IMG/VR virus record: IMGVR_UViG_2600255062_000003
Span: 1 to 64,000 of that record
Length of the DNA stretch: 64,000 bases
DNA from: a virus
Taxonomy: Duplodnaviria > Caudoviricetes
Strand: one strand, 5' to 3'
How positions within the stretch are numbered: the stretch's first letter is position 1; every line of letters starts with the position of its first letter. Made by a program: the position numbers and the translations under genes. Below, piece after piece: positions 1-64,000 of the stretch. Under the pieces are notes generated by a model. That model did no database searches, was not told the origin of the DNA, and worked only from the letters and a program-made list of their open reading frames with translations.

Positions 1-792
1 TCCGAGTTCGTCCGTTTCATCATAAAATACGTTTTCATTGTCCTTAAACAACGATTGATTGCAGTGCATACCAGAACCATTTACACCAAACAAAGGTTTT
101 GGCATAAAGGTAGCATGCAAACCATGCTGACGAGCAATCGTCTTAACAACGAGCTTGAACGTTTGAATCTGGTCCGCAGCTTTAATCGCGTCTGCATATT
201 TAAAGTCAATCTCATGCTGACCAGGTGCAACTTCATGATGGGATGCTTCAATTTCGAAGCCCATCTCTTCAAGCTTAAGTACAATTTCACGACGGCAGTT
301 TTCACCCAGATCCATCGGAGCCAGGTCAAAATACCCGCCCTGGTCATTCAGTTCTGTAGTCGGCTCGCCTTTTTCATCCGTTTTGAACAAAAAGAATTCA
401 GGCTCGGGTCCGACATTCATCGAAGTGTATCCCAGCTCTTCGGCTTCCTTAAGTACACGTTTCAAGATGCCCCGTGGGTCACCTGCAAATGGGACTCCAT
501 CCGGCTTGTAAATATCGCAGATCAAACGAGCTACACGATCTGAGGTTACCCAAGGGAATACAACCCAAGTGTCCAAATCCGGATATAAATACATATCAGA
601 TTCTTCAATACGCACATAACCTTCTATAGAAGATCCGTCAAACATCATTTTATTATCCAATGCTTTTTCCAGTTGACTAACCGGAATTTCAACGTTCTTA
701 ATAGTACCCAGCAAATCTGTGAATTGCAAACGAATAAAACGAACATTTTCCTCTTTCGCAATCCGAAGGATATCTTCTCTGCTATAACTCAC
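1..792 (-). CDS. glnA: Glutamine synthetase type I, 5' part (runs off window start)
   Basis: Hand translation from GTG at 792: [29 protein letters not shown]...MFDGSSIEG; RBS present; directly downstream of glnR. Confidence 0.95.
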
Positions 793-909
793 TCTAACCT
801 CTCCCTTTCTGTAATGACTATATACGAATCAGTTGTTCAATAAATTACTTAAATGATGAGACCAGGTTTTAAAGTAAGGCAACCTTATACCAAGAGGTAA
901 GTCAAGACA

Positions 910-1323
910 TTATCTCTTATTGAAGAACCGTGATAATTCACCTTGGATCAGGGATACCTGTCCTGGCCTTTTGCCTGCAACAAGTTGTTGTTTCAGCAAG
1001 CGGTGAAGCTGAGTATCAGACATTTCACGGCGTTTAACTTCCGTATCTGCAGTAATAACCGTAGCTTCCTCCGATTCCTTGGTAACCGGATTCATGACTT
1101 GTTTAATTCCCGCAATGTTAACACCCTTCTCGATCAACGCCTTAATTTCAAGCAGACGCTCTACGTCATTAAAAGAAAAAAGACGTTGGTTTCCCGATGT
1201 ACGGGCAGGAACTATCAAGTTATGCTGTTCATAATAACGAATCTGACGCGCTGACAAGTCCGTTAGCTTCATGACAATACCTATTGGAAATAAGGCCATA
1301 TTTCTGCGAATTTCGTCGCCCAT
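910..1323 (-). CDS. glnR: MerR-family nitrogen repressor GlnR
   Basis: RRNMALFPIGIVMKLTDLSARQIRYYE HTH and C-terminal QGELSRFF; upstream of glnA. Confidence 0.95.
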   Translation of the reverse strand: MGDEIRRNMALFPIGIVMKLTDLSARQIRYYEQHNLIVPARTSGNQRLFSFNDVERLLEIKALIEKGVNIAGIKQVMNPVTKESEEATVITADTEVKRREMSDTQLHRLLKQQLVAGKRPGQVSLIQGELSRFFNKR

Positions 1324-1359
1324 TTGTCATCAACCTTCCAGTGATCTATTATACACCTT

Positions 1360-1411
1360 ATTGTACATTTAGCTGATGCAAAGTGTCAATGACATGTTAG
1401 AAAAACTCACA
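1360..1411 (-). promoter_or_regulatory. glnRA sigmaA promoter with GlnR/TnrA box
   Basis: Minus strand TTGACA-18nt-TACAAT (1389-1360); TGTTA-N7-TCACA at 1395-1411 matches TGTNAN7TNACA. Confidence 0.8.
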
Positions 1412-2660
1412 ATAATTTACGTTCTTTCATCGTTTGCAGTGCCATAAGCACTCCAAATTTAACATGAGAGTAGGTTAACCCCCCTTGCATGTAACCAATA
1501 TAAGGCTCACGAATAGGAGCATCTGCGGATAGTTCCAAACTTCCCCCTTGTATGAACGTACCTGCAGCCATGATAACTGGATGCTCATAACCCGGCATAT
1601 CCCACGGTTCCGGCACCACATGGCTATCCACGGCAGCCGCACGCTGAATGCCCTGTACAAAAGCAATTAGATGCTCTGGTCCACTAAAAGAAATAGCCTG
1701 AATCAAATCCGTACGCTCTTCATGCCAGGCAGGTTTGGTCTCAAATCCCATCTCTTCAAAGACCGCAGCTGCGAATACGCTCCCTTTAACCGCTTGCCCA
1801 ACCAGTGTTGGAGCAAGGAATAGTCCCTGAAATATGCCTCGTGTAGTACCTAGCATGGCTCCTACTTCTCCACCAATTCCAGGTGCAGTTAATCGGTACG
1901 ATGCCAGCTCTACAAACTTTTGTTTGCCGCAGATATATCCACCCGTTTCTGCAATGCCACCACCGGGATTTTTAATTAACGAACCTGCCATCAAATCGAC
2001 ACCGACTTGAGTAGGTTCCAGCTTCTCGGTAAATTCACCGTAGCAATTGTCAACAAAGACAATAACGTCAGGTTTTATTTCCTTCACACGTGCTGTCATT
2101 TCTTCAATATCTGCTACACTAAAGGAAGCTCTCCAATCATAACCGCGTGAGCGCTGAATACCGATTACTTTGGTATTGTCATGGATCGCAGCCTTCACTG
2201 CTTCCCAGTCCACTTTACCTTCCGCTGTCAGTGAGGTTTCTCCATAAGTAACGCCAAAATCCTGCAATGATCCTGTTCCGTCGCCGGGCTTACCAATCAC
2301 TTTATGCAGGGTATCATAAGGCCTCCCAGTAATGTACAACAGTTCATCCCCTGGACGCAGCACACCAAATAAAGCAGTGGCAATTGTATGAGTACCCGAA
2401 GCAAAATGCGGACGCACCAACGCTGCCTCCGCACCGAACACTTCCGCATAGACTTCTTCCAGCACCTCACGTCCCCGGTCATTGTAAGCATATCCCGTCG
2501 AACCCGCAAAGTGGAAATCGCTCACTTGCTTCCGCTGGAATGCCTGAATTACCTTCCACTGATTTGAATCTACAATATGATCTATGTGCTGTATACGTTC
2601 TTGTATTTTATGTTCTGCCGTTTCCTGAATTTGCTGTATTTCTGGACTAAAAACTACCAT
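1407..2660 (-). CDS. ynbB: PLP-dependent methionine gamma-lyase/aluminium-resistance family protein
   Basis: 417 aa; SGTH, DNCYGEF and GSLIKNPGGG motifs; conserved hflX-ynbB-glnR-glnA order. Confidence 0.9.
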   Translation of the reverse strand: MVVFSPEIQQIQETAEHKIQERIQHIDHIVDSNQWKVIQAFQRKQVSDFHFAGSTGYAYNDRGREVLEEVYAEVFGAEAALVRPHFASGTHTIATALFGVLRPGDELLYITGRPYDTLHKVIGKPGDGTGSLQDFGVTYGETSLTAEGKVDWEAVKAAIHDNTKVIGIQRSRGYDWRASFSVADIEEMTARVKEIKPDVIVFVDNCYGEFTEKLEPTQVGVDLMAGSLIKNPGGGIAETGGYICGKQKFVELASYRLTAPGIGGEVGAMLGTTRGIFQGLFLAPTLVGQAVKGSVFAAAVFEEMGFETKPAWHEERTDLIQAISFSGPEHLIAFVQGIQRAAAVDSHVVPEPWDMPGYEHPVIMAAGTFIQGGSLELSADAPIREPYIGYMQGGLTYSHVKFGVLMALQTMKERKLL

Positions 2661-2771
2661 TTACTTTCTTGACCCTCTCTCTTACGCAGCCTTAGGCTAT
2701 TCATGTTATATTATTGTTCACTTTGAACGATGAGCATTATCATTTTATTGACCCAAAAACATCATTAGATG

Positions 2772-4058
2772 TTAACCTTCTGTGAACTCGCTGAGCGCAT
2801 GACCATACTTTTCGTACTCGCCTCTTTGAATTTCAACTTCATAAATGACATCATTGCCATCATACTCTGTCAGTAGTACATCTCCAATTCGATAAAGCAC
2901 CGATGTTAAATCTCCACGTTCCGCAGGAATACGAAATCTCAGCGTATCACCACTCAGATGCTCTTGAATCAGTTCGCGAATGCCCAGCAAATCCCCTTCA
3001 TCAAAAGCGCTGATTTTCAAATAACCCTCCCCGGAAGGAAGCATTTCGAGTTGCTCAGGAGTACAGGCATCTTTTTTGTTAAATAATACGATCTGAGGCT
3101 TGTCCGCAGCCCCTAGCTGCTGCAAGATCGTCTCTACAACTTTCATCTGTTCGTCTCGCATATCCGAAGACGCATCCACGACATGCAAAATGAGATGTGC
3201 CTCATTCGCCTCCTCCAAAGTAGCCCGGAAGGAAGCCACCAAATCATGAGGAAGATTTTGAATAAAACCGACCGTATCCGTAAGAATAACTTCTTTTCCA
3301 CTCGGAAGTTCCATTGTTCTGGAGGTAGGATCCAGCGTCGCAAACAGTTGGTTCTCAATATATACATCGGCTGCTGTCAGTTGCTTCAACAGCGTCGATT
3401 TGCCCGCATTGGTATAGCCAACAAGTGCAACCTGAACAATACCGCTCTTTTGTCTGCGCTCCCTGTGCAAATACCGGTGACGGGTCACTTCCTCCAATTG
3501 GCGTTTCAGATCACTGATTCGGTCACGGATATGACGACGGTCTGTCTCCAGCTTGCTTTCACCAGGACCACGTGTTCCGATTCCACCGCCAAGACGCGAG
3601 AGGTTTTTGCCATGTCCAGACAAACGGGGGAGTAAATATGACAACTGCGCCAGTTCAACCTGAATAATACCTTCCCGGGTTTTTGCACGTTGAGCAAAAA
3701 TGTCCAGAATCAACTGTGTACGGTCAATAATTTTGAGATCCAGACTTTCTTCCAGATTCCGTACTTGGGCCCCCGAGAGCTCCTGATCAAAAATTGCTGT
3801 ATTCGCTCCCAATTCTTCAGCAACTGCACGTAATTCCTCTACTTTTCCTTTACCAATAAACCATTTTGAGTCCTTGGCTTCCTTATTCTGTGTCAGGACG
3901 CTCAGTACCTCAACTCCCGCTGTCTCAGCCAGTTTCACTAACTCATCCAACGAGTATTCCGTATTAATACCAGATCGTTTGACTTCATCCGTAATCAGAC
4001 TGACCAGAACCGCCTTGTCCTGCATTTCGGTTTGTGTATCATGAGTGGAGTTCGCCAT
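2772..4058 (-). CDS. hflX: Ribosome-splitting GTPase HflX
   Basis: GYTNAGKST, FATLDPT, DTVGFI, NKKD and GGGIGTRGPGESKLE motifs. Confidence 0.97.
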   Translation of the reverse strand: MANSTHDTQTEMQDKAVLVSLITDEVKRSGINTEYSLDELVKLAETAGVEVLSVLTQNKEAKDSKWFIGKGKVEELRAVAEELGANTAIFDQELSGAQVRNLEESLDLKIIDRTQLILDIFAQRAKTREGIIQVELAQLSYLLPRLSGHGKNLSRLGGGIGTRGPGESKLETDRRHIRDRISDLKRQLEEVTRHRYLHRERRQKSGIVQVALVGYTNAGKSTLLKQLTAADVYIENQLFATLDPTSRTMELPSGKEVILTDTVGFIQNLPHDLVASFRATLEEANEAHLILHVVDASSDMRDEQMKVVETILQQLGAADKPQIVLFNKKDACTPEQLEMLPSGEGYLKISAFDEGDLLGIRELIQEHLSGDTLRFRIPAERGDLTSVLYRIGDVLLTEYDGNDVIYEVEIQRGEYEKYGHALSEFTEG

Positions 4059-4171
4059 ATTGTTTGCTCCTTTATTTTCATGTCAACTCTCGAACAGAGA
4101 CCGACCTGATGTTCAGGCCGGCCCCCGTTCGATGTCATAGCATTCGATGTGATTCAGATTCCTATTATCGC

Positions 4172-4581
4172 CTATCTTTTATCCATTTTCAAATCCTCTG
4201 GACGCAGCGTCATCAATTCCTGTTTGCCGGGTTGCCCGCTCCTGTACTGATTAAGCAACCTGACAGCTTGGTGCCGAATCGCTTTTTCAATCACATTACG
4301 AACATAGCGTGCATTACTAAATGCATGAAGACTGTCATTACGCTCGTTTAGCAAATGCTCCTTCATTTTAATTATGGACTGAGGCATGAGAATATAATCC
4401 CGCTCCTTGGCCATCATCTCGGAAATTTGGATGAGCTGATCCACAGTATAATCAGGAAAATCCAACTGGATTGGAAAGCGAGAAGGAAGACCAGGATTCG
4501 TTCGTAAAAAAAAGTCCATTTCCCCCGAGTATCCAGCGAGAATCAAAATAAATTGATTTTTTTGATCTTCCATGGACTTGG
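4172..4581 (-). pseudogene. spoVK: 3' half of host spoVK (AAA ATPase), interrupted by the prophage
   Basis: KSMEDQKNQFILILAGY...NPGLPSRF...FSNARYVRNVIEKAIRHQAVRLL; Walker A/B half absent; canonical position upstream of hflX. Confidence 0.9.
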
Positions 4582-6236
4582 CGACTGTTTGCATTTATAT
4601 GTTTATTATCGGATTCTTTCTTCTCATAATCAACAAAGCCCAGATGTAAATAAACATTTATTTTATTGTCTTCAGTAAGTATAACTTTTTTCACAAACAG
4701 TCGCGTCACTTTTCTCTTGGTCTCCATATCTATATGGTCATTATCGAGCAAATATTTAAAAGATCGTAGTGATTTTTGTACCATTTCAATATGGTTTTGC
4801 TTATTAAACACAGTTGATAAGCTTTTTTCTATTACTTGTAATTCCTCTTTTATGTCTTGTACCTGCAAATCCACCGCTGATACCTTGTCCTCTAAATCCT
4901 TCATTGATTTGATTATTCCAGCCGCATACATCTCTGTATAACGTTCGCGAGACGCTTCTTTTTCCTGTAGGGACTTTTCTAATTTCTTTTTTTGTTTAAG
5001 CAATTCATCAGTGTTTGAGTTTTCTGATTGCTGTTTAATTATACGTTCAAAAAATTCTGTTGGTTCAGATATAATATTTTTAATGTACTCCCAAACAATC
5101 TTATCTACGTAATCAACTCTCCAATTACGTCCCTCACAGATCGGATTGGACTCTCCTGTTCCAACTTCCCATGATTTTTTCGTTTTATGTTGACAAACGT
5201 AATATTTCAGCAGCCCACTTTTAGTCTTCGTAGTCACACCCGACGATACTGCCGCGCCACATCTTCCACATCGACAAATACCTTGCAAAAGATAATCTTC
5301 TGTTGGTCTACCAGATTTGTTTTTGTTTAGTTCATCAAGTCTCTTTTGAATTTTATGATATGTCTCCATTGTAATGTATGCAGGTACAGGTATACGTCTC
5401 CATTCTTCCCTTGGTTGTGGAACTTGCTTCTTTGTTCCATCGGCATTACGAATTACTTTAGATTTGCCAAAATAATAGTTTCCTGTATACGTTTCATTTT
5501 TAAATATTCTACTAATCGTAACTTGATACCATCTATCTTTTTTAGGGGCTGCTACGTTATGTAGAGATAATTCCTCAGCAATCCTAGAACAGCTATAATC
5601 ATTATGTAGGAGCTTATCAACCATTTTTAAATAAATTTCTTTTTCTTCTGGATTCTCAACAAGTGTGTCTAGTTCTGTATCGTAAGTATACCCATAAATT
5701 CTATTTAATCCCGGTATAAGTCCATTTTTGACTTTAGTAATTCTTCCACGTTTGGTATCTGCTAAAATTTTTGCTTTATTATATTCAGCAATACTACCTT
5801 GAATGTTAAAGTTCAACATTGATTCGGGACTCGATTTATCAAATTCGAACTCCACAAACCAGAAGTCTTTTCCCATACCCCATATACGATTAGACAGTTG
5901 GGTTTGTAAATGCAGGAAACGACTCATTCTATTGGGATGTAAAAAAATCACGTGGTCTCCAATCCCATATTCAAGCAAAAATAAAGCGTAATTAATCATT
6001 GGACGATTAGGATTGTCTCCACTTTCACCATCTTCAACTAGAACCACTACTTCATCTTCGGTAATACCTTTTTGCTTGGCTAAATCCATACATCTCTCGA
6101 TCTGAGACTCTATTGAATAGTTGTCAACTTGTCCGTCAGTTGAAACACGAGCATAAATAAGAGCCTTGATCTTTGTGACCAAGGCTTCAAGCTCAGTTTT
6201 GGTGAATTTTTCTGAACCAGTTAAAGTCCTGAGCAT
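4452..6236 (-). CDS. Large serine recombinase (integrase)
   Basis: YARVST catalytic motif, recombinase domain, CGRCG/YYVC zinc ribbon, coiled coil; AGGAGG RBS. Confidence 0.95.
   Translation of the reverse strand: MLRTLTGSEKFTKTELEALVTKIKALIYARVSTDGQVDNYSIESQIERCMDLAKQKGITEDEVVVLVEDGESGDNPNRPMINYALFLLEYGIGDHVIFLHPNRMSRFLHLQTQLSNRIWGMGKDFWFVEFEFDKSSPESMLNFNIQGSIAEYNKAKILADTKRGRITKVKNGLIPGLNRIYGYTYDTELDTLVENPEEKEIYLKMVDKLLHNDYSCSRIAEELSLHNVAAPKKDRWYQVTISRIFKNETYTGNYYFGKSKVIRNADGTKKQVPQPREEWRRIPVPAYITMETYHKIQKRLDELNKNKSGRPTEDYLLQGICRCGRCGAAVSSGVTTKTKSGLLKYYVCQHKTKKSWEVGTGESNPICEGRNWRVDYVDKIVWEYIKNIISEPTEFFERIIKQQSENSNTDELLKQKKKLEKSLQEKEASRERYTEMYAAGIIKSMKDLEDKVSAVDLQVQDIKEELQVIEKSLSTVFNKQNHIEMVQKSLRSFKYLLDNDHIDMETKRKVTRLFVKKVILTEDNKINVYLHLGFVDYEKKESDNKHINANSRQVHGRSKKSIYFDSRWILGGNGLFFTNESWSSFSLSNPVGFS
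4570..4600. other. Host/prophage junction (att site), crossover near 4578-4583
   Basis: SpoVK-like reading stops upstream of ...CAAGTCCATGGAAGAT; sequence becomes AT-rich; adjacent to serine integrase. Confidence 0.75.
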
Positions 6237-6281
6237 AAAGTTCCTCCTATTATCTATTATATGATTATTTTTATGTATTAA

Positions 6282-6434
6282 TTATATATCTTTTGGTACT
6301 AAATGAGAATACTTTTTCATGGTATTTTCCAGCCACAATGAAAATTCGTTCTTTATTTCTTCTATCGGTTTGGCATCTTCTTCGTTAACAGCGTGGACTA
6401 CTACTTCAAAACTATCTATCTTACTTCTTTTCAA
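6282..6434 (-). CDS. 50-aa protein not in ORF track, candidate recombination directionality factor
   Basis: GAGAGGGGGGAG RBS, TTG start: MKRSKIDSFEVVVHAVNEEDAKPIEEIKNEFSLWLENTMKKYSHLVPKDI; directly upstream of integrase. Confidence 0.55.
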   Translation of the reverse strand: MKRSKIDSFEVVVHAVNEEDAKPIEEIKNEFSLWLENTMKKYSHLVPKDI

Positions 6435-6518
6435 TCTACTCCCCCCTCTCTATTGGTATTGAAAGAAGGTATTTAAATAGTTGTCTACAGTCTGTAAAAT
6501 ACTACTTTTATCATGAAA

Positions 6519-7067
6519 TTATTTGCTGCAACCATATGTATTTATTGCATTTTTAACAAAATCATTTAAGTGGTAATGCCACTTGCTTCTTTTTTTAAAT
6601 CCATTAAGTTCTATCCCTATCTCTTCACATATGCCTATAGGTATGCTGCTTTTATTCACTCTGTTCTTATATGTATGGCTAAGCTGATTTTGAGCAGTAA
6701 ATTGGTACTTAACAAAATCCTTGATATGTATAAAGAAAACTCTATTGTCTGGTTCTCTAAAATTTATAATAAAACCACTAATAACATTGTCGTACTCACT
6801 AGCCTCTTTTAATTTGTCAATCTGATGCTGTTTAATTACACTCTCATCAAAACTAACCGATTTTTGTTTTGTGGATTTAAGCTCTAAAGTAAAAAGATAT
6901 TTCTCAGAAAACATCATGCAGTCATAATCATTTTTCGTAACCCTAATTCTGTTTCTTAATTCCGCTGGAATAAAAGTATCTTTAATTCTGGTAAAAAATA
7001 TCTTCTGAGTTGATTCAGCAGACGCTTGAAAGTCACCCTCAAAAAGCTTTCCCTCATTCTTACTCAT
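6519..7067 (-). CDS. RecU-like Holliday junction resolvase
   Basis: GKLFEGDF...DC...LELKST...HQIDKL PD-(D/E)xK pattern. Confidence 0.7.
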   Translation of the reverse strand: MSKNEGKLFEGDFQASAESTQKIFFTRIKDTFIPAELRNRIRVTKNDYDCMMFSEKYLFTLELKSTKQKSVSFDESVIKQHQIDKLKEASEYDNVISGFIINFREPDNRVFFIHIKDFVKYQFTAQNQLSHTYKNRVNKSSIPIGICEEIGIELNGFKKRSKWHYHLNDFVKNAINTYGCSK

Positions 7068-7596
7068 AGGAAGCTCTCCATCATCTTCAAACGATCATCC
7101 AAATAATCTGTTTCTAATTTCACTAGTTCCTCATACTTCTCTTCCTTTATAAATCCATACTTATTGTACATCTCAAGTCTTTTTAATGTATGTGTCTTCA
7201 ACTCTTTAATCAATTCAATATTATGACCAACTAAATTCAAACTACCATTCCTCTCCTGCAATAATTATTTTTGCTCCATTCGCTTTCTTTAAACAGTCAT
7301 AGTCGTCGTGAACGTTCAGACCCTCGAATAAGATCAATATTTCCTCTCCAACTAAGATGTCTTCATTACACCCCGCACAAATTGAAAATCTGTTCACCTC
7401 CTTATCTTGTGCGTCAGGAAATCTATATTCATGATATGGAGTTTCAAATCTATCAAAGTTATTTGCCATTATTGTTCATCTAGAAGCTTGTTCAGGACGA
7501 TTGATACAATCTCTTTGTACTCTTTCTCGCTAAGCTTCCGATTCAAAATACTTTCAATCTTGTATTTGCTCAACTTGTCCATAAAGTTATTCTCCT

Positions 7597-10500
7597 TTAA
7601 CTTTTTCGCTCAGTAGTTACTTTAACTGTGCCATCTTCTCTAATTTCATCTATAAACATAGTGGTATGTTTAACTCTTGAGTCTTTATAGTTGTATGGTC
7701 TAAACTGTGAGCCTCTGCGATATCCAAACAGAATCAATTTGTTACCACGCGTAAACCATGATCTTTCAATAATTTCTTTAGTTCCATCTTGTTTCGGTTT
7801 TGATATTTGTTTGTTGTAATGTGCAAAAGCACCATCGTAATATTTCGCGGTAACTACTCCAGTAGTCGTAAGAATCGTTACAGTATTCTTATTTTTGTCT
7901 TTATCTAAAACAGTCCCAGTAATGAAGTCCAACTTAAATTTGGGTCTAGTTGAACCATTCCTAAATTTCATCATTTCTACCACCACTGGATCTTCAGGCA
8001 GCTCAAAGAAATTTACAATTCCGTATTTGGCTGTATCAATGTTTTTAAGTTCGTGTTCTGTGTAGTAAAAAGATAAAGAGTCCATTTCCCATTTACTCAA
8101 TGTACCTGAAGCTAAACTATTCCATTCGTTTTGATATAGTTTTGAATTAAAAAGAGACAGAGTACTATCTTCAGTTAGCCAACTCTTTATTCCTTCTATC
8201 TTTTTATCGTATTCTTTTTTGAATGTTCGTTCTGCTATGATTGGGAAATTATTGTGATAATCTTTTATAGCTTCTCCTGAAAAGTGCTCATAATAAAAAG
8301 GAGTGGAAATTTTATCGAGCAAGTAAAACTTCTCTTTACCTTCTTTACCATAGACATTTTTGATAATGTACTTTCTAAAGTTGAACAGTCTTTTATATTG
8401 GGACATATCTTCTGGAATCAGATTATTTTCAATAAGAGCATTAAAGTTCTGCATAGTAACTTTTTGTTTAGGTGTAAAAATCTTATGTATAAATTGCTTC
8501 ATAATTTCTAAACGATCACCAAAAGATTCAAAGCAACCAGCTTTAATCAACTGAATTACTTGGGACTTTTTGATGATTGAGGTATTAAACATCCTCTCGA
8601 TAAAATCATCAAAAGATTTATATGGTCTATGTTTAATAATGTTCTGAACAACATCATCACCAATGCCATTGATTCCTTTTAGTCCAAAAACAATTTGATT
8701 AAGCTCTGTATCGGGAAAAAATCCATAATCGGCTTTGCTTATATCTGGAAGACCTATTTTAACACCACGACTTTGCATGTTCCCAATTGCAGAAGCAATT
8801 TTTCCGTAGTTTGTGGATTGTGTTTTAGTATCTTCATTTTCATCGTGAATGGAAGCAGAGTTTACTGTTAAACATGCTGTTCTCCAATAAATAGGATCGT
8901 AAATATTATTCAAGTTAGCTTCCTGTAACGCGATAATTGAATAAGCCAAGGTATGTAACACAGAGAATGAATATCCTAACTGTCTAACTATTTGTTTATT
9001 CCAGACATAATCTAGGATCTCTTTTCTATTCTTTAACTCCAATCCTTTCTTATAAAATTTATTCTTTATGTCTTCGATTTCATTTGCTTTTTTCTTTGCA
9101 ATAATTTTCCTGAGCTTATTTGCTTCTTGGATTGTAAATCCTGCCACTTTTTTGTCCATTGAAAGAAGCATTATAGACTCTTGTGTGTCTGCTACTCCAT
9201 TCAATGCAAGTAAATGCTTCTTCATAGTCTCTATTTCTTCTTCATTTAAAAAATTCTCGTGCAATTCCTTGTACCATTCATTAATATCCTTTTTAAATCT
9301 GATAAAGCTATCAATTGGTGTTTCGCTGTTATGGTCACCCATAAGACGCATAAGTGAGTTTGCAGCAGCTAGTTCGATTAGATTAGATGGTTTAGTTCTT
9401 TTTACGGTTTGTATTCCTATTTCTGTGGAAAACTGAAAAAGATCAGTTATACTATCCGAACCAATTAGGTCATATATTTCTTGACTCTTTATGTCGATAA
9501 TATTGGGATGCAAATATTTGTTATAAGTTTTTCGAATTGATCCTTGCCACTCCATTAGATTTTCTTTAATTAGAAAATCCAATGCCACACGAATCTTATC
9601 CAAACCCTCGATTGTTAACAAGTCGAATTTCATATTTGATACGGCTTCACAATCTTCTAGGCTAAGTTGCGTTACATGAGTACCATTAGGAGCGGTCATC
9701 ATGGCATTAGTTTTATAATATTCTTCATTGAAAACTATTACACCACTAGCATGAATACTTCTTTTGTTTACTAGTCCCTCAATTTTCATTGCCACATTGA
9801 GCCAATTATCAAATTTATTTATTTCAGTAACAAACTCTTTAACTGGCTTACGTTCTTTTTCTTCATTTCCATTAACACAATCTGTTAACGTCCAACTGCT
9901 GCCTCTTTCGAAAGGAATTAGTCCAGACACATACATAGCCGTATCATTATCGATCCCTAGCCCTCTAGCTGCTGTTTGTACAGCAGATTTTGATGCTTCT
10001 GTACCAAATGTGCAAACCTGTAGAACTTGGTTTTCACCAAAGTATTTCTTTAGTTGTTTGAAGATCTGATTCCGTTTTGCTGCTTCAGTATCGATATCAA
10101 TATCTGGGAATTCTGGTCTCTCTGCTGTTAAGTGTCTCCAATGTGGCATTTCGATACCATACTCTAAAGGATTAACCTGAGTAATTCCCAAGAGGAAGCA
10201 AATTAAGTACCCAGCAGAAGAACCACGAGATGGGCCAACCAAACTATTCCCACACTCATCATCCCAAATAACATTTACAATTTCTCGAACTGTAATGTAG
10301 TAACTTGCTACTGATTGATTCATTTTCTCAGATATCTTCCATAGTTCGCCCAATTCAGTGTTAATTCTAGCGGCTACTTTATGCAATTTTTCTTTCGAGT
10401 AGGTGTTGTATGGAAGATACTCTCTAAATCCGTCTTCTATTAATTTTACTATGTATCTATCTTGGCTATTATTCGAGTGAGCCATTTTATCTATAAATTC

Positions 10501-11541
10501 ATACTGAGAATAAATTGAACGAAATAATCCACTAATTTCGAAGTTTGGAAGATCGATTTTAGGGATAATCGTTGGTTTTAAAATAGTATAATCTTTAATC
10601 TTGTTACCGACTTCTATTGTATTGTTTAATGCTTTCATTATCACATCGTGACTTAGGTAACTTAAGCGATCATTTATCTCCTCGTGATTTTGTACAAAGG
10701 TTGCCTCATAAAATGAATCAACTTCCCGTTCTCCTTCTTTTGCATTTAGGAAAGCCTTATGTACAATACGATCTTCTGGACGAAGATAATGACTATCTGT
10801 TGTTACTATGTATTTAAGACCAAACTTATCAGCCAATAGAAGCAACTGCTTGTTACAATAAATTTGTTCCTCGCTATAGGCAGGTTGCAGTTCTAAATAG
10901 AAATCCTCTTTACCAAAAACATCGATACACCAATTTGTAAAATCACATACCTTTTTATAGCTCTTTTTTGCTTCTTCTCTATTGTTATTTTCTAGATGTG
11001 ATTTCATCTCCAACAGATATATACAATGAAGTGAACCTAAACATGCAGATGAAGCAATCAAATGCCCCGGATTTTCTTTTACAACTGATCGTAAAAAGCT
11101 ACGTTCTGTCGGTGTTCTTAGCATTGGGCCTGTGAAAAATGAATCGTTCCAAGCCTTTGAACTCATATAGCGAAGCTGTTCATGACCAATTGCATCTTTA
11201 GCCAACAATAAAAAGTGTGGAAACTTAGTAACTCCAGACTTATAATTATCTCTTACTTCTTCAAGACTCTCGACAAGATAGATTTCATTGCCCAATATTA
11301 GTTTAAAGTCTTTATGTATTTTGCCTTCTTGTTTCAGTTTTTCTGTTGTCTGGATTGCCTTAACATGTGCTGAGATGGATTCATGATCTGTGATAGCCAC
11401 TCCCTTATGTCCCATGTCATAGGTTGTTTTTATCAGTTCTTCTACCCGATTAGTTGTATCACGAAGTTTTAGGTTTGACCCCCTATCAACGTGATTGTGG
11501 AGTAATATCGAATTACATTTATCACACAAATTAATCAACAC
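7597..11541 (-). CDS. dnaE: Phage DNA polymerase III alpha subunit (SPbeta YorL-like)
   Basis: 1314 aa; PHP domain (HNH, TDHE, TTDSHY), SRGSSAG, PDIDID, KFDLL. Confidence 0.93.
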   Translation of the reverse strand: MLINLCDKCNSILLHNHVDRGSNLKLRDTTNRVEELIKTTYDMGHKGVAITDHESISAHVKAIQTTEKLKQEGKIHKDFKLILGNEIYLVESLEEVRDNYKSGVTKFPHFLLLAKDAIGHEQLRYMSSKAWNDSFFTGPMLRTPTERSFLRSVVKENPGHLIASSACLGSLHCIYLLEMKSHLENNNREEAKKSYKKVCDFTNWCIDVFGKEDFYLELQPAYSEEQIYCNKQLLLLADKFGLKYIVTTDSHYLRPEDRIVHKAFLNAKEGEREVDSFYEATFVQNHEEINDRLSYLSHDVIMKALNNTIEVGNKIKDYTILKPTIIPKIDLPNFEISGLFRSIYSQYEFIDKMAHSNNSQDRYIVKLIEDGFREYLPYNTYSKEKLHKVAARINTELGELWKISEKMNQSVASYYITVREIVNVIWDDECGNSLVGPSRGSSAGYLICFLLGITQVNPLEYGIEMPHWRHLTAERPEFPDIDIDTEAAKRNQIFKQLKKYFGENQVLQVCTFGTEASKSAVQTAARGLGIDNDTAMYVSGLIPFERGSSWTLTDCVNGNEEKERKPVKEFVTEINKFDNWLNVAMKIEGLVNKRSIHASGVIVFNEEYYKTNAMMTAPNGTHVTQLSLEDCEAVSNMKFDLLTIEGLDKIRVALDFLIKENLMEWQGSIRKTYNKYLHPNIIDIKSQEIYDLIGSDSITDLFQFSTEIGIQTVKRTKPSNLIELAAANSLMRLMGDHNSETPIDSFIRFKKDINEWYKELHENFLNEEEIETMKKHLLALNGVADTQESIMLLSMDKKVAGFTIQEANKLRKIIAKKKANEIEDIKNKFYKKGLELKNRKEILDYVWNKQIVRQLGYSFSVLHTLAYSIIALQEANLNNIYDPIYWRTACLTVNSASIHDENEDTKTQSTNYGKIASAIGNMQSRGVKIGLPDISKADYGFFPDTELNQIVFGLKGINGIGDDVVQNIIKHRPYKSFDDFIERMFNTSIIKKSQVIQLIKAGCFESFGDRLEIMKQFIHKIFTPKQKVTMQNFNALIENNLIPEDMSQYKRLFNFRKYIIKNVYGKEGKEKFYLLDKISTPFYYEHFSGEAIKDYHNNFPIIAERTFKKEYDKKIEGIKSWLTEDSTLSLFNSKLYQNEWNSLASGTLSKWEMDSLSFYYTEHELKNIDTAKYGIVNFFELPEDPVVVEMMKFRNGSTRPKFKLDFITGTVLDKDKNKNTVTILTTTGVVTAKYYDGAFAHYNKQISKPKQDGTKEIIERSWFTRGNKLILFGYRRGSQFRPYNYKDSRVKHTTMFIDEIREDGTVKVTTERKS

Positions 11542-11699
11542 ACCCCTTCCTATAAAATATTGATTTTAATTAAATCCTATATGAACACTTTGCATCTCTC
11601 ACCTCCTTTAATATTTATAAGGCTTCATAAAGAACAATCAATGGATTTCTGCTAAGTTGAATAGGTATGATTGTTCTTTATGGACAAATACAATTTAAT

Positions 11700-12674
11700 T
11701 TATGGCATTATGACAGACTCTCTTTTATTCATTTCAATATTTGAATTTGATATATCTCGTGGCAAAATATCCATTAAATTTTGCTTAGAGATTTTTACAC
11801 GTCTACTCATTATTCTGACAGCTTGGTGCCGAATTGCTTTTTCAATCACGTTACGAACATAGCGTGCATTACTAAAATTACTTCTTGAGTCTTTCTCAAT
11901 CTGAATTATTTCTCTTAGCTTTATCAGTGCATCAGAGGTAATGTTGTAGTCTTTTTCATATGCCATCTTTACTGCAATTAACATTAACTCGTCTGTTGTG
12001 TAATCCTGAAAATCTATTTGTATTGGAAACCGGGATGGAAGACCAGTATTTGTTCTAAGGAACATCCCCATCTCATCTGGATAGCCTGCAAGGATAATTA
12101 TTAAATCATCACTTCTATCCTCCATGACTTTTACAAGACAGTCTATTGCTTCCTTTCCAAAATCTTTATCACCTCCCCTAGCCAAACTGTAGGCTTCATC
12201 AATAAAAAGGATTCCTCCCATAGCTTTCTTAACAAGATCACGTGTTTTTTGTGCGGTGTGACCGATGTATTCTCCAACTAAGTCTGCTCGTTCCACCTCA
12301 ATCAGATGACCTTTACTAAGGATACCCATTCTGTTTAGCAATTTAGAAGCTATTCTTGCCACTGTCGTCTTCCCTGTACCGGGATTCCCTTTGAATATCA
12401 TATGGTATACCTGACTACTATTTTTCAAACCTTCTTCACTTCTAAGTTTTTGCACCTGTATCAATGCATAAATCTCATACACAAGATCTTTTACCTTTTC
12501 AAGTCCAATCATTTCATCTAGATCCTTAAATATGTCTGCTGCGGATTCATAATGATTACTGGTTAATGGGACTTCTTCGTTTTGCTCAGATATTGTTTCA
12601 TAAGCCTCTTGACTTTTAAAGACAACATTAATTCTTGATTCATTAACAGTAATCCTTCTGGAGTTTCCATCCAC
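11700..12674 (-). CDS. spoVK: Phage-encoded intact SpoVK-like AAA ATPase
   Basis: GNPGTGKTT, ERADLVGEYIGHTAQKT, LFIDEAYSL, FSNARYVRN; GAGGTG RBS favours GTG at 12674. Confidence 0.9.
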   Translation of the reverse strand: MDGNSRRITVNESRINVVFKSQEAYETISEQNEEVPLTSNHYESAADIFKDLDEMIGLEKVKDLVYEIYALIQVQKLRSEEGLKNSSQVYHMIFKGNPGTGKTTVARIASKLLNRMGILSKGHLIEVERADLVGEYIGHTAQKTRDLVKKAMGGILFIDEAYSLARGGDKDFGKEAIDCLVKVMEDRSDDLIIILAGYPDEMGMFLRTNTGLPSRFPIQIDFQDYTTDELMLIAVKMAYEKDYNITSDALIKLREIIQIEKDSRSNFSNARYVRNVIEKAIRHQAVRIMSRRVKISKQNLMDILPRDISNSNIEMNKRESVIMP

Positions 12675-12696
12675 AGTAATCACCTCTCGTTGTGAC

Positions 12697-12726
12697 AGTA
12701 TATGCCTAATATGGTCTACAACATGC
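12697..12726 (-). promoter_or_regulatory. Candidate sporulation-sigma promoter of phage spoVK
   Basis: GCATG-17nt-CATATACT upstream of the RBS; CATA-N3-T -10 resembles sigE/sigG/sigK promoters. Confidence 0.45.
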
Positions 12727-12857
12727 TGATATGTTTTATCAAATATTTAATGCCATTAACATAACACTTATTCACTTAGAACCTCAGATATTCAGTTTGA
12801 TTTTGCTTTTAATCCTTGTAACTTCCCTCATTTTATGTATTGTAGGCCGAAGCCTAC

Positions 12858-13137
12858 TCAAGTCCCTATAAAATCATCTAAGCTTTTATCAAGATCTGAT
12901 TGCGATATAAAATCAACTTCTTCTAATTCTTCTTTATTCACAACGAGTTCATCATCAATTGCAACTTTGCTCCCTAAAATTTCAGGTTTTCTACCTTTGT
13001 GCCCAAATAAGAATTGTCTTAAAGCTTCTCTAACGATGTCGCTCTCGTCATAATATACAGGAAGTTTACTTAGCGCTTTTTTTGAGGTCATCGTCCTTTC
13101 CGTTTCTGAGTCTTGCGCTAACTAATTTCTTCCCCAT
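12858..13137 (-). pseudogene. ParR-like ribbon-helix-helix adaptor, frameshifted in an A7 run
   Basis: MGKKLVSARLRNGKDDDLKK joins ALSKLPVYYDESDIVREALRQFL if one A is removed at 13077-13083; start overlaps parM end. Confidence 0.6.
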
Positions 13138-14087
13138 GCTCTAACCCCAATTTTTTCATATCCTCTTATTTGTGCAAGCTGATCGAAAAGTATTTTATTC
13201 TTGAAATTAAGCATGTTAAAAACCTGATGTGCTGCACCTCCACCAATTAGATAATAATCAAAATCTATATTTAGTCCATCAATCTCATTTTGAATTTGGA
13301 TTGCTAATGATTTAAACGCTTTTGCTATTAACGGTTTTATATTTCGTCCTTCATATATACCGCTTATCACATACTTGTCTAGTTCATAAATAGCTGGAGC
13401 CTTACCAATAGTATTCATCAGATACTTACGCAATAGCTGATATGCCTTTTCGACTCCCAGCAATAAGCTTGTTGACTCTTTCATGATTTCTAGTTTATCT
13501 AATCCTAAAAGGTTTAAAGTGTAAAATCCTAAGTCAATTACCAATACCTTTTTATTTGCAATATGTACTTTTTGAATCTTTCCTTTATTGTCTAACAGAT
13601 AGTCCATTGCTATTCCATATCCCTGTGGAACAAGTTTATATTTATTTATATGAAGTTTAATTTCTGAATAATTCCCCCTACCTTTCTTAAGACTATAAGT
13701 ATCCTCTGTATTTATTCTATCCAGCATCTTTTCCATATCACTTTTTTGATTGAAATAGAATAATACAGGTAGTCCAGTTACCATATTAAATGGATTATTT
13801 TTATTTAGATATCCTAATCCAGTTTTCAGTAAAACGTCCGAAGTCATCGCTTCACTCTTATTATTTTTAAGTGTAAAATATTTAATCTCACTATGCCTTA
13901 AGGCAACATTTCCCACAAATAATTCATCATTATAGAAAAAATCATTTGGCTTGATGTTTTCTTCAAACATTGGTTGAACATCGCCAGAGATAGAAGGCTG
14001 AAGATACATTGTATTGCCTGTTTTCCCCTTGGTGTAGCTAAATCCGAGATCAATCACACTTAAATTTTTCACTACAGTTAAAGCCAT
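13122..14087 (-). CDS. ParM/StbA-family actin-like ATPase
   Basis: IDLGFSYTK, VTGLP, PQGYG, IDLGFYT and GGGA actin-fold motifs; GGAGG RBS before ATG 14087. Confidence 0.85.
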   Translation of the reverse strand: MALTVVKNLSVIDLGFSYTKGKTGNTMYLQPSISGDVQPMFEENIKPNDFFYNDELFVGNVALRHSEIKYFTLKNNKSEAMTSDVLLKTGLGYLNKNNPFNMVTGLPVLFYFNQKSDMEKMLDRINTEDTYSLKKGRGNYSEIKLHINKYKLVPQGYGIAMDYLLDNKGKIQKVHIANKKVLVIDLGFYTLNLLGLDKLEIMKESTSLLLGVEKAYQLLRKYLMNTIGKAPAIYELDKYVISGIYEGRNIKPLIAKAFKSLAIQIQNEIDGLNIDFDYYLIGGGAAHQVFNMLNFKNKILFDQLAQIRGYEKIGVRAWGRN

Positions 14088-14306
14088 GATATTACCTCCA
14101 AATACAATGAGTATCAAAGTATGACAGTATCTCAACAGTGTCGTACAATGTAATACATTCTATAAGATGATTATATCACGGCTTTATCATTTTGTATATA
14201 TATGATTATATTTATTTATATAATATTTTGATCCTATAAGAGTAGTATTGAGCAATGTATAAAATCAGGATTTTACGTAGATTATTGATTCATAAAACCC
14301 TTATAA

Positions 14307-16691
14307 CTATTGAGTTTTTTGACTCTCTCTCCTGTTTAGTTCAATCTCAATTCTTTCTGTGTTTTCGATTCTAAAAAACGATGGTGTATAATTGAATTCC
14401 TCCATCCATCTTAAGATTACTTCGTTCAATCGCTGCTCAAGAATCTCAGAGTGTCCTTGAACCACGTCATATAAATAACCATCTGCGGCCTCTCCTATTT
14501 CGTCATTAACTTGCTCACCAATATCTTCTAAAATCATATCCACATTAACTCCAACACTCGAAACAATGGTAGATATTTGACCAACATAAAATACAGTATT
14601 CTCATCTGGGTCATAATAATAACTCTCTCCATTCTTAATGGCTTCTTCTTTTGTATTAAAACAATTAAAAGTACCCCAAACTCCGTCTTCATATAAGTTA
14701 AACATCCATTGCCCCTCTTTAAAGTCCGATTTGTAGCCTCCTTGTATTTTGATTTTACGCCCCAACTTCATGTAGAGCAGTGTGTATCTCGGCAATTAGC
14801 GACTTAGTCTCTTCAACTCCCTCTTCTCCAATGTTAAAAATTAAATCTTCTTCCTCTGTAAGTCCTACCCATGCTTGTAAATCGTCTTGTGCTACTTCGA
14901 GAAGCTTTAGAATATTTTGCATTTGATCAACTATCCCCATAGACCTCATCTCCCTTGCTTGAAATTTATAAAAAGTGCAGTTATTACCCCAAGGATCATT
15001 GCCAATATAAAATACAATATTGATTCATATATGTTCATTTATATCTCCTGATCAAATTCATGTTTTACCGTAATTGTTTATATGTATTTGATAACTCAAT
15101 AAACCATTCTTTATCATTCATAGCAATAGCCATATCAATCAAACACATAATAGATTCCTTGTCTAGTTCAGGCACCTCTTGAATAACAGTAGCCACTAAA
15201 ACAATGTTGTTGTTATAACTATTCACATTTTCTTCAATTTGTTCGATCTCATTTATGTATGCAGCTACGTCTACTTTTCCACCAAGTTCTAATTCCAACA
15301 TTCCTTTAATCTCATTCAGTGTAAGTCTCCGTTTTAATATTTCTTCTTTGTACTTAAAAGAAAGAATCCTTCCACTAATATCCAACCTTCTTATAATAAA
15401 ATCGTAATTACTTGCCATTACATCGACATCGATTTCTATTATGGGTTCACTAGTGAAATAGCCATAGTGTTTTTTGAGAGACTTTTTTAAAATTTGAAAA
15501 ATATCATCTTGATTTAAAAATTTCATATGTATTATAGACCATCAAAAATGATCATCCTCCGATTGATAATATTCTGTACCGCTATTTATTTGCCATTGCC
15601 ATAACTTGCTTATGTATTTTGCATATTGTTCATCTGTTATTTGTTTTGAGTCTTTTTTGTTGTTCATGATCTCCATGTACTTATTTAGTTCTATGCTTAC
15701 TCACCCCTATTAGTTCTCCACTTACTTTAGTTAGCTTCAATCTCCGCTATGTCTGCCCACAATACGTGATCAACATAAATTATTAATTCTTCATTGATAT
15801 CTGTTTTTGGGAAATGATATTTAGAAGAACTACTCAACTGATGAGTTATTATCTCAAAAACATCCTTATCAAACGTTTTTACTCTAATTGAATTACCATT
15901 GATTAAATTAAAAGTTAATAAGAAGCCTTTCTTCGGCATAGGCATAGATTTGCTCTTCTCATACCAATCTTCGATCTCATACCAATCTTCGTTATGTTTC
16001 CTGTCTAACACTTTACCTACACCCTTTCTTGATCAAAGTCGCCTTTTATTGTGGTTCAAAATAACTTTCAACTTTTTTAGAATTGCCGCCTAGATACATT
16101 TTAATCTCATTTAATACTCTAATAGTATCTCCAAACGCTTCCTTCATGTGTGGAGAATATTCTATAGCAGAATCCGTTGCTGCTAATATACACAGTTTTT
16201 TATCTAATTCATCAAACAAGTCGCCCAATACACTACCTTCCATGTTTCTCTCTCCAATCTTCGTAAAATGCATCTTTTACTTACATAGTGCTTCAATTGA
16301 CTTTAATAGTTCTTGCTTATCAAGACCAACCACTCTGTCTCCCAACCTTATTTTCACTTCCGAAGAATCACTGTAAGATTCAAAATCAATTGTTTCTGTT
16401 GAATATGAGTTGTAACTGTCAGTTAGTGAATTGAGCGTTATTTTCATCTCTACGTCCTCCGTAAAAATACTCAGATTTGGCAAGTTCGACCCTATTGTCA
16501 GATAAATTTGGAAAAAGGTAATCCTTATTAAATACTGTTCTGTAGAATATCCAAAAAACTTTCATTTTTATATTTACGTTAAACTCAACAATAGCTCCAG
16601 CTCTTTCCCAATATGTTGTTTTATTCTTGTGGATGATTTTATATTTCTTGTTACCATAATCATAATAATGAACTTCTTTCTGAAGACTCAT
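14307..16691 (-). other. Cluster of short hypothetical phage genes
   Basis: Co-oriented ORFs ending at 14307, 14755, 15065, 15727, 16046, 16277, 16419, mostly with RBSs. Confidence 0.7.
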
Positions 16692-16729
16692 CTAAATACC
16701 TCTTCCCTTATAAAATATGAGTTTTACTC

Positions 16730-17371
16730 TTATGTATAGATTGGTTTTAGTCGTTTTATTGTTCTTTGAAAAGCTTGATGCGCTGCCTGTCGCGACACAC
16801 CAAGTTCGATTCCTATTTCCGATATGTTTTTCCCTTCAAAAAAGTATTTGTCAGCAACGATTCTCTCCTTCTTCGCCAACAATGTATCCATTTGTTCAAC
16901 TAAATGTTTATTGAACATTTTATCCTCGACTCTCAGATAATCTAGGTGACTGTCATTAGGAATAACTTCAGCAAGCAGTTTTTCTTCATCTGTGCCTTTT
17001 GATTTATGAAGGGTTTCATTGAAACTAATACTGGAGTACTTGCTACGACATTTCATACTTTTATATCTGGAATGTGCCATAAATTCTTTCCACACCACTT
17101 TTCCAAGATATGAAGTAAATTTAATACTCTTGCTTGTATCATATGTATTGTAAGCCTTCATTAGCGCTACCATTCCCATACCGACTAGATCATCAAACTC
17201 TTCTGGGACTCCTCGTTTATACCAGCGGTCAGCTAGGCTTTTAACAAAGGGAATATTATTATTTATAATCTTATCCCTAAGTTCTTTATTATTAGTTAGT
17301 TTTGCCTCTTTAATCATCTCTTCATTGTTCAAGCTAGGATCTCTTTTATAATTTAGAGTCTTGTTAATCAT
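16730..17371 (-). CDS. Phage sigma-70 family sigma factor, sporulation-sigma-like
   Basis: Region 2 DDLVGMGMVALMKAYNTYD...KFTSY; region 4 EIGIELGVSRQ. Confidence 0.85.
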   Translation of the reverse strand: MINKTLNYKRDPSLNNEEMIKEAKLTNNKELRDKIINNNIPFVKSLADRWYKRGVPEEFDDLVGMGMVALMKAYNTYDTSKSIKFTSYLGKVVWKEFMAHSRYKSMKCRSKYSSISFNETLHKSKGTDEEKLLAEVIPNDSHLDYLRVEDKMFNKHLVEQMDTLLAKKERIVADKYFFEGKNISEIGIELGVSRQAAHQAFQRTIKRLKPIYT

Positions 17372-18099
17372 GCTATTTCGCCTCTACGTACACAATGTTC
17401 TATGTATGTTCCTTCTTCAGTAATTTCAAGCAAGTTCATTTGTAGTCCATAAGAGCAGGCTCCATCGATTCCAATCTTATCACCTTTTGGATCAAACCAA
17501 ATATCTTCCCTATCGTGTAGATGAATACAAGGTGTATGACCAAAAACAACCGTCTTGTCTAATCCAGTCTTATTGTTAAAGAATATATCTCTAATCCAAA
17601 TGAAGTCACTCGCAGGTTGATTTCGCCAGTCTTCATAAAATGGATTAATACCGGCATGAACATAGATATGTAACCTGTCTTCGTAGTACAAAGGTAATTG
17701 ACCTAGAAAATCAATGTGGTGTTGATAATGCTTTCTAATGAACTCTTTTGCTTTTATGTATTGCTCCCAATCGAATCCTTCTTCAAAAAAACTAATTCCA
17801 CAATAACTTTCTACAGTTTGAAAACCACCATTATTCAACCATTGAGCGTCTAATTCTTCGTTGTCATTGTTTATGGCAGACACAAACATATCATCATGAT
17901 TACCTTGGAGAGCGACAATCCCCCACTCATTATGAAGCTGCATTACTTGTTCGACTGTCTGCTTACTCTTCTGTCCTCGATCAACATAGTCGCCAAGCAG
18001 GATAAGTTTATCCTGCTCAGGTTCATATTTGGCTTTCTTTAATAATTTATTAAATTCTTCGTAGCATCCATGAATATCGCTGATTACTAATCGTCTGAT
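17368..18099 (-). CDS. Ser/Thr protein phosphatase-like metallophosphoesterase, ATC start
   Basis: Frame extends upstream of ORF track through ISDIHG and LGDYVDRG; GNHD, VHAG, FGHT; AAGGAGGAG RBS then ATC. Confidence 0.85.
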   Translation of the reverse strand: MRRLVISDIHGCYEEFNKLLKKAKYEPEQDKLILLGDYVDRGQKSKQTVEQVMQLHNEWGIVALQGNHDDMFVSAINNDNEELDAQWLNNGGFQTVESYCGISFFEEGFDWEQYIKAKEFIRKHYQHHIDFLGQLPLYYEDRLHIYVHAGINPFYEDWRNQPASDFIWIRDIFFNNKTGLDKTVVFGHTPCIHLHDREDIWFDPKGDKIGIDGACSYGLQMNLLEITEEGTYIEHCVRRGEIA

Positions 18100-18114
18100 T
18101 TTCTTTCTCCTCCT

Positions 18115-18558
18115 TTATAATTTCTCATCTCTTTGATAGTGATTTAACGAAATATCTTTGAGCTTTGAGTAGTCCTTTTCAAGTTCATCAGACAGATATT
18201 TACGACCCTTCTCCCATGCATTAAGCTCCCTTTTTAACCCCTCTGAGGAATTTGCATTAAAAAGATGAGGATTTTCCTTATAGTCTTCGTAATGTCCAAG
18301 TTCATGGGAAAGTAAAATAGCAACAAAGTTTCTTAAGCTCAGATTTGGAAAATCAGTTTTGAATCCAGCGGTTGAAAAATTTTCAACAATAAAAGTCGGA
18401 TCAAAAAATATGGTGTTGGTATTAGGGTCGTACGACATTAAATATCCCAGACTAGAAGTTTCCTCTTTTAAGCCGCAGTCAATCCGATGTTCCTTTGATA
18501 TCTCTTTAAAAACTTTTTTAATTTTACTTCTTAGGTCATCTAAAAGCTTTTGCCTCAT
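18115..18558 (-). CDS. Putative Zn metallopeptidase-like protein
   Basis: HELGH motif and downstream ELNAW. Confidence 0.5.
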   Translation of the reverse strand: MRQKLLDDLRSKIKKVFKEISKEHRIDCGLKEETSSLGYLMSYDPNTNTIFFDPTFIVENFSTAGFKTDFPNLSLRNFVAILLSHELGHYEDYKENPHLFNANSSEGLKRELNAWEKGRKYLSDELEKDYSKLKDISLNHYQRDEKL

Positions 18559-18639
18559 TTTAGCCCCTCCTAAATAATTTAATTTATTATAGCAGGTTAC
18601 TGACGATTAAATAAAACAAGTGTTTTATAATAATATGTA

Positions 18640-19383
18640 TTAGCTAAAAGTTACCTCTGGTTCTGCTTCAGGTTTAACTTCATCGCTTTCCTCGTCAGTA
18701 TCAACAATAATTTTGGTGCGGTTTTGGGAGAGATTCATAAGCAACAATTCGAATTCGTCTAAATATCTAAGTGATTTAATATCTCTTATTTCGTGTCGTT
18801 CAATATCCCAACCTTTATTCTTCTCATCTTTCCATCTGTAAAGACGAATAGATTGATTCATGTCTTCATCTTGCTCACATTCAAAAATTAGATTGGCATA
18901 CTCGTAACTACTCCAACTTCTACTTTCATCTCGGTCAATACTAAGATGAACATCGACATATTCATAACTTACTCCGTCATCGGTATTTACTTCTAACTCG
19001 CTTGTGTCTACATTTTCAGACACATACTTCATCCATTTTTCATAAAGTTCAGAGGCTTTAATTTCTTTTTGTTCATCAAATTCAATCACTGTTTTAAAAT
19101 TTTTAAGTAGATTTTTATTTTCGAGTGCCGAACTATCCAACACATCTATTAGTACGCTGTCCATTTTGATTATGTATTTTGAATAATCATAAGATTCGAT
19201 ATATGGAACCATAACTGACTTCACTTGCTCTTCGATAACCTTTGTTACATCTCCATAGGGTCTGAACATATTATCTAATGCATTAATGACTCCTTTTTCA
19301 AGTTGTTCGCTAATTAAACGTTCAACAGTTCCGTCCTCAAGTTTTTTACTGATTACATCTTTAATATTATTTTCTAATGTCAT
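18640..19383 (-). CDS. Hypothetical phage protein
   Basis: 247-aa acidic ORF with RBS. Confidence 0.7.
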   Translation of the reverse strand: MTLENNIKDVISKKLEDGTVERLISEQLEKGVINALDNMFRPYGDVTKVIEEQVKSVMVPYIESYDYSKYIIKMDSVLIDVLDSSALENKNLLKNFKTVIEFDEQKEIKASELYEKWMKYVSENVDTSELEVNTDDGVSYEYVDVHLSIDRDESRSWSSYEYANLIFECEQDEDMNQSIRLYRWKDEKNKGWDIERHEIRDIKSLRYLDEFELLLMNLSQNRTKIIVDTDEESDEVKPEAEPEVTFS

Positions 19384-19989
19384 TCAACATTTCTCCTTTA
19401 TTTTTATTTTAGTAAAACAGGTATTTGATCATCTTCATTAGAATATTCTGTGCCATAGCGACCAAAAAGTTCTTTTCCATTTACCCTTAACTAACTCATA
19501 TCCATCTATGTAACATTTTCCATTAATTGTTGTGATGTTTTTACCCGACATTTTTGGATGAAAAGATACTACGTTACTTCCAGACACAACGCTTCTCTTT
19601 TCTGTATTCACAAAAATAGTCCCATTCATAAACACTCCCATTCTCTTGTCCTTTCTTTGTTTTTGATCGAACTAGCCTTCTATTACTAACTGTTACTCCA
19701 CATCTTCATTAAATTTTTATTGTTTGCTTATGGGCAACATCTTCAGTCAGACATGTAGCTGTAAAGTATGACAAATAACTAGCTTGACCGATATGTTCAA
19801 AAATTTTATTTATTTGTATTCCAACTTGTCTGTAGGCCAATTCATTAATAGTAAAGTTAGTATCAAGAGCATATTTCCTAAGTTTAGCCCCTGCCATTTC
19901 TATGGCTTCTTGCTCTGTCTTTGCGATTAGTAAGTAGCTGTTTAACCCGTAACTAGTATATTTATTATCCACTCTAAACAATTTCATTT

Positions 19990-20400
19990 TCATACCTCCA
20001 ATAGTTCAGGATTGTCGTGAATGTTGCCAATCTTATGTGGAAGCCATTCTATATCATAACCTGTCCACCCACCATTGCCTGCGTTAATCAAATACATACT
20101 CAATGGTACTGCTTTATATTTTGATTGATTTCTGTCGTAGCAAATAATTTTTACTTCATGTTCTTTATAAGCCAGAGTTGGTGCAAGAATATCTCCCTCA
20201 TATAATTCCTCGTCATTTTCGATGCTAATTTTACCAATGTTCCGTCCAACCGTATCTGGATCAACCTTATACCAATATTCTGTACAGAAATATTGATCAT
20301 CCCATACAACAATATCTCCAACGATTACATCGTCACCGATTAAGTAGCCGTAGATCCACTCATCTGTTTCAATATGCTTGCCACGATGTTTATTGTTCAT
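19990..20400 (-). CDS. YopX-family protein
   Basis: KHRGK...WIYG, YEGDIL, IGNIHDNPELL. Confidence 0.8.
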   Translation of the reverse strand: MNNKHRGKHIETDEWIYGYLIGDDVIVGDIVVWDDQYFCTEYWYKVDPDTVGRNIGKISIENDEELYEGDILAPTLAYKEHEVKIICYDRNQSKYKAVPLSMYLINAGNGGWTGYDIEWLPHKIGNIHDNPELLEV

Positions 20401-20413
20401 TTTCAACTTCCTC

Positions 20414-20800
20414 CTATATGTCCAGTACAGCCAATAACGCAGCTTTGCAACGTTGTTCAGGTGTTGCGTGGATATAATCAAACATTCCTACATATTCGCC
20501 TGTACCAATAACAATCTGTTTTAATGCTATGCAATATTTAGCCTGTAATCTCAGTTCCTTGATCTTCTTTTCTGCTTCCCATGCAGATGATATCTCTAGG
20601 GAATAAGCTAGACATTCTCTCCATATCACGCCTGTATCAATTTCTTTAACAAAAACGCGCCTGTCGGGTATTGTATAGGTTACATGTTTATACTTAAATC
20701 CTGTTAAATCTTCACCATTAAACAATATCGTGTGAATATGACGGTCGATTTCCGCTGGTTCCATCGTCAACACTTGCTCCCGTGTCAATATTTGTGTCAT
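20414..20800 (-). CDS. Phage ABA-sandwich-domain-like protein
   Basis: YSLEISSAWE...ATPEQRCKAALLAV pattern. Confidence 0.6.
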   Translation of the reverse strand: MTQILTREQVLTMEPAEIDRHIHTILFNGEDLTGFKYKHVTYTIPDRRVFVKEIDTGVIWRECLAYSLEISSAWEAEKKIKELRLQAKYCIALKQIVIGTGEYVGMFDYIHATPEQRCKAALLAVLDI

Positions 20801-22178
20801 ATATTATATCCTCCTATATATTTTGATAAAATTAGATTTTTACGATCTTTTTAAGATCCTTATGAATTTCTTTAAATCCATCCCGTTTACCCTTAAGATA
20901 ATTTTTATATACTCCATCATTTAGACTTCTGATATCTTCTGTGTAAACCTCAATCATTTCTTCGATATAATATAATTCATATTCTAGTTCTGCTTTTTGT
21001 TCTTTAATTAGTTTTCGTGCTGTAAGCAATCTTCTAAAGAAGCCATTCATAGCATCGCCTCCTAATATAGTTTACTTTTACTATTTCAAATGATCTGCAA
21101 TTCTATTTTTGGGCAATCTCATTAAAATGGCTGCTCCAAAATCATTCAATGCGTCCTCACCTTTAATCGACTCTTCGGGAATCCAAACTTCAAGTTTAAC
21201 TCGATAATAGCCTTTGTTCTTTCCTTTCTTAGATGGTGCGTAAGTGCTAATCGTCCCTGAAGGTGGAGCCAAAACCATTAAACTGTCATCATATTTTTCT
21301 AACACTTGATCTACATACATCCCAACCATTTCTTTATTAGCTCCAAAAATAACTTTACTCATTATGCTAATCCTCCTATTAGTATTATTAATACAATGTT
21401 ATATGAATTTATTATCTTGATAAAAGACGGCTTTTACGAAGATTCAAACCAATAGTTTCCCCTCAAGTTTATTGTATGCATTTTTAACTTTCTCACGAAC
21501 TTCTATGTATTCATTCATATTCTTGAACATATCAATAACATTATTATCTTTGACCACAAAACAATTATAGTAGTATTGAATTAATTTTTCTCCATTGTCA
21601 TCTTGCTTGATTTGACATCCTAGTACAACTGCTCGCTTAATTTTAAATTCTACATCTGTAATGGAGTCGCACTTGAGATAACTGTGTGGACAAAGTTCTT
21701 TGTACTTATCAATAACATTGTTGCTTACTTTCATTTCAATTCATCTCCTATGTATTATTATTGTAAATGCCATTCGTCAACATATGTATTTTTCGAGAAT
21801 TCTTTATATAATTGATTATTTTTATTTACTTGATCTCTGTCATCTTTTACACCCAATTCGTAGCACATCTTTCTATGTCCTTCTCTAACTTCATCAAATG
21901 CTTTACTCCAAAATAATTTATGTATAATCGAATTGAACAAAATTATTTCACCTTCCTTCCCGTTAGATTAACGAACTTGCCAAACTTCTCAATTTTATAT
22001 GGCCTTGGAGAGCTGGATTGATATTCCAATAATTCATTATAGGTTTCTTCGTTAGGCTTAAACTCTGTGCCTTTAAAATTAGTCTTTTCTCCAATAATAA
22101 ATGTTGTTGATCTAGGATCACCATCAACCCAACAGATATCCAACAGAGTTTGTGCTTCATGACTTAATTGCATTTTTC

Positions 22179-22688
22179 TCATCCTCTCAACGACATAAAT
22201 AATATGACAAAATAATTAAATAACAGATGGCTACAAATCGGAACTAGAATATTGTTTGTCTTTTTGTAATAGTAGCTCCATATCACACCAATAAATACGT
22301 AACCAAGGAAACCTACGAGATTCCAGTGTGGTATTGCAAATAGTACAGAACTTAACATTGAAGCGATCCAAAAGTTATATTTCTTATTTAGCTTTGTGAA
22401 TAAATACTTTCTACAAATTAATTCTTCCACTATCGGGCTAAAAATAATTGCGTATATGTACATAATTGGTGTTTGAAAATGTGTTGCTGGCTGCTGAATA
22501 ATAAACAACGATGAAAGTTTGGTTAGAGCAGAGAATCCCATAATGGCGAAACACAATGAATTAAATATTGATTCTCTGTTTATTTTTGTATTTATCTGCT
22601 CATAATCTTCTCTGAACCAATACTTACCGTATTTCAGTATTAACCCCAGAATTATTGTTGGGGCTATATTTACAATGAGGGAAAACGT
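22179..22688 (-). CDS. CPBP/CAAX (Abi) intramembrane protease, 5' end uncertain
   Basis: PIVEELICR, FAIPH, HLLFN motifs; open frame extends to ~22690. Confidence 0.75.
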   Translation of the reverse strand, partial: TFSLIVNIAPTIILGLILKYGKYWFREDYEQINTKINRESIFNSLCFAIMGFSALTKLSSLFIIQQPATHFQTPIMYIYAIIFSPIVEELICRKYLFTKLNKKYNFWIASMLSSVLFAIPHWNLVGFLGYVFIGVIWSYYYKKTNNILVPICSHLLFNYFVILFMSLRG

Positions 22689-22818
22689 ATATCGTCACTC
22701 CCTTTGTCGTGGATGCTTTTCATTTCAACCACCTCCTAAATAAAAAGTACAGGCTTTATTTAACCTGTACTTATAATATCATATGTGATTATATTTGTAT
22801 ATATGTTTTTGAGTATTT

Positions 22819-23502
22819 TTATTTATTTAATTCATCGATGCTAACGGGGAATCTTTCTTTAGCCAATTCGATAACTGCTTTAGCATATTCTTGGATTTCC
22901 TTTTGAGCATCATGTTCAAGTCTCTGGTTTAGGAAATGGCAAACTCCCTGGAGTGATGTAGACCAATACCAACGCACATACATACCATACGCTGGGAGAA
23001 ACAGTCTTGCTTGTTCTGCACAGATCCCTTTTTCAATGGCCCACTCATAATTGCTTTCTGCATCCTCAATAGTTTTAATAAGTCGATATGTAGCTTCTTC
23101 ACCAAGCTCAAATTTAACAATATCTCCACTGCCTTGTTTTGAGTTTTCGGGTTTAGAACGCCACTCATTAAATGCTGGTACATGAAAGTTTGGCTCTTCA
23201 GTGATGTAGCGGCGACTAGATTCATTCCAAGCGTCCATTGTATGATCAGACCCAACGATATATTTCCACCATTGTCGTGCTACCATAAGAGGCGCATATA
23301 CTTCAAACTGAAGAAACGCATGTCTAAAAGGGCTAGTGTGGTCTTCTCGCGCTAGAAATTTAATTAGCTTGATATCCTTTTCAGTTAACTCTTTCGACTC
23401 TTTTGAATACGATACTCGTGCGGCATTTGCTACTGTAAGATCCGAACCCATTACATCTACTAATCGTACATAACCTTTATCTAGTACATCGATTTTGTTC
23501 AT
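22819..23502 (-). CDS. thyX: FAD-dependent thymidylate synthase
   Basis: AARVSY, HTSPFRH, ARQW, NESSRRY, EQAR, HDAQKEI; RBS supports ATG 23502. Confidence 0.92.
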   Translation of the reverse strand: MNKIDVLDKGYVRLVDVMGSDLTVANAARVSYSKESKELTEKDIKLIKFLAREDHTSPFRHAFLQFEVYAPLMVARQWWKYIVGSDHTMDAWNESSRRYITEEPNFHVPAFNEWRSKPENSKQGSGDIVKFELGEEATYRLIKTIEDAESNYEWAIEKGICAEQARLFLPAYGMYVRWYWSTSLQGVCHFLNQRLEHDAQKEIQEYAKAVIELAKERFPVSIDELNK

Positions 23503-23532
23503 ATTTAAATTCTCCTTTTGATCAATTTTAAA

Positions 23533-23553
23533 GGCAGTGGAATTACCACCGCC
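23533..23553 (-). terminator. Probable intrinsic terminator/hairpin
   Basis: GGCGGTGG-taatt-CCACTGCC followed by TTT. Confidence 0.5.
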
Positions 23554-23563
23554 CAAGATTATA

Positions 23564-24346
23564 CTAGTTAAATCGTTTTGCGCCCAGTTTAATTTGTCGT
23601 TTTACTTCTTCTTCAATTCTAGGTTCTGGAGCTTCCCATCCTTCAGGCTTGATTACCTTACCAACTTCATTATAGTGTGGCTTACCATCAGGGAAAATCT
23701 TGGACATGTTTGCTTGATGTACTAAATCAAAAATTCTATCCGGAACAACAGAAGCCTCAACAAGTCCTCCTTCAGCGAAATACTTGATATCAATTAAAGC
23801 ATCAATTTGCCCAATTAGACGATCTTCAGGAAAAGGCTTAGTGAGTTGTTTTTTATATGTTTCTTCGGCGTTCAAGATCAATTCAGCAAAAAACTTATCG
23901 AATCTATCTTTATCGCCAGCAGTAGCATACAACAGCTCAATCACTTCCTCAAGAATAAAAGACGCGCGATTGATTGCCAATTTATCTGACAGTACAGTTG
24001 GCACTTCTGGAGCAGGACAATTAAACGCTTTTTGGAACTCACGTACCTTGAAGAAATCACTAGCATGGTTATAATTTTGAATCTTCACATTCTTAAGATG
24101 AAGGTTTCCGTTTAAATCAATCTTAATAAATCCATCATTAGTAGAAGTCTGCTTATCCTTATATTTTCTGAGCATTTGCGTTTCGAACTTATTTGTACGT
24201 CTTTTATCTTTAATGAAGTATGTAACGACAGTAAAACCATTTAGTTGCCCCTTAACAACACCTTTTACCTTAAGCGGCTTGATGTAAACTTTGTCACCAA
24301 TATTATAAAATGGTTGTTTTACTTGCTCTTTATTTTTAGTTGTCAT
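23564..24346 (-). CDS. MazG-like NTP pyrophosphohydrolase with extra N-terminal domain
   Basis: VREFQKAF, EEVIE, DALIDIKYF, VHQANMSK, GKVIKPEGW. Confidence 0.75.
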   Translation of the reverse strand: MTTKNKEQVKQPFYNIGDKVYIKPLKVKGVVKGQLNGFTVVTYFIKDKRRTNKFETQMLRKYKDKQTSTNDGFIKIDLNGNLHLKNVKIQNYNHASDFFKVREFQKAFNCPAPEVPTVLSDKLAINRASFILEEVIELLYATAGDKDRFDKFFAELILNAEETYKKQLTKPFPEDRLIGQIDALIDIKYFAEGGLVEASVVPDRIFDLVHQANMSKIFPDGKPHYNEVGKVIKPEGWEAPEPRIEEEVKRQIKLGAKRFN

Positions 24347-24382
24347 ATGTATTGATTGCTCCCTTATGTCCCTGTTTTAGTT

Positions 24383-25351
24383 CTACTTATTAAAATCAAA
24401 CTTGAAATCTTCGTCTGTCATTCTTTCAATATTTGTTGTTCTGACATATCCATTCCCTTTTTTCGAAAAGAAGTCATGTTGCTTGGTGTTTGTACTAATA
24501 CCATTCTGTACAATTGGATTAATGTCTTCTTCAGGGAAATAATTATCAAATCCTAAGTTCTGTAAAGCACGATTCGCATTATAACGTACATACTTCTTTA
24601 CTTCTTCTTCAAGACCAATGACAGTATACAATTCATCGGTATATTCTGCTTCATTTTTATAAAGTTCGGCAACCAAATCAAGGACTTCTTCTTTTGCACG
24701 TTCTTTTTCACGTTTATTCATAGTTTCGTACACTTCTTGAGCAATTTTACCTGTATATAAGCCGTGTATGGCTTCGTCACGCAAAATAAGATCAATGATC
24801 TCACCACTGGCTGTTAATTTACCCTGTCCAGCCAAATACAGAGGATAAAAGAATCCACTGTAAAACAAATAGCTTTCCAAAAGAACAGAAGCAGCCAGTG
24901 CCATGTAAAAATCTCTTTTGGTTCTAATATTGATGTAGTATTGCTGTATGGTTTTAGCCTTTTGTTGAAGATGTTTATTTTGTTCAACCCATTCAAAAAT
25001 TTCATCAATTTCTTCAGTGGTAGCCAATGTGGTAAAGATACTGCTGTATGATTTGGCATGAATTTGCTCCATCATACCCATAAAACCAAATACTGCTTTT
25101 CGTTGAAGTCCTTCGACTCGCTCTAAAATTTGAGGCATTCCTACCCCTCCCTGAAGAGTATCAAGCAACGTCAAACCACCCAACACCCTTTTATATACAT
25201 CTTGTTCAGTCGGCATTAAATCAACCCAGCTCATTTTGTCATCGGATAGTGGAATCTCATCATCTGTCCAAAATTGTTCAATATTTTGCTTCCAAAATGT
25301 CTGAGTAAACCCATCGTCTTCTCTGTTCCAATTTACAGCTTTTAATGTCAT
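24383..25351 (-). CDS. nrdF: Class Ib ribonucleotide reductase beta subunit
   Basis: KAVNWN, LTLLDT, MEQIHAKSYS, ESYLFYSGF, RDEAIHG, HDFFS. Confidence 0.96.
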   Translation of the reverse strand: MTLKAVNWNREDDGFTQTFWKQNIEQFWTDDEIPLSDDKMSWVDLMPTEQDVYKRVLGGLTLLDTLQGGVGMPQILERVEGLQRKAVFGFMGMMEQIHAKSYSSIFTTLATTEEIDEIFEWVEQNKHLQQKAKTIQQYYINIRTKRDFYMALAASVLLESYLFYSGFFYPLYLAGQGKLTASGEIIDLILRDEAIHGLYTGKIAQEVYETMNKREKERAKEEVLDLVAELYKNEAEYTDELYTVIGLEEEVKKYVRYNANRALQNLGFDNYFPEEDINPIVQNGISTNTKQHDFFSKKGNGYVRTTNIERMTDEDFKFDFNK

Positions 25352-25371
25352 CTAGTTACTCTCCTGTTCGT

Positions 25372-27447
25372 TTAAATAGCACAACTTGTACATTCTTCTA
25401 CGGATAATTTTTTAGTACGTGTATAGTACAAAGATTTGAGACCTTTTTTATTAGCATACACATAGTATCTTCCCAATTCTTTGGTGGACACATCACTGTT
25501 TACATACAAGATTGTTGATACACCTTGATCGATATGTCTCTGAATTTCTGAGATCAAATCAATCATCTTGAACATATCCATATTGTATGCTGATTTATAA
25601 AAGAAGAAGTTGTCTCGTGCCAAAAACGGCATAGGATAATACGTTGTTGAATTAGCGTAAGTTCTAGTTTCAATTGGTTCAACGATTGGCATAACACTTG
25701 AAGTTGAATTTTGCACATAGCTTATAGATTGCGTTGGAGCAATTGTGAGTCTGTATGCATTAGCCAAACCAAATTCAGCAACTTGCGCTTTTAGTTTCGT
25801 CCAATCTTTTTTAGATGGAAGATTAATCCCTTCAAATAGCTTTTTGATCTTATCACTGACTGGATTGAAGTCTTCTTTTTCGTACACTGTAAAGTAATTT
25901 CCATTTGCATATTCGGAAAGTCCAAACCCTTTAAATGAGCCATACTTCTTAGAAAGTTCCATACTTGCTTCAAGAGAGTGAAAATTCATAGCAGCAAAAA
26001 ACGCTCTAACGAATTCAATGGCTTCATTACTTTCATAGGCAATACGGTTTTTCGCTAAAAACCCATGCAGGTTCATTGCTCCAAGTCCAATTGAATGCAA
26101 CTCATCATTGGCTAATTTCACACCGGGAGCATTACCGATGTTGGTCAATCTTGACACAGAGTCGATTGCATAAATTCCTGTGAATACAGATTCCTTGATG
26201 TTTTTAGATTCCATAACGTTCACAATGTTCAATGAAGCCAAATTGCAGCTAATGTCCTTACGGATTATGTCGTCTTGTCCATAATCGTTAATTTCTGAAG
26301 TTTCTTGTAGCTGAAAAATTTCAGTACATAGATTTGACATCTTAATATTTCCAATTCCTTTTAAAGCATGTGTACTATTAGCGTTATCTCTATTTACAAT
26401 GTATGGATAGCCAGATTCAAGTTGCGATACAGCAATTTTAGTAATCATATCTCTTGCATCTAGGCGCTTCTTTTTAACTGCTTCGTTCTTCAGCAGTTCT
26501 TCATACATCTCGTCCATATTCATGTCATCAAGATGAATTCCATAAGCTTTGTATACTGAATATGGTGCAAATACATATAAAGGTTTATCTTGTTCGGCAA
26601 GTTCATAAAATTTTTGAGGCACTATGAGACCGATAGAGAGTGTCTTAAGTCGGGACTTTTCATCGGCATTAATTTTTTTACTGTCTAAGAATTCTTGAAC
26701 ATCCCATCCAAAGATATTATAGTATCCAGCTCCTGAGCCTTTGCGTTGCCCCATTTGATCAGCATAGGAAAAAGCATCTTCCATAAGCTTCAAAACAGGA
26801 CTTATTCCTTTAGCAGCCCCCTCAACTCCTTTAATTGGTTCGCCTCGTCCACGCAACTTAGAAAGGTTTACTGCAACACCTCCACCTATCTTAGAGAGCT
26901 GCATACAAGTATTAAGTACATAGTTAATGGAGTTTAAAGAATCATCCATCTCAAGCAAAAAACAAGACACCATTTCTCCTCTTCTGCTACGTCCAGCATT
27001 CAAATATGTAGGAGTGCTGGGTTGAATTCGTTGCTCCATTAATCCTTTTAGAATGTTCACTGCCACTCCATAATGTCCTTGTGCCAAATACATTGCGACC
27101 ACACAATTGTGTTGTTCGATGTCCTCAAGATAACTGTTTTTATCGTTCGTTTTCAATGCATAATCGTTATAAAACTTTTGAATAGCCATATATGAAGCAA
27201 ATTTAAACTTGTAGCTATAAGCAATTTCATGCAACTTACTTACTTCTTCCTTGCTATAAAACTCGTAAAAATCTATGTAATAGTCATTTTCAATTAGATG
27301 CTTCATTCGTTCTTCGTTATTATTAAAATGTATTGTATTTTTAATGACTTCTTTTTCAAACTCTTTGATTGCTTCTAAATCTTTTTCAAGGTCAAAAAAT
27401 CCGTCTTTTTTCTTCATGATTAGGTTGTTCAATTCTAAGTATTTCAA
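25372..27447 (-). CDS. nrdE: Class Ib ribonucleotide reductase alpha subunit
   Basis: TPTYLNAG, VSCFLL, SNLCTEI, APTQSISY, C-terminal CTSC. Confidence 0.96.
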   Translation of the reverse strand: MKYLELNNLIMKKKDGFFDLEKDLEAIKEFEKEVIKNTIHFNNNEERMKHLIENDYYIDFYEFYSKEEVSKLHEIAYSYKFKFASYMAIQKFYNDYALKTNDKNSYLEDIEQHNCVVAMYLAQGHYGVAVNILKGLMEQRIQPSTPTYLNAGRSRRGEMVSCFLLEMDDSLNSINYVLNTCMQLSKIGGGVAVNLSKLRGRGEPIKGVEGAAKGISPVLKLMEDAFSYADQMGQRKGSGAGYYNIFGWDVQEFLDSKKINADEKSRLKTLSIGLIVPQKFYELAEQDKPLYVFAPYSVYKAYGIHLDDMNMDEMYEELLKNEAVKKKRLDARDMITKIAVSQLESGYPYIVNRDNANSTHALKGIGNIKMSNLCTEIFQLQETSEINDYGQDDIIRKDISCNLASLNIVNVMESKNIKESVFTGIYAIDSVSRLTNIGNAPGVKLANDELHSIGLGAMNLHGFLAKNRIAYESNEAIEFVRAFFAAMNFHSLEASMELSKKYGSFKGFGLSEYANGNYFTVYEKEDFNPVSDKIKKLFEGINLPSKKDWTKLKAQVAEFGLANAYRLTIAPTQSISYVQNSTSSVMPIVEPIETRTYANSTTYYPMPFLARDNFFFYKSAYNMDMFKMIDLISEIQRHIDQGVSTILYVNSDVSTKELGRYYVYANKKGLKSLYYTRTKKLSVEECTSCAI

Positions 27448-27794
27448 ATATTTTTTATCCTTTCGTTTATAATTTCAATGTCCATTTGGTTGCCTGAGAG
27501 TTCAAATTTGTGAATCAAAGGAATACAATATTCATGTGATATAATTTCTGCTGCTCTACCAAACTTAAGTCCCCAGTTACGGTTACCACTAGATATAACG
27601 CCCTTCATATAATACTCATTATTTTTAACAAACTCTGCAACTCTTTTGGGTACTTCTCCAAATCCAGTTGTATACGTAACTAAAACGAAAGGTTCATCAA
27701 CGAGTAATCCATCATTGATCTTAATATTTATCATTCCTAGTTTCTTTACAAATCGTTCTACGTTGCCTGTAAGTGAGTCATATACAATTAACAT
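27444..27794 (-). CDS. nrdI: Flavodoxin NrdI
   Basis: SLTGNVERF, SGNRNWG, KFELSG. Confidence 0.93.
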   Translation of the reverse strand: MLIVYDSLTGNVERFVKKLGMINIKINDGLLVDEPFVLVTYTTGFGEVPKRVAEFVKNNEYYMKGVISSGNRNWGLKFGRAAEIISHEYCIPLIHKFELSGNQMDIEIINERIKNI

Positions 27795-27845
27795 TCGATT
27801 TCTCGCATTTCAACCTCCCTATGCCCTGCCGCCCACCCATGCAAT

Positions 27846-29804
27846 TTACTTATGTTTTAGTCTATCTTTTTCTTCTGCTCTCTTTGCAGAATTGAAACGA
27901 TTCAGATTACCGACTAAATATCCTGTAACCCTACGAATCCGTGAGATATTTTCTTCATCACTCTCTCCACAAATAGGACATTCTTTATTTATCACTCCAT
28001 CAAAATTACAAGATAAACATTTGTCTATAGGATGATTGACGCTGAAATAACCCATGTTTTTACTTAGTGCATATTGAACAATTCTCTTAAATGCTTGCAG
28101 GTTGTTCCTCGCGTTTCCATCAAGTTCAACATAAGAAATGTGTCCTGCATTAGTTAATTTGTGGAAAGGAGCTTCGCGCTCAATTTTTTCGTATGCTTTA
28201 ATCTCATAATAGACTGGCACATGAAAAGAGTTTGTTAGATAGTCTCTATCCGTTACACCCTCAATTTTTCCATATTGATCTTGAAGTAATTTTGCAAACT
28301 TACCTGCTAGGCTTTCTGCTGGAGTAGCGAAGCATGTGATATTCATATCATATTCATCAGATTTCTTATCACAATAATTCTTGATGTAAGAAATGATGCT
28401 ATATCCTGCTTTCCATGCATTTGGACTCTCACCGTGATGGACTCCAAATAGCGCCTTAAGACATTCAGCTAATCCTACAAATCCAATACTAATTGAACCC
28501 ACACGAAGCAAGTCACCAATTTTATCATTGGGCTTTAGCTTCTCACCGCCAATCCAAGAACCATTTTGCATCATAAAGTCACTTGCCTTCGCAGGTTGCT
28601 CACATTGAATATTGTAACGATGAACTAAACCTTCGAGAGCTACATCAAGAACTTCATCTAGCTTGTCCATAAATCCATCAATATCTCTTTCTTTACGACC
28701 ATTAACTATTCCATACTCAATTCCAAGTTTCGTAAGGTTAACAGAGTTAAAAGATAGATTCCCTCGACCAGACTGAGAAGGTTCACCAAAACGGTTTGAT
28801 ATTACACGGGTTCTGCAACCCATTGTTGCGATTGCTGTATCTGGTTTATCTGGGTCGTAATATTGAAGATTGAAATCAGCATCTACGTTAACGAAATTCG
28901 GGAAAAGACGTTTACTTGAACATTCAAGTGCTTTCATGAATAAGTCATAATTAGGATCAGATTCATATTGGTTAATTCCTTTTTTACACTGAAAAATTAA
29001 TTGAGGAAATATGGCTGTTTCTGAGTGTCCTAATCCATTGATTGATGCTGTTAATAATGAATCTGAGATCAACCTTCCCTCAGTCGATGTGCAAAGACCA
29101 AAGGTTACACTGGTAAACGGCACTTGTCCTCCAGCACGAGACGCCATTGTATTAAGATTATGAATCAAACTCTCAGATGCTTGATATGTTTCAATTTTAG
29201 TTTCTTCGGTTGCATATGTATAAGATTTCGGAAACACCTTGCTAAGTTCTACATTGTCTATATATAGTTGGTCATCTTCAACTTCTGAATAAAACTCATT
29301 AAAGTACTTTTGTCCTTTTTTAAAGTGCTTTTTGAATGACTTAGTTACATATGGTGCTAAATCCCAGTCAAACTTTGAAGCTCCACAGCCTCCATACTGA
29401 CTGTTTTGTTGGCATTGAAAAATAATAGCTGCTTGTGCCATTGCAGTCATAATTGAATTTGGTGATCTTACAGAACCTTTATCACTAACTTCAAATCCAT
29501 TTGCGAGTAGCTTGTCAAAGGGGATGAACAAACAGTTGTGTGTCCCAATTGCATAGTGGTCTAAATCATGTACATAAACATATCCTTCATCTATTGCCTT
29601 TGCCAGTCTTTCAGGCAACACAACATTCCGGGCATATAGTTTGCTAAATTCTGAACCAAATCTGTTCATTTTTCCACTATATGATTCACCGTTGAGATTT
29701 GCGTTCTCTTTCGTTATGTCTTCATTTTTGCCTGAAATAATTCCTTCTCCAATGTTATGCAATTCGGTATCATTATATTGTTGCGTATTTATCATCTCCA
29801 CCAA
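27846..29804 (-). CDS. nrdD: Class III anaerobic ribonucleotide reductase, no ATP cone
   Basis: HDLD, MGCRT, GRGNLSF, TPAESL, YLTNSFH, CxxC pairs, RRVTGYL glycyl-radical motif. Confidence 0.93.
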   Translation of the reverse strand: MVEMINTQQYNDTELHNIGEGIISGKNEDITKENANLNGESYSGKMNRFGSEFSKLYARNVVLPERLAKAIDEGYVYVHDLDHYAIGTHNCLFIPFDKLLANGFEVSDKGSVRSPNSIMTAMAQAAIIFQCQQNSQYGGCGASKFDWDLAPYVTKSFKKHFKKGQKYFNEFYSEVEDDQLYIDNVELSKVFPKSYTYATEETKIETYQASESLIHNLNTMASRAGGQVPFTSVTFGLCTSTEGRLISDSLLTASINGLGHSETAIFPQLIFQCKKGINQYESDPNYDLFMKALECSSKRLFPNFVNVDADFNLQYYDPDKPDTAIATMGCRTRVISNRFGEPSQSGRGNLSFNSVNLTKLGIEYGIVNGRKERDIDGFMDKLDEVLDVALEGLVHRYNIQCEQPAKASDFMMQNGSWIGGEKLKPNDKIGDLLRVGSISIGFVGLAECLKALFGVHHGESPNAWKAGYSIISYIKNYCDKKSDEYDMNITCFATPAESLAGKFAKLLQDQYGKIEGVTDRDYLTNSFHVPVYYEIKAYEKIEREAPFHKLTNAGHISYVELDGNARNNLQAFKRIVQYALSKNMGYFSVNHPIDKCLSCNFDGVINKECPICGESDEENISRIRRVTGYLVGNLNRFNSAKRAEEKDRLKHK

Positions 29805-30930
29805 TTAATTTAAAGTAAATCACTTTGAATGTCGCTATAGCTACAACCATAGGTAAAACCAGAAATACTAATGCCTTTGGCGAATTTATGATTTAAATTC
29901 TGATCGTAAGTGTTTTTATAGTATTCAAGCTTGGTTTCAAAGTTTTTCTCCCCGTTGATAATTACTTCTTCGTCCTCAAAACCGTCCATTTTGATTCTAA
30001 CTCCTACAAATGCAGCTCCATTGGCTTCTTCAAAGTTCTGAATAAGATCATTCATAGTTAATTTCAATTTTATATTGCCTCCTTTGCATTTGTGTAAAAG
30101 AACTGTTTTATCAACAATATTTATTCTTATAACAAGGTGTTATTAATATTTAATCTCAATCCTATCATTTAAAAAGTTATATAAATGATTAACAATCCGA
30201 CAATTTCTAAATTCCTCTACTCTTTCTCCTAGCAAGGCTCTAACCACTAGCCACCAGTCATCTAAATACTCCCTATCCTTATCTCTCTTTAAATACAATG
30301 AATCAGCAGCAATAGTCAACGCTTCAACTTCTCGTGGCAACATGCCCTCAACGATAAACCTTTTCAATTCATCATTCATATTAAGTTGTCCTCTTTTATG
30401 TATTTTTGTTTGATGCTACTTTATCAAATTCTCTCCATGCATCTTTCCATACATGTTCTTTCAATGCATCGTACTTATCAAAATTTTTATCGCCTAAGTG
30501 TTTTTTAAGTTTTTTCTTTATGTAGTTGTCTTCGTGTAGCTTTCTTTCGCTTTCTGTGCCAACGTCATCCAAAAAACAGTTAATCAGATGTTCGGCTAAT
30601 TCAAAACTTACGGTCATTTGATTTCTTCCACTTCTGTATGTTGATATGTCCCAATCTTTCATTAATAAAGTCTATTTTGTCTCTTTGAGCCTTCTCCAGT
30701 CTAATTCTGGCTTCTGTTTGTAAATCCAGATTTCTATTCAATCTTTCCAATGACTCTTTTAACAGTGCAACATTTACAAGTAACTTATTTGTCTCTTGGC
30801 TCATAATTGAGTCCTCGCTTTCAGTGCGAAATTATCATCTAGTATGAATAATAAAGAGTAGTTTTCTGTTGCACACCAGTAGTAAATGTAATCTATGCGA
30901 TAATCACCTTCTTTTTTCATTTATAATATC

Positions 30931-30959
30931 ATTATATTTGTTTATATAATCTAAGTCAA
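30931..30959 (-). promoter_or_regulatory. sigmaA promoter
   Basis: TTGACT-17nt-TATAAT. Confidence 0.75.
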
Positions 30960-31379
30960 CTGTTTATTTTCAATCTATTGGTGATAGGTTGAATTTAGTT
31001 TCACCAAAGATTAAGTCTTTAGCTGTACCGCCAAAACCATCAATTACATGACCCACAGATTTATCATTGTGTTCAATTACAACGACATTATATCTTTGAT
31101 CATAATGCATTCCACCCAATTTAAACTTTACTGGTACATTTTCATCACTAGTTAGAGTATTCAAGATAGAAACAAGCTCAGAACTGTGTTGTTCTCTGAC
31201 TGTTTTGTATGTGCCGACTGGAATTGTTATTGTGTAAGTCTTTTCATCGATTGAGAATGTAAACTCGTTGTTGCTGCTTGTGATGGGAATCGGTGTATTG
31301 ATGTCAATCGATCCCCATACTTGTTGACCGTAATTTATAGTAAACAACTCCTATCCTTGTTCTATTTAAAAGGTGCATC

Positions 31380-32030
31380 TTAAAGTAATCTTTCAACCAT
31401 TACACCTTTCTTTTTTACTTGATAATGACCAACATCCGAATCGATTGCTAACTTATATATTTCATTATTCTTATATGCATCAATGACAGGATACATTTTT
31501 GTTCCACCAAAGAGGTTCAAAGCTAATATGTTTGATTCGAATATGTCCTTGTTTGTTTTGATTTCAAAATCTGTTTTCAAGTATTGGTGTTCATTATAAT
31601 CATAGAAGTCTGCCACATCCACTGGCTCAAGCATAAAATCTTGAAACTCGCCCATTCCTGCTTCTTTAAGTTTATTTGAAAGTTCTTCAATGGAAACTAA
31701 AATGAATTCTTTTGGCTTTTTAGTGTATTCATATTCCATTCTTCGTAATGCTTTATATTCGTCATCTTTTGCGACCGCCTTGGTTGAATATTCCTTCAAA
31801 TGAAATTCTGTTATTTTTGATGGAACAATGAAACCATACTCTTCAGCCAACAAAATACTCAACGCCTCAGGGCTTCTCACTTTGTTGTGTTTCTTGATGA
31901 TTGTTTTACATAATTCCTCAAATTCTTCTTCGGAATATTCTTGATCTGAAACTATGTAATAATCTTCGTAATCAATATCCCAAAGTCCACTACTGACACT
32001 ATACAAATATACTTCGGACAATTCTTTCAC
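31380..32030 (-). CDS. Hypothetical phage protein
   Basis: 216-aa ORF bracketed by junction repeats. Confidence 0.65.
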   Translation of the reverse strand: MKELSEVYLYSVSSGLWDIDYEDYYIVSDQEYSEEEFEELCKTIIKKHNKVRSPEALSILLAEEYGFIVPSKITEFHLKEYSTKAVAKDDEYKALRRMEYEYTKKPKEFILVSIEELSNKLKEAGMGEFQDFMLEPVDVADFYDYNEHQYLKTDFEIKTNKDIFESNILALNLFGGTKMYPVIDAYKNNEIYKLAIDSDVGHYQVKKKGVMVERLL

Positions 32031-32066
32031 CCTTTCTTATCAAAGGTACATTTTATTCATTCATGT

Positions 32067-33059
32067 TCATACTCTTACGCTTCTAACAGCTTTCTGTGAC
32101 CTGTTCATTATAGATGGCTCTAACCTCTTATTTGCTATTTCTATGTATTTAGGTTCAGTCTCAAATCCAATAAAATTTCTATTATTTTTCAAGGCGGCAA
32201 CAGCGGTAGTGCCAGAACCCATAAAGCAATCCAAGACTACGTCTCCTTCATTACTACTATGAAATATGATGTTTTCAACTAATTCTACTGGCTTTGCGGT
32301 TATATGTCCTTGATTTCTAGCGGGTGGATATAACCAAACGTTACTGTTTGCTCTTAAATCCTGCTTTACATTTGCTACATTGAAAGGGTAGCGATCATTT
32401 TCGTACGTTTTTAGTAAATGTTCGTAATCATATTCACCAATTAGAGAACAGATTAAATGCCAGTCCTGCTTTGTGGGAATGTTTTTTCCCAACATTACAT
32501 TCGAACACCAACCAGTCGGATTTCCGTTTTTAGAGGTCTTTAATTTACGAAAATCAATCTCCCTTAGTCCTTTCTTTTTCATTTCGGCATGAATGATTTT
32601 GGAAAAAGGAGTTTGAACATTCTCTTTTTGCAGCGTATAAAAGAAGCAGTACTCAGTAAACCCATTATAATAATTTCTCATCCCATTTATAGCTAATCTT
32701 TGTTGTACGTACCCATAATTCTTGAAATCGGGATTAATTTTGTTCCATGTTATCATCTGCTTAAAATTGAATTCTGTATTTTCTTTTAACCAATTTTGTA
32801 TATCCACAACTTGCAAAAAGTCATTATGAAAAAAATATAAGCTTCCTTTATCTTTTAGAACTCTTTCAATTTCTTTAAAGATCGATCCCATCCAATCTAT
32901 GTAATTTTCTATATTATCCCATGATGCTTTGTTGATATTATAAGGAGGGTCAATTACAACCAACCCTATACTTTTGTCTGGAATCAACTTCAAACCCTCT
33001 ATACAATCCATTTGATAAATATGATTAAGTTTTATGCTTCCCATTTGTTCTATACTCAA
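32067..33059 (-). CDS. Orphan N4/N6 DNA methyltransferase (beta class)
   Basis: DPPY followed by H...KP and LDCFMGSGTT; no neighbouring restriction gene. Confidence 0.9.
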   Translation of the reverse strand: MSIEQMGSIKLNHIYQMDCIEGLKLIPDKSIGLVVIDPPYNINKASWDNIENYIDWMGSIFKEIERVLKDKGSLYFFHNDFLQVVDIQNWLKENTEFNFKQMITWNKINPDFKNYGYVQQRLAINGMRNYYNGFTEYCFFYTLQKENVQTPFSKIIHAEMKKKGLREIDFRKLKTSKNGNPTGWCSNVMLGKNIPTKQDWHLICSLIGEYDYEHLLKTYENDRYPFNVANVKQDLRANSNVWLYPPARNQGHITAKPVELVENIIFHSSNEGDVVLDCFMGSGTTAVAALKNNRNFIGFETEPKYIEIANKRLEPSIMNRSQKAVRSVRV

Positions 33060-33110
33060 TTAACCAATCCTCTCTGTGACATATCGTGTTAAAATGTGCA
33101 TTTTATGAAA

Positions 33111-33425
33111 TTAATTATATTTTGGAACTAGTTTATTTACTTTAGAGTTATCTGCGAATTGAACAACTTTCATATTTACATCGGGTACGAATGTCAAAGC
33201 TTCAGCTACGGCATAGCTACCGTCTGGATTACGTTGTTGTGTAGATACTTGAACAAGACACCCGTTATGAAGGTTACACACCTTTGTTGATTTCATCCAT
33301 CCCTGCGACTCAGAACTCGCTTTACACAATAAGGAAAAAGTATCCCCATCGCCTATAGCTTTAATATCTGATATTTTTTCTTTTGCGTCCTTAATATTTT
33401 CTATGGATAAGTTTTTGTTTTCCAC
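33111..33425 (-). CDS. Phage protein of unknown function
   Basis: 104-aa ORF with RBS. Confidence 0.65.
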   Translation of the reverse strand: MENKNLSIENIKDAKEKISDIKAIGDGDTFSLLCKASSESQGWMKSTKVCNLHNGCLVQVSTQQRNPDGSYAVAEALTFVPDVNMKVVQFADNSKVNKLVPKYN

Positions 33426-33471
33426 TTAGCATTTTCTCCCTTTTTCTTTATAAAATTTGACTTTTACTTGC

Positions 33472-33729
33472 TTAATAAATTTCTTTTATGTAATCGTATG
33501 TTTTCTCAAATACATCTGGTTTACATGGATAAATTTCTCCATTAACACCTTGGATGATATAATCACCAGCTTCTCCACGCATAATGCCTTCAAGTGTGTT
33601 GATTTCACAATGAGTAGAGTGAGTAATAATATCATTTGATGAAACTTTATCACAAAACCAATCAGGTCTATCTTCAATCCAGTATCTAAATGCTTCAACT
33701 TCTACAGGTTTTTTGCGGTAAAGTGCCAC
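33472..33729 (-). CDS. Conserved small phage protein
   Basis: RKKPVEVEA...TLEG...GDYII.GV.GEIYPCKPDVF pattern. Confidence 0.7.
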   Translation of the reverse strand: MALYRKKPVEVEAFRYWIEDRPDWFCDKVSSNDIITHSTHCEINTLEGIMRGEAGDYIIQGVNGEIYPCKPDVFEKTYDYIKEIY

Positions 33730-33961
33730 TTTAACATTCTCCTTTATAATTTCTAATCAAATGCGGCATTTATTAAATATTCATTCAACCTTATGTTTAT
33801 TTAAATATTCTGAAGTGACTTTATCTTTTTCCAAATTATATTTATCCAACAAAAAGCTCAATAAGTCAATATCACTTACTTCCGTCCCGTTGCAAAATGG
33901 GCAATATTTAGGAGAAATACTAGTGTCATCAATGATATCGTCAATCTCGTAATCACCATCA

Positions 33962-34510
33962 TCAATACCAAACTTCTCCATGAGTATCGTGCTTAAAACT
34001 GTTACATACACGGCATGCTGGAACACAATTATCAATTCCATTACTTCCTTCAGGATCATAATGATCTTTATGGAGTTGTTGATTAAACATGTGTTTATGT
34101 TCTTTTTCAAGCAAACCGCAATAAGCACAAGAATTCTCAAAGAACGACTTACACTCTGACCACTCTATAATATTGAAAGTGTGCTTCTTGTTGGAATTTC
34201 GAATACTATGATACCCTTTTGAAAATTCTTTTCCTAATTCGCTTTTTTGCCAATCAGAATAATACTCCTTCCATCGTTCTTGATTGTCTATTTTCCATTT
34301 TTTCGCTCTTTCGTTTACCATATCTTTATTTTTTCTTCTCCATTCTCTTTTTTTTGGAAGATAAGACTCTCGGTTATCGTGATAATACTTCAACTGTTTT
34401 GTCTTATAACAAACCTTACACCACGAAGACAAAGTTTTTCCTTGCTTATAAAAGTGTTCTAATGTGGCAGGATACTCTTGGTTACATTTAGTACATTTCT
34501 TTTCGTTTAT
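33962..34510 (-). CDS. HNH endonuclease, probable ATA start, possibly 3'-truncated
   Basis: CAYCG...HKDH...NCVPACRVCN; N-terminal CxxC pairs. Confidence 0.75.
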   Translation of the reverse strand: MNEKKCTKCNQEYPATLEHFYKQGKTLSSWCKVCYKTKQLKYYHDNRESYLPKKREWRRKNKDMVNERAKKWKIDNQERWKEYYSDWQKSELGKEFSKGYHSIRNSNKKHTFNIIEWSECKSFFENSCAYCGLLEKEHKHMFNQQLHKDHYDPEGSNGIDNCVPACRVCNSFKHDTHGEVWY

Positions 34511-35608
34511 TACTCTATCTCCTTTCTGTAAAACCACTATTTTATTTTGAGATATTTATTCAATATTCGCTTAAAAATATCCTTATCTTCACTACTAACC
34601 TTAACGAATCTTTCTTTTTCTTCCTCATGAATAACCGTATTATCAACAATCATATTTACAATTTCATTGTTATGATCTATTTCCGTGTAAATTGATGTCG
34701 TTTGAGCAACATGATCCCCTGCCATGTATGGTTGAGATGGATTCTTTTTCTCTACAACTTCTTCAATAGTAATCAAAAGATTTCTATTTTTAGTCAATTG
34801 GCTACACACTCACTTTTCATCAAACTTGTATTTTACTTACCTAATCGTCGTAGTCAGTATCGTCTTCAACCTGAAATACTGAGTTACAGTTTGGACATTT
34901 ACATTGATGTGGAGATTCATCATAAAATCTATATTGATTACCTGCTCCACAATTAACACAACGAAAATATCCTTGCATCCACCCACTTATTTTTTCGGGG
35001 GTTTCGCAATTTACTGAATAAACAAGATATTCTTTTGCTCCATCGTATGGAGGTTTATAATTAAATAGTGTTAGTTGTGTCACTATTAAGCTCCTCTATT
35101 TATTTATGCATTAAAACGTTCTACATCCTTTATGATACTGCTTGCCTTTATACTTGAATTTAGCTATAAACGTTTTAATAAGAATCAAAGTATCATTTAC
35201 TCGTTCTAGAACAATTACTCCGTATCTAGTCATCCATCTAATCTTACCTTGAACATTTGGGAGTGAAGCCACCTCTTTAATAAGGCGACCCACTCCAATG
35301 TTGCTCTGCTCACATCTAACTCGCGCATGTTCGCTGATCTTGATTCTCATAAAATCACCGTTTTACAGACTTAAGAGCCTTGCGCACTTTTGCAAATTTC
35401 GTGAGCGTTGCCCCTTCTTTTTGTCCATTCACGGCAGGCTTAACAAATTGATACTTCAATCCTTGTTTAATTGCGATACGTTTTGCTTCTTTTACTGCTC
35501 CAAGATAGTCAGTTGGTAGATTGTTGATTACCGCGCTTTTGTTTTGTGTGTTTACTGCGATTCCGTAAAATTTCATATGTATATTTCTCCGTTCATATAT
35601 GTATTTTT

Positions 35609-37246
35609 TTACTTATTTTCTCTGTAGTCTTCTATAAATAGTTGGAGCGTTTTGGTAACTTTGAATTTTGGTCTATAAACTTTCCATACATTTATATTTA
35701 ATGTTCCAATTGCTTCAATCTCACTAAAGACTGGAACACTTTTATAGTAATTTACGTCAGTCTTAAACTTCATAAGCTGAAGCTTGTCGCAGTCAATTTT
35801 AACGGTGTTGTTGGACTGGCCCATCAACTTCTTATCTGATACAAACAACCCTTTAATAAGAAATCTACCCTGTTTGAATTTATTGCCTGTGATCCGATAG
35901 AATTCAGAAAGATAGTTGATTAGATTTTCGTTTACCTGATTGATGTCAAATTCAAGGTCATAATATAATGAATTATCTGCAACAAAATTCTGAAGCTTTC
36001 CGTTAAGCTCTTGACGTAATACTTCAATGTCTTTTTTCAACAATTGAAGTCCACCAGCTCCATCATGTCCACCTGTATGAATAACGTTATTGCAATCACC
36101 AAGCATATCTAACATTGAAAAATCTTCTAAACCTCGAAAGCTTCCTGCATATGTATCTTCACTGTCTCCATTGCCAAGTACAATTGCTGGCCTACTATAT
36201 GTTCTGGACAGTTCTTGCGCTACTAGTCCATTCATCCCTTTTCCAAGAGTATGATCAATAACAATAACAACTTTGTCATTTGCGTTAACCAAAGGCTTCA
36301 ATCTAACTAATGCTTCAGCTTGAACAACTTTACGTTTTTCATTTAACTTGATCAATTCTTTTACTATCGCTTTAATTTCTGGCGAGTCTTCATCACACAT
36401 CAAGAAGTCTATTGCTAATTGAATATTATCTGCTCTCGTGGCTGCCGTAACAGCAGGGCTTACTCCATAAAGAAAGTCCGTTGCTGAAAGGTTATTTAAG
36501 TCAAAGTTCATAGCTGCAAATAACACTTTTAATCCAGCATGTCGTAATCCCTTCAAGGACAGTTTCGCAAAATATCTATTCTCTAACTCCATCATTGACA
36601 TCATGTCTGCCATCAATGAAAATCCCGGCAAGTCAGATAGTTGATTTGCATAATGTGTATCCATGTAATCATCAATTACCTGGCAAACCTTGAACACAAG
36701 TAATCCACCACAAGCATTTTTATTTGGATATTTGCAGTCTGCTAACTGAGGATTTACTATGGTGGCATAAGGATTGTCATTAGTAATAGCATGATGATCA
36801 ATAATTAAGCATTCAATACCCTTGTCTACTAATATCTTCATTGATTCTGTATCATTACTTGAACTATCTACAGCAATAAATAGCTTTGTATGCTCAGGAA
36901 TTTGATCAATCAAATTATTAATCGAGTGACCTTCACTTCTTTCATTGCATACATAATGAACATCGTCAGTGAAATTTTTTAGATACTTGTACAGTAATAC
37001 TAGCGATGTTACGCCATCATAATCTGGATCTCCAGATATCGTGACTGTTTCATGTTTTCTGATTGCTGAAATAATCCTAGTTACTAATGAATCAATATTT
37101 TTGAGTAAATATGGGCTACATATTACATTAGATAGTGGATTTAGAAATTGGTCTATATCTTCGATGCCATTGATTTTAGCCAACTTACTATATGTATTGT
37201 CATAAGGCTCAAATGGGATTTTAGGTTGCTTTTGCTTCCAAGCTAT
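35609..37246 (-). CDS. RecJ-like DHH ssDNA exonuclease (YorK-like), ATA start
   Basis: GDPDYDG, IIDHH, GSFRG, GGHDGAGG; AAGGAGTG RBS then ATA. Confidence 0.88.
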   Translation of the reverse strand: MAWKQKQPKIPFEPYDNTYSKLAKINGIEDIDQFLNPLSNVICSPYLLKNIDSLVTRIISAIRKHETVTISGDPDYDGVTSLVLLYKYLKNFTDDVHYVCNERSEGHSINNLIDQIPEHTKLFIAVDSSSNDTESMKILVDKGIECLIIDHHAITNDNPYATIVNPQLADCKYPNKNACGGLLVFKVCQVIDDYMDTHYANQLSDLPGFSLMADMMSMMELENRYFAKLSLKGLRHAGLKVLFAAMNFDLNNLSATDFLYGVSPAVTAATRADNIQLAIDFLMCDEDSPEIKAIVKELIKLNEKRKVVQAEALVRLKPLVNANDKVVIVIDHTLGKGMNGLVAQELSRTYSRPAIVLGNGDSEDTYAGSFRGLEDFSMLDMLGDCNNVIHTGGHDGAGGLQLLKKDIEVLRQELNGKLQNFVADNSLYYDLEFDINQVNENLINYLSEFYRITGNKFKQGRFLIKGLFVSDKKLMGQSNNTVKIDCDKLQLMKFKTDVNYYKSVPVFSEIEAIGTLNINVWKVYRPKFKVTKTLQLFIEDYRENK

Positions 37247-38170
37247 GGTTAAATCACTCCTTAATACCTTTTATTGAATACTTATTTTGAATTTTTCAGG
37301 TAGTGTAATTTTAAGGTTACTGTTAATTGCTTTCATAAAACTATAAGTGAGATACCTATTTTCTCTTCCTGTCTGTTTATTGACGATCCTAATATTTGCT
37401 TTTTGTTGCAAATCAATCACTCCAGTTCAGGATATTTTTATCTCTCTATTTTCGTGCAGGCACAACATGTGGAATTCCTCGTTGTTTATCCTTAATAAAT
37501 ATTTCATTCGTGTCCAAATTTACAATTTGATAGTCTTTGTACATATCTACGTACCACCACAATACATAAGCGACATGCTCTAATGTGTTCCATACTGTTG
37601 CTCTATCAGTGGTTTCAACATCTTCATATGGATGATCAGTACCCGAATCTACATGTAAGAGATACTTATTTGTTGCCGCATCTTGAATTACAAACCTGTA
37701 GTGTTCATCTGTCATTGATGTTCCTCCTCTCTGAACGTATTAATCCTTAATAACATTTAAGAATCTGAGGCCTAAAATAAAGTCTCCGTGATTAACATTG
37801 GTTTCAGTGGTTGTCCATTCTGTTTCATATCCATGCGCCATCAATATAGACTGAATTTCATTTATAAATTCTCCTTGCTCCTCTTGGTTGTAACGATAAA
37901 AATTCATTTTATTCCACCTTATAAAATAGTAGTTTTACCCATTTTTCATATTGTGACGTAGTATGTTTATTTCCATTTGAGCCAATCTAAGTTGTTCTTT
38001 AAGCAAGAAAGCATATTCGACTGACCCTTTGCTGGCTTCTTTTATCTTTTTATCAATCTTTTTCATCTGCTTATCAATTACTGAGATACTTTCTATTGTC
38101 ATACTCATTTCATTGTTCATAGTTACCCATCACTCCTTTTTATAAAATCTTGTTTTTACTCCCACTCTCC

Positions 38171-38746
38171 TCAAAAGATACCCATTTTATAATACTTAAT
38201 TATTCTCCATTCCCCATTAGAGATATATTTGTTTACTGTATTTACATTAATCTCATAGGTATTTAAAGTATCAACGTGTACAATAGAATACTTATCTCCT
38301 AATTTAGTAGCATAATATTCAAATCCATTCTGATTTTTAAAATAAAATGAATCTTTTAGTTCAATTTCGTTCTTGGTATTATTTTTGTTTGTTATCTCAT
38401 CAAGCTCTTTAAGCAGAGAATACATCGCTTTATCTTTCAAAGAAATCAACTCATTAATATATTCATCTGTAAATCCATTTCTTCTCATATCAATTTGCTG
38501 CTTTAAATAACTAATCCGTTTTTCTTTCTCCACTCGTTCTACATGGCTCTTGGTGTCCACCTTGGACACAATCCATCTTGTAGGCTTAACCCCTTGATGA
38601 GAATTCGAAATTCTCAGTACTCTACCTGTCTCATAGCCTTTTTGAGTGTCACAAACAACTAAATCGTCTTTTTTTAATTCAATATCAGTGTAGAATGCGT
38701 ATGGCGTTGGACTCCCATTATGTTTTACAATTGCAATTTTAGTCAT
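38171..38746 (-). CDS. Hypothetical protein with an internal junction repeat
   Basis: RBS and ATG at 38746; TAAAA-TGAATC-TTTTA at 38343. Confidence 0.65.
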   Translation of the reverse strand: MTKIAIVKHNGSPTPYAFYTDIELKKDDLVVCDTQKGYETGRVLRISNSHQGVKPTRWIVSKVDTKSHVERVEKEKRISYLKQQIDMRRNGFTDEYINELISLKDKAMYSLLKELDEITNKNNTKNEIELKDSFYFKNQNGFEYYATKLGDKYSIVHVDTLNTYEINVNTVNKYISNGEWRIIKYYKMGIF

Positions 38747-40976
38747 ATGTATTATTCTCCTTTTTATCTGCTGTTTTTCTGAGACCAATTTTTGTATTCA
38801 TCTGATCTAATAGCAAAATAATCACCATCATGCTGAAAATATTTATAAGCAATAAGTTTATTAGCCGTGTTTTTTATATTCACTCTATCCCCCATAGTTA
38901 CGGGAATCCATTGATACAGCTCATTTACTTCATCAAGCCAAGTTAAGAAGTTCTCCCATTCGAGCTTTGATACAGTTTGAAAGTCGTCTGATTTGAACAA
39001 ATCATCACATCATTTCGTAAAAGTATATTTTTATTCGAAAAATTGTTTTAGATCCTCAATACCATCTCGAAGTTTTCCAAGGTCACTATTAATATCGTCT
39101 TCAATTTGCTCACTTTCGGGAATGTCCTCAAAAACTTCATCCCAACTGATAATTTGTAGGTTGTGCAATGCTTTTTCCATTTCTAGAACTACTTCTTTAG
39201 CTTGTCTAATGTTCATATGTATTCTCCCTTTTAATATATTTGCCTTATTTATTTTAACTAATTTGTTCAATCTTATATTCATTGATGATGTGCTCTAGGC
39301 TACGCTTTTGATCTTCGGTCAACATCAGTGCATAATTTACCAATGTCTTTTCTTTTGGTAAAGGCTTATCGATTTCTTCGTATGTGACGCTTGAAATCTC
39401 ATCAACCCAATACAATCTGTCACCAACATCTTGTTTGGCACTTACAATATCTGCATGAATATTAACACTATAAAATTTGTCTGCTACTTTACAAATAAGT
39501 GACGCTTCATCCTCGTAATACCCTTGTCCACAATCTAAGTAGTCTCTACCGATATCTTTAAAGTGCTCTACGATATCATTTTCTTTGGTTAAATATACTT
39601 CGTCTTCAATTACACCATATTCATCAATCAGATACTGTTCCATATGTATTGCTCCTTTTACAAACTATTTAGGGCTTCTCTGCCTCTCTCATCCAGCATT
39701 TTTGAATCAAAAATCAAATGTTTTCGTTCAAGGTCACTATTGTCAGAATCCCAACTTCTTCTCTCATTAAAGTATTCAAATGAATCTTCTGACAAATTTA
39801 ACAACTCTGTATCTCTATATCTACTTTTCAAAACATAGTACCGATCTTTATCTGGATGTTCAATTAGAATTACACTTGGAGTCCATGTAATTGATTTGCT
39901 TGGTAAAGAATGTCTGATTATGTTGAGTTTTTCACTGTCTTCAATAAATAAAATATTCAACGTTCTTACCACCTTTCTTGGTAAAATTCAAATTTTACAA
40001 AGAAGTTATCTTCCTATTGGGGTATACTCGACTACCTCAAATTCATCTCTTATCGTCTTGACGATTTTTTCTTGACCTTCTTGCCCCAGTTCCCACCAGT
40101 CAAAGCCTTTATAATTGTATCTTGCTTCGTCATAGGAGTCTGATGTGATAACTCCGTTTGCTGCTCCCTTGGTTGTGTACACCAGTTTACGACCTTTGCA
40201 TTGATAGGGCTGACCATTTCTATATATAACAAAAACTGTTTCGTTTTTTATTTGTAGTGATATTGTTAATCATCCTCTCTGTATGAAATGATCTGTGCTC
40301 CAATGATGATATCCTCAATATCACGAATCTCAATAGTCAAAGTGTCTTGGTCATTAAACAGTACAACTTCCTCTATGTATCCATATTCATTAACAATGTT
40401 TACGTGTGCTCTGTTAAGTTCGTGATCAATGGGAACAAAGTTTCCATATTCAACTGCCTGAAGCGCGGCCTCCAAAATCGACTTGCCCATTGTATTACCA
40501 CCAACTTCATAAATTAAGGCACCAACATAGTCTTCATACATTAGGCTAACTTTCACCTGATGAATTTTACGATTATTTACCTCATAATACTTCATTTTGT
40601 CGTTTCTCCTTTCTAGATAAATTCCAACTTTGATAAAGAAATTGAGAGGTTGTTAACTATGGATGGTCTATGATCAACCTCAACTATGTATCAATTTTTA
40701 AATGATTATTTTTGTTTATAAAACTCTTTTTTGCAGCATAACATAAAAGTTGTTGATTCTCTGCCATCATCGTTAATTATGAATAGCTCCGCTTCCCCCA
40801 AGCTACTTGCATTAGCTTCCCACCTGCCTAACTCATAAATTTTCCCCTCCGTCACCTTTAATCCTTGGTGCATCTTCGATTTAATCAAAACATGAGTTGC
40901 CGTGTCTAAATTCTCTGTGAGAATTAGATCAGCAAGTAGAATAGACATGCGACCATCTCCCTTGTTTCATATTACG

Positions 40977-41005
40977 ATTATATTTGTTTATATGTTATTT
41001 GTCAA
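40977..41005 (-). promoter_or_regulatory. Perfect consensus sigmaA promoter
   Basis: TTGACA-17nt-TATAAT upstream of ORF 40706-40948. Confidence 0.85.
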
Positions 41006-41063
41006 CATTTAATGTGATTATATTAGTTTATATGTAGTGTGTGTGATAAAACCTACATTTTAC

Positions 41064-42101
41064 TCAGATAGGTATCTTGTATTTTTCTTGATTCATTAAT
41101 GTCATAAAAAATTCCAATCCTTTGTCTATGGGAGCATCTTTTTCTTCAAGCACATTTCTGTTTTTATGCGCCAAAATACAATAAACGTTATCTCTGATAA
41201 CAAATTTACTCGCTTCCTCTTTTATATCAGCAGCACTTATGTTGTTATCGAAGGCCAATATAACCTCTACGCCTAAACGCTCAAGCTTCAACACCTGCGT
41301 TTTACTTAACTCGTGTCCACCTACACTCACAGTGTGCTTAATACCATAGCTCCACGCCTTCTGAACGCTCTTCTCAGCTTCCCATACAATTACTCTACCA
41401 GCCTTTTTTATATGATTGTATGTCTTATCTAAGCCATATAGGATCTGGCTCTTTGGGGTTGGTATAGGGAACCAATATTTAGATGTTTTTAGTGTTTTAT
41501 AATCAAGCGTAGTTCTTCCTTTGACCCCAACAAGCGTCCCCAGTTCATCTCTGATCGGTATTGTTATACAGTTATCCCTTAGAGAATACCCAACTTCAAA
41601 CAATCTCTGCGTATCGCAATTTATTCCTTCATCAAGAAATAGTTTATTTGGGATAGATATGTAAGAGTTTAGAATAGATTCATCTACTTTTCTTAGCGGA
41701 ACTTCATCGTAAGCTTCGGTCTTTGGTTCTATTAAATCTAGAAACTGAAGACATGGATCTATTTCTGCTTTTGTATATTTATAATCAGCGTAATAACTAT
41801 AACCACAAACTTCACAAATATAGTACATGGCCTTTGAAAAGGAGATATCTTTATAATGTTGAACAAGTGTTATAATGTCTGGATGCCCACTACCTAGTTT
41901 GGGCAGGGGGTTCGTATAGCAATTTACAAGTAAAGTATCAGTAAAAACCTGAAGACTAGAAGGGTTATCTCCTCCCGGCCTTGTCGATCTTATTTCCCCA
42001 TAACTAGACATCCTATCATTAATATGACAACCGAGAGATGTTAAAATATCTGCAACTTTATTGTCTTTTATTATGTTTTCTTTTAAAGTTTGGGCGTCAA
42101 T
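41064..42101 (-). CDS. Phage DNA primase (TOPRIM, YorJ-like), ATT start
   Basis: IPIRDELGTLVGVKGR, LYGL, WEAEKSV, LAFDN; GAGGTG RBS then ATT. Confidence 0.85.
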   Translation of the reverse strand: MDAQTLKENIIKDNKVADILTSLGCHINDRMSSYGEIRSTRPGGDNPSSLQVFTDTLLVNCYTNPLPKLGSGHPDIITLVQHYKDISFSKAMYYICEVCGYSYYADYKYTKAEIDPCLQFLDLIEPKTEAYDEVPLRKVDESILNSYISIPNKLFLDEGINCDTQRLFEVGYSLRDNCITIPIRDELGTLVGVKGRTTLDYKTLKTSKYWFPIPTPKSQILYGLDKTYNHIKKAGRVIVWEAEKSVQKAWSYGIKHTVSVGGHELSKTQVLKLERLGVEVILAFDNNISAADIKEEASKFVIRDNVYCILAHKNRNVLEEKDAPIDKGLEFFMTLMNQEKYKIPI

Positions 42102-42119
42102 TTTAAATCACCTCTCAAG

Positions 42120-43652
42120 TCATTCTTCTTTGTTAAGTGCCTTTTTCAAATCCTTAACTTGTTTTTCTGTTTTAAGCTTCTTACTTTCTTTTTTGAGCTG
42201 CTTTAATTCCTTTTCGTTTTCAGAAGGAACAAGATAGCCTCTCTCAATCCATATATTTTTACCTTTATCAACTTCAAAACATAAAATATCTTTATCTTTG
42301 CCACCACGGTTTTTATCAATAACAACCATATAATAGTTTGTATGTATATCTAATTGAGCTGTAGATTCTCCAACAAACGGGTCATTAGGATTGAATATAA
42401 CAAACTTATCGTATTGATCTCTAGGTATTGGTTTAGCCATCATTAGTGCATCGGCTACGTGCTTAATATGTTTACCGTTAGCAATGGCTTGGCTTGTCAA
42501 CATATCATTAAACAAACTATCATCCGTCAATTGGAATGTAGACCATACTGGGATATCCTCTGTGCTTGCAACTTCCTTCAACATATCGGCAGTCCTAACA
42601 AATGTCATCCAATCATGATCGGGCGCTTTCATTGTGTCATATATAATTAACTGACAATTTCTTAATTTGTGCCTTTTAATTTGTCGCTTAAGTGTATTTT
42701 CGTCATACTTGTTGAGTTCTAAAAAATAAATCTTACTGTTCTCTTTTATGTATCGAGCTGCTTCTTTAACAATCTCTTCTTCGTCCTCAGTCAAAGTTCC
42801 AGTTACAATTTTCGTTTCATCAATTCCGTCTATACCTTTTCTTTTCATTTGAATATCGAATCCAAATTCGGGATTGTTTAGGACGCTACTGATCTGCATA
42901 CCCAACCATTCATTTTCATCCTGTTCATTCACAAGTACCAGCACAGGGATTTTCAGCTTAATTCCAAGATAACATGCTATTTTACTTGTAGTACGACTTT
43001 TGCCACATCCACTATGCATCCCAAAAAGATTGAATTTCTTACCCCTAAGTCCACGCAATAGAGAATTGATTATCTCAAATGGAATTGGTATTCCTACGTC
43101 TGGAGTTAACTTCCATTCTTCAATCTTTTCAGGCATGTTATGTCCTAAAATAACACTGTCTTCTACTCCACCAATCACTGTACCAATAGTATTGATCTGG
43201 TACTCCATTCCTTTTATGATATCTTCGGTTCCAATCTTATCGAAATCTTTTCTATCCATTAATTTTTGAACCGGGAAACCTTTTCGTTCAAATTCTCTAA
43301 GCAGAGAAAACTTTTTAAGCTTCTCATAATAGCCGGGGAAATCATCTAAATCAACTATTCTTGTAATTCTATCTATGTATGAGTAGCCCTTCAGATAATC
43401 ATACTTCTTTTTTCGTTCATCATTCGAATTCATATATATGTTTATTTTTACTTCATTTATTTCTGTTCCTGCATGTTGACTATATAAATCAAGTAATGAA
43501 TCGTACATAAACCTAGCCGATGGCTGATTAAAATCATATTTAGATTTAATCACTTCGCTATAATCTAAAAGTAAATCAGGATTTAAATAAAAGCTTCCCA
43601 CCACTAACGTTTCAGTTGAAATGTCTTCGATTGTAGATGTTACGTCAGAAAT
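42120..43652 (-). CDS. DnaB-like replicative helicase (YorI-like), probable ATT start
   Basis: MHSGCGKS Walker A, IIYD, FQL, DKNRGG; GAGGAGGG RBS then ATT. Confidence 0.85.
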   Translation of the reverse strand: MSDVTSTIEDISTETLVVGSFYLNPDLLLDYSEVIKSKYDFNQPSARFMYDSLLDLYSQHAGTEINEVKINIYMNSNDERKKKYDYLKGYSYIDRITRIVDLDDFPGYYEKLKKFSLLREFERKGFPVQKLMDRKDFDKIGTEDIIKGMEYQINTIGTVIGGVEDSVILGHNMPEKIEEWKLTPDVGIPIPFEIINSLLRGLRGKKFNLFGMHSGCGKSRTTSKIACYLGIKLKIPVLVLVNEQDENEWLGMQISSVLNNPEFGFDIQMKRKGIDGIDETKIVTGTLTEDEEEIVKEAARYIKENSKIYFLELNKYDENTLKRQIKRHKLRNCQLIIYDTMKAPDHDWMTFVRTADMLKEVASTEDIPVWSTFQLTDDSLFNDMLTSQAIANGKHIKHVADALMMAKPIPRDQYDKFVIFNPNDPFVGESTAQLDIHTNYYMVVIDKNRGGKDKDILCFEVDKGKNIWIERGYLVPSENEKELKQLKKESKKLKTEKQVKDLKKALNKEE

Positions 43653-43665
43653 GTTATCGCCCTCC

Positions 43666-44271
43666 TCAGTCAAACAGTGTTGTAACGTCAATCTGGTCAG
43701 ACTCATCATTTGATGCTACTTTGTTAATTTGGATCTGGTTAATCCTCTCACGGACATTACTCATTGATTCTACATGTTTACTTAATGCCTCAGACTCCAC
43801 TTGATTTCGCTTAGTTTGTCTATTCGCTCTAATGGAGTTCTCAATATTGTTTTTTACTATTGCAAAACAATATTTCAACTCAGCCATTATAGTTTTGAAT
43901 TCTTTATTGCCTCTGGCCCATTCTATTTTCTCAGAGCAGTAATCATATGTATCTCCAATAACTTTATACGTTACTCCTTGCTTATACTTCCTATCTAACT
44001 TACCAAACAACACAGAATCATTTCTCAAATCTTGAATGAACGGATAAAAAGATTTAGGCATAGATTGTCTGCTTTGCAGTTTATGTATCTTAACTATTGT
44101 GTCTGTCAGTGAATCTAATTCCTCTTGTTCTTTTTGTTTAAATACTTTTTCTCGCTTCCATTTCTCATGACAGTATTCCTTATGATAATGCCGCTTATCT
44201 GTTTCTCTAACCATATCTGCTTTATGACCATATTGCCCACATACAGGACATTTCAATAATCGTTCAGCCAA
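43666..44271 (-). CDS. Zn-finger replication-associated protein
   Basis: CPVC...HKEYC; directly upstream of helicase. Confidence 0.55.
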   Translation of the reverse strand: MAERLLKCPVCGQYGHKADMVRETDKRHYHKEYCHEKWKREKVFKQKEQEELDSLTDTIVKIHKLQSRQSMPKSFYPFIQDLRNDSVLFGKLDRKYKQGVTYKVIGDTYDYCSEKIEWARGNKEFKTIMAELKYCFAIVKNNIENSIRANRQTKRNQVESEALSKHVESMSNVRERINQIQINKVASNDESDQIDVTTLFD

Positions 44272-44285
44272 CTAATCACCTCCTT

Positions 44286-45122
44286 TTAAATTACGAATTT
44301 ATCGAACACTGGCAGTCTCAACATATTGTTTTTGGTATACCCCCTATGTTTAACAATACATTTAATAGCAGGCTGAAGATATACCGTATCACGAGTCTCT
44401 TTGGTCTTGAGTTGTTGAAAAACCTTATAACCTGCCTGTCTCTCTGCTTTTCCTACTCCCAGCTCCATTACCCCTAAGACACGCTCTCCATCTGATAGCA
44501 GCCATCCAAAATCTTCTTTTCTATAGCCAACAATAAAGAATTCTTCAATTTCATAAGCAATTATTTTTCTCCATGAGGAAGACCTTTTACCTATTTCATA
44601 TTTAGAGTCAATCAATTTTTGAACGGTTCCTTCTAATCCTTGCTGTTTAACCAAATCAAAATACTCTATACCTTTACCAACAAGAAACTTGGATTTTGTA
44701 TAGTAAGTATTTTCAATGAATGATTCATCAAGTAACTCCTTACGTTCGAGCAAAGACAGCTTAGTTATATCTTTCTTTTTATATTTAATGATATCAAACG
44801 CACATGCAGTAACTTTATGTTTACTTTTAATTGATTTAAATCTCTCCATAACTGCCGCAAAATTGGGCTTACCATCGATATCAGAAACGATCAGTTCACA
44901 ATCAATCACACTACCAACAGGAATAGATAACGAATCAATCAATTCAGGGAAGTTTGCCGTTATTTCGTTATTGTGTCGTGTATACAATCTAGGTCGATCA
45001 ATATTACTAACAATCAATCTTATTCCATCTAACTTTAATTCTGTTATAAAATTATCATCGTTAAATGGTTTATTGTCCTTTGAGTACTCTAGAAGCATTG
45101 GAGATACAAACATATTCATCAC
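44286..45122 (-). CDS. ATP-dependent DNA ligase
   Basis: ELKLDGIR, DCELIV, AFDI, LEGTVQK, OB-fold LRLPVF. Confidence 0.9.
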   Translation of the reverse strand: MMNMFVSPMLLEYSKDNKPFNDDNFITELKLDGIRLIVSNIDRPRLYTRHNNEITANFPELIDSLSIPVGSVIDCELIVSDIDGKPNFAAVMERFKSIKSKHKVTACAFDIIKYKKKDITKLSLLERKELLDESFIENTYYTKSKFLVGKGIEYFDLVKQQGLEGTVQKLIDSKYEIGKRSSSWRKIIAYEIEEFFIVGYRKEDFGWLLSDGERVLGVMELGVGKAERQAGYKVFQQLKTKETRDTVYLQPAIKCIVKHRGYTKNNMLRLPVFDKFVI

Positions 45123-45194
45123 CCATTTAACAGTATATCAAATGAGTATATACTATTTCTGCGGTAAGTTATGTATATCAGTAAAATTGAACTT

Positions 45195-46373
45195 TTACTC
45201 AAAAGGATCTTTGTTGTCTATCCATGCCTCATATTCTTCTTTTGGTACTTCCCGTACTACAAAACACTTCTTAGCAAAAATTTTATGGTCATCTTTATGG
45301 CTAAAGTCTTCATAAGGAATAATGACTTCAATTAAAACACCTTGATACGCATAATTAGACTCATCTATCTCTGAACGCTCATTGAAATACAGATATTTAT
45401 TTTCTGGAGTTGCCATTTGAGCAATTTTATATTCAAATTTCTTGTCCCAGTGACTAAAATAACGATCATCACGTTTATCAACAAACTTATAAAACTTACG
45501 AGATTCTATGTATTGTTTACCATCAAATTCTTCGACTTCTTCTAATTCTTTGCTGAACTTTTTGAGTGCTCCTTTTGCAGAAAGCTTGTATGTATAACCG
45601 TTAATTCTTGTGATTTTAGGCGTTTCCTTTTCAATTAGGTCTATAATATCATCTACGTTATTAAAGCTAATTTTTTCAGGTTTTTTGAAATAATCTTCGC
45701 TTAATGACAGATCAGCAATTTTATCAATCACTTTTGAGATACTAAATTCTTCTCCTTCATCCAAACTAATTAGCTTATCGTAGTTAATCCCGTACATTCC
45801 ACCTAAATGCTCTTTTAATTTCTCGATACTGTCAATTTCTAAGTCCATACAGCGTAAAGCGATTCGTAAGAATTCAGGTTTCGAAATGTAATATCCCTTA
45901 TCTTTATACTTTTGAACTCTCAACAACGATACAATTGGGAAGGCTGTATCTTTATTAAATCTAATCTGTCTCTGTGCATTATGCTTCAGGAAATCATTAT
46001 GTAGGATAAATTCTTCTGTTTTAAAATCAAATGCTCCCATGCAGATCGTAAAGTCAAAGCTATCAAATATCTGTTCAGCATTCTCAAAGTACTTAAAATG
46101 AATCAATTGCACTTCTTTATCATCTACTTTTACCAGCAACGCCTTTTTAGTCAATGCATGAACCCAATCGCTACTGTCTTCATAAATCCTCTCAACTAGT
46201 TCAACTAATGATGCTTCACTACGAAAATACAAATCGATATCATTGATTGGATTCCCACTAAACAAACTTGTAACAGTTCCACCAGCAATGAACACTTCAT
46301 GTTCCTTCAGTGTTTTTACAAGATGGCTTCCCAAGATATCGTACAACTTATTCTTTTCAAAGATATGACTCAT
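45195..46373 (-). CDS. Nucleotidyltransferase-fold protein
   Basis: FIAGG...NDIDLYF, FDFTICM, RVQKYKDKGY. Confidence 0.65.
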   Translation of the reverse strand: MSHIFEKNKLYDILGSHLVKTLKEHEVFIAGGTVTSLFSGNPINDIDLYFRSEASLVELVERIYEDSSDWVHALTKKALLVKVDDKEVQLIHFKYFENAEQIFDSFDFTICMGAFDFKTEEFILHNDFLKHNAQRQIRFNKDTAFPIVSLLRVQKYKDKGYYISKPEFLRIALRCMDLEIDSIEKLKEHLGGMYGINYDKLISLDEGEEFSISKVIDKIADLSLSEDYFKKPEKISFNNVDDIIDLIEKETPKITRINGYTYKLSAKGALKKFSKELEEVEEFDGKQYIESRKFYKFVDKRDDRYFSHWDKKFEYKIAQMATPENKYLYFNERSEIDESNYAYQGVLIEVIIPYEDFSHKDDHKIFAKKCFVVREVPKEEYEAWIDNKDPFE

Positions 46374-46444
46374 TCAATCTCTCCTCTATGTATTATTTCG
46401 TCCTCTAACACATAATATCATATATTATTATATTTGTATATATA

Positions 46445-46714
46445 CTATTTGAATGCCACATCTACATTTAAAGCTACTGCTAGTTTTATCAAGAAATCAA
46501 AACTTGGTACATAACTACTATCTTCCATCTCAGCAATTTCACCAGCATTCACTTTCGCAAGATCAGCCAAATCGTTAATCTCAATCTCTTCGTTTTTGCG
46601 CTTGTCTGCGATTACATTTGTCAGCTTTGCTTTTAATGTTATCTCTTTTTTCTCGTTTTTCGACTTGTAGTTTAACTTGCTCTTCAAATCTGTCCACGTT
46701 TTAAACTGTTCCAT
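46445..46714 (-). CDS. XRE-family HTH protein
   Basis: DLADLAKV...IAEME...PSFDFLIKLA. Confidence 0.7.
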   Translation of the reverse strand: MEQFKTWTDLKSKLNYKSKNEKKEITLKAKLTNVIADKRKNEEIEINDLADLAKVNAGEIAEMEDSSYVPSFDFLIKLAVALNVDVAFK

Positions 46715-46727
46715 ATGTATTTCCTCC

Positions 46728-46889
46728 TTATCGTACAACCCTTTTAATATAATCATGATAACTACCCAATTCTTTTAACCTTTCTCTTGCTGCATCTTCA
46801 GTTAAACGAACACTGTCAATTTCGCTTATCAAATATGACTTGGTTTCATAATCGAAAGAATCCTTTTTTACAACAATAAATACATCCAG
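46728..46889 (-). CDS. 53-aa hypothetical protein, CTG start
   Basis: GGAGGTG RBS then CTG; fills the intergenic gap. Confidence 0.55.
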   Translation of the reverse strand: MDVFIVVKKDSFDYETKSYLISEIDSVRLTEDAARERLKELGSYHDYIKRVVR

Positions 46890-47554
46890 AAGATCACCTC
46901 CCTATTTTAATCAAATCAACCTTTACTATTCTTGTTCTTTTAGTTCTTCTTCATTTATTACTTTTTGTTGCTTCTGATTACTTTGCTTAGATTTCGCTTT
47001 AATCCATTCAAAAAACTGTCGTGACTGCCCCACAGTGCAACACTCTAAAAACTGTTCTGGAGTTATTGCCAACGTTTCATTTAAATACTCTTCTAGCTCA
47101 TCGATAGAGGCATAAAAATAAAATTCACTGTATTGATTACTGGTAAGCAGTTTAATCTTATACTCTTGTTCGCTCATTGATGTAGTCTCCTTGTTGTCAT
47201 ATAAAATTGCATTAGTTCATTTAGTCTGTATCTAAGTAAACTTTTATTCAAATTAGCTCATTACCTTTAATTCTTTATGGATTTCTCGAAGCTCTTTGAT
47301 CGCAGATTTAATCTTTCGTTTATCTACTTTTTCATGATAGTATTCAATATCATCTATTAGGTGCTCTTTGAGTTGCTCATCAGTCATTTCAAACAACTCT
47401 AATCCACTCCACTCGTCCGACCAAATTGAACCAAGACACTGACGATTTTCAAATGTCGAAGAGGTGTCGCCATTAATATCGTAGTAAAGTTCCCAATACT
47501 TGTACTTTTTATTGATTTTCATTTTCCTGCCTCCATTATGGTAAAAGAAAGATT

Positions 47555-47806
47555 TTACTTTGATTCATCATACAACAGAATACCTTCAGTGAGCTTCCCC
47601 ACTGTTGTACTCAGTACACCAGCCATTTGTATTAAACGATCAATACTCACTTTAATCTCTGCATTCTCGTATCTATGAACTGTCTTCTTTGTAACTCCCA
47701 ATTCATCCGCTAGAGATTGTAAAGTGTGGTTCTTACTCTTTCTAGCCTTTTCAATATTCCTTCCAACTATCGTATAGAATCGCTCAGAATCAAAGTCGTG
47801 TGTCAC
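47555..47806 (-). CDS. XRE-family HTH regulator
   Basis: TLQSLADELGVTKKTVHRYE. Confidence 0.85.
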   Translation of the reverse strand: MTHDFDSERFYTIVGRNIEKARKSKNHTLQSLADELGVTKKTVHRYENAEIKVSIDRLIQMAGVLSTTVGKLTEGILLYDESK

Positions 47807-47852
47807 CTGTATCCTTCTTTCTATATTCTAATGAAAGGAAAATTTGATCGTA

Positions 47853-48681
47853 TTATAAATTCCGATCATATGCTCCTACTACAGTCAACCCAGTAATTTC
47901 TACTAAATTATACTGATAAAAATCCCTTTTTTCATCAACCATATCATTAATAGAGTTAGCTGCTTCTTGAAGTAAATCATCAATTGTGATTTTTTCTTCT
48001 GAAGTAATGATTAGGTCACGAGTAATGTCTTCTTCTTCATCGCTGTTTTCAACATGAATATTTATTATTACCTCGTAATAATACCGTGTTTGGATAAAAC
48101 TCTTTGTTGCCTTTTTATATTTCATAACAGCCAACCTCTTTCTTTTAAGTAAGATGTACATCTCCAGTATTCTTGATTCGAAGATATACCTCTCTTTTGT
48201 ATTCTTCTAGCTTTTCCTCAATCCTTCCCACTTTAATTCCAATTTCAGTTCGTTTAGTAATATCTTTATATTTCCTCATTCTTTTGTATAACTTACTTAC
48301 TTGCGATTTTCGTGCTTGTATTATGATGTTTTCCTTAAAGTTCATTTTTCTTTTGTCTATGTAAGCTGTAATATGAGCTTTAATTTCTGTTATGTTAAGC
48401 TCGTTACAAATTATAGCTCTATGATTCCCCCCGTAATAAACAATAAATTTATCCTCTTGTGGAATAAGGATTAACCCTATACCTCTTGGTTCAATATCTC
48501 TCCATCCTTCATTTTTGATTTTTTGTCTTAAGTATTTCAAATCCTCGTCCTCTAATTTACGTGACAACCCAATAATCTTGGCTGGATTAACAGTTAGAAC
48601 TCCCAATTCAACTGAAATGTAATTGCCACTGTCTTGTATTTGATCAATTACTTTTTCTGAATCAAGCCATTGCCTCACCAA
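47853..48681 (-). other. Two-gene module: ParB/Srx-like protein (48145-48681) and small acidic protein
   Basis: GGNHR motif in the first gene; bracketed by repeats at 47832 and 48708. Confidence 0.5.
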
Positions 48682-49219
48682 ATCTTCACCTCATTAATTA
48701 AATACGATAAAATGTACGATTTATCCAAACTCTTTTATTATATCAGTGACTTCCTCATCTTCTTTTCCTTCATCCCACACCAACTCTTGCTTGACTCCAA
48801 ACTCTTTCAAAACCGATTCGTAAAAATCTTTTGATATCTGGGTCTTTCCTGACGTGTATCCTTCATCAAAACACATATAGTAGTTTGAGTTATTTTTAAA
48901 ATATGTAATGTTCATACCATAATATGTAGGCAATTGAAAACCAATCATTATGAACCTCCTATGAAATATTTGTTTTACCTACTGCTTTCATCCTCATAGA
49001 CACACTTAGACATCCAAGCATCGAATTTTTCTTTCAAATGTCTGTACTCTTCAACCAATTTGTCAGAAACTTCTTTGTTAGGATTCTGATTGACAATGGT
49101 GTATTCAATAATTCTTCTTTCCGATTCACGTAGTCTAGATTCCATATCTTTTAGTTGACTGTATAAATTACCAAGCCCATGTTTAATCAAGTTGCCACTC
49201 TCCTCACTTTTGCTTTTAA

Positions 49220-49912
49220 TCAAATCTCAATCATATCTGTATACATCAATCTCTGTTTATTTGGTAGCTCAAAATCATGGTGAAAATGCCCAAAATACCA
49301 TTGTTTATAATCTACTTTTTTCTCTATATTATAAAAATAAGGATGCATTTCATCCAAATCCATGTGAATGCCACAACGTTGCGTAATGTACTCTAATGCT
49401 GGGGTTGAACACGTGTGAGTCAGTATGTAATCAACTTTCCAATCATGCTTTTTCAAATTCTTCAATCCTTCTTTGTATTCCTCTTCTGATGGCATTTCAC
49501 GTTTCCACCACGACTTACCTTCCTTACGATACTCTTTGTCATGTGACGCAGCTCCACCAAACGTAAAGAACTTCTTACCTTCAATATCAAACACCTGTCC
49601 GCGCATCAAATGAATTACGCTATTGTTAATCTTATGTACTTTCCCACCATTCCATTGGCTCACTGGATACTCCTCAAGCAAATCAAAGTTCTCATGATTG
49701 CCATCAATAAAGAGTGTTGTAAATGGTTTCGTCTTGTTTAACCACTTCAGCCAATACTGATCCTCTTTATCGCCATTCCACAGTAATCCAAAGTCTCCAA
49801 CAATAATAACATAGTCTTTCTTGGTCATTTCTTTTTGTTGTGGGAAATTTCTAGTATTAAGACGCTTATTTACACTTATTGTTCCATGAATGTCTCCAGT
49901 CACATAGATCAC
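49220..49912 (-). CDS. Calcineurin-like metallophosphoesterase
   Basis: GDIHG, GDFG, GNHE, THT, GHFH. Confidence 0.88.
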   Translation of the reverse strand: MIYVTGDIHGTISVNKRLNTRNFPQQKEMTKKDYVIIVGDFGLLWNGDKEDQYWLKWLNKTKPFTTLFIDGNHENFDLLEEYPVSQWNGGKVHKINNSVIHLMRGQVFDIEGKKFFTFGGAASHDKEYRKEGKSWWKREMPSEEEYKEGLKNLKKHDWKVDYILTHTCSTPALEYITQRCGIHMDLDEMHPYFYNIEKKVDYKQWYFGHFHHDFELPNKQRLMYTDMIEI

Positions 49913-50892
49913 TTATTGCGTTCATCCTTTCTTGTAAAAGTCATATTTTATTTAGTCCTCAGTATACCATTGTCCTTCCAAGATCAACGCACCATTCAAT
50001 GGTTGAAAATGTTCCCTCCAAGCCGTAACTATATCATAACTATAGACAGTTTCTCGGTAGATGCATTTAGCCTTTTTGTCAAGCAAATCCCATCTCTGTA
50101 GCGCCTCCATAAATTCGCAAGCCCGATATCCCTCAAACATCTCAATTCTCCTTTCTACTTAAAACTCACATTTTATTCTGTTTCGAAACTAACTAATTCG
50201 GTCGGTACCAATTTAATTAATCCTGTCGTTGTTTCACATAATGAATACCCATCTTCATAATTGTAGATAACCTCTACTCTAAGATATCTTTCAAAATCCT
50301 CATATTTTTTAGATAAAAACCCCGTCTTACCAATGTACTTGTTATCATCTAAATATTTACCAATTTTTAAATATTGTTCTCTATATTCCATGAATGAATC
50401 TAACAGTTCAGATGCCTTATCTGTACCAATTTCTTTTTCTAATTTAAAATATAGGTCATTTTCAAGATCACGATAATCCATGTGAATTTTAAACATGTCC
50501 TTGTTCATTGTAAGTTCTCTCTCCTCGTAAAAGTGTTATTTTACTCACTCTTCTCAGATATTAACTCTTTCAATCTGTTAATTTCATATCCACACGAAGT
50601 ATATTCTCGTACACACTTATATTTTTCTTCCAATTTCTCCTGTTTGGTAAATAAGCGCTTCATCTGTCGTTTGTACTCAATTATTTCTGGGGAATCCCAC
50701 TCCTTGGGTTCACATATCAATTCATATGAATTTTTCAACCAGTATTCACCACCAATAAAATTATCTTTTTACTCTAGCTATCATACCTTCCTCGATGCTT
50801 ATCATAACAATATTATACAACATTTTCCTATGTATTTCCCGATAACTTATACATATAATATTATTATATTTGTTTATATAAGTCAAGCTGAA

Positions 50893-51285
50893 TCAATCCA
50901 GCCTGACCAATTTACTCAAGTCAACATCCATGTAGGCTGCTATCCTTACTTCTACATCATTCCTGATTTTAGACCAAAGAAATCGCATAGTGTGAGTATA
51001 TCCACGACATAGATACTCAGTCACCAAATCTTTGTCTGACCTAACCCCATCAAACACCTTTATTCCACGCTGCCTCATTTTTTGACGGACAACTTTCAAA
51101 TCCGTCAACACTCTACTTTGCAAGCTCTCTAGATATAAAATAAACAATTCCTTCATTTTTAGGTCATACTTCTTGATCTTGTTTATGTTAAGCTCCAGCA
51201 CATCCAACACATAAGGTAGCTGTATAAAATCAATTACAAGCTGAGTGTCTTCATTAGATGTTATATAATTGCTCATGCTGTACAC
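50893..51285 (-). CDS. Hypothetical protein, probably SOS-regulated
   Basis: 130-aa ORF preceded by a LexA box. Confidence 0.6.
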   Translation of the reverse strand: MYSMSNYITSNEDTQLVIDFIQLPYVLDVLELNINKIKKYDLKMKELFILYLESLQSRVLTDLKVVRQKMRQRGIKVFDGVRSDKDLVTEYLCRGYTHTMRFLWSKIRNDVEVRIAAYMDVDLSKLVRLD

Positions 51286-51293
51286 ACACTCCT

Positions 51294-51307
51294 AGAACGT
51301 TTGTTCT
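51294..51307. promoter_or_regulatory. LexA (Cheo) box
   Basis: AGAAC-GTTT-GTTCT matches Firmicute GAAC-N4-GTTC and abuts the RBS. Confidence 0.7.
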
Positions 51308-51853
51308 TATAGTGTACAACTAACTAAATAACTATTCAATAGCATCGTATCTAAACATATTCCCATCTGCCTCAATAAGAACTCTTTGTCCAACATATTC
51401 GCCATCTATGTATAATTCAAATTCATTTCCCTTGTGTTCAACCAAGAGAGCATTTGAAGGGATATTTCCGTAGTTTCTCGTAAACTCCTCTCCAGTGGGC
51501 AACTCAAACCGAACAACAATTAGATTATTCATGTGATTTGTTTTAAGGTAAATTCGAAATACATTGTCTGTCTTGGGTGGAAACTGATACTGAACATTTG
51601 CTTTCTGTTTTGCCATTATGTATTCTCCTATCTTGGTAAAACGATGCTTTTATTTGCTTTTATCTTTTATGTACTCTTCTACTTCAATCATAAATAAATC
51701 AATTTTCACATTCAGCCCCACTCTCAGTTCTTACCCCCCAATTTGAAACCACAATATTCAAGGCACAAATCTAGAATGTAAGATGAAGAACTGTATTAAC
51801 ACCAAAGTAAATGGTAATGATGCTAATGAAAAAAACGAAAGCGAGGTGGAAAT

Positions 51854-52033
51854 ATGATAAAGGTAGAAAAAATGAGTGATAAAGAAATAAAGATTACATT
51901 GCCAGAAAATATGCATGTAGGAAAAGAACAACCTGATGTTACTGAGTTATATCATGCTTTAACTAATCAACTTGTGCCAGTGCCAAATCGTGCCGACGAT
52001 CATGATGTTTGCATCATTCAAGTAGGCCATTAG
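51854..52033 (+). CDS. Putative RiPP precursor peptide, 59 aa (not in ORF track)
   Basis: GAGGTGG RBS; MIKVEKMSDKEIKITLPENMHVGKEQPDVTELYHALTNQLVPVPNRADDHDVCIIQVGH; directly upstream of SPASM enzyme. Confidence 0.75.
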   Translation: MIKVEKMSDKEIKITLPENMHVGKEQPDVTELYHALTNQLVPVPNRADDHDVCIIQVGH

Positions 52034-52044
52034 TCAATATTATC

Positions 52045-52096
52045 CCTTAATACCGACGTACCTTAATATTTGGTGTACGCTAGGTATTAAGGTTTT
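52045..52096 (+). terminator. Stem-loop between peptide and maturase genes
   Basis: CCTTAATACC/GGTATTAAGG outer stem, CGTAC/GTACG inner stem, then TTTT. Confidence 0.7.
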
Positions 52097-52112
52097 AAAA
52101 AGGAGCACTAAT

Positions 52113-53450
52113 ATGAAACTTAAACCATCTAATTATAACTTACTTATTAATGATAAAGATGAAGATTATTATCTGAATACCTATACAGGTTCGACGCTTA
52201 GATTAACTAAAAGAGCCTCAAAAGATTTATTATATATAATTAATAAAATCGAGAAATATGATGACATTGGATTGGAGTTCCAGTTAATTGTTGAACTATT
52301 ATTGGAGCATGGATTTGTTTTACCTTACGAATCTGATGAGTTAACTCTTGTTTTTAATACTTTTAATGAACGCCGCAAAAATAAATCTGCACTATCTCTC
52401 CTAATCACACCTACTTTGAAATGTAATATGAAATGTTTCTACTGTTATCAAGATCGTAATAATCAAAGTAACTTAAACAAACATGATATTTCTTCAATTG
52501 TTAGTTTTGCCGCTGAAAAACTAGAACAATCAAATCGACTTCGTGTTACTTGGTTCGGTGGAGAACCTCTATTCGATAAGGGCTTTTTGTTTGAATGTTC
52601 AAATGCTTTGATAGAATTAGCGAAAAACCGCTATATCGATTACAGTGCGACAATAGTCTCCAATGCTTACTTATTAGATACTGAAACATTACTTAATTTA
52701 GTCAAACATAAAGTTAAAAATATTCAAGTTACTCTAGATGGATCGCAAGTTTTTCATGATAAGGTTAGACGACATTTAAATGTTGCAACAAATAAAAGAG
52801 AAGCATCATTTGAGAAAATAATAAACAATATTAATCTGGCTTCCAATTATTTAGATATTACTGTAAGAGTTAATGTATCGATTATAAACATGACTAGTAT
52901 AGAAAATTTAATTAATGAACTTGCAAAAGCTAACCTACAAAGTAAAATCAAAAATATATATTTTCATCCTATTTACAATTATAACACTATAAATTCCAAT
53001 TCTAACTACAAACCTACAGAAGGTACACATCTTACAATTCAGCAGTTTGCTAAGTTAGAAGTTGAGTGGTTGCGCCAAGCCTATAATAAAGGGTTCAAAA
53101 TTAACTTTCCGCTCAAATCGGGCTGCTCTGCTCTTCAAGAAAACAGTTTTATAATTGAAAGCAACGGCGAAGTGAAAAAATGCAATAATGATATTGGAAA
53201 AAGTGGTACGGCTTTTACGACAATTTATACAACTGAATTAATTTCAAAATTCAATATTGATAATTGGAAAAATTATCACCCAGAAACAATAACTGAATGC
53301 AGAAACTGTATGTTTCTTCCTGTTTGCTTTTCCAACTGTCCACATAGAAATATGAATTCTGCTGAAAGAAAGCCAGATAAGTGTCCTTCCTTCAAATACA
53401 ACTGGCGAGAAGTACTTCCTTTTGTCTTAAATCAAATGTCAAAAGATTGA
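52113..53450 (+). CDS. Radical SAM/SPASM peptide maturase
   Basis: CNMKCFYC, WFGGEPL, QVTLDG; SPASM cysteines GC...KC...CRNC.FLPVC...CP...C; ~90-aa N-terminal extension. Confidence 0.9.
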   Translation: MKLKPSNYNLLINDKDEDYYLNTYTGSTLRLTKRASKDLLYIINKIEKYDDIGLEFQLIVELLLEHGFVLPYESDELTLVFNTFNERRKNKSALSLLITPTLKCNMKCFYCYQDRNNQSNLNKHDISSIVSFAAEKLEQSNRLRVTWFGGEPLFDKGFLFECSNALIELAKNRYIDYSATIVSNAYLLDTETLLNLVKHKVKNIQVTLDGSQVFHDKVRRHLNVATNKREASFEKIINNINLASNYLDITVRVNVSIINMTSIENLINELAKANLQSKIKNIYFHPIYNYNTINSNSNYKPTEGTHLTIQQFAKLEVEWLRQAYNKGFKINFPLKSGCSALQENSFIIESNGEVKKCNNDIGKSGTAFTTIYTTELISKFNIDNWKNYHPETITECRNCMFLPVCFSNCPHRNMNSAERKPDKCPSFKYNWREVLPFVLNQMSKD

Positions 53451-53502
53451 AATTATTAAAGATCAAATGTTCATTTTATCATTTAATAAGCAACACATAG
53501 TA

Positions 53503-54315
53503 CTATTCAAGTGCAGCACGATGTCTTAATTTTGACCAGTCTTTATCTGGATAAGTAAACCTCATTGCTTTGTATGGGCTACTATTGAAATAATTTGCTA
53601 AAATGTTCCCTAAACCTGACTCTTTAAAATGTGTATATTTGAGGTTATCTAATGTTTGTTCATAATCCCAACTTAAACGTTCTTCAATCAGCCATTTGAA
53701 ACTCTCTTTCATATCTGATTCAGTCCATGTGGGTAATTTTTTAAACTCCCAAATTTTGAAATCATATTCCTCGAAGCAATAACTAAGTAATTCATATAAA
53801 CCTGAAGAATCTCTGTCTATTAATTCTCCATACGCACCTTGGTGAAATGCAGCATACATTTTTTTGAACCCATATTCATTAAAATCCTTGCTAATGTTAT
53901 TTATGATTTCATGTCTTCCCCACTTTAACTTATCGTTAAATACCCATCTAACCGCTTTTTTAATTGTTTCGTCATCCCAACATCCATTTGGAGATGTTTT
54001 CATTTCCCAAGGATGAAAGTTCCATTCAGGAAATGTTTCTTTTACAGCAAGATATGGACTTTTCTCAAAGTACTTTCCAAATCCTGTTGCTAATTTGACC
54101 TTACCAAACCATTTTGCCGTTATATTTTCTAATGCCATTTCTTTATCCCAGCCATAAATACATTCAACTGCAAATCTTAAACATCTTTTATAAAAGTAAA
54201 CCCCTGTCTTATCATCACTCCAAGTACCATCAGGAAACCTCTTTATTTTCCCATTCAGAACTTCTTGATAAGTGGCAATTATATCTCTAGTTACGTTCTC
54301 AACCATACCTCTCAC
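53503..54315 (-). CDS. DUF4046-like repeat protein
   Basis: FPDGTW and repeated SPY...FP...WE...W units. Confidence 0.6.
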   Translation of the reverse strand: MRGMVENVTRDIIATYQEVLNGKIKRFPDGTWSDDKTGVYFYKRCLRFAVECIYGWDKEMALENITAKWFGKVKLATGFGKYFEKSPYLAVKETFPEWNFHPWEMKTSPNGCWDDETIKKAVRWVFNDKLKWGRHEIINNISKDFNEYGFKKMYAAFHQGAYGELIDRDSSGLYELLSYCFEEYDFKIWEFKKLPTWTESDMKESFKWLIEERLSWDYEQTLDNLKYTHFKESGLGNILANYFNSSPYKAMRFTYPDKDWSKLRHRAALE

Positions 54316-54368
54316 TCATTTCTTATTGTAGTTCATACTATTCTAATCTAGATTTACTGCAATTGAAA

Positions 54369-54692
54369 CTAAGTGGTAGACTTTTTGCAACTCATACAGA
54401 CGCAACACATATTTTTGGGGCTTCTTATCCCACCATCAGAAGGAGGCACTATATAATCCGTGCTCTCACCTTTATTGCCACAGTAAACGCAAGTATTTTC
54501 GTCAATCTTCCTAACGTATCTTCGTAAACTTCTTCTGTCAAACAGTTTATAAATTGTATACGGATTAGCAATCACAGCAGATCCTTCGTGCACCATTTTT
54601 ATTGCCTTTTTATATGGAACTATATTTAAGTATTTGACCCCTAAAGCTTTAATGGGCTTAACAGTAACCCATTCCTGTTTGAAGAGTTTCAC
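54369..54692 (-). CDS. Degenerate HNH-like protein
   Basis: CVYCG...TDYIVP..DGG...N...CMSC; catalytic His appears replaced by Tyr. Confidence 0.6.
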   Translation of the reverse strand: MKLFKQEWVTVKPIKALGVKYLNIVPYKKAIKMVHEGSAVIANPYTIYKLFDRRSLRRYVRKIDENTCVYCGNKGESTDYIVPPSDGGIRSPKNMCCVCMSCKKSTT

Positions 54693-55262
54693 TTAATACA
54701 CCCCCTAAAATATGTATTTCATCTTAAATCTCTAGTGTGAAACCATCACACTCATTGATCTCGCACTCATTTTCGAACTTGTCTTGAATATTCTCATTTG
54801 GATTACTACACGTTTCGAAGCAAGCGTATTCCACTTGCTGCATCGGATCTCCACATTCATGCCAAAAATGCTCACACTTTAAACAGATACTGTCTGTATT
54901 TACCTTCATTTTTCACCTCTCTATGATTAGATAAGTTTAATCTCTACTTTTCGAATTGCTTTTGGTACAATACACTCTCCGAAATATGCCCATCCACAAT
55001 CCTGACTAACTAAATCATGAAATTGTGTTTCTGCATAATCCTCAGATAAAAATTCAGCGTTATAAAAGTCTCTGCGAGAATAAACTCTGATGTCTGTATC
55101 TGATTCTTGTTCAAATTTCGCAAACCTTCCATTTGCTAATTCAATGACACATTTTTCAATCTTCATTAAGACCCTCCCCATCATCCCTTCGTTTTATAAA
55201 ACCTATTAAAAACACTCTCTTAATGTTCACGTAAAACACGCATTTTATAATAAAATTAAACT

Positions 55263-55285
55263 GAGGGAGGGATCTCACCTCCCTC
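55263..55285 (-). terminator. Terminator of the kinase gene
   Basis: GAGGGAGG/CCTCCCTC 8-bp stem 10 nt after the stop. Confidence 0.75.
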
Positions 55286-55294
55286 TTTAAACAA

Positions 55295-56833
55295 CTATAT
55301 ATTTTGAACTAAAATTTCGTTAACCAATTCTATAAATTTATCTCCATCGATAATCTCACTATTAAAATCTGAACCTAATACATTCAAGTGTGATAATGTC
55401 TTTTCTAGGCCATCAAACTCAACTGCAAATGGCTCTTTAATGTTACTAGGTCTTTGACGGAATGAACCAATTTTATTTTTCATAAAAAACCATTTACCAT
55501 AAATATTGTCCGCTTCCTCAACCAGCAATAAATTAAAACCTTGCCCATCGTAAATATCAAAATAACCCCACGCAATTATCAGTTGATCTCTGAGTTTAGG
55601 ACGTACAACAACTTGATATTTACTTTCCCAAAAACTATCTTCTCTAATTTTATAAAAATCTTTATCAAACAATACTCTTAGTCTTATGTTGACTTTTTTA
55701 AGTGATGGTAATTTGAGTTCCAAATTAATATAGTCTCTTTTCAGATCGTTAAACGAATCCAAGATCATCTTTGAGCCAGTGTATCTTGTATTGAACTCAT
55801 TCACATATTCCTTTAGTGGTTCGTAAATACATTCTTTGAATTGATAGTTAATTCTTTTTACATGATCCTGTTTTTCGTTTTCTTCTTTTTGTTTCAGAAG
55901 TTGCTGGGTCTTATGCGACTCATCTTTTACAACTTTAATGTTAACAAGATTGTCAATTAAACTTGTTACGGAAGTTGCAGGTGTCTCATCTAAACCAATC
56001 TCTCTTTCAATCTCTTCCCAGTTTTTATAGCGCGCGCCAACATTCTTCTCAATCATCTTATTGACAACTTGTACAATACTGTTGGTAATAGTTGGATTAA
56101 TCTGTTTTATTGGTGTTGGATTTTGAAATGTATGAGCCTCTTGCCACATAGTCATATCAGCCTCATTTTTAACCTCATAAGGATGTCTAAGTGTAGCTAG
56201 TTCATAAAATAGGATTCCCATTGAATAGATGTCATTTTGAATTGTGTTTTTTTCGCTTCTCCATCTTTCTGGCGCCATATACTTAATGTGACCGATGCCT
56301 TTAAAAGTAAGTTGTCTAGTCTCTTCTGTTGCAACTTTAGCAAGACCAAAATCAGCGATTTTTAGAGTTCCCTTATGAATCAATATATTATCTGCCTTTA
56401 TATCCCTATGTACTAAGAGATCGTTTATATGTTTCATTCCCTGAATTAGCTGACTGTAAAACTCTTTCAACAGTTCGTTTGAAAAGAAAACACCTTCTTC
56501 TTTTTGCTTATTCAAATAACTCAATAATGTCCCTTGGTCTGCGTATTCCATAATTAAATATGGTGGTAAATTCGGATATTTATCCTTGTGTATATAGAAA
56601 TATTTTACTGCATTGGGATGAGAAACTTTTGTTGCCATTTGGCATTCATTTATAAATGTGACATAAGCTTCTTGTGTAGGAAATGTTGTTGGTAGTGTCT
56701 TTAAAGCAAAGACACTTTTATCCGACTTCCTTTGAATCTTAAAAACAAACCCAAAATTCCCATTTCCAATCATTTCAATTACTTCATACTCCTCTTCGGA
56801 TTCATCAAATACAGTAACACCCTGAGCAATCAT
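55295..56833 (-). CDS. Hanks-type Ser/Thr kinase with unknown C-terminal domain
   Basis: IGNGNFG, ALK, HRDIKADN, DFG, APE; own TG-TATAAT at 56864-56871. Confidence 0.92.
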   Translation of the reverse strand: MIAQGVTVFDESEEEYEVIEMIGNGNFGFVFKIQRKSDKSVFALKTLPTTFPTQEAYVTFINECQMATKVSHPNAVKYFYIHKDKYPNLPPYLIMEYADQGTLLSYLNKQKEEGVFFSNELLKEFYSQLIQGMKHINDLLVHRDIKADNILIHKGTLKIADFGLAKVATEETRQLTFKGIGHIKYMAPERWRSEKNTIQNDIYSMGILFYELATLRHPYEVKNEADMTMWQEAHTFQNPTPIKQINPTITNSIVQVVNKMIEKNVGARYKNWEEIEREIGLDETPATSVTSLIDNLVNIKVVKDESHKTQQLLKQKEENEKQDHVKRINYQFKECIYEPLKEYVNEFNTRYTGSKMILDSFNDLKRDYINLELKLPSLKKVNIRLRVLFDKDFYKIREDSFWESKYQVVVRPKLRDQLIIAWGYFDIYDGQGFNLLLVEEADNIYGKWFFMKNKIGSFRQRPSNIKEPFAVEFDGLEKTLSHLNVLGSDFNSEIIDGDKFIELVNEILVQNI

Positions 56834-57402
56834 GGAAAGTCCTCCCTAAATTTTTGTAACTCAATTATACAATAACCTGTTGTTATATGTCGTCCCCTCC
56901 CTTCTCGTAATGGATATAAAAGAACTCATTTATCTGATTATTTATAGCTTTTTGTCCAAGATACCTCTTTGTGATTGCTGTTTTGAGATTGAAATTCCCA
57001 TCCATTACTAGTCATATATACTGCATGTTGTAGGTATTCCTCATAGCTACTATATTCGTAGTTTACAATTTCAAATCTAATTTTCGGCATAATAGCATTA
57101 TCCTCCTCTGTTATTTCAGTATCTGATTGTTTATCTTCATTTTGTCCATGTTCTTCTGTAATCATAGAATCAGGGATCAAATAGCCTCTGCAATGTGGAC
57201 ATCTATCATAATCCTCTGACCATATTTCACCACATCCCTCATAATGGGAAAAGTGAAATAAATGTCTTTTGGGCACTCCTATGCATCGGTACATTATGTA
57301 TTTCCCTCCTAAAAATAAATGGCGTTACAACAACTTCACTAAAGTCATTATACCACCATTTATTAACTATGTATATTATTATTTTTGTTTATATAATTTG
57401 AT

Positions 57403-57915
57403 TTAGCTAATTCTTAAATGTCTCTTGTCAGTAACCAATGTAACTCCATTGATCTTTTCGCCTTGTTTAAGAGCTTGCAGTAAAGCTTTAGTATCCACTT
57501 TGTTTGGTTGTGGGATTTTATATGTATCAGGTACTAGCCCTTCATTTAATACACTCACTGAAGGAGGATTGTTTTGTAAACGCACTTTAAACAGTCCTGC
57601 ACTTACTTTATCAATCCCATTGACCTCTAACACTGCTTGAGTGTATGACTTCAAACCATCATATTTGTTTTGAAGATATTTGCGCTTCTTGGCTAAACGT
57701 TTCTCTTCTTCTTCAAAAGCTTTTATATCTCCCTCAATGTTCTTCATAAACTTTGCGATGTTCTCAACTTTATGTTCAAACTCATCTTCAATTGATTCTA
57801 GAGTTTCGACATAAAGTTGGAGATCGTCTTCCGTAAGTTCGTCATTATCCCAAGCTGCGTCAATATATCCGTTTAGTACTTTATACTGATTTCCCAGTTC
57901 ATAGAGTTTACTCAT
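57403..57915 (-). CDS. Siphovirus Gp157-family protein
   Basis: KLYEL, KVENIAK, EEEKRL, NPPSV...LKQGEKING. Confidence 0.85.
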   Translation of the reverse strand: MSKLYELGNQYKVLNGYIDAAWDNDELTEDDLQLYVETLESIEDEFEHKVENIAKFMKNIEGDIKAFEEEEKRLAKKRKYLQNKYDGLKSYTQAVLEVNGIDKVSAGLFKVRLQNNPPSVSVLNEGLVPDTYKIPQPNKVDTKALLQALKQGEKINGVTLVTDKRHLRIS

Positions 57916-59852
57916 TTACAACATCCTTTTTATGTATTTATTTTTATTTGTATAAAATCTATGTTTTACTCACTTATCTTTTACTTCTATAATTAGGATT
58001 ACACCTTGAATTCTTTGTTTGTTAATTTCTCATACTTGACTATTTTATCTGCAATTTTTTCGTTCATTTGATCAATCTCGTGCTGAAGCTTCTCTTTCTC
58101 TTCTTCTATTTTTTGGTCAAACGCCTCTGTGCGATACAACTCACCATCACACATAACCCAGTCATCTCTCAGTTCCCAACCATACAAACTGCAATGTCTG
58201 TAACCAAATTGTTTCTTGTAGAATTCTAGTTGTTCTTCAATTGGTTTAGAGTTAATATCTTTAGCTCTGATAATATCCATAAATATATTCTCCTATTCTT
58301 CGTAATCACATTCCAAGTCATTCATCATCATAATTATGTCAGAAATATATGCCTTTCCTTTATCTTCGTCGCTTAATTCTACATTTTTGATATGTATATT
58401 TTTTAAATCATTCCACATCATTTTATAGTTAATGATACCTCTTGCCATTCATATTTGCCTCCTTTTCCTATCAAATTTACATTTTATCTCGTCTTAATGC
58501 TATCCAGAATAGAATTAGACCAATCATTGCAAGTACATAGCCTATGGGAAAGAATAGAATCGTTACGATCTTTTCTCCTCTACTAAGACCATCAAAGATT
58601 GACCTAAACAGCAACACATCTCTGCAACTATCAAACATGTCCTGCTCAGTAAATATCAAACACTACTCCTCCCATTCCAAAGCAATACACCCATAATAAT
58701 TACTTGTACTTAAGGCGCAACCATCTGGTACACTTGGCAACAACTGCTTTATTATTTCTTGATTATCGCCTTTTCTCATTGTTTCATCCCTCACTTGGAA
58801 GTGAGCCTTCTTTTTAGCAGGCTTTTTATTAGTTAACAACGAAAGATATCCAACTCTTTCACATGTCAGAGAATAATAGCTGCTTCTGTTATATAGTCTT
58901 ATACCATCGAATAGATTGCCTTCGTATGTTCCAAGTTGTTTTATGCTTCGACCTTCACAATCTCCTTCAGTTGAGAATTTCCAAATACCATTAACATCAA
59001 AATGCTTAGATTCCATCGCTTTTAATAAAGCTGCTTTTTCTTCTACCTCTCTACGCAGCCTATCCATATCTTCGTATATAGTCATTACAGTCCTCCTTGC
59101 GGTAAAAGTCCTCTTTTATTGGAGCTTTAATGTTTCAAAAAAATCTTTGTTTGCTTTATTGAATTTATCGAGTAATTCATGCCATTTTTCATCAAAATTA
59201 TCTGTAGAATAAATTGCCGTTTCTACTTCTTTTAAATCTTTTACTATCTGCTGAACCTTTAAATTATTACTTTTTATTGATAGATATTTTTTCAGTCCTA
59301 GTTTTGAAACTTTATTCATTTCTTTAATTACTTTCGTATAATGGTTTTTCACCTTGATATATGCAGCTTCTTTTTTTTCTTTGTTCATCCTAATATCTTC
59401 TCCTTTCATTTAAAATTTCTATTTGATCAGATTCAAATAAATAGAACAAGCTAGAATAAAAGCTACAATATCGTCGATAGTTCTAGGCGTGATTGTGCCA
59501 TAAAACATTTTTTCTGCAATCGTCCATAGAAGGCCTATCACGCAGTAAATTACCAATACATTAACAAAATCAATGATAAAAAGAAGTACACCAACAAAGA
59601 AGTCAACCAAAAATATATCCACCCCTTTCGTTTCTAATTTGTTCATGATTTTATTTCAACTAAAATTGCGATTTTATGTTTAATCCTCTTGCCAACTATA
59701 TTTCTTATCCACTGCTTTATGATCACATACTCTGCAAGTTATATGAGTTAATCCATCATAATCTCCAATGCACTCGATCATATCTTGATCTTCATTTCCA
59801 CATTTTGTACAAGTAATTTTAAATCCTTTGAATTTAGCCATCTTTGCACTTC

Positions 59853-60563
59853 CTATGAACTAAAATGTCTATCCACATCAAGACTTTCCAATTGCTCAAT
59901 TTCCTTGTCATTAAATCCGACCTTATTTAGCCTCAGTAACACTTTAGCCATTTCCCTTTGGGTAATCGTCATTCCACGCTCAACAAATTTGGGTGTTCTT
60001 AAAATTGTACCTACAATATCTCTTGCTCGATTCTCATTATATGAAAGTTTATTTCCTTTGAGATACGCCCAATCATTCAACATTGCAACATCGATAACCC
60101 CATTGCGATAGTAGAATTGATTGTGTTTGAAATCGAATTCCCCAACAACTTCTTCTGGTTCACCTATCCATTGAGTGATTATTTGAAATTTGCCAACTGA
60201 AATTGCGTTTTTAGTAATTACTAATGGTAACCCTTTGTAGGTTCCACCGCTAATATCTGAACCATGATATCCAGCTTGATCCATAAAGTACGTTTTGAGT
60301 TTTTCTGCTAACTCATTGGATGTTAAGAAGAAGTCATAATCTTTAGGTTCATGCTCATGATACAAACTATAAATACATCCACCAGATATGTATGATTTAT
60401 TTCTAAACTCTAAGATAAATTCTTTCGGAAGTAAGAGTTCAAAAATATTGTATTGTCGCTCTAGCTCTCTTTTTACGGACGCCAACTTAATATTATGCAT
60501 CGTATCATCATCGATAATTTCTCTGCGTTTAAAATACTTCAGCACTTTTCTAAACAGGTTCAT
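59853..60563 (-). CDS. Second nucleotidyltransferase-fold protein
   Basis: YISGG...KDYDFF, FDFKH, R..KFVERG. Confidence 0.6.
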   Translation of the reverse strand: MNLFRKVLKYFKRREIIDDDTMHNIKLASVKRELERQYNIFELLLPKEFILEFRNKSYISGGCIYSLYHEHEPKDYDFFLTSNELAEKLKTYFMDQAGYHGSDISGGTYKGLPLVITKNAISVGKFQIITQWIGEPEEVVGEFDFKHNQFYYRNGVIDVAMLNDWAYLKGNKLSYNENRARDIVGTILRTPKFVERGMTITQREMAKVLLRLNKVGFNDKEIEQLESLDVDRHFSS

Positions 60564-60604
60564 TCACTACCTCTTTTCTATGTAAAATTCTTATTTGATA
60601 ATCT

Positions 60605-61225
60605 TTATGCTTTTTCAATTTCTATTTCCCCAGTTCTTTCTTTAAAAGAAACACAATCAAAACACTTGGAATGTCCATTACGGTCGGCCTTACCTTCTCT
60701 GTCTCCAAAGGCAAAGTTACAACAATGACTCCCCCTGCTTCCATCCGCATATTCATAAATTATTACCTTGTCGCATATAGGGAATCTTTCTTTGTAAGCC
60801 TTAATTTGACGAGGGGAATACATGCCATACTCTTCATACTCTTCATCGCTCAATTCGCCTCTTGCTTCGCGAATCCAAATATCTGTTGGTAAATCAGCAT
60901 TCGAACCACTATTATGTATTTTTTCCTGTCCTTCTATTGTAAACGTATCTACAATTCCACATAAACAATCATCACAAATTGTAAATTCAACATCACATCC
61001 ATCAAGTGAGCTGCCATATCCCATTCTTCCAAGATTGACTGTGTGCCATTGCTCTTGATAAGTAAATGCCCAATCATCTTTTACATTCCAAGTTTCTGTT
61101 TTACCACATTTATAGCACCATCTTGTCTCTTCTGGACAACAATTTGCTTCGTGGGTAGCGCAATTTCCCTCATCTGTAAAAACCTCTTCACATTTTTCAC
61201 ATTGAAACTGTTGATTTATTTTCAT
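60605..61225 (-). CDS. Cys-rich hypothetical phage protein
   Basis: Multiple CxxC motifs. Confidence 0.6.
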   Translation of the reverse strand: MKINQQFQCEKCEEVFTDEGNCATHEANCCPEETRWCYKCGKTETWNVKDDWAFTYQEQWHTVNLGRMGYGSSLDGCDVEFTICDDCLCGIVDTFTIEGQEKIHNSGSNADLPTDIWIREARGELSDEEYEEYGMYSPRQIKAYKERFPICDKVIIYEYADGSRGSHCCNFAFGDREGKADRNGHSKCFDCVSFKERTGEIEIEKA

Positions 61226-61489
61226 TAAACCACTTCCTATGTATTTTTAGTTGCTATAGCTCTCATTCTTTCAGCAGCAGCCTGTCTTTGTTCAGGTGTC
61301 CAGTTACGACCATTACTCTTAGCACGGAATGAAACCTGTCCATAATCACCCTTGAAGTAGTGACCACCATCTACATCAACTCGAAGCAGCTCTAAACCAG
61401 CCTTTTTGATTTTTGTAATAGTCTTAGGTGAGCAACTATACACTTCCCACTCATTTGTTTCATCGTTACAGACACATACTGTTTCACGC

Positions 61490-62245
61490 TCAATTGCTGT
61501 TAGACTCATTATTTTTTTGATCCTCCTTATAAAAATTTAATTTAGCTTTATCTCCTTTGATTTCTAACGCCTTGTAATCATATGCTAAGGCAGCTTCAAG
61601 CTCTGTCATAAAAGATCCGATTCGACAGTTCCTTTTATTCTTATTGTCCCAAATTTGTGATATCCAATTTTCTCCTACTTTTGAGACCCCTCTATAAGAA
61701 GAAGTTTTATCTTTTTCTTTTTTAAATGACAACCACTCTTCTTTGCTCATAAATTTGCAGTCATTAATTAACGCAAATTCACCATGAAACTTGAGTGCAT
61801 AATAGTTATAGCAATTGGCGGCTGCTGTTTCGTTTGTGTAATAACCATGTGTGGTGTGTTTTCCATCTGCAGTTATTTTGACTTTCCACATCTTACTTTT
61901 TTCATGCCAATGAACACCTTTGTATTTTGAACTTAAACCATCTGTTTTCTTTCTGTTTTTCATATTATCTTTATGTAAACAGATTCTTAAATTTCTCTTT
62001 TGGTTATTTAGTCTATTATTATCTTTGTGATCAACTACTACTTTTCTTCCCAACTTTTCAGGTTGAATCAATATTTTGTGTAGCGGTAATGAAAATAGTC
62101 CCACCCCTTTATACTTGTATTTATCTTTTGGTGAGCACTGCACATATCCATGTTTATCGATTTTAAGTTTATAAAAATTTGATATATATCTAAAATCTTC
62201 AACATCTATATATACTTGTTGATTATCGACTTCTATAATTCTAAT
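61490..62245 (-). CDS. HNH homing endonuclease with two AP2 domains, ATT start
   Basis: VDHKDNNRLNN..NLR; SKYKGV...AA..Y and SSYRGV...EAALAYD; GAGGAGGG RBS then ATT. Confidence 0.85.
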   Translation of the reverse strand: MRIIEVDNQQVYIDVEDFRYISNFYKLKIDKHGYVQCSPKDKYKYKGVGLFSLPLHKILIQPEKLGRKVVVDHKDNNRLNNQKRNLRICLHKDNMKNRKKTDGLSSKYKGVHWHEKSKMWKVKITADGKHTTHGYYTNETAAANCYNYYALKFHGEFALINDCKFMSKEEWLSFKKEKDKTSSYRGVSKVGENWISQIWDNKNKRNCRIGSFMTELEAALAYDYKALEIKGDKAKLNFYKEDQKNNESNSN

Positions 62246-62677
62246 ATTTTACCCTCCTCTCTCGATCAAATGCTGATTTTATCGAACTCTATCTACCAGT
62301 ATACTTTTACCCATTAGGAATCTCACTGGCTTATCATAGATAATCATAGTGCTCAAATCCTTAAATATTCTCGTTCTACAAGGCAAATTAGAATCTATTT
62401 GATCATGAAATTTTGTTTTATAGACAGTATTGTTTCCAGTGTCATAAATATGAACTTTAAAATTTAAGGCATCGGTATAACCATTTAAAACTCCATCTTC
62501 TGAACTTGTATCTTCATGCGGATATATATGTATCACACATCTATTCATTATTGCTTTCGGCGACTCAAAAATTTCTTCATATGAACTAAATGTTTCTTTA
62601 ATGTATTCTTCTGAATTTTTTGTAATATCAACTTCCAACTTCATTCAATTCTCCTCTCTTTAAAAGATCGATTTTAC

Positions 62678-62869
62678 TTACTCATCGCTTTTTAATTGGT
62701 CTAATATTGTTCTATAATCAGAGACTTTTTCTTTGTAAACTTCAATTCGACTTTGAACCAACTCCAGCTTATGCTCCAAATCTTCCTTTTCTCTCTCTAA
62801 ATCAAGTATAAAATCATCGTAATAGTCCAATTGTTGCTCAACAAAATGTTTTGCGCTTTGAACACTCAG
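62678..62869 (-). CDS. 63-aa coiled-coil protein, CTG start
   Basis: AAGGAG RBS then CTG; fills gap between two repeats. Confidence 0.55.
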   Translation of the reverse strand: MSVQSAKHFVEQQLDYYDDFILDLEREKEDLEHKLELVQSRIEVYKEKVSDYRTILDQLKSDE

Positions 62870-63153
62870 ATAAATCTCTCCTTTCCTGATGAAATATCAA
62901 TTTGATTTGGTTTTTTTGTTCTTGATTTTCTTTAATAACCCTTCACCGCTAACCGATAAATTCCCACCCCAAATGATGAAATAAACCAAAAAAACTAATG
63001 TAAAAGAAAATATATGTACCAAAAGGAATATTGACATCCAAGCAGCCATGCCCAACACAGTAATTGTCAGTGATGCTTCTGGTAAAATTTTAGATGCTAT
63101 CAAAAGAATAAAAAGCCAAATATAACTTAAATAATGTTTTTTCAAATGCTTTT

Positions 63154-63432
63154 TCATATAACACTGCCTCCATTGATATTCCAATTTAACCGTTTGGGAT
63201 TCCCTACTCCACCATAAACATATAGTGGCTCTTTGTATTCGAAATATTTATTTACTTGTGTTTCACTTAGAAAGTAACAATCCCTTTCGATAAAACCAAT
63301 TGAATTAGATCCATATGTAGTAATAAATTTCTCAGTGCTGTATGTATCAATATTGTAAAAGTGACCTTTTAAAAACTGATGAGCTATACCTAATCTGTCT
63401 TCTAAAACTGCACTAGTTAAAGCTTGATAAAT
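63154..63432 (-). CDS. 92-aa hypothetical protein, ATT start
   Basis: GGAGGG RBS then ATT; its TGA overlaps the next ATG (ATGA). Confidence 0.55.
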   Translation of the reverse strand: MYQALTSAVLEDRLGIAHQFLKGHFYNIDTYSTEKFITTYGSNSIGFIERDCYFLSETQVNKYFEYKEPLYVYGGVGNPKRLNWNINGGSVI

Positions 63433-64000
63433 TGCTATCCCTCCGATAATTCAAAATAAAATCTTTATTTTACTGGGTAGTCTTCCTTATAAATTTTTTC
63501 ATACATACGTCTTACGTCCACTTGAAAGTAAATTTTTTCTGGCTCAAAAGGATCTCCAACTTCAAAAGTCCAATCCCCGATCAAACCTTTCTTAATTTCA
63601 ACTTCTTCAATTAAACTCTCTTTATAGTTTGACTTAAGCACAAACTGTTCATAGATATCCAAACCTTCACTATTGTCATATTGCCAATGCAGTAAAGTCA
63701 CCAGAAGTTCCGAGTTAGCAATTCCTGTATTATGAATTAACTGGATAATCTTTTGATCTGTAAACTTTTTAAAACGATTGTCATTGTTGAAATAATACTC
63801 AAAAATATGAATTACATTTCCTTTATCATCTGTAACTACTTTTGCATATCCATCAATAGGCATAGCCATAAATAGCGCATCCTCTCAATCAAAATTATAA
63901 ATCTAATCTTCATAAAATCCTTTATTGATTTTCTGTATATTTATTTGCTCTATTGGTGGTAACATTGATATAACATCCAACAACATCTCATACTTATGTA

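Follow-up and report, generated by a model that had tools for sequence, protein, structure and literature searches.

In SPbeta, the genome-wide profile of the MrpR protein contains ten peaks, all of which have been ascribed to promoters with the SPBRE motif, the MrpR operator (PMC10516654). Hybrids of phi3Ts and SPbeta obtained in the laboratory were attributed by their authors to homologous recombination (bioRxiv 10.1101/2020.05.06.055103); their crossovers fall within long identical blocks of 1.4-18 kb, and none requires a site of the kind described here. In the lox, FRT and dif sites, recombination depends on matching of the centres of the two partners. The SPbeta genome also contains 34 copies of a 16-base palindrome, TAAAA-N6-TTTTA, which differs in sequence from SPBRE and for which a search of the literature found no describing paper. 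The six-base centre is common to SPbeta and phi3Ts at 22 of the 34 copies, and among these 22 both flanks are unrelated in five cases and one flank in seven. SPbeta 116415, 117535 and 118470 are examples of shared-centre sites at which flanking homology is absent. The blocks that are identical between the two phages begin or stop at these sites.

The DNA analyzed here, a stretch of 64,000 nucleotides referred to as the window, is part of a 171-kb contig from a Bacillus prophage that is SPbeta-like and distantly related to SPbeta. The window contained 34 exact copies of the palindrome, compared with 0.87 expected from shuffled sequence (highest shuffle, 3), so the enrichment over base composition proposed in the initial annotation was upheld. 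All 32 exact and all 15 one-mismatch copies listed there were present, but the exact copies at 24306 and 63356 had been missed. Allowing up to one mismatch gave 62 matches against 19.6 expected, an excess indicating that something between a third and half of the copies with one mismatch are genuine; 12 of them have a centre in common with relatives. When spacings from N0 to N14 were compared across the contig, N6 gave 54 copies and every other spacing between 0 and 5, and enrichment was thus specific to the six-base spacing, as had been claimed. The logo was symmetric, R-TAAAA-(not A)-N4-(not T)-TTTTA-Y, in agreement with the extended arms described earlier. All 54 centres on the contig were distinct and asymmetric, none being palindromic, and the copies were closely spaced in the early region but few in the late one. 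Five relatives contained 50-61 copies apiece, versus 1-4 with a reversed-pattern control. These data confirm the palindrome as a real, spacing-specific motif.

The sites are listed below in window coordinates. Each was scored for the same centre and for relatedness of the 120-bp flanks on each side in the five relatives, and the fraction gives the relatives with that centre.

6495..6510: exact site, centre TACTAC (+ strand); 3/5
11553..11568: exact site, centre TATTGA; 3/5, one flank unrelated in 2
14260..14275: exact site, centre TCAGGA; 4/5, both flanks unrelated in 2
15052..15067: one-mismatch site, TCAAA arm, TAA stop of ORF 15065-15526; 1/5
16033..16048: one-mismatch candidate, TAA stop of ORF 16046-16273; 0/5
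16264..16279: exact site, centre TGCATC (also the centre of the SPbeta site at 86074), stop of ORF 16277-16483; 3/5, one flank unrelated in all
16711..16726: exact site, centre TATGAG; 4/5
18612..18627: exact site, centre CAAGTG; 4/5
19413..19428: one-mismatch site, TTTGA arm; 3/5
20827..20842: exact site, centre TTAGAT; 3/5, both flanks unrelated in all
21421..21436: exact site, centre GACGGC; 3/5
24306..24321: exact site within ORF 23564-24346; 4/5
30095..30110: exact site, centre GAACTG (CAGTTC on the - strand); 4/5
31367..31382: one-mismatch candidate; 0/5
32040..32055: one-mismatch site, TCAAA arm; 4/5, both flanks unrelated in all
33090..33105: exact site, centre TGTGCA; 3/5, both flanks unrelated
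33451..33466: exact site, centre TTTGAC; 4/5, both flanks unrelated in all
34529..34544: exact site, centre CCACTA (also found in Geobacillus virus E3); 3/5
34820..34835: one-mismatch candidate; 0/5
35350..35365: exact site, centre TCACCG (same centre in E3), downstream of a RecJ-like gene; 5/5
37922..37937: exact site, centre TAGTAG, stop of ORF 37935-38120; 5/5
38143..38158: exact site, centre TCTTGT; 5/5
38343..38358: exact site, centre TGAATC; 3/5
39018..39033: exact site, centre GTATAT, stop of ORF 39031-39282; 5/5
39982..39997: exact site, centre TTCAAA, the most clear-cut island; 5/5, both flanks unrelated in all
41047..41062: exact site, centre CCTACA; 0/5, the only such exact site
45182..45197: exact site, centre TTGAAC, stop of ORF 45195-46373; 5/5
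47542..47557: exact site, centre GAAAGA, stop of ORF 47555-47806; 4/5
48708..48723: one-mismatch site, stop of ORF 48721-48948; 4/5
48962..48977: one-mismatch site, TGAAA arm, stop of ORF 48975-49223; 3/5
49935..49950: exact site, centre GTCATA; 4/5
50160..50175: exact site, centre CTCACA, stop of ORF 50173-50508; 1/5
50528..50543: exact site, centre GTGTTA, stop of ORF 50541-50738; 3/5, both flanks unrelated
50756..50771: exact site, centre TTATCT; 3/5
51637..51652: exact site, centre CGATGC, bounding the + strand radical-SAM cassette on one side; 5/5, cassette-side flank unrelated in 4
53463..53478: one-mismatch site, second border of the radical-SAM cassette; 2/5, both flanks unrelated
54706..54721: one-mismatch site, TTTCA arm; 4/5
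55232..55247: exact site, centre CACGCA, bounding the protein-kinase cassette; 5/5, both flanks unrelated in 4
56917..56932: one-mismatch site, second border of the kinase cassette; 3/5
57953..57968: exact site, centre TCTATG; 4/5, one flank unrelated in all
58471..58486: one-mismatch site, TCAAA arm; 3/5
59103..59118: exact site, centre GTCCTC, stop of ORF 59116-59409; 4/5
59411..59426: one-mismatch site, TTTGA arm; 1/5
59661..59676: exact site, centre TTGCGA; 4/5
60583..60598: one-mismatch site, TTTGA arm; 5/5
62266..62281: one-mismatch site, stop of ORF 62279-62644; 2/5
62661..62676: exact site, centre GATCGA; 5/5
63356..63371: exact site, centre GTGACC; 1/5
63457..63472: exact site, centre TCTTTA; 4/5

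Almost all of the palindromes were intergenic and lay among early genes of the prophage. The region is 88% coding, and at most 10 of 48 sites fell inside an ORF, the ORFs having been called crudely. The distance from a site to the next start codon was mostly 7-30 nt. The motif does supply the TAA stop of upstream genes, though by the ORF table for 13 ORFs (those named in the list, from 15065 to 62279) rather than the 14 or more claimed previously. Exact copies were absent, as reported before, from the host flank (1-4400) and from the interiors of the nrd block (24322-30094) and the helicase-primase genes (41064-43709). Readings of the sites as terminators or promoters are weak: the sites are not terminator-like and have no sigma-70-type promoter match.

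For 33 of the 34 exact window sites, one or more of the five relatives carried an identical centre, with the order of the sites preserved. Matching centres were found in 125 of the 170 site-by-relative pairs (chance, about 3%), a pooled count from genomes that are not phylogenetically independent. Each relative shared 53-67 centres, nearly all in a single collinear chain (65/67, 61/65, 53/53, 54/57 and 67/67). At 113 junctions that could be aligned on both sides, mismatch was 11.5% in the flanks, 1.8% in the centre, counting all six positions, and 1.4% in the arms. In a sister clade, arm position 2 was relaxed (T[AG]AAA...TTT[TCG]A), while the centres were unchanged. The spacer therefore varies from copy to copy, as the initial annotation stated, but each is conserved at its own position. 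By these alignments the six-base centre is position-specific, conserved as tightly as the arms, and under constraint.

Sequence on either side of the sites behaved differently. For the 125 centre matches, both 120-bp flanks were unrelated in 59, one in 53, and neither in 13, and in alignments with relatives identity fell to background one base beyond the motif. Among the ends of BLAST-aligned segments, 29% lay no more than 3 bp from a site, compared with 2.3% for random positions, and left and right flank types re-assorted at 34 of the 106 centres shared between genomes. The 127 homologous segments comprised 54 lying between an identical pair of centres, 52 with one centre in common and 21 with none; the inspected cases among these 21 looked like centres altered by a single base, or like additional or absent intermediate sites, with collinearity otherwise kept. 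No cassette relocated to a different address was seen among the homologous segments compared. Two earlier proposals, that the sites delimit exchangeable gene cassettes and that breakpoints in relatives fall on the motif, are thus borne out. The sites most likely mark points of gene-cassette exchange between sites of the same centre only, and we have high confidence that they act as address-specific exchange points. The picture suggested by the comparisons is one of cassettes replaced at fixed addresses, with their order not shuffled. Because exchange would be restricted to same-centre partners, the palindromes resemble heterospecific lox sites and not an integron.

The agent of exchange is likely a tyrosine recombinase, which remains putative. 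Inverted arms around an asymmetric 6-bp centre match the geometry of a tyrosine-recombinase core site, as the initial annotation noted, although the conserved arm of 5-6 bp is short for such enzymes, whose arms are usually 9-13 bp. Recombinase genes had been predicted outside the window, and three matches to PF00589 (tyrosine recombinase) were found there on the same contig, their link to the sites being putative. One is a YomM-like gene at 134684-135685 of the contig and another a YopP-like gene at about 109.3-110.4 kb. The YomM-like protein, aligned to XerA/XerD, shows Arg, His, His and Tyr at the corresponding positions, and a YomM homolog was present in every motif-rich lineage tested. Its identity to homologs was 58% in SPbeta, 58% in a Staphylococcus phage and 53% in a Mammaliicoccus phage, where DNA polymerase gave 55%, 46% and 45%, which puts its conservation on a par with that of the polymerase. 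Two of the few sites in the late region flank the gene; sites with the same two centres enclose a recombinase of 28% identity in relative G004. In all YomM orthologs Lys replaces the second catalytic Arg (HxxK), making the predicted activity uncertain. YomM may have a different role, such as resolution of genome dimers, since phages with more distant YomM homologs (Lactococcus phiL47, Enterococcus VPE25 and MT835469) showed no enrichment of the motif. The YopP-like protein has an apparently full catalytic set, judged by eye only, and is poorly conserved (23-28% identity); the motif arms are identical across those hosts.

A relaxed homologous-recombination system could in principle use an identical island of 16-18 bp. 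One alternative combines such recombination, with a Sak4-like annealing protein or host RecA as candidates, with a palindrome whose main function, at the boundaries of early genes, is to dock a protein dimer with a regulatory or architectural role; breakpoints would then coincide with the palindrome only because the conserved island is the sole sequence that otherwise unrelated genes have in common. The symmetric arms, with a half-site spacing of 11 bp that would suit a helix-turn-helix dimer, the density of sites in the early region and their sparseness in the late region, the formation of laboratory hybrids in homologous blocks, and the annotation of a Sak4-like protein in this phage family are consistent with it. 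However, recognition of the arms alone would not explain the tight conservation of each centre relative to its flanks, nor the sister clade with altered arms yet unaltered centres; MrpR, the one DNA-binding protein of SPbeta known to have a genome-wide profile, is accounted for by its SPBRE promoters, and we know of no regulator for TAAAA-N6-TTTTA. This explanation is rather unlikely, though not negligible.

It is improbable that the palindrome is the target of a site-specific nuclease or nickase, with repair from a co-resident relative creating recombination hotspots. Many nuclease sites are also fixed-spacer palindromes, and breakpoints do cluster at the sites, but break repair requires flanking homology and would scatter the ends of conversion tracts, whereas similarity here stops 1-2 bp from the motif, often on both sides. 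Cutting within the centre would also leave its per-position conservation unexplained.

The integron-like array favored by the initial annotation, in which site-RBS-ORF cassettes excise as circles, insert anywhere and tolerate mismatched centres as in Tn916, is very improbable. Sites do bracket single genes or small modules, some oppositely oriented (51637/53463), and tyrosine-recombinase genes are on the contig. Tolerance of non-matching centres is contradicted by their low mismatch, and shuffling by centres that are address-specific, collinear and conserved and by homologous segments lying mostly between the same centres. No integrase, attI or Pc promoter platform is present beside the array, and the sites are perfect palindromes of 16 bp, compared with attC hairpins of 57-141 bp. 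No circle joints were seen in the sequence runs searched, which were contigs, so that rare circles could escape. An intercistronic RNA hairpin for processing, stability or translation would suit a motif between stop codon and next ribosome-binding site in long co-directional operons, but it is just as improbable, given weak all-A-U hairpins (-1 to -7.5 kcal/mol, z-scores +0.4 to -2.2), an invariant stem without covariation, a loop (the centre) conserved per position although a hairpin does not need it, and breakpoints left unexplained.

The preferred reading, to which we give an even chance, is that each palindrome in SPbeta-like phages is a recombination joint with a fixed position and an address of its own; that exchange occurs by conservative site-specific recombination by a tyrosine recombinase is a tentative part of it, held with slightly less assurance. 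A phage-encoded dimer, most likely a tyrosine recombinase with the YomM-like and YopP-like proteins as candidates, would bind the invariant arms, and strand exchange would take place across the 6-bp centre, with matching centres needed in the two partners as for lox, FRT and dif. As every centre in a genome is distinct, sites within that genome would not recombine with each other, and deletions and inversions would be avoided. Co-resident relatives, for example a prophage and an incoming phage, could swap the stretch between two shared addresses, and gene replacement would disturb neither the order of the genes nor the stop codon upstream, in many cases the TAA of the arm, nor the ribosome-binding site downstream.

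TAAAA-N6-TTTTA occurred in 34 exact copies in the window, compared to 0.87 expected from shuffled sequences, and in 62 copies when up to one mismatch was allowed, compared to 19.6 expected. This bears out the initial annotation, in which the motif was said to be far more frequent than chance would give and in which all 32 exact and 15 one-mismatch starts were correct; exact copies at 24306 and 63356 had been overlooked. The whole contig contained 54 exact copies at the six-base spacing and 0-5 at any other, which makes N6 the sole enriched spacing, in line with the fixed spacer length noted earlier, and 48 of the 54 belonged to the early region (the first 100 kb). The logo was symmetric, with a purine, TAAAA, a base other than A, four free positions, a base other than T, TTTTA, and a pyrimidine (R-TAAAA-N6-TTTTA-Y), in agreement with the extended arms RTAAAA...TTTTAY described earlier. 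The sites avoided coding sequence although the region was 88% coding, and the downstream start codon was usually 7-30 nt away. The TAA of an arm was the stop codon of the upstream ORF in 13 cases in the ORF table, confirming that the motif supplies stop codons, though not in the "at least 14" cases first counted. All 54 centres (the six bases of N6) on the contig were distinct and none was palindromic; both properties are expected by chance alone and were not used as evidence on their own. No paper describing the TAAAA-N6-TTTTA motif was found in a literature search.

The virus record is 171 kb long, and its first 64 kb make up the window. Up to about base 4400 the sequence was host-like, with 43-46% G+C; next came a recombinase gene of the serine type:

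4452-6236, minus strand, large serine recombinase gene

In the remainder of the window G+C was 31-36%, and almost every gene was on the minus strand. The DNA polymerase encoded in the window (1314 residues) shared 55% identity with YorL of Bacillus phage SPbeta, indicating that the element is a distant SPbeta-like prophage. No close relative was found in the phage collection by megablast with 12 kb of the window as the query, and relatives were reached by protein searches instead. Also encoded in the early region were an actin-like protein (ALP_N, MreB-like_C; window 13122-14135, minus strand) and, adjoining it, an AAA ATPase with an AAA_lid_6 domain (11700-12683, minus strand), a pair that may form a segregation or positioning module. 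Two independent studies of one cultured species ("organism A") yielded RNA-seq assemblies in which positions 30001-50000 of the window were present at 99% identity or more, so a laboratory strain carrying this very phage probably exists. Being assembled contigs, these data display neither RNA ends nor strand nor joints, and two raw-read runs labelled as the same species lacked the phage.

The RecJ-like protein (35609-37183) served as the anchor for collecting 16 related loci from IMG/VR, and then five whole related phage genomes. A scan of IMG/VR with one exact 16-mer had been set aside because the word was too AT-rich and too short, the matches listed being mostly unrelated contigs. Each of the five relatives contained 50-61 exact copies of the motif, compared to 1-4 for a reversed-pattern control. 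The window and the relatives shared six-base centres, arranged in the same order, despite nucleotide alignment of just 20-40% of the window in each relative. For 33 of the 34 exact window sites the centre recurred in one or more of the five relatives, and 125 of the 170 site-by-relative pairs had matching centres, where about 3% would be expected by chance. Shared centres were collinear in 65 of 67, 61 of 65, 53 of 53, 54 of 57, and 67 of 67 cases in the individual relatives. The only exact window site with a centre found in none of the five was 41047; beside it, just downstream of the primase-helicase block, was a perfect TTGACA-17-TATAAT promoter (window 41005-40977, minus strand).

The DNA directly beside the matching sites was mostly unrelated. 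When the 125 matches in the window were sorted by their 120-bp flanks, both flanks were unrelated in 59, one in 53, and both were related in 13; from 6 to 100 kb of the contig, where 179 of 240 pairs matched, the corresponding numbers were 86, 72, and 21. In side-by-side alignment the 16-mer was identical and one or both sides were unrelated from the first or second base beyond it, with per-position identity on the unrelated side at background from the second base. In a comparison of eight genomes over 21 kb, 29% of blast-segment ends were within 3 bp of a site, compared to 2.3% of random positions, so that breakpoints in relatives fall at the motif, as the initial annotation had anticipated. 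At 34 of 106 shared centres, one type of left flank was found with several types of right flank, and the reverse, and exchanged flanks always met at identical centres. A strict four-gamete test was positive at none of the 106, because the genomes were too few.

Fifty-four of the 127 segments homologous to the relatives lay between the same two centres, 52 shared one centre, and 21 shared neither. The inspected cases among these 21 were one-base centre variants or had extra or missing intermediate sites, and order was otherwise collinear. These comparisons show that the palindromes are the points at which related phages have exchanged genes, each point carrying a conserved, position-specific label. 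The cassette shuffling suggested in the initial annotation was therefore right in placing exchange at the sites and wrong as to shuffling: addresses (positions marked by their own centre) were fixed, and no clear case of a cassette (the DNA between two sites) at a different address was seen among the homologous segments.

The cassette at 51637-53478, which is specific to this phage, holds a small ORF and, downstream of it, a plus-strand radical-SAM gene (52113-53450, PF04055); in the relatives, sites with these centres enclose different DNA. Between sites 55232 and 56917 is the gene for a eukaryotic-type Ser/Thr protein kinase of 512 residues (Pkinase, E 1e-47; window 55295-56833, minus strand), and its homologue in one relative (G004) was one slot further along the same centre order.

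The centres were found to be under as much constraint as the arms. At 113 junctions aligned through the site on both sides, the mismatch was 11.5% in the flanks (40 bp each), 1.8% at the six centre positions, and 1.4% in the arms (ten positions); among the 70 junctions with the greatest divergence, the values were 15.9%, 1.4%, and 1.4%. Conservation of the centre at each address held at all six positions, which speaks against the earlier suggestion that non-matching cores might be tolerated, as with Tn916-type integrases. Relatives that at first seemed poor in the motif carried T[AG]AAA-N6-TTT[TCG]A with the centres of the window, which indicates that the centre is no less stable than arm position 2.

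The most economical mechanism would be conservative site-specific recombination that needs identical 6-bp centres: partners with the same centre would recombine at the site, most likely through a phage tyrosine recombinase. We infer this step tentatively, as one that may well be correct and yet stops just short of probable. It would account for the invariant arms with their fixed 6-bp spacing, for centres conserved at all six positions, for the sharpness of the junctions, and for the kept gene order. Its chief competitor is a docking site for a protein, with 16-18 bp of identity that relaxed homologous recombination uses; this would also account for the arms and the junctions but leaves the constraint on the centre unexplained. 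A constrained centre is likewise hard to reconcile with any protein or RNA structure that reads the arms alone. RNA hairpins at the sites were all A-U and weak (-1 to -7.5 kcal/mol, z-scores +0.4 to -2.2), promoter-like and terminator-like matches were at or below the shuffle level with none coinciding with the sites, and the stems, all A-T, were not the G+C-rich stems followed by a T run of intrinsic terminators.

SPbeta contained 34 exact copies of TAAAA-N6-TTTTA, by far its most over-represented gapped palindrome. Twenty-two of these sites shared their centre with phi3Ts, with both flanks unrelated in 5 and one in 7, and the blocks identical between the two phages start or stop at sites. 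The five with two unrelated flanks are SPbeta 69424, 88400, 116415, 117535, and 118470, and the seven with one are 39886, 86886, 92394, 92753, 113664, 131162, and 132747. In laboratory-evolved phi3Ts-SPbeta hybrids (MT366946-8, PP526179), crossovers were within blocks identical in both parents (1.4, 4.9, and 18 kb) and so cannot be placed on or off a site; the authors of the hybrids gave homologous recombination as the cause, with the motif unmentioned (bioRxiv 10.1101/2020.05.06.055103). The window phage and SPbeta had 2 centres in common, compared to 0.45 expected, which is too few to claim addresses common to both.

The geometry of the sites, two inverted arms around a 6-bp centre with N6 alone enriched, is that of the lox/FRT/dif class, with conservation across sites of 5-6 bp per arm compared to about 9-13 bp contacted by the enzyme in that class. 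Heterospecific lox and FRT sites (Cre, Flp) recombine when their centres are the same and do not when they differ, so that a segment between two different sites is replaced with order and orientation unchanged. The present sites likewise have identical inverted arms around a short asymmetric centre, and the comparative data imply the same exchange behaviour. However, lox/FRT cassette exchange sets are engineered and have 2-5 sites, 13-bp arms, and 8-bp centres, whereas this set is natural, with about 50-60 addresses per genome, 5-6 bp arms, 6-bp centres, and a recombinase represented by candidates only. Compared by geometry alone, the dif modules between pdif (XerC/XerD) sites in Acinetobacter plasmids (PMC6449649) are similar in that many arm/6-bp centre/arm sites flank accessory-gene modules of varied context. 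The pdif sites differ in their 11-bp arms, their dependence on host Xer, and modules that change replicon and position, while here each arm has 5-6 bp, every position has its own centre, and cassettes keep their address.

The PeSL (promoter-early stem-loop) cassettes of T4-type phages, with sigma-70 promoters and terminator hairpins, recombine by homology and give mini-circles (PMC2839356). They resemble the present sites in that a short conserved intergenic repeat separates non-essential early genes, with insertions, deletions, and replacements between related phages there. In contrast, the SPbeta-family motif is neither promoter- nor terminator-like, and its centre differs in each copy; a PeSL-type combination of sigma-70 promoter and terminator stem-loop was rejected, since signal matches were at or below the shuffle level and hairpins were weak. 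In integrons the array is headed by intI together with its neighbours attI and the Pc promoter, and attC sites are imperfect hairpins of 57-141 bp with extrahelical bases. Promoterless genes, palindromic separators resembling recombination sites, and a suspected tyrosine recombinase are features in common, but the integron-like array of the initial annotation fails on the defining features: the separators are 16-bp perfect palindromes without attC structure, no integrase platform stands at the array head, the centres are collinear, and cassettes were not clearly seen at other positions. SPBRE, the operator of the recombinase-fold repressor MrpR/YopR in SPbeta, is bound at about ten promoters, and MrpR binding peaks are reported solely at SPBRE promoters (PMC10516654). 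Like the motif, it is a dispersed conserved element of this phage family, and it is bound by a recombinase-fold protein. Its core, derived from the upstream regions of the published MrpR target genes in the SPbeta record, was AATATGTATA, inside a longer ATACAAA...TATGTAT-like element; this is unrelated to TAAAA-N6-TTTTA, which rules out that the two are the same.

A recombinase encoded beyond the window had been predicted, and three Phage_integrase (PF00589) matches were found on the contig, at 72, 110, and 135 kb, none of them inside the window or heading an array.

Tyrosine-recombinase-fold genes on the contig (PF00589 matches)
about 72.2-73.2 kb, YopR/MrpR-like gene, 324 aa
about 109.3-110.4 kb, YopP-like gene
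134684-135685, YomM-like gene

The YopR/MrpR family is an inactive repressor that belongs to the recombinase fold (PMC10516654). The YopR/MrpR-like gene is preceded by a gene for a 315-aa protein (together at contig about 72.2-74.1 kb), which may correspond to the ParB-like YopQ. The genes yopP, yopQ, and yopR lie side by side in SPbeta, while here the YopP-like gene is ~35 kb from the YopR-like gene. The YopP-like protein had the Arg, Lys, His-x-x-Arg, His, Tyr set, as read by eye, and shared only 23-28% identity with the corresponding proteins of the SPbeta, Staphylococcus, and Mammaliicoccus phages. For the YomM-like protein, identity to the versions in these three phages was 58%, 58%, and 53%, respectively, a degree of conservation close to that of the polymerase. 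Alignment with XerA/XerD showed the first Arg, both His, and the Tyr, with Lys in place of the second Arg (HxxK); the same Lys was present in YomM of SPbeta and phi3T and in all orthologues seen. Two sites, among the few in the late region, flank the YomM-like gene (contig 134269-135715; centres GAGCTA and CTATCC), one of them 15 nt past the stop codon, and in G004 a recombinase of 28% identity was encoded between sites with these two centres.

YomM-family recombinases were also found, in the phage collection, in large siphoviruses outside the SPbeta group, with identities of 61% in Geobacillus virus E3, about 30% in Tsamsa-like Bacillus anthracis phages, about 34% in Lactococcus phiL47-like phages, and 26% in Enterococcus VPE25. 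Motif counts for ten phages were as follows.

Copies of the motif and of the control in other phages
Geobacillus virus E3: motif 30, control 7, enriched
Bacillus phage Tsamsa: motif 23, control 3, enriched
Mammaliicoccus phi6255: motif 39, control 6, enriched
Staphylococcus SPbeta-like: motif 20, control 10, enriched
Geobacillus GR1: motif 13, control 1, enriched
Enterococcus VRE9_3: motif 11, control 6, not enriched
Enterococcus EF1: motif 11, control 7, not enriched
Lactococcus phiL47: motif 7, control 3, not enriched
Enterococcus VPE25: motif 7, control 4, not enriched
MT835469 (unclassified): motif 7, control 5, not enriched

Each of the five enriched phages had a YomM-family homologue, and VRE9_3 and EF1 had neither a tyrosine recombinase nor motif enrichment. 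YomM homologues of 26-34% identity were present in phiL47, VPE25, and MT835469, in which the motif was not enriched, so a gene of this family is no predictor of the motif. In every lineage tested the motif thus implies a YomM-family gene and the converse fails, a co-occurrence in the genomes that is a lead and not proof. Two sites in E3 (KP144388; 5683 and 74026) had the centres CGGTGA and TAGTGG of window sites 35350 and 34529, downstream of the RecJ-like gene, a match by centre alone.

It is possible, if still somewhat doubtful, that the SPbeta-like phages of Bacillus, Geobacillus, Staphylococcus, and Mammaliicoccus have a natural, dedicated system of addressable cassette exchange, in which one recombinase would serve 50-60 sites per genome with common arms and unique 6-bp addresses. 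If so, related phages and prophages would swap accessory genes, perhaps anti-defence genes among them, at defined slots, keeping synteny and not deleting their own DNA during the swap, and this would be a site-specific route to phage mosaicism, distinct from illegitimate or homologous recombination. It is a long-standing question whether phage modules are exchanged by random illegitimate joins followed by selection or at special linkers located where genes meet. A sharply defined linker in which the centre is a position label is found throughout this family, to which SPbeta and phi3T of B. subtilis 168, both amenable to genetics, belong, making the question directly testable. If the mechanism holds, these phages would offer dozens of natural recombination sites that are incompatible with one another, the conserved orphan recombinase YomM would have a possible function, and the fast turnover of accessory genes in these prophages, with genome order kept, would be accounted for.

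Follow-up and report, generated by a model that had tools for sequence, protein, structure and literature searches.

A phage-type spoVK gene carried by an SPbeta-like prophage that interrupts spoVK in Paenibacillus: a candidate for complementation in trans

The standard example of active lysogeny is a prophage lying within a sporulation gene, which is repaired when the prophage excises at the proper time. The locus described here raises the question of how a Paenibacillus lysogen could complete sporulation when a prophage splits its spoVK gene and carries a full-length spoVK homologue of its own. It points to what may be a second solution, in which the phage brings along a working copy of the gene that it destroys. 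The DNA analysed (the window) is the first 64 kb of the 171,352-bp IMG/VR virus record IMGVR_UViG_2600255062_000003, and its relevant features are listed in Table 1.

Table 1. Features of the window around the split host spoVK and the phage-borne spoVK
Feature	Positions	Strand	Remarks
Host methionine gamma-lyase family gene (ynbB-like)	1407..2660	(-)	Pfam PF06838, E 3e-194
Host hflX, native downstream neighbour of spoVK	2772..4058	(-)	Pfam GTP-bdg_N, GTP-bdg_M, MMR_HSR1
Host spoVK 3' fragment, ~residues 197-327 (sensor + Arg-finger region + AAA lid)	4172..4569	(-)	TIGR02881 match
Host partner of the conversion tract	4259..4321	(-)	Pairs with 11814-11876
Goe14-type large serine integrase, prophage form	4452..6236	(-)	594 aa; Pfam Resolvase, Recombinase, Zn_ribbon_recom
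attR core AAGTCCATGG, crossover within	4570..4579	(-)	AAG = Lys codon of LVK-x-MED; attB identity begins here
Holliday-junction-resolvase-like gene, travels with the integrase module	6519..7067	(-)	phrog_843, E 2.7e-26; adjoins integrase in relatives
YorL-type DNA polymerase III alpha, hallmark of the SPbeta backbone	7597..11541	(-)	55% identity over 99% of length to SPbeta YorL
Full-length phage spoVK (AAA+ ATPase)	11700..12683	(-)	327 aa, or 324 aa from GTG 12674
63-nt tract read as gene conversion, codons FSNARYVRNVIEKAIRHQAVR of phage copy	11814..11876	(-)	Near-identical to host 4259-4321
Candidate mother-cell (sigma-E/sigma-K type) promoter	12697..12726	(-)	-35 GCATGTT 12726-12720, 15-nt spacer, -10 CATATACT 12704-12697
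Conserved GC-rich hairpin GTAGGCTTCGGCCTAC, 3' of upstream gene	12842..12857	(-)	Invariant in 9/9 prophage sequences of alignment A1
Actin-like partition protein (ALP), upstream neighbour of the spoVK cassette	13122..14135	(-)	Pfam ALP_N, phrog_691

The GC content of the window is 42-47% in the left flank, falls to ~33% near 4.5 kb and stays low thereafter. The flank retains the native neighbourhood spoVK-hflX-ynbB. Since hflX and the methionine gamma-lyase gene are 98.4% and 94.7% identical, respectively, to those of P. peoriae KCTC 3763, the host is assigned to the polymyxa/peoriae group of Paenibacillus and not to Bacillus. The window contains the integrase-side end of an SPbeta-like prophage of ~170 kb. 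The other end of the record (169992-171352) lies inside an ORF of 453 aa, where the GC content is still phage-like. Integration of SPbeta-like phages into spoVK has already been published by Kohm et al. (bioRxiv 10.1101/2021.11.22.469490), who showed that an AAG Lys codon is the point of entry of Goe14 in B. subtilis spoVK.

According to the original prediction, host spoVK is split at about position 4580. This was confirmed, as DNA with the intact P. peoriae spoVK (L020) aligns to the window at 88.6% identity from 4579 down to base 1 and then ends, the alignment to the intact gene stopping at 4579. The ORF 4172-4594 of the minus strand, which contains the host 3' fragment (95% identity to P. 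peoriae SpoVK), covers only positions 131-261 of the TIGR02881 spore_V_K model, which has 261 positions. Alignment of the junction (window ...GTCGCC-AAG-TCCATGG-AAGATC... against attB ...TTGGTA-AAG-GCTATGG-AAGACC...) shows that host spoVK is cut at the codon for Lys in LVK-x-MED, which is also where the AAG core of Goe14 lies. In the complete lysogen G047, attL and attR have 10 bp in common (AAGGCCATGG). An ATG in the phage arm of attR (4594-4580, minus strand) opens an ORF of 140 aa (MQTVAK-SMED...), from which the C-terminal half of host SpoVK might be expressed alone.

The 5' half of the gene, expected at the far end of the prophage, is absent from the 171-kb record and from five related IMG/VR records, which end inside the prophage. 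The expectation held in complete relatives: G047 (prophage of ~174 kb), G006 (~164 kb) and G072 (~158 kb) contain both halves. In G006, the order runs from the 3' half (35.8 kb) through the phage copy (42 kb) to the 5' half (200.7 kb), and G047 and G072 have a similar layout of split halves and phage copy. In the host 5' half, the promoter and both Walker motifs (A and B) are still present, and the fragment terminates just past LVK. A third 5' fragment of spoVK was observed in G006 (Paenibacillus sp. NPDC057886) on a 1.1-kb contig (C40, 249-779); it corresponds to residues 16-194, with 60% identity to P. peoriae. As is characteristic of intervening elements of the skin/SPbeta type, the element in the window breaks up the reading frame of a sporulation gene and bears a serine recombinase at its end.

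The best phage matches to the integrase are those of Goe14, SPR, BUCT082, BUCT083 and SPbetaL2 (41.9% identity over 93% of the length), and all of these top five carry the Goe14-type integrase. Besides this homology, the two attachment sites assign the element to the Goe14 type: attB is the AAG codon for Lys in spoVK, and attP falls within the 3' end of the integrase gene. In Goe14 itself, attP is located inside the integrase 3' coding region and integration alters the C-terminus of the integrase (bioRxiv 10.1101/2021.11.22.469490). The integrase ORF of the window spans attR, its last ~43 codons (4452-4579) coming from host spoVK DNA in another frame. For G047, an enzyme of 681 aa is predicted in the circular, excised form versus 594 aa in the integrated form; the excised form's C-terminal domain becomes a separate small ORF at attL upon integration, and this detached tail is homologous to a small attL ORF in P. 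medicaginis. The host-encoded tail varies in length among hosts because it stops at different places. In-frame stops in some integrases were considered as a sign of dead enzymes, and this was rejected since all of them lie in the host-encoded tail past attR.

The polymerase places the element near SPbeta at the protein level (55% identity), and a megablast of 4600-12800 against phage records gave no match, so that no close SPbeta-type DNA relative was detected among them. Together, these two results indicate a distant, Paenibacillus-borne relative of the SPbeta group. The similarity is at the protein level only, and on this evidence the element falls outside the genus Spbetavirus as delimited by the ~70% ANI criterion of Kohm et al.

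The second component of the locus is the phage spoVK gene, which sits 7 kb inside the prophage between the ALP and polymerase genes. The original prediction had described it as a full-length, AT-rich SpoVK homologue, and it is indeed 327 aa long, has GC of 36% and GC3 of 29%, resembling its phage neighbours, and matches nearly the whole TIGR02881 model (positions 3-260 of 261, 406 bits). The score is below the equivalog cut-off of 422.95, as are those of native-locus Paenibacillus spoVK genes (range 413-419; P. peoriae 418.6, P. amylolyticus 413.1), and the next families score far lower for the phage protein (CbbX 267, EccA 240). An AAA domain (PF00004, E 1.5e-17) and an AAA_lid_6 domain (PF17866, E 1.8e-17) were recognized. 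The protein is 59% identical to P. peoriae SpoVK, with which GNPGTGKT, ILFIDEAY and PSRF align, Walker A, Walker B and the Arg-finger region thus being kept. The first in-frame start is the GTG at 12683; the Shine-Dalgarno sequence GAGGTGAT is better spaced for the GTG at 12674, which is the likely start. Pairwise dN/dS values among the prophage copies are 0.015-0.064, with synonymous sites saturated between subclades, and the copies are under strong purifying selection. In P. medicaginis (L007, 8887-10957), a phage-type spoVK lies just inside attL, 470 nt past the truncated host 5' half, a position in which the promoter of host spoVK could drive its transcription. This copy has an in-frame TAA after ...AQKTR and may be a pseudogene, or the stop may be a sequencing error.

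A -10-type element upstream of phage spoVK, which had also been predicted, was found together with a -35 box (Table 1). The composite GCATnTT-N15-CATATACT occurs once in the 64-kb window, where 0.04 occurrences would be expected; nor is its -10 block a motif used throughout the phage. Within alignment A1, in which the copies are 74-99% identical, GCATnTT and GCATATACTGTC are conserved at a fixed distance of 15 nt and the spacer is variable, the pattern to be expected of a real promoter; the element is a candidate on this ground. No sigma-A-like promoter was found upstream of phage spoVK on its strand. The native Paenibacillus spoVK genes are preceded by TAATAAn-N14-AATACATT. The sigma-E consensus is kmATAww-14-CATACAhT; measured against this consensus, the native motif appears to be a close match, and the phage motif is probably of the same class with a poorer fit (-35 at 6/7 positions, 15-nt spacer). 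The conserved hairpin downstream of the preceding gene probably separates the spoVK unit from upstream transcription. A terminator scan around the cassette found nothing, the conserved hairpin lacking the T-run that the scanning rule requires.

Related prophages were compared to see whether the carried gene goes with the integration site. The ten related IMG/VR proviruses and L004 have spoVK copies that are 74-99% identical. The order ALP - spoVK - polymerase - integrase - host 3' fragment - hflX is present in 9/10 of these proviruses and in L004, and it is constant despite integrase identities of only 48-90% and an exchange of the polymerase module in several of them. We surveyed 93 Paenibacillus species genomes (species representatives): spoVK is split in five (G006, G047, G072, G079 and G010), each with a phage-type copy, and no split spoVK without such a copy occurs among the 93. 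In the complete lysogen G047, the phage copy (96% identical to that of the window) is the sole intact spoVK. The same ALP-polymerase backbone is integrated at other sites in G031 and G066, where host spoVK is intact and the polymerase gene comes immediately after ALP, no spoVK lying between the two. The G031 prophage (L154, 7802-9493 of the reverse complement) has a polymerase 78% identical to that of the window and an unrelated serine recombinase (22%). The other site, unrelated recombinase and missing cassette of G031 show that the integration module and the cassette are exchangeable. An ALP-protein scan of IMG/VR had been tried as a source of copy-less control phages and returned only close relatives; the controls therefore come from the genus survey.

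The linkage is not absolute. L090, G083 and G024 (L146 for G083, L147 for G024) keep the spoVK copy though their integrase has been swapped, and host spoVK is intact in G083 and G024. In these three (L090, 15655-17580), a different serine recombinase of 495 aa abuts ytfJ (Spore_YtfJ), another sporulation gene; no second ytfJ copy was found in the G003 record. Carriage of the copy is thus not strictly tied to the spoVK site, and the association (5/5 versus 2/4) is one of small counts that is not significant alone. Taken with the conserved gene order, the comparison of genomes nevertheless documents a link of the copy with spoVK integration. No deposited SPbeta-like phage with such a gene was found: Goe14, SPR, BUCT082, BUCT083 and SPbetaL2 have no spoVK copy, five Bacillus-type proviruses have both spoVK halves and no copy, and the best phage matches (phage G, Emery, Adler and gut contigs) reach 35-45%.

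The phage copy and the host 3' fragment have also exchanged sequence. The tract of 63 nt in the phage copy differs from its host partner at 3/63 nt, against a background identity of 58%. Within L087, the phage and host tracts are 1 nt apart, whereas 9-14 nt separate them from their counterparts in other lysogens. No such tract exists in the group of L004, L088 and L089 (18-20 differences). Near-identity together with co-variation within lysogens marks this as gene conversion between the two copies. A crossover at the tract would remove the polymerase and integrase and yield a hybrid spoVK; no hybrid with a phage 5' part and a host 3' part joined at the common tract occurs among the 93 species representatives.

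The phage-type gene is also found outside prophages. It is the only spoVK, between native neighbours (DUF402 or DUF218 on one side, hflX on the other), in at least seven species: P. tundrae, G058, G061, G069, G029, P. dendrobii and P. solani. The phylogeny had been named as a check in the original prediction: in a maximum-likelihood tree all prophage copies fall into one clade (100/98 support) nested within Paenibacillaceae SpoVK, and this clade includes the native-locus genes. The sole chromosomal genes are nested at three separate places in it, namely P. tundrae with G058, G029, and P. dendrobii with P. solani, the last two grouping with the P. medicaginis prophage copy. G061 and G069 were left out of the tree; their identity of 78-79% is the same as that of P. 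tundrae. The GC content of the phage-type sole genes is 4-9 points below that of their flanks (five genes measured), whereas host-type spoVK genes are level with their flanks in GC. A host-type spoVK is present in the close relatives P. amylolyticus and P. illinoisensis. In P. dendrobii, a decayed host-type 3' remnant (EISELIAKERDYVWLPRAIIKLKKHLI, E 1e-9 to 1e-10) is still present between the phage-type gene and hflX.

The sole phage-type genes most probably arose by replacement of the host gene, for which this comparative support is good, and the simplest reading would be that prophage decay left phage spoVK as the working gene. P. tundrae is described as spore-forming (PMC13164912). Sole-copy status gives the best evidence at hand that phage spoVK can take over the function of the host gene. 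We lean slightly towards a wider view of phage spoVK as a portable allele that permits permanent occupancy of spoVK without a spore cost and that, together with its promoter, stays behind as the sole spoVK after prophage decay; on the tree, there would have been three or more separate events of this kind in Paenibacillus. If so, a core developmental gene would have been replaced under the drive of a phage, and ongoing gene conversion would be the visible trace of the exchange.

We propose the following course of events. The Goe14-type integrase inserted the ~170-kb prophage into spoVK at the Lys codon of LVK-x-MED, leaving the 5' half more than 165 kb away and the 3' half next to hflX. The phage cassette is self-contained, with a candidate sigma-E/sigma-K-type promoter, a strong Shine-Dalgarno sequence and a full-length AAA+ ATPase gene. 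The mother cell would transcribe it during sporulation, and phage SpoVK would do the job of the broken host gene, so that mature spores could form without prophage excision. Linkage to the site, purifying selection, the mother-cell-type promoter and repeated sole-copy status make complementation in trans well supported by comparison, and we put the probability that phage spoVK supplies the disrupted function in trans and that the lysogen sporulates without excision at roughly 0.7. The split of host spoVK, the intact copy, purifying selection on it, recombination with the host fragment and sole-copy status at the native locus are all documented in the genomes compared; sporulation-specific expression of phage spoVK and actual complementation are what we infer. 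The further claim of the original prediction, that the need to excise is removed, gains no support from these data: the phage has an intact integrase, and one route does not shut out the other.

The original prediction had also held that the phage copy is diverged at the position equivalent to attB and may therefore be immune to self-integration. The site does differ at 22/60 positions, three of them in the 10-bp core; the divergence does not go beyond the gene-wide identity of ~58%, with 63% identity at the site versus 58% across the 3' half, and it gives no special signal of immunity. Immunity of the copy is nevertheless plausible, as the core and both arms differ from attB. The AAA Lys codon of the phage copy, as opposed to AAG in attB, was considered as a mark of immunity and rejected, since host-type genes have 38 AAG and 37 AAA and the phage is AT-rich.

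Among the alternatives, excision in the mother cell deserves the most attention. It would restore spoVK as in SPbeta/spsM and skin/sigK, and the copy would be no more than a back-up, or else a relic of host DNA captured long ago. In 9/9 lysogens checked, the integrase reading frame runs across attR undamaged, so that excision may still occur and could restore spoVK and make the copy redundant. Excision is also the published rule for SPbeta and phi3T (PMC4191935), and the Bacillus phages at the same site lack a copy, so another route must exist there. Against this, no sprB-like directionality factor is known for Goe14-type phages, and none was recognized in this prophage. A relic would not be expected to show such low dN/dS with saturated synonymous sites, to conserve a dedicated promoter or to be fixed as the sole spoVK in several species. 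We consider this explanation improbable on balance, though worth keeping in view.

A SpoVK-like ATPase might instead serve the phage itself as a remodeller in replication, assembly or counter-defence, unrelated to the integration site. SpoVK/CbbX-like AAA+ proteins do occur in phages that do not use spoVK (phage G gp596, 45%; Brevibacillus phage Emery and mycobacteriophage Adler, ~35%), the copy is retained in the three phages adjoining ytfJ, and the gene sits among replication and partition genes. However, phage SpoVK nests inside Paenibacillaceae SpoVK, away from those phage proteins, and gave no match to a dedicated PHROG. Same-backbone relatives at other sites (G031, G066) do without the copy, its promoter is not a phage-wide motif, and the same lineage provides the only chromosomal spoVK in spore-forming species. 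A role of this kind is very unlikely. Slightly less credible still is modulation of sporulation by the copy (delay, block or timing), for instance through mixed hexamers with a truncated host N-terminal fragment, which could be made from the host 5' half with its promoter, Walker A and Walker B and which would recall the phage-encoded sporulation regulators altering dormancy treated in PMC9429907, because the species with the phage-type gene as their only spoVK are spore-formers and all catalytic motifs are intact, with no sign of a degenerate or inhibitory variant.

Complementation in trans, if confirmed, would explain why an essential sporulation gene can be occupied by an element of 170 kb, and it would show one way in which a core gene of the host comes to be replaced by a phage gene, with fossils of the process in several species. 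It would also provide a natural pair for comparing excision with complementation at the same attB codon, since the copy is absent from the Bacillus phages and present in those of Paenibacillus. For annotation, the results are a warning that several Paenibacillus genes named spoVK are of phage origin.

The nearest known system is the Goe14 group, with which the element shares the integrase family (41.9%), the attB codon, attP inside the integrase 3' end and an SPbeta-like backbone (YorL 55%). It differs from that group in its host (Paenibacillus versus the B. subtilis clade), in size (~158-174 kb for the prophages with both ends present versus 125-135 kb), in the absence of megablast-level DNA similarity and in the spoVK copy, which Kohm et al. 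do not mention. For Goe14, these authors found no sprB-like factor and left the restoration of spoVK in sporulation 'to be investigated' (bioRxiv 10.1101/2021.11.22.469490). SPbeta in spsM, skin in sigK and vfbin in spoVFB interrupt sporulation genes that are restored by excision (Abe et al., PMC4191935). Like them, the element described here is a prophage with a terminal serine recombinase in a mother-cell sporulation gene; unlike them, it brings an intact, separately promoted copy, whereas those elements use developmentally timed excision and have no replacement gene.

Compensation by an element for its own insertion damage is known in another form. Some integrative elements rebuild their target by carrying the displaced part, such as the 3' ends of tRNA or tmRNA genes, and SXT supplies a new 5' end of prfC. 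In SPbeta-like phages, a 106-bp duplication of glnA rebuilds the target (Kohm et al., bioRxiv 10.1101/2021.11.22.469490). All of these supply a junction segment in cis, whereas here a whole gene (59% identity) with its own promoter is carried, 7 kb from the junction in the window and at the other prophage end in P. medicaginis. Phage homologues of host sporulation genes have likewise been reported, namely the SpoVK-like gp596 of phage G, whose authors found no other phage SpoVK homologue (PMC12484599), and the phage sigma factors treated in PMC9429907; in the accounts cited, neither is paired with disruption of the host gene, and the SpoVK-like proteins of such phages are 35-45% identical. We found no publication on a spoVK-integrating phage that carries spoVK, nor on Paenibacillus spoVK alleles of the phage type. 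Insertion of a Goe14-type prophage into spoVK is known; what would be new is a replacement gene that the phage carries to act in trans and that lives on in evolution as a gene of the host.

What the first reader, a model, noticed from the sequence alone, without database searches (positions are those of the whole stretch)
51652..53463. Prophage-borne minimal RiPP cassette: hidden 59-aa peptide, hairpin and SPASM radical SAM enzyme
Seen: this is the only convincing plus-strand unit in the prophage arm. It has an RBS-led 59-aa ORF (51854-52033) ending RADDHDVCIIQVGH with a single Cys, a long stem-loop plus TTTT, then a 445-aa CxxxCxxC/SPASM enzyme with an N-terminal extension of RRE size. Junction repeats flank it. 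Established: precursor-hairpin-maturase is typical RiPP architecture, SPASM enzymes form thioether or C-C/C-N crosslinks, and SPbeta itself carries the sublancin RiPP. Inference: I do not recognise this precursor as a known class. No transporter, peptidase or immunity gene is adjacent, so the product may act inside the cell (defence or lysogeny signalling) or be released at lysis.
Basis: partly seen in the sequence, partly recalled or inferred. Interest (0 to 1): 0.85.

Follow-up and report, generated by a model that had tools for sequence, protein, structure and literature searches.

The report
Phage-borne two-gene radical-SAM peptide cassette
A giant Paenibacillus prophage carries a self-contained gene pair, a 59-residue peptide and the radical-SAM enzyme that most likely ties its single cysteine into a small sulfur-bridged ring; the pair belongs to a rare, unnamed peptide family found from Bacillus to Proteobacteria.

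Summary
The unit is window 51854-52033 (59-aa ORF with RBS), a stem-loop with a U-tract at 52045-52096, and 52113-53450 (445-aa RRE / radical SAM / SPASM enzyme). It is the only plus-strand unit in a 171-kb SPbeta-like prophage of the Paenibacillus polymyxa group.

All 19 loci fetched with enzyme relatives (35-66% identity; Bacillus mycoides, a B. thuringiensis plasmid, Azospirillum, Phaeospirillum, Paraburkholderia, metagenomes) carry a homologous peptide gene directly upstream.

- **Precursor:** the leader is conserved, with Leu32 and Leu36 invariant. The C-terminal core has an invariant Cys followed by x-x-[D/Q/E/N] in 42 of 51 distinct precursors, 3-8 residues from the end.
- **Enzyme:** it has a seven-Cys SPASM domain. 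It aligns over its full length with the thioether-forming CteB. Its best curated-family scores are to thioether or Cys-peptide maturases, but all are below cut-off.
- **Databases and papers:** no Pfam or NCBIfam model covers the peptide, and I found no paper on the family.

Most likely it is a new radical-SAM RiPP family that forms a Cys(i)-to-(i+3) thioether microcycle. Chemistry and biological role are inferred, not shown. No protease or transporter for it was found in the phage.

The parts
51617..51853 (+). Divergent 237-bp intergenic region that should hold the cassette's own promoter. The candidate -10 (TAGAAT / TGTAAGAT) is at 51772-51784.
   Evidence: The minus-strand gene starts at 51616 and the precursor at 51854. 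The -10-like box aligns with TATAAAAT-type boxes upstream of the precursors in L121, L125 and L003. The consensus scan called no sigma-70 promoter here, so this is weak.
51843..51849 (+). Ribosome-binding site GAGGTGG of the precursor gene.
   Evidence: Read from the sequence. Comparable purine-rich, GGAG-type sites precede most of the precursor homologues; L012 and L013 lack a clear one.
51854..51976 (+). Leader of the precursor (residues 1-41). It has a beta-strand-like N-terminal part, the conserved E-L-Y-H-A-L-T helix with invariant Leu32 and Leu36, and ends at Arg41 (P-N-R).
   Evidence: Alignments A2 and A3 of 13 and 23 precursors. The leader/core boundary is inferred: many members have a basic residue 1-8 residues before the Cys.
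51977..52033 (+). Predicted core (residues 42-59, ending ...D-V-C-I-I-Q-V-G-H) plus the stop codon. Cys53 is at 52010-52012 and Gln56 at 52019-52021.
   Evidence: Cys53 is invariant in all 51 distinct precursors. The +3 residue after the last Cys is D, E, N or Q in 42 of 51, and the Cys lies 3-8 residues from the C-terminus.
52045..52096 (+). Stem-loop plus U4 between the precursor and enzyme genes. Probably a leaky terminator that sets a high precursor-to-enzyme ratio.
   Evidence: dG -21 kcal/mol, z -3.4. A stem-loop of unrelated sequence occupies the same position in L121, L125, L003, L124, L002 and L122, with z from -2.5 to -6.3.
52099..52105 (+). Ribosome-binding site AAAGGAG of the enzyme gene.
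   Evidence: Read from the sequence.
52113..52382 (+). N-terminal domain of the enzyme (residues 1-90). It is RRE-like: beta strands followed by helices.
   Evidence: AlphaFold2 model with mean pLDDT 85 and this domain at 86-94. The model aligns from residue 6 with CteB residue 1 (5WGG_A, Z 26.1, 391 residues aligned) and from residue 1 with TigE (8VPO). There was no Pfam PqqD hit.
52395..53012 (+). Radical SAM core (about residues 95-300). The CxxxCxxC motif C104/C108/C111 is at 52422-52445.
   Evidence: Pfam PF04055, 50.8 bits vs cut-off 29.5. The motif is invariant in A1.
53124..53450 (+). SPASM domain with seven invariant Cys (C338, C357, C396, C399, C405, C409, C424), the C-terminal helix and the stop codon.
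   Evidence: TIGR04085, 41.4 bits vs cut-off 27. The Cys are invariant across 20 family members, and the pattern is C-x13-G-x4-C ... C-x2-C-x5-C-x3-C ... C.

Best explanation
This is a genuine, self-contained RiPP cassette. It is carried as accessory cargo, transcribed against the flow of phage genes, on a 171-kb SPbeta-like prophage of the Paenibacillus polymyxa group.

Proposed mechanism:
1. The 59-aa product is a precursor peptide. Its conserved leader (strand-like N-terminus plus the E-L-Y-x-A-L-T helix) is bound by the enzyme's N-terminal RRE-like domain.
2. A leaky terminator hairpin between the genes keeps the precursor in excess over the enzyme.
3. The radical SAM core cleaves SAM to a 5'-deoxyadenosyl radical, which abstracts a hydrogen from a core residue. 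The thiolate of the single Cys53, held at the open iron of the first auxiliary cluster of the seven-Cys SPASM domain, captures the carbon radical.
4. The result is one intramolecular thioether. The most likely link is Cys53 to the side chain of Gln56 (i to i+3), giving a four-residue microcycle near the C-terminus.
5. The leader is then probably removed by a host protease, with a candidate site after Arg41. This would leave a 13-18-residue (or smaller) hydrophobic cyclic peptide.

Shown: the anatomy, co-conservation of peptide and enzyme across phyla, the domain architecture, and the C-x-x-[D/Q/E/N] core motif.

Inferred: the thioether chemistry, the acceptor residue, the cleavage site, and any biological role (antagonism, signalling or lysogen protection).
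For: **Co-conservation.** The enzyme family is about 20 clusters at 40-66% identity plus proteobacterial members at 35-41%. All 19 loci read have a homologous peptide gene immediately upstream, on the same strand, most with a recognisable RBS.

**Precursor.**
- Alignments show invariant Leu32, Leu36 and Cys53 with a variable remainder of the core.
- In 51 distinct precursors, the last Cys is followed at +3 by D (26), Q (7), N (5), E (4) or K (4). It sits 3-8 residues from the end.
- Two-Cys cores repeat the same C-x-x-X unit.

**Enzyme.**
- It has CxxxCxxC and a seven-Cys SPASM domain.
- The AlphaFold2 model has pLDDT 85.
- CteB (5WHY/5WGG) is the best Foldseek and profile hit, and it aligns over the full length including the N-terminal domain.
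- The best NCBIfam scores are to Cys-directed maturases: TIGR04463 247 bits, Clo7bot 206, CefB 132, PapB 102. TIGR04463 member CrpC was shown to install thioethers (PMC13692751). PapB links Cys to Asp or Glu (PMC9413430 abstract).

**RiPP context in relatives.** A subtilase-type protease with a pro-kumamolisin activation domain (sedolisin-like) and a B12-radical SAM enzyme lie downstream in the Azospirillum locus L007, with homologous ORFs in L009 and L011. A C14 peptidase lies beside four Bacillota loci.

**Hairpin.** It is conserved in position in 7 loci.
Against: - No chemistry was measured. The family is below the curated cut-off of every characterised maturase family, so its reaction cannot be transferred by homology.
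- The radical SAM / SPASM core aligns as well with anSME (Z 26.8) as with CteB (Z 26.1). anSME oxidises Cys to formylglycine.
- The +3 residue is not always polar. It is K, L, V, T or G in 9 of 51 precursors, so the acceptor may be elsewhere or at an alpha-carbon.
- The window cassette has no protease, transporter or recognisable immunity gene, and none was found among the families searched in the phage. A secreted product is therefore not assured.
- No promoter was called by the consensus scan, and expression is untested.
- The 51 precursors are related to one another, so the motif counts are not independent.
Confidence: 0.6

Rival explanations
1. The same precursor-enzyme pair, but different chemistry. 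The enzyme may oxidise Cys53 (anSME-like formylglycine or thioaldehyde), epimerise core residues, make a C-C or C-O crosslink, or process the C-terminus oxidatively as MftC does. The invariant Cys would then serve only as a cluster ligand or handle.
For: - The core of the model aligns best with anSME (Z 26.8).
- The enzyme reaches no curated thioether family cut-off.
- SPASM enzymes with similar architecture (SuiB, DynA, EpeE, MftC-type) perform non-thioether reactions, and several appear in the hit lists.
- Positions +1 and +2 after the Cys are strongly aliphatic: I, V, A or G. They could themselves be the targets.
Against: - The Cys is the only invariant core residue.
- Its +3 partner is D, E, N or Q in 82% of precursors, the acceptor types used by PapB, QhpD and NxxcB (named families from knowledge and PMC13692751).
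- The highest family scores are all to Cys-peptide maturases, while anSME scores only 63 bits against a 349 cut-off.
- A seven-Cys SPASM domain, which implies an open site on auxiliary cluster I, is the CteB arrangement (established knowledge, not tested here).
Confidence: 0.22
2. The product is not a secreted natural product. It is an intracellular peptide-derived effector, cofactor or signal used by the prophage, for example for lysogen defence, superinfection exclusion, or sporulation or lysis-lysogeny signalling.
For: - There is no exporter, protease or recognisable immunity gene in the cassette or among the families searched in the 171-kb phage.
- Minimal two-gene versions recur on mobile DNA: a locus flanked by resolvase and integrase in B. 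mycoides, and a B. thuringiensis plasmid.
- The cassette sits 1.8 kb from a kinase that matches PD-T4-6/mad6 defence kinases.
- Caspase-like and patatin genes lie beside Bacillus relatives.
Against: - The proteobacterial relatives have a sedolisin-like protease with a pro-domain and a tailoring B12-radical SAM enzyme, the usual make-up of a secreted RiPP cluster.
- PADLOC has no model for the pair. The only hit is generic radical SAM similarity to pVip.
- Neighbourhood alone is weak evidence.
Confidence: 0.12
3. The small ORF is a chance reading frame or a non-substrate accessory protein, and the radical SAM enzyme acts on something else. For example, it could be a viperin-like nucleotide-modifying antiviral enzyme.
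For: PADLOC pVip hit (54 bits) and NCBIfam viperin hit (53 bits) over the radical SAM core only.
Against: - The ORF is conserved with the enzyme in 19 of 19 loci across phyla, most with an RBS.
- The viperin score is far below its cut-off of 180, and viperins lack RRE and SPASM domains.
- A profile of the peptide finds about 30 small proteins in 1.84 billion representatives with E-values down to 1e-26.
Confidence: 0.03

Closest known systems
CteB / thermocellin (SCIFF-type ranthipeptide maturase, PDB 5WGG/5WHY)
   Same: Same three-domain build: N-terminal RRE, radical SAM core and a SPASM domain. It is the best profile hit in the PDB (E 7e-11) and the best Foldseek hit. The structural alignment covers the full length (Z 26.1, 391 residues). 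Its substrate is also a leader-bearing Cys peptide.
   Different: Only 15-16% identity. The SCIFF maturase model TIGR03974 scores 47 bits against a cut-off of 425. SCIFF precursors have six Cys in about 45 residues, whereas this one has a single Cys in a C-x-x-Q motif and an unrelated leader.
PapB / freyrasin (Paenibacillus ranthipeptide; Cys-X3-Asp thioethers)
   Same: Radical SAM / SPASM maturase from the same genus. It links Cys sulfur to Asp or Glu side chains in short repeated motifs (PMC9413430) and can also use the C-terminal residue (PMC12373016). The family core C-x-x-[D/E/N/Q] near the C-terminus resembles this logic.
   Different: The PapB model scores 102 bits against a cut-off of 340. 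The spacing is i+3, not i+4. There are one or two motifs, not six. The window's acceptor would be Gln, not Asp. PapB clusters include export and processing genes.
CrpC, TIGR04463 family (thioethers in Cys-rich archaeal proteins)
   Same: It is the highest-scoring curated family for the enzyme (247 bits over residues 8-435), and its thioether formation has been shown (PMC13692751).
   Different: The score is below the cut-off of 525. CrpC substrates are large proteins with many repeated Cys motifs from methanogens, whereas this one is a 59-aa single-Cys peptide.
NxxcB (streptococcal Cys-Asn beta-thioether RaS-RiPP)
   Same: It makes a single small thioether ring between a Cys and a polar residue three positions away. 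From knowledge only; not tested here.
   Different: The orientation is reversed (Asn at -3 rather than the acceptor at +3). The leader is different, and the system is under quorum-sensing control.
Sublancin (sunA) of Bacillus phage SPbeta
   Same: A RiPP carried as accessory cargo by an SPbeta-type prophage (established knowledge).
   Different: Sublancin is an S-glycosylated glycocin encoded with its own transporter, thiol-disulfide oxidoreductases and immunity gene. It involves no radical SAM enzyme. The cassette here has two genes only.

Membership tests
Radical SAM superfamily | CxxxCxxC cluster motif and a match to PF04055 above the gathering score. | tested here: met
   C104/C108/C111. 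PF04055 scores 50.8 bits against 29.5, and the motif is invariant in A1.
SPASM subfamily | C-terminal domain with the C-x9-15-G-x4-C ... C-x2-C-x5-C-x3-C ... C motif for auxiliary Fe-S clusters. | tested here: met
   TIGR04085 scores 41.4 bits against a cut-off of 27. The seven Cys at 338, 357, 396, 399, 405, 409 and 424 are invariant in 20 sequences.
RRE-dependent RiPP maturase | N-terminal PqqD-like RiPP recognition element. | tested here: inconclusive
   The model shows beta strands followed by helices in residues 1-90 at pLDDT 86-94. This domain is included in the alignment with CteB from its residue 1 and with TigE.
RiPP biosynthetic pair | A precursor gene adjacent to the maturase and co-conserved with it, with a conserved leader and a variable core. 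| tested here: met
   19 of 19 loci. Alignments A2 and A3.
TIGR04463 (CrpC-type) maturases | Score at or above the curated cut-off (525 bits). | tested here: not met
   246.7 bits.
Clo7bot maturase (TIGR04334) | Score at or above 600 bits. | tested here: not met
   206 bits.
PapB-family ranthipeptide maturase (NF047865) | Score at or above 340 bits. | tested here: not met
   102.1 bits.
SCIFF maturase (TIGR03974) | Score at or above 425 bits and a six-Cys SCIFF precursor. | tested here: not met
   47.1 bits. The precursor has one Cys.
Ranthipeptides (class) | Thioether from Cys sulfur to a non-alpha carbon. | not testable with these tools
   This needs MS/MS and NMR of the modified peptide. 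Only the C-x-x-[D/E/N/Q] motif points this way.
Sactipeptides (class) | Thioether from Cys sulfur to an alpha-carbon. | not testable with these tools
   Same reason. The acceptor carbon cannot be read from sequence.
Prokaryotic viperins (pVip) | Score at or above 180 bits for NF038283, with no RRE or SPASM domain and no peptide substrate. | tested here: not met
   53.1 bits, over the radical SAM core only.

The most novel reading that the evidence does not exclude
The cassette defines an undescribed RiPP class: very small C-terminal thioether microcycles (C-x-x-D/Q/E/N) made by a stand-alone RRE / radical SAM / SPASM enzyme. The family spreads on phages, plasmids and recombinase-flanked islands across Bacillota and Proteobacteria. 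In this prophage the product would act as a phage-encoded pheromone-sized signal or lysogen-protecting effector rather than a classical bacteriocin, and it would work without any dedicated protease or exporter.
Probability: 0.15. Interest if true: 0.8.

Novelty: new variant of a known kind. Interest (0 to 1): 0.55.

Why it matters
Radical SAM RiPPs are a main source of new peptide chemistry, and most families are still orphan. This family has three useful properties:
- **It is minimal.** Two genes, a 59-aa substrate and one Cys make it an unusually clean system for heterologous expression and for working out what decides the acceptor in thioether-forming SPASM enzymes.
- **It has a built-in natural substitution series.** The +3 residue varies (D, Q, E, N, K) across about 50 precursors from two phyla.
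- **It is phage-borne here.** Beyond sublancin, few RiPPs are known on temperate phages. A phage-carried micro-cyclic peptide with no exporter raises a testable question: do prophages use such peptides for signalling or lysogen fitness?

If the chemistry turns out to be an ordinary ranthionine and the peptide a narrow-spectrum bacteriocin, the finding is a routine new family.

Tried and rejected
- **DNA and protein searches of the phage collection.** There is no DNA match to the cassette or its 8-kb surroundings. Only distant radical SAM proteins (29% identity or less) were found.
- **Single-sequence locus scans.** Scans of genome and viral contigs found nothing. The profile scan found family members in genomes (L007-L014). 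In IMG/VR it found only other radical SAM families at 29% or less. This is therefore the only viral record found carrying the family.
- **Flanking 'junction repeats'.** Not found.
- **Moron test by synteny.** The flanking DUF4046 protein has no relatives in the genome collection scan. Whether the cassette is an insertion relative to sister phages therefore could not be shown.
- **Logan contigs with the identical enzyme.** Six of 16 were read. All are 100% identical and collinear with the window and simply end near the precursor. They give no evidence of an alternative junction or an inversion.
- **Literature.** No paper holds the accessions of family members. The FlmE/OhkG name leads to a paper on peptide arginases in orphan RiPP families that names FlmA and OhkA, which I did not read. 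The supplement of the radical SAM RiPP compendium PMC10288494 is not held, so I could not check whether the family appears in its network.
- **ESM Atlas.** Only generic radical SAM clusters.
- **Complex prediction.** I asked for enzyme + precursor + clusters + SAM.
- **Viperin and defence-system reading.** Rejected: only generic radical SAM core similarity.
- **Consensus promoter and terminator scan.** It called neither a promoter upstream of the precursor nor the hairpin.
Full report
**What is there**

The window is the first 64 kb of a 171,352-base virus record that CheckV rates complete. Host DNA with higher G+C (0.43-0.46 against about 0.33) occupies roughly the first 4.4 kb. A host-flank protein is 97-98% identical to proteins of Paenibacillus peoriae, P. 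kribbensis, P. brasilensis and P. jamilae. This is therefore a large prophage of the P. polymyxa group. Earlier notes of this scan call it SPbeta-like and integrated in spoVK; I checked only the host assignment.

Every credible gene of 100 aa or more in the phage part is on the minus strand, except the 445-aa ORF at 52113-53450. The plus-strand unit consists of:
- an RBS (GAGGTGG);
- a 59-aa ORF at 51854-52033 with a single Cys at position 53;
- a stem-loop at 52045-52092 followed by UUUU (dG -21 kcal/mol, z -3.4);
- a second RBS;
- the 445-aa ORF.

The one element I could not reproduce is the pair of flanking 'junction repeats'.

**The enzyme**

- **Domains.** Pfam calls a radical SAM domain, and NCBIfam calls a SPASM domain above its cut-off. 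The CxxxCxxC motif (C104/C108/C111) and seven SPASM cysteines are invariant in 20 relatives.
- **Structure.** An AlphaFold2 model built on that alignment is confident (pLDDT 85, pTM 0.85). It has three parts: a strand-then-helix N-terminal domain of about 90 residues, the radical SAM barrel and the SPASM domain.
- **PDB matches.** The best profile hit and best Foldseek hit is CteB, the thioether-forming maturase of thermocellin, followed by TigE, SuiB, anSME and SkfB. The second-look aligner aligns the model with CteB from residue 6 to 443 (Z 26.1, 391 residues) and with TigE from residue 1. The N-terminal domain therefore corresponds to the leader-binding domain of those enzymes. anSME, which lacks that domain, matches the core equally well (Z 26.8).
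- **Curated families.** The best scores are TIGR04463 (247 bits), Clo7bot (206), FlmE/OhkG (165), geopeptide (148), CefB (132) and PapB (102). All are far below their cut-offs of 340-600 bits.
- **What the nearest families do.** TIGR04463 was an orphan family until its member CrpC was shown to install thioethers in Cys-rich archaeal proteins (PMC13692751).

The enzyme therefore sits among Cys-directed SPASM maturases but belongs to none of the named families.

**The decisive test: do homologous enzymes have the peptide?**

The large protein collection holds about 20 clusters at 40-66% identity. Where named, they come from Bacillus mycoides, B. cereus and a B. thuringiensis plasmid, and are labelled only 'radical SAM/SPASM domain-containing protein'. 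A profile scan of species genomes added members at 35-41% identity in Azospirillum picis, Phaeospirillum tilakii, Paraburkholderia bannensis, a Sphingomonadaceae bacterium, Chromatiales and a Bacillota MAG.

I read the upstream DNA of all 19 loci fetched. Each has a small ORF directly upstream on the same strand, most with a recognisable RBS, and each is plainly homologous to the window's peptide. In the alignments, Leu32, Leu36 and Cys53 are invariant. The leader pattern is conserved: a strand-like [IV]-x-[VI]-[ED]-K-...-[LI]-K-[IV] segment, then E-[ED]-L-[YLH]-x-x-L. The stretch between leader and Cys is variable.

A profile of these peptides was run against 1.84 billion representative proteins without any word filter. 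It returned 36 hits, about 30 of them small proteins of this family, with E-values down to 1e-26. The word-indexed search gave 26, all unnamed or 'hypothetical' apart from one evident mislabel ('ribosomal protein S24E'). No Pfam or NCBIfam model recognises any of them.

The peptide family is rare, spans two phyla, and is not covered by the two curated libraries searched.

**What the core says**

I tabulated the last 22 residues of 51 distinct precursors.
- Half have one Cys and half have two.
- The last Cys always lies 3-8 residues from the C-terminus.
- Positions +1 and +2 are mostly I, V, A or G.
- Position +3 after the last Cys is D in 26, Q in 7, N in 5, E in 4 and K in 4. L, V, T or G occur in the other 5. 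That makes 82% D/E/N/Q.
- Cores with two Cys repeat the unit, for example C-I-V-Q ... C-G-I-Q or C-I-I-E-C-P-I-K.

The window's core is ...D-V-C-I-I-Q-V-G-H. Its closest relatives (L121, L125, L003) also have Q at +3.

Acidic and amide side chains are the acceptors used by the known non-alpha thioether enzymes:
- PapB: Cys to Asp or Glu (PMC9413430).
- QhpD: Cys to Asp and Glu (PMC13692751).
- NxxcB: Cys to Asn (from knowledge).

PapB has also been shown to use the C-terminal residue (PMC12373016). A seven-Cys SPASM domain leaves one iron of the first auxiliary cluster free for the substrate thiolate, as described for CteB (knowledge, not tested here).

Together this makes a Cys53-to-Gln56 thioether the most economical prediction. 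It remains an inference. The nine non-polar or basic exceptions would fit an alpha-carbon (sactionine) link or another acceptor equally well.

**Operon logic and accessory genes**

- **Hairpin.** A stem-loop lies between the precursor and enzyme genes in all seven loci folded. The sequences are unrelated but the position is the same (z -2.5 to -6.3). This is the usual way RiPP operons keep the precursor in excess.
- **Precursor formats.** There are three: short (56-65 aa, as here); a tandemly duplicated leader (94-96 aa, B. cereus group); and a conserved N-terminal extension of about 90 aa (149-173 aa, Paraburkholderia/Sphingomonadaceae type).
- **Accessory genes vary.** The Azospirillum, Chromatiales and Phaeospirillum loci share two downstream ORFs. 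In the Azospirillum locus these are a subtilase-type protease with a pro-kumamolisin activation domain (sedolisin-like) and a B12-binding radical SAM enzyme. The B12 enzyme is also present in L010. Four Bacillota loci have a divergent caspase-family C14 peptidase, three of them with a C92 amidase and two with a patatin.
- **Minimal loci.** The B. mycoides locus (next to a resolvase and an integrase), the B. thuringiensis plasmid locus, L125 and the window have only the two genes.
- **Candidate cleavage site.** Many precursors carry Arg or Lys 1-8 residues before the Cys. This could be a cleavage site for such proteases. In the window the candidate is after Arg41.
- **Nothing else in this phage.** Its neighbours are a DUF4046 protein, a small HNH protein and unknowns. 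The whole record has no ABC ATPase above cut-off, no C14 peptidase and no other radical SAM gene.

**Function**

I commit to the following. The pair makes a small leader-dependent thioether-cyclised peptide, expressed from its own promoter in the 237-bp divergent intergenic region. The only candidate signal there is a -10-like box at 51772-51784 that aligns with similar boxes in four relatives. The consensus scan found no promoter.

What the peptide does for the lysogen is open. The proteobacterial clusters look like ordinary secreted-RiPP clusters. The minimal mobile versions, and the position here 1.8 kb from a kinase matching PD-T4-6/mad6 defence kinases, allow an intracellular or signalling role. 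Nothing tests that. A viperin-like antiviral role for the enzyme is rejected, because the similarity is to the generic radical SAM core only.

**Novelty and limits**

The kind of system, a radical SAM/SPASM RiPP, is well known. SPbeta-type phages are known to carry a RiPP (sublancin). What is new is the family:
- an unmodelled precursor family;
- a maturase clade below every curated cut-off;
- a distinctive C-terminal C-x-x-[D/Q/E/N] core;
- carriage on a phage, the only such record found among 2.9 million viral contigs.

I found no paper on it. However, subscription papers and the supplement of the main radical SAM RiPP compendium are not searchable here, so prior listing in a similarity network cannot be excluded.

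The scan had already noted this same stretch in an overlapping window (e1-5749332).

Noticed in passing
window 55295-56833 (-): The 512-aa Ser/Thr kinase 1.8 kb from the cassette matches the PADLOC defence kinase models mad6 (182 bits) and PD-T4-6 (up to 165 bits). Its C-terminal half of about 200 aa is unmatched.
   Followed up: partly
window 46421-46448, 50857-50884, 57372-57399: A 24-28-nt AT-rich element (ATATTATTATnTTTGTTTATATAA) occurs three times in intergenic positions of this arm. It may be a repeated phage promoter or operator. Logan contigs of this phage tend to end just before the 57372 copy.
   Followed up: no
L002:4522-4812, L122:2649-2933, L123:4025-4315, L124:3363-3653: B. cereus-group members of the precursor family have a tandemly duplicated N-terminal leader segment (94-96 aa). 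L002 and L123 also carry a second precursor-like gene downstream of the enzyme (L002:6545-6823, L123:6462-6680).
   Followed up: partly
L012:4397-4849, L013:4448-4897; P0123-P0131: Paraburkholderia/Sphingomonadaceae-type precursors carry a conserved N-terminal extension of about 90 aa (L-P-D-C-x-T-Y-x-T-Y-R-P-I-L ... S-F-L-M-x-L-A-D-x-V-C) of unknown function, fused in front of the usual leader.
   Followed up: no
L003:3753-4562, L122:645-2347 and 5711-6628, L123:100-3535, L124:1510-3147: A caspase-family C14 peptidase lies divergently next to the cassette in four Bacillota loci. A C92 amidase is present in three of them and a patatin in two. These could be the leader protease or an unrelated defence-type island.
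   Followed up: partly
P0164, P0170, P0171, P0175, P0178: The strand-like N-terminal part of the leader profile (positions about 6-32) matches 2-10 repeated stretches in giant proteins of 960-2030 aa. This suggests the leader segment resembles a common beta-repeat unit.
   Followed up: no
window 54369-54692 (-) and 53503-54315 (-): A small HNH-motif protein (107 aa) and a DUF4046 protein (270 aa) lie convergent with the cassette. The DUF4046 protein had no relatives in the species-genome scan.
   Followed up: partly
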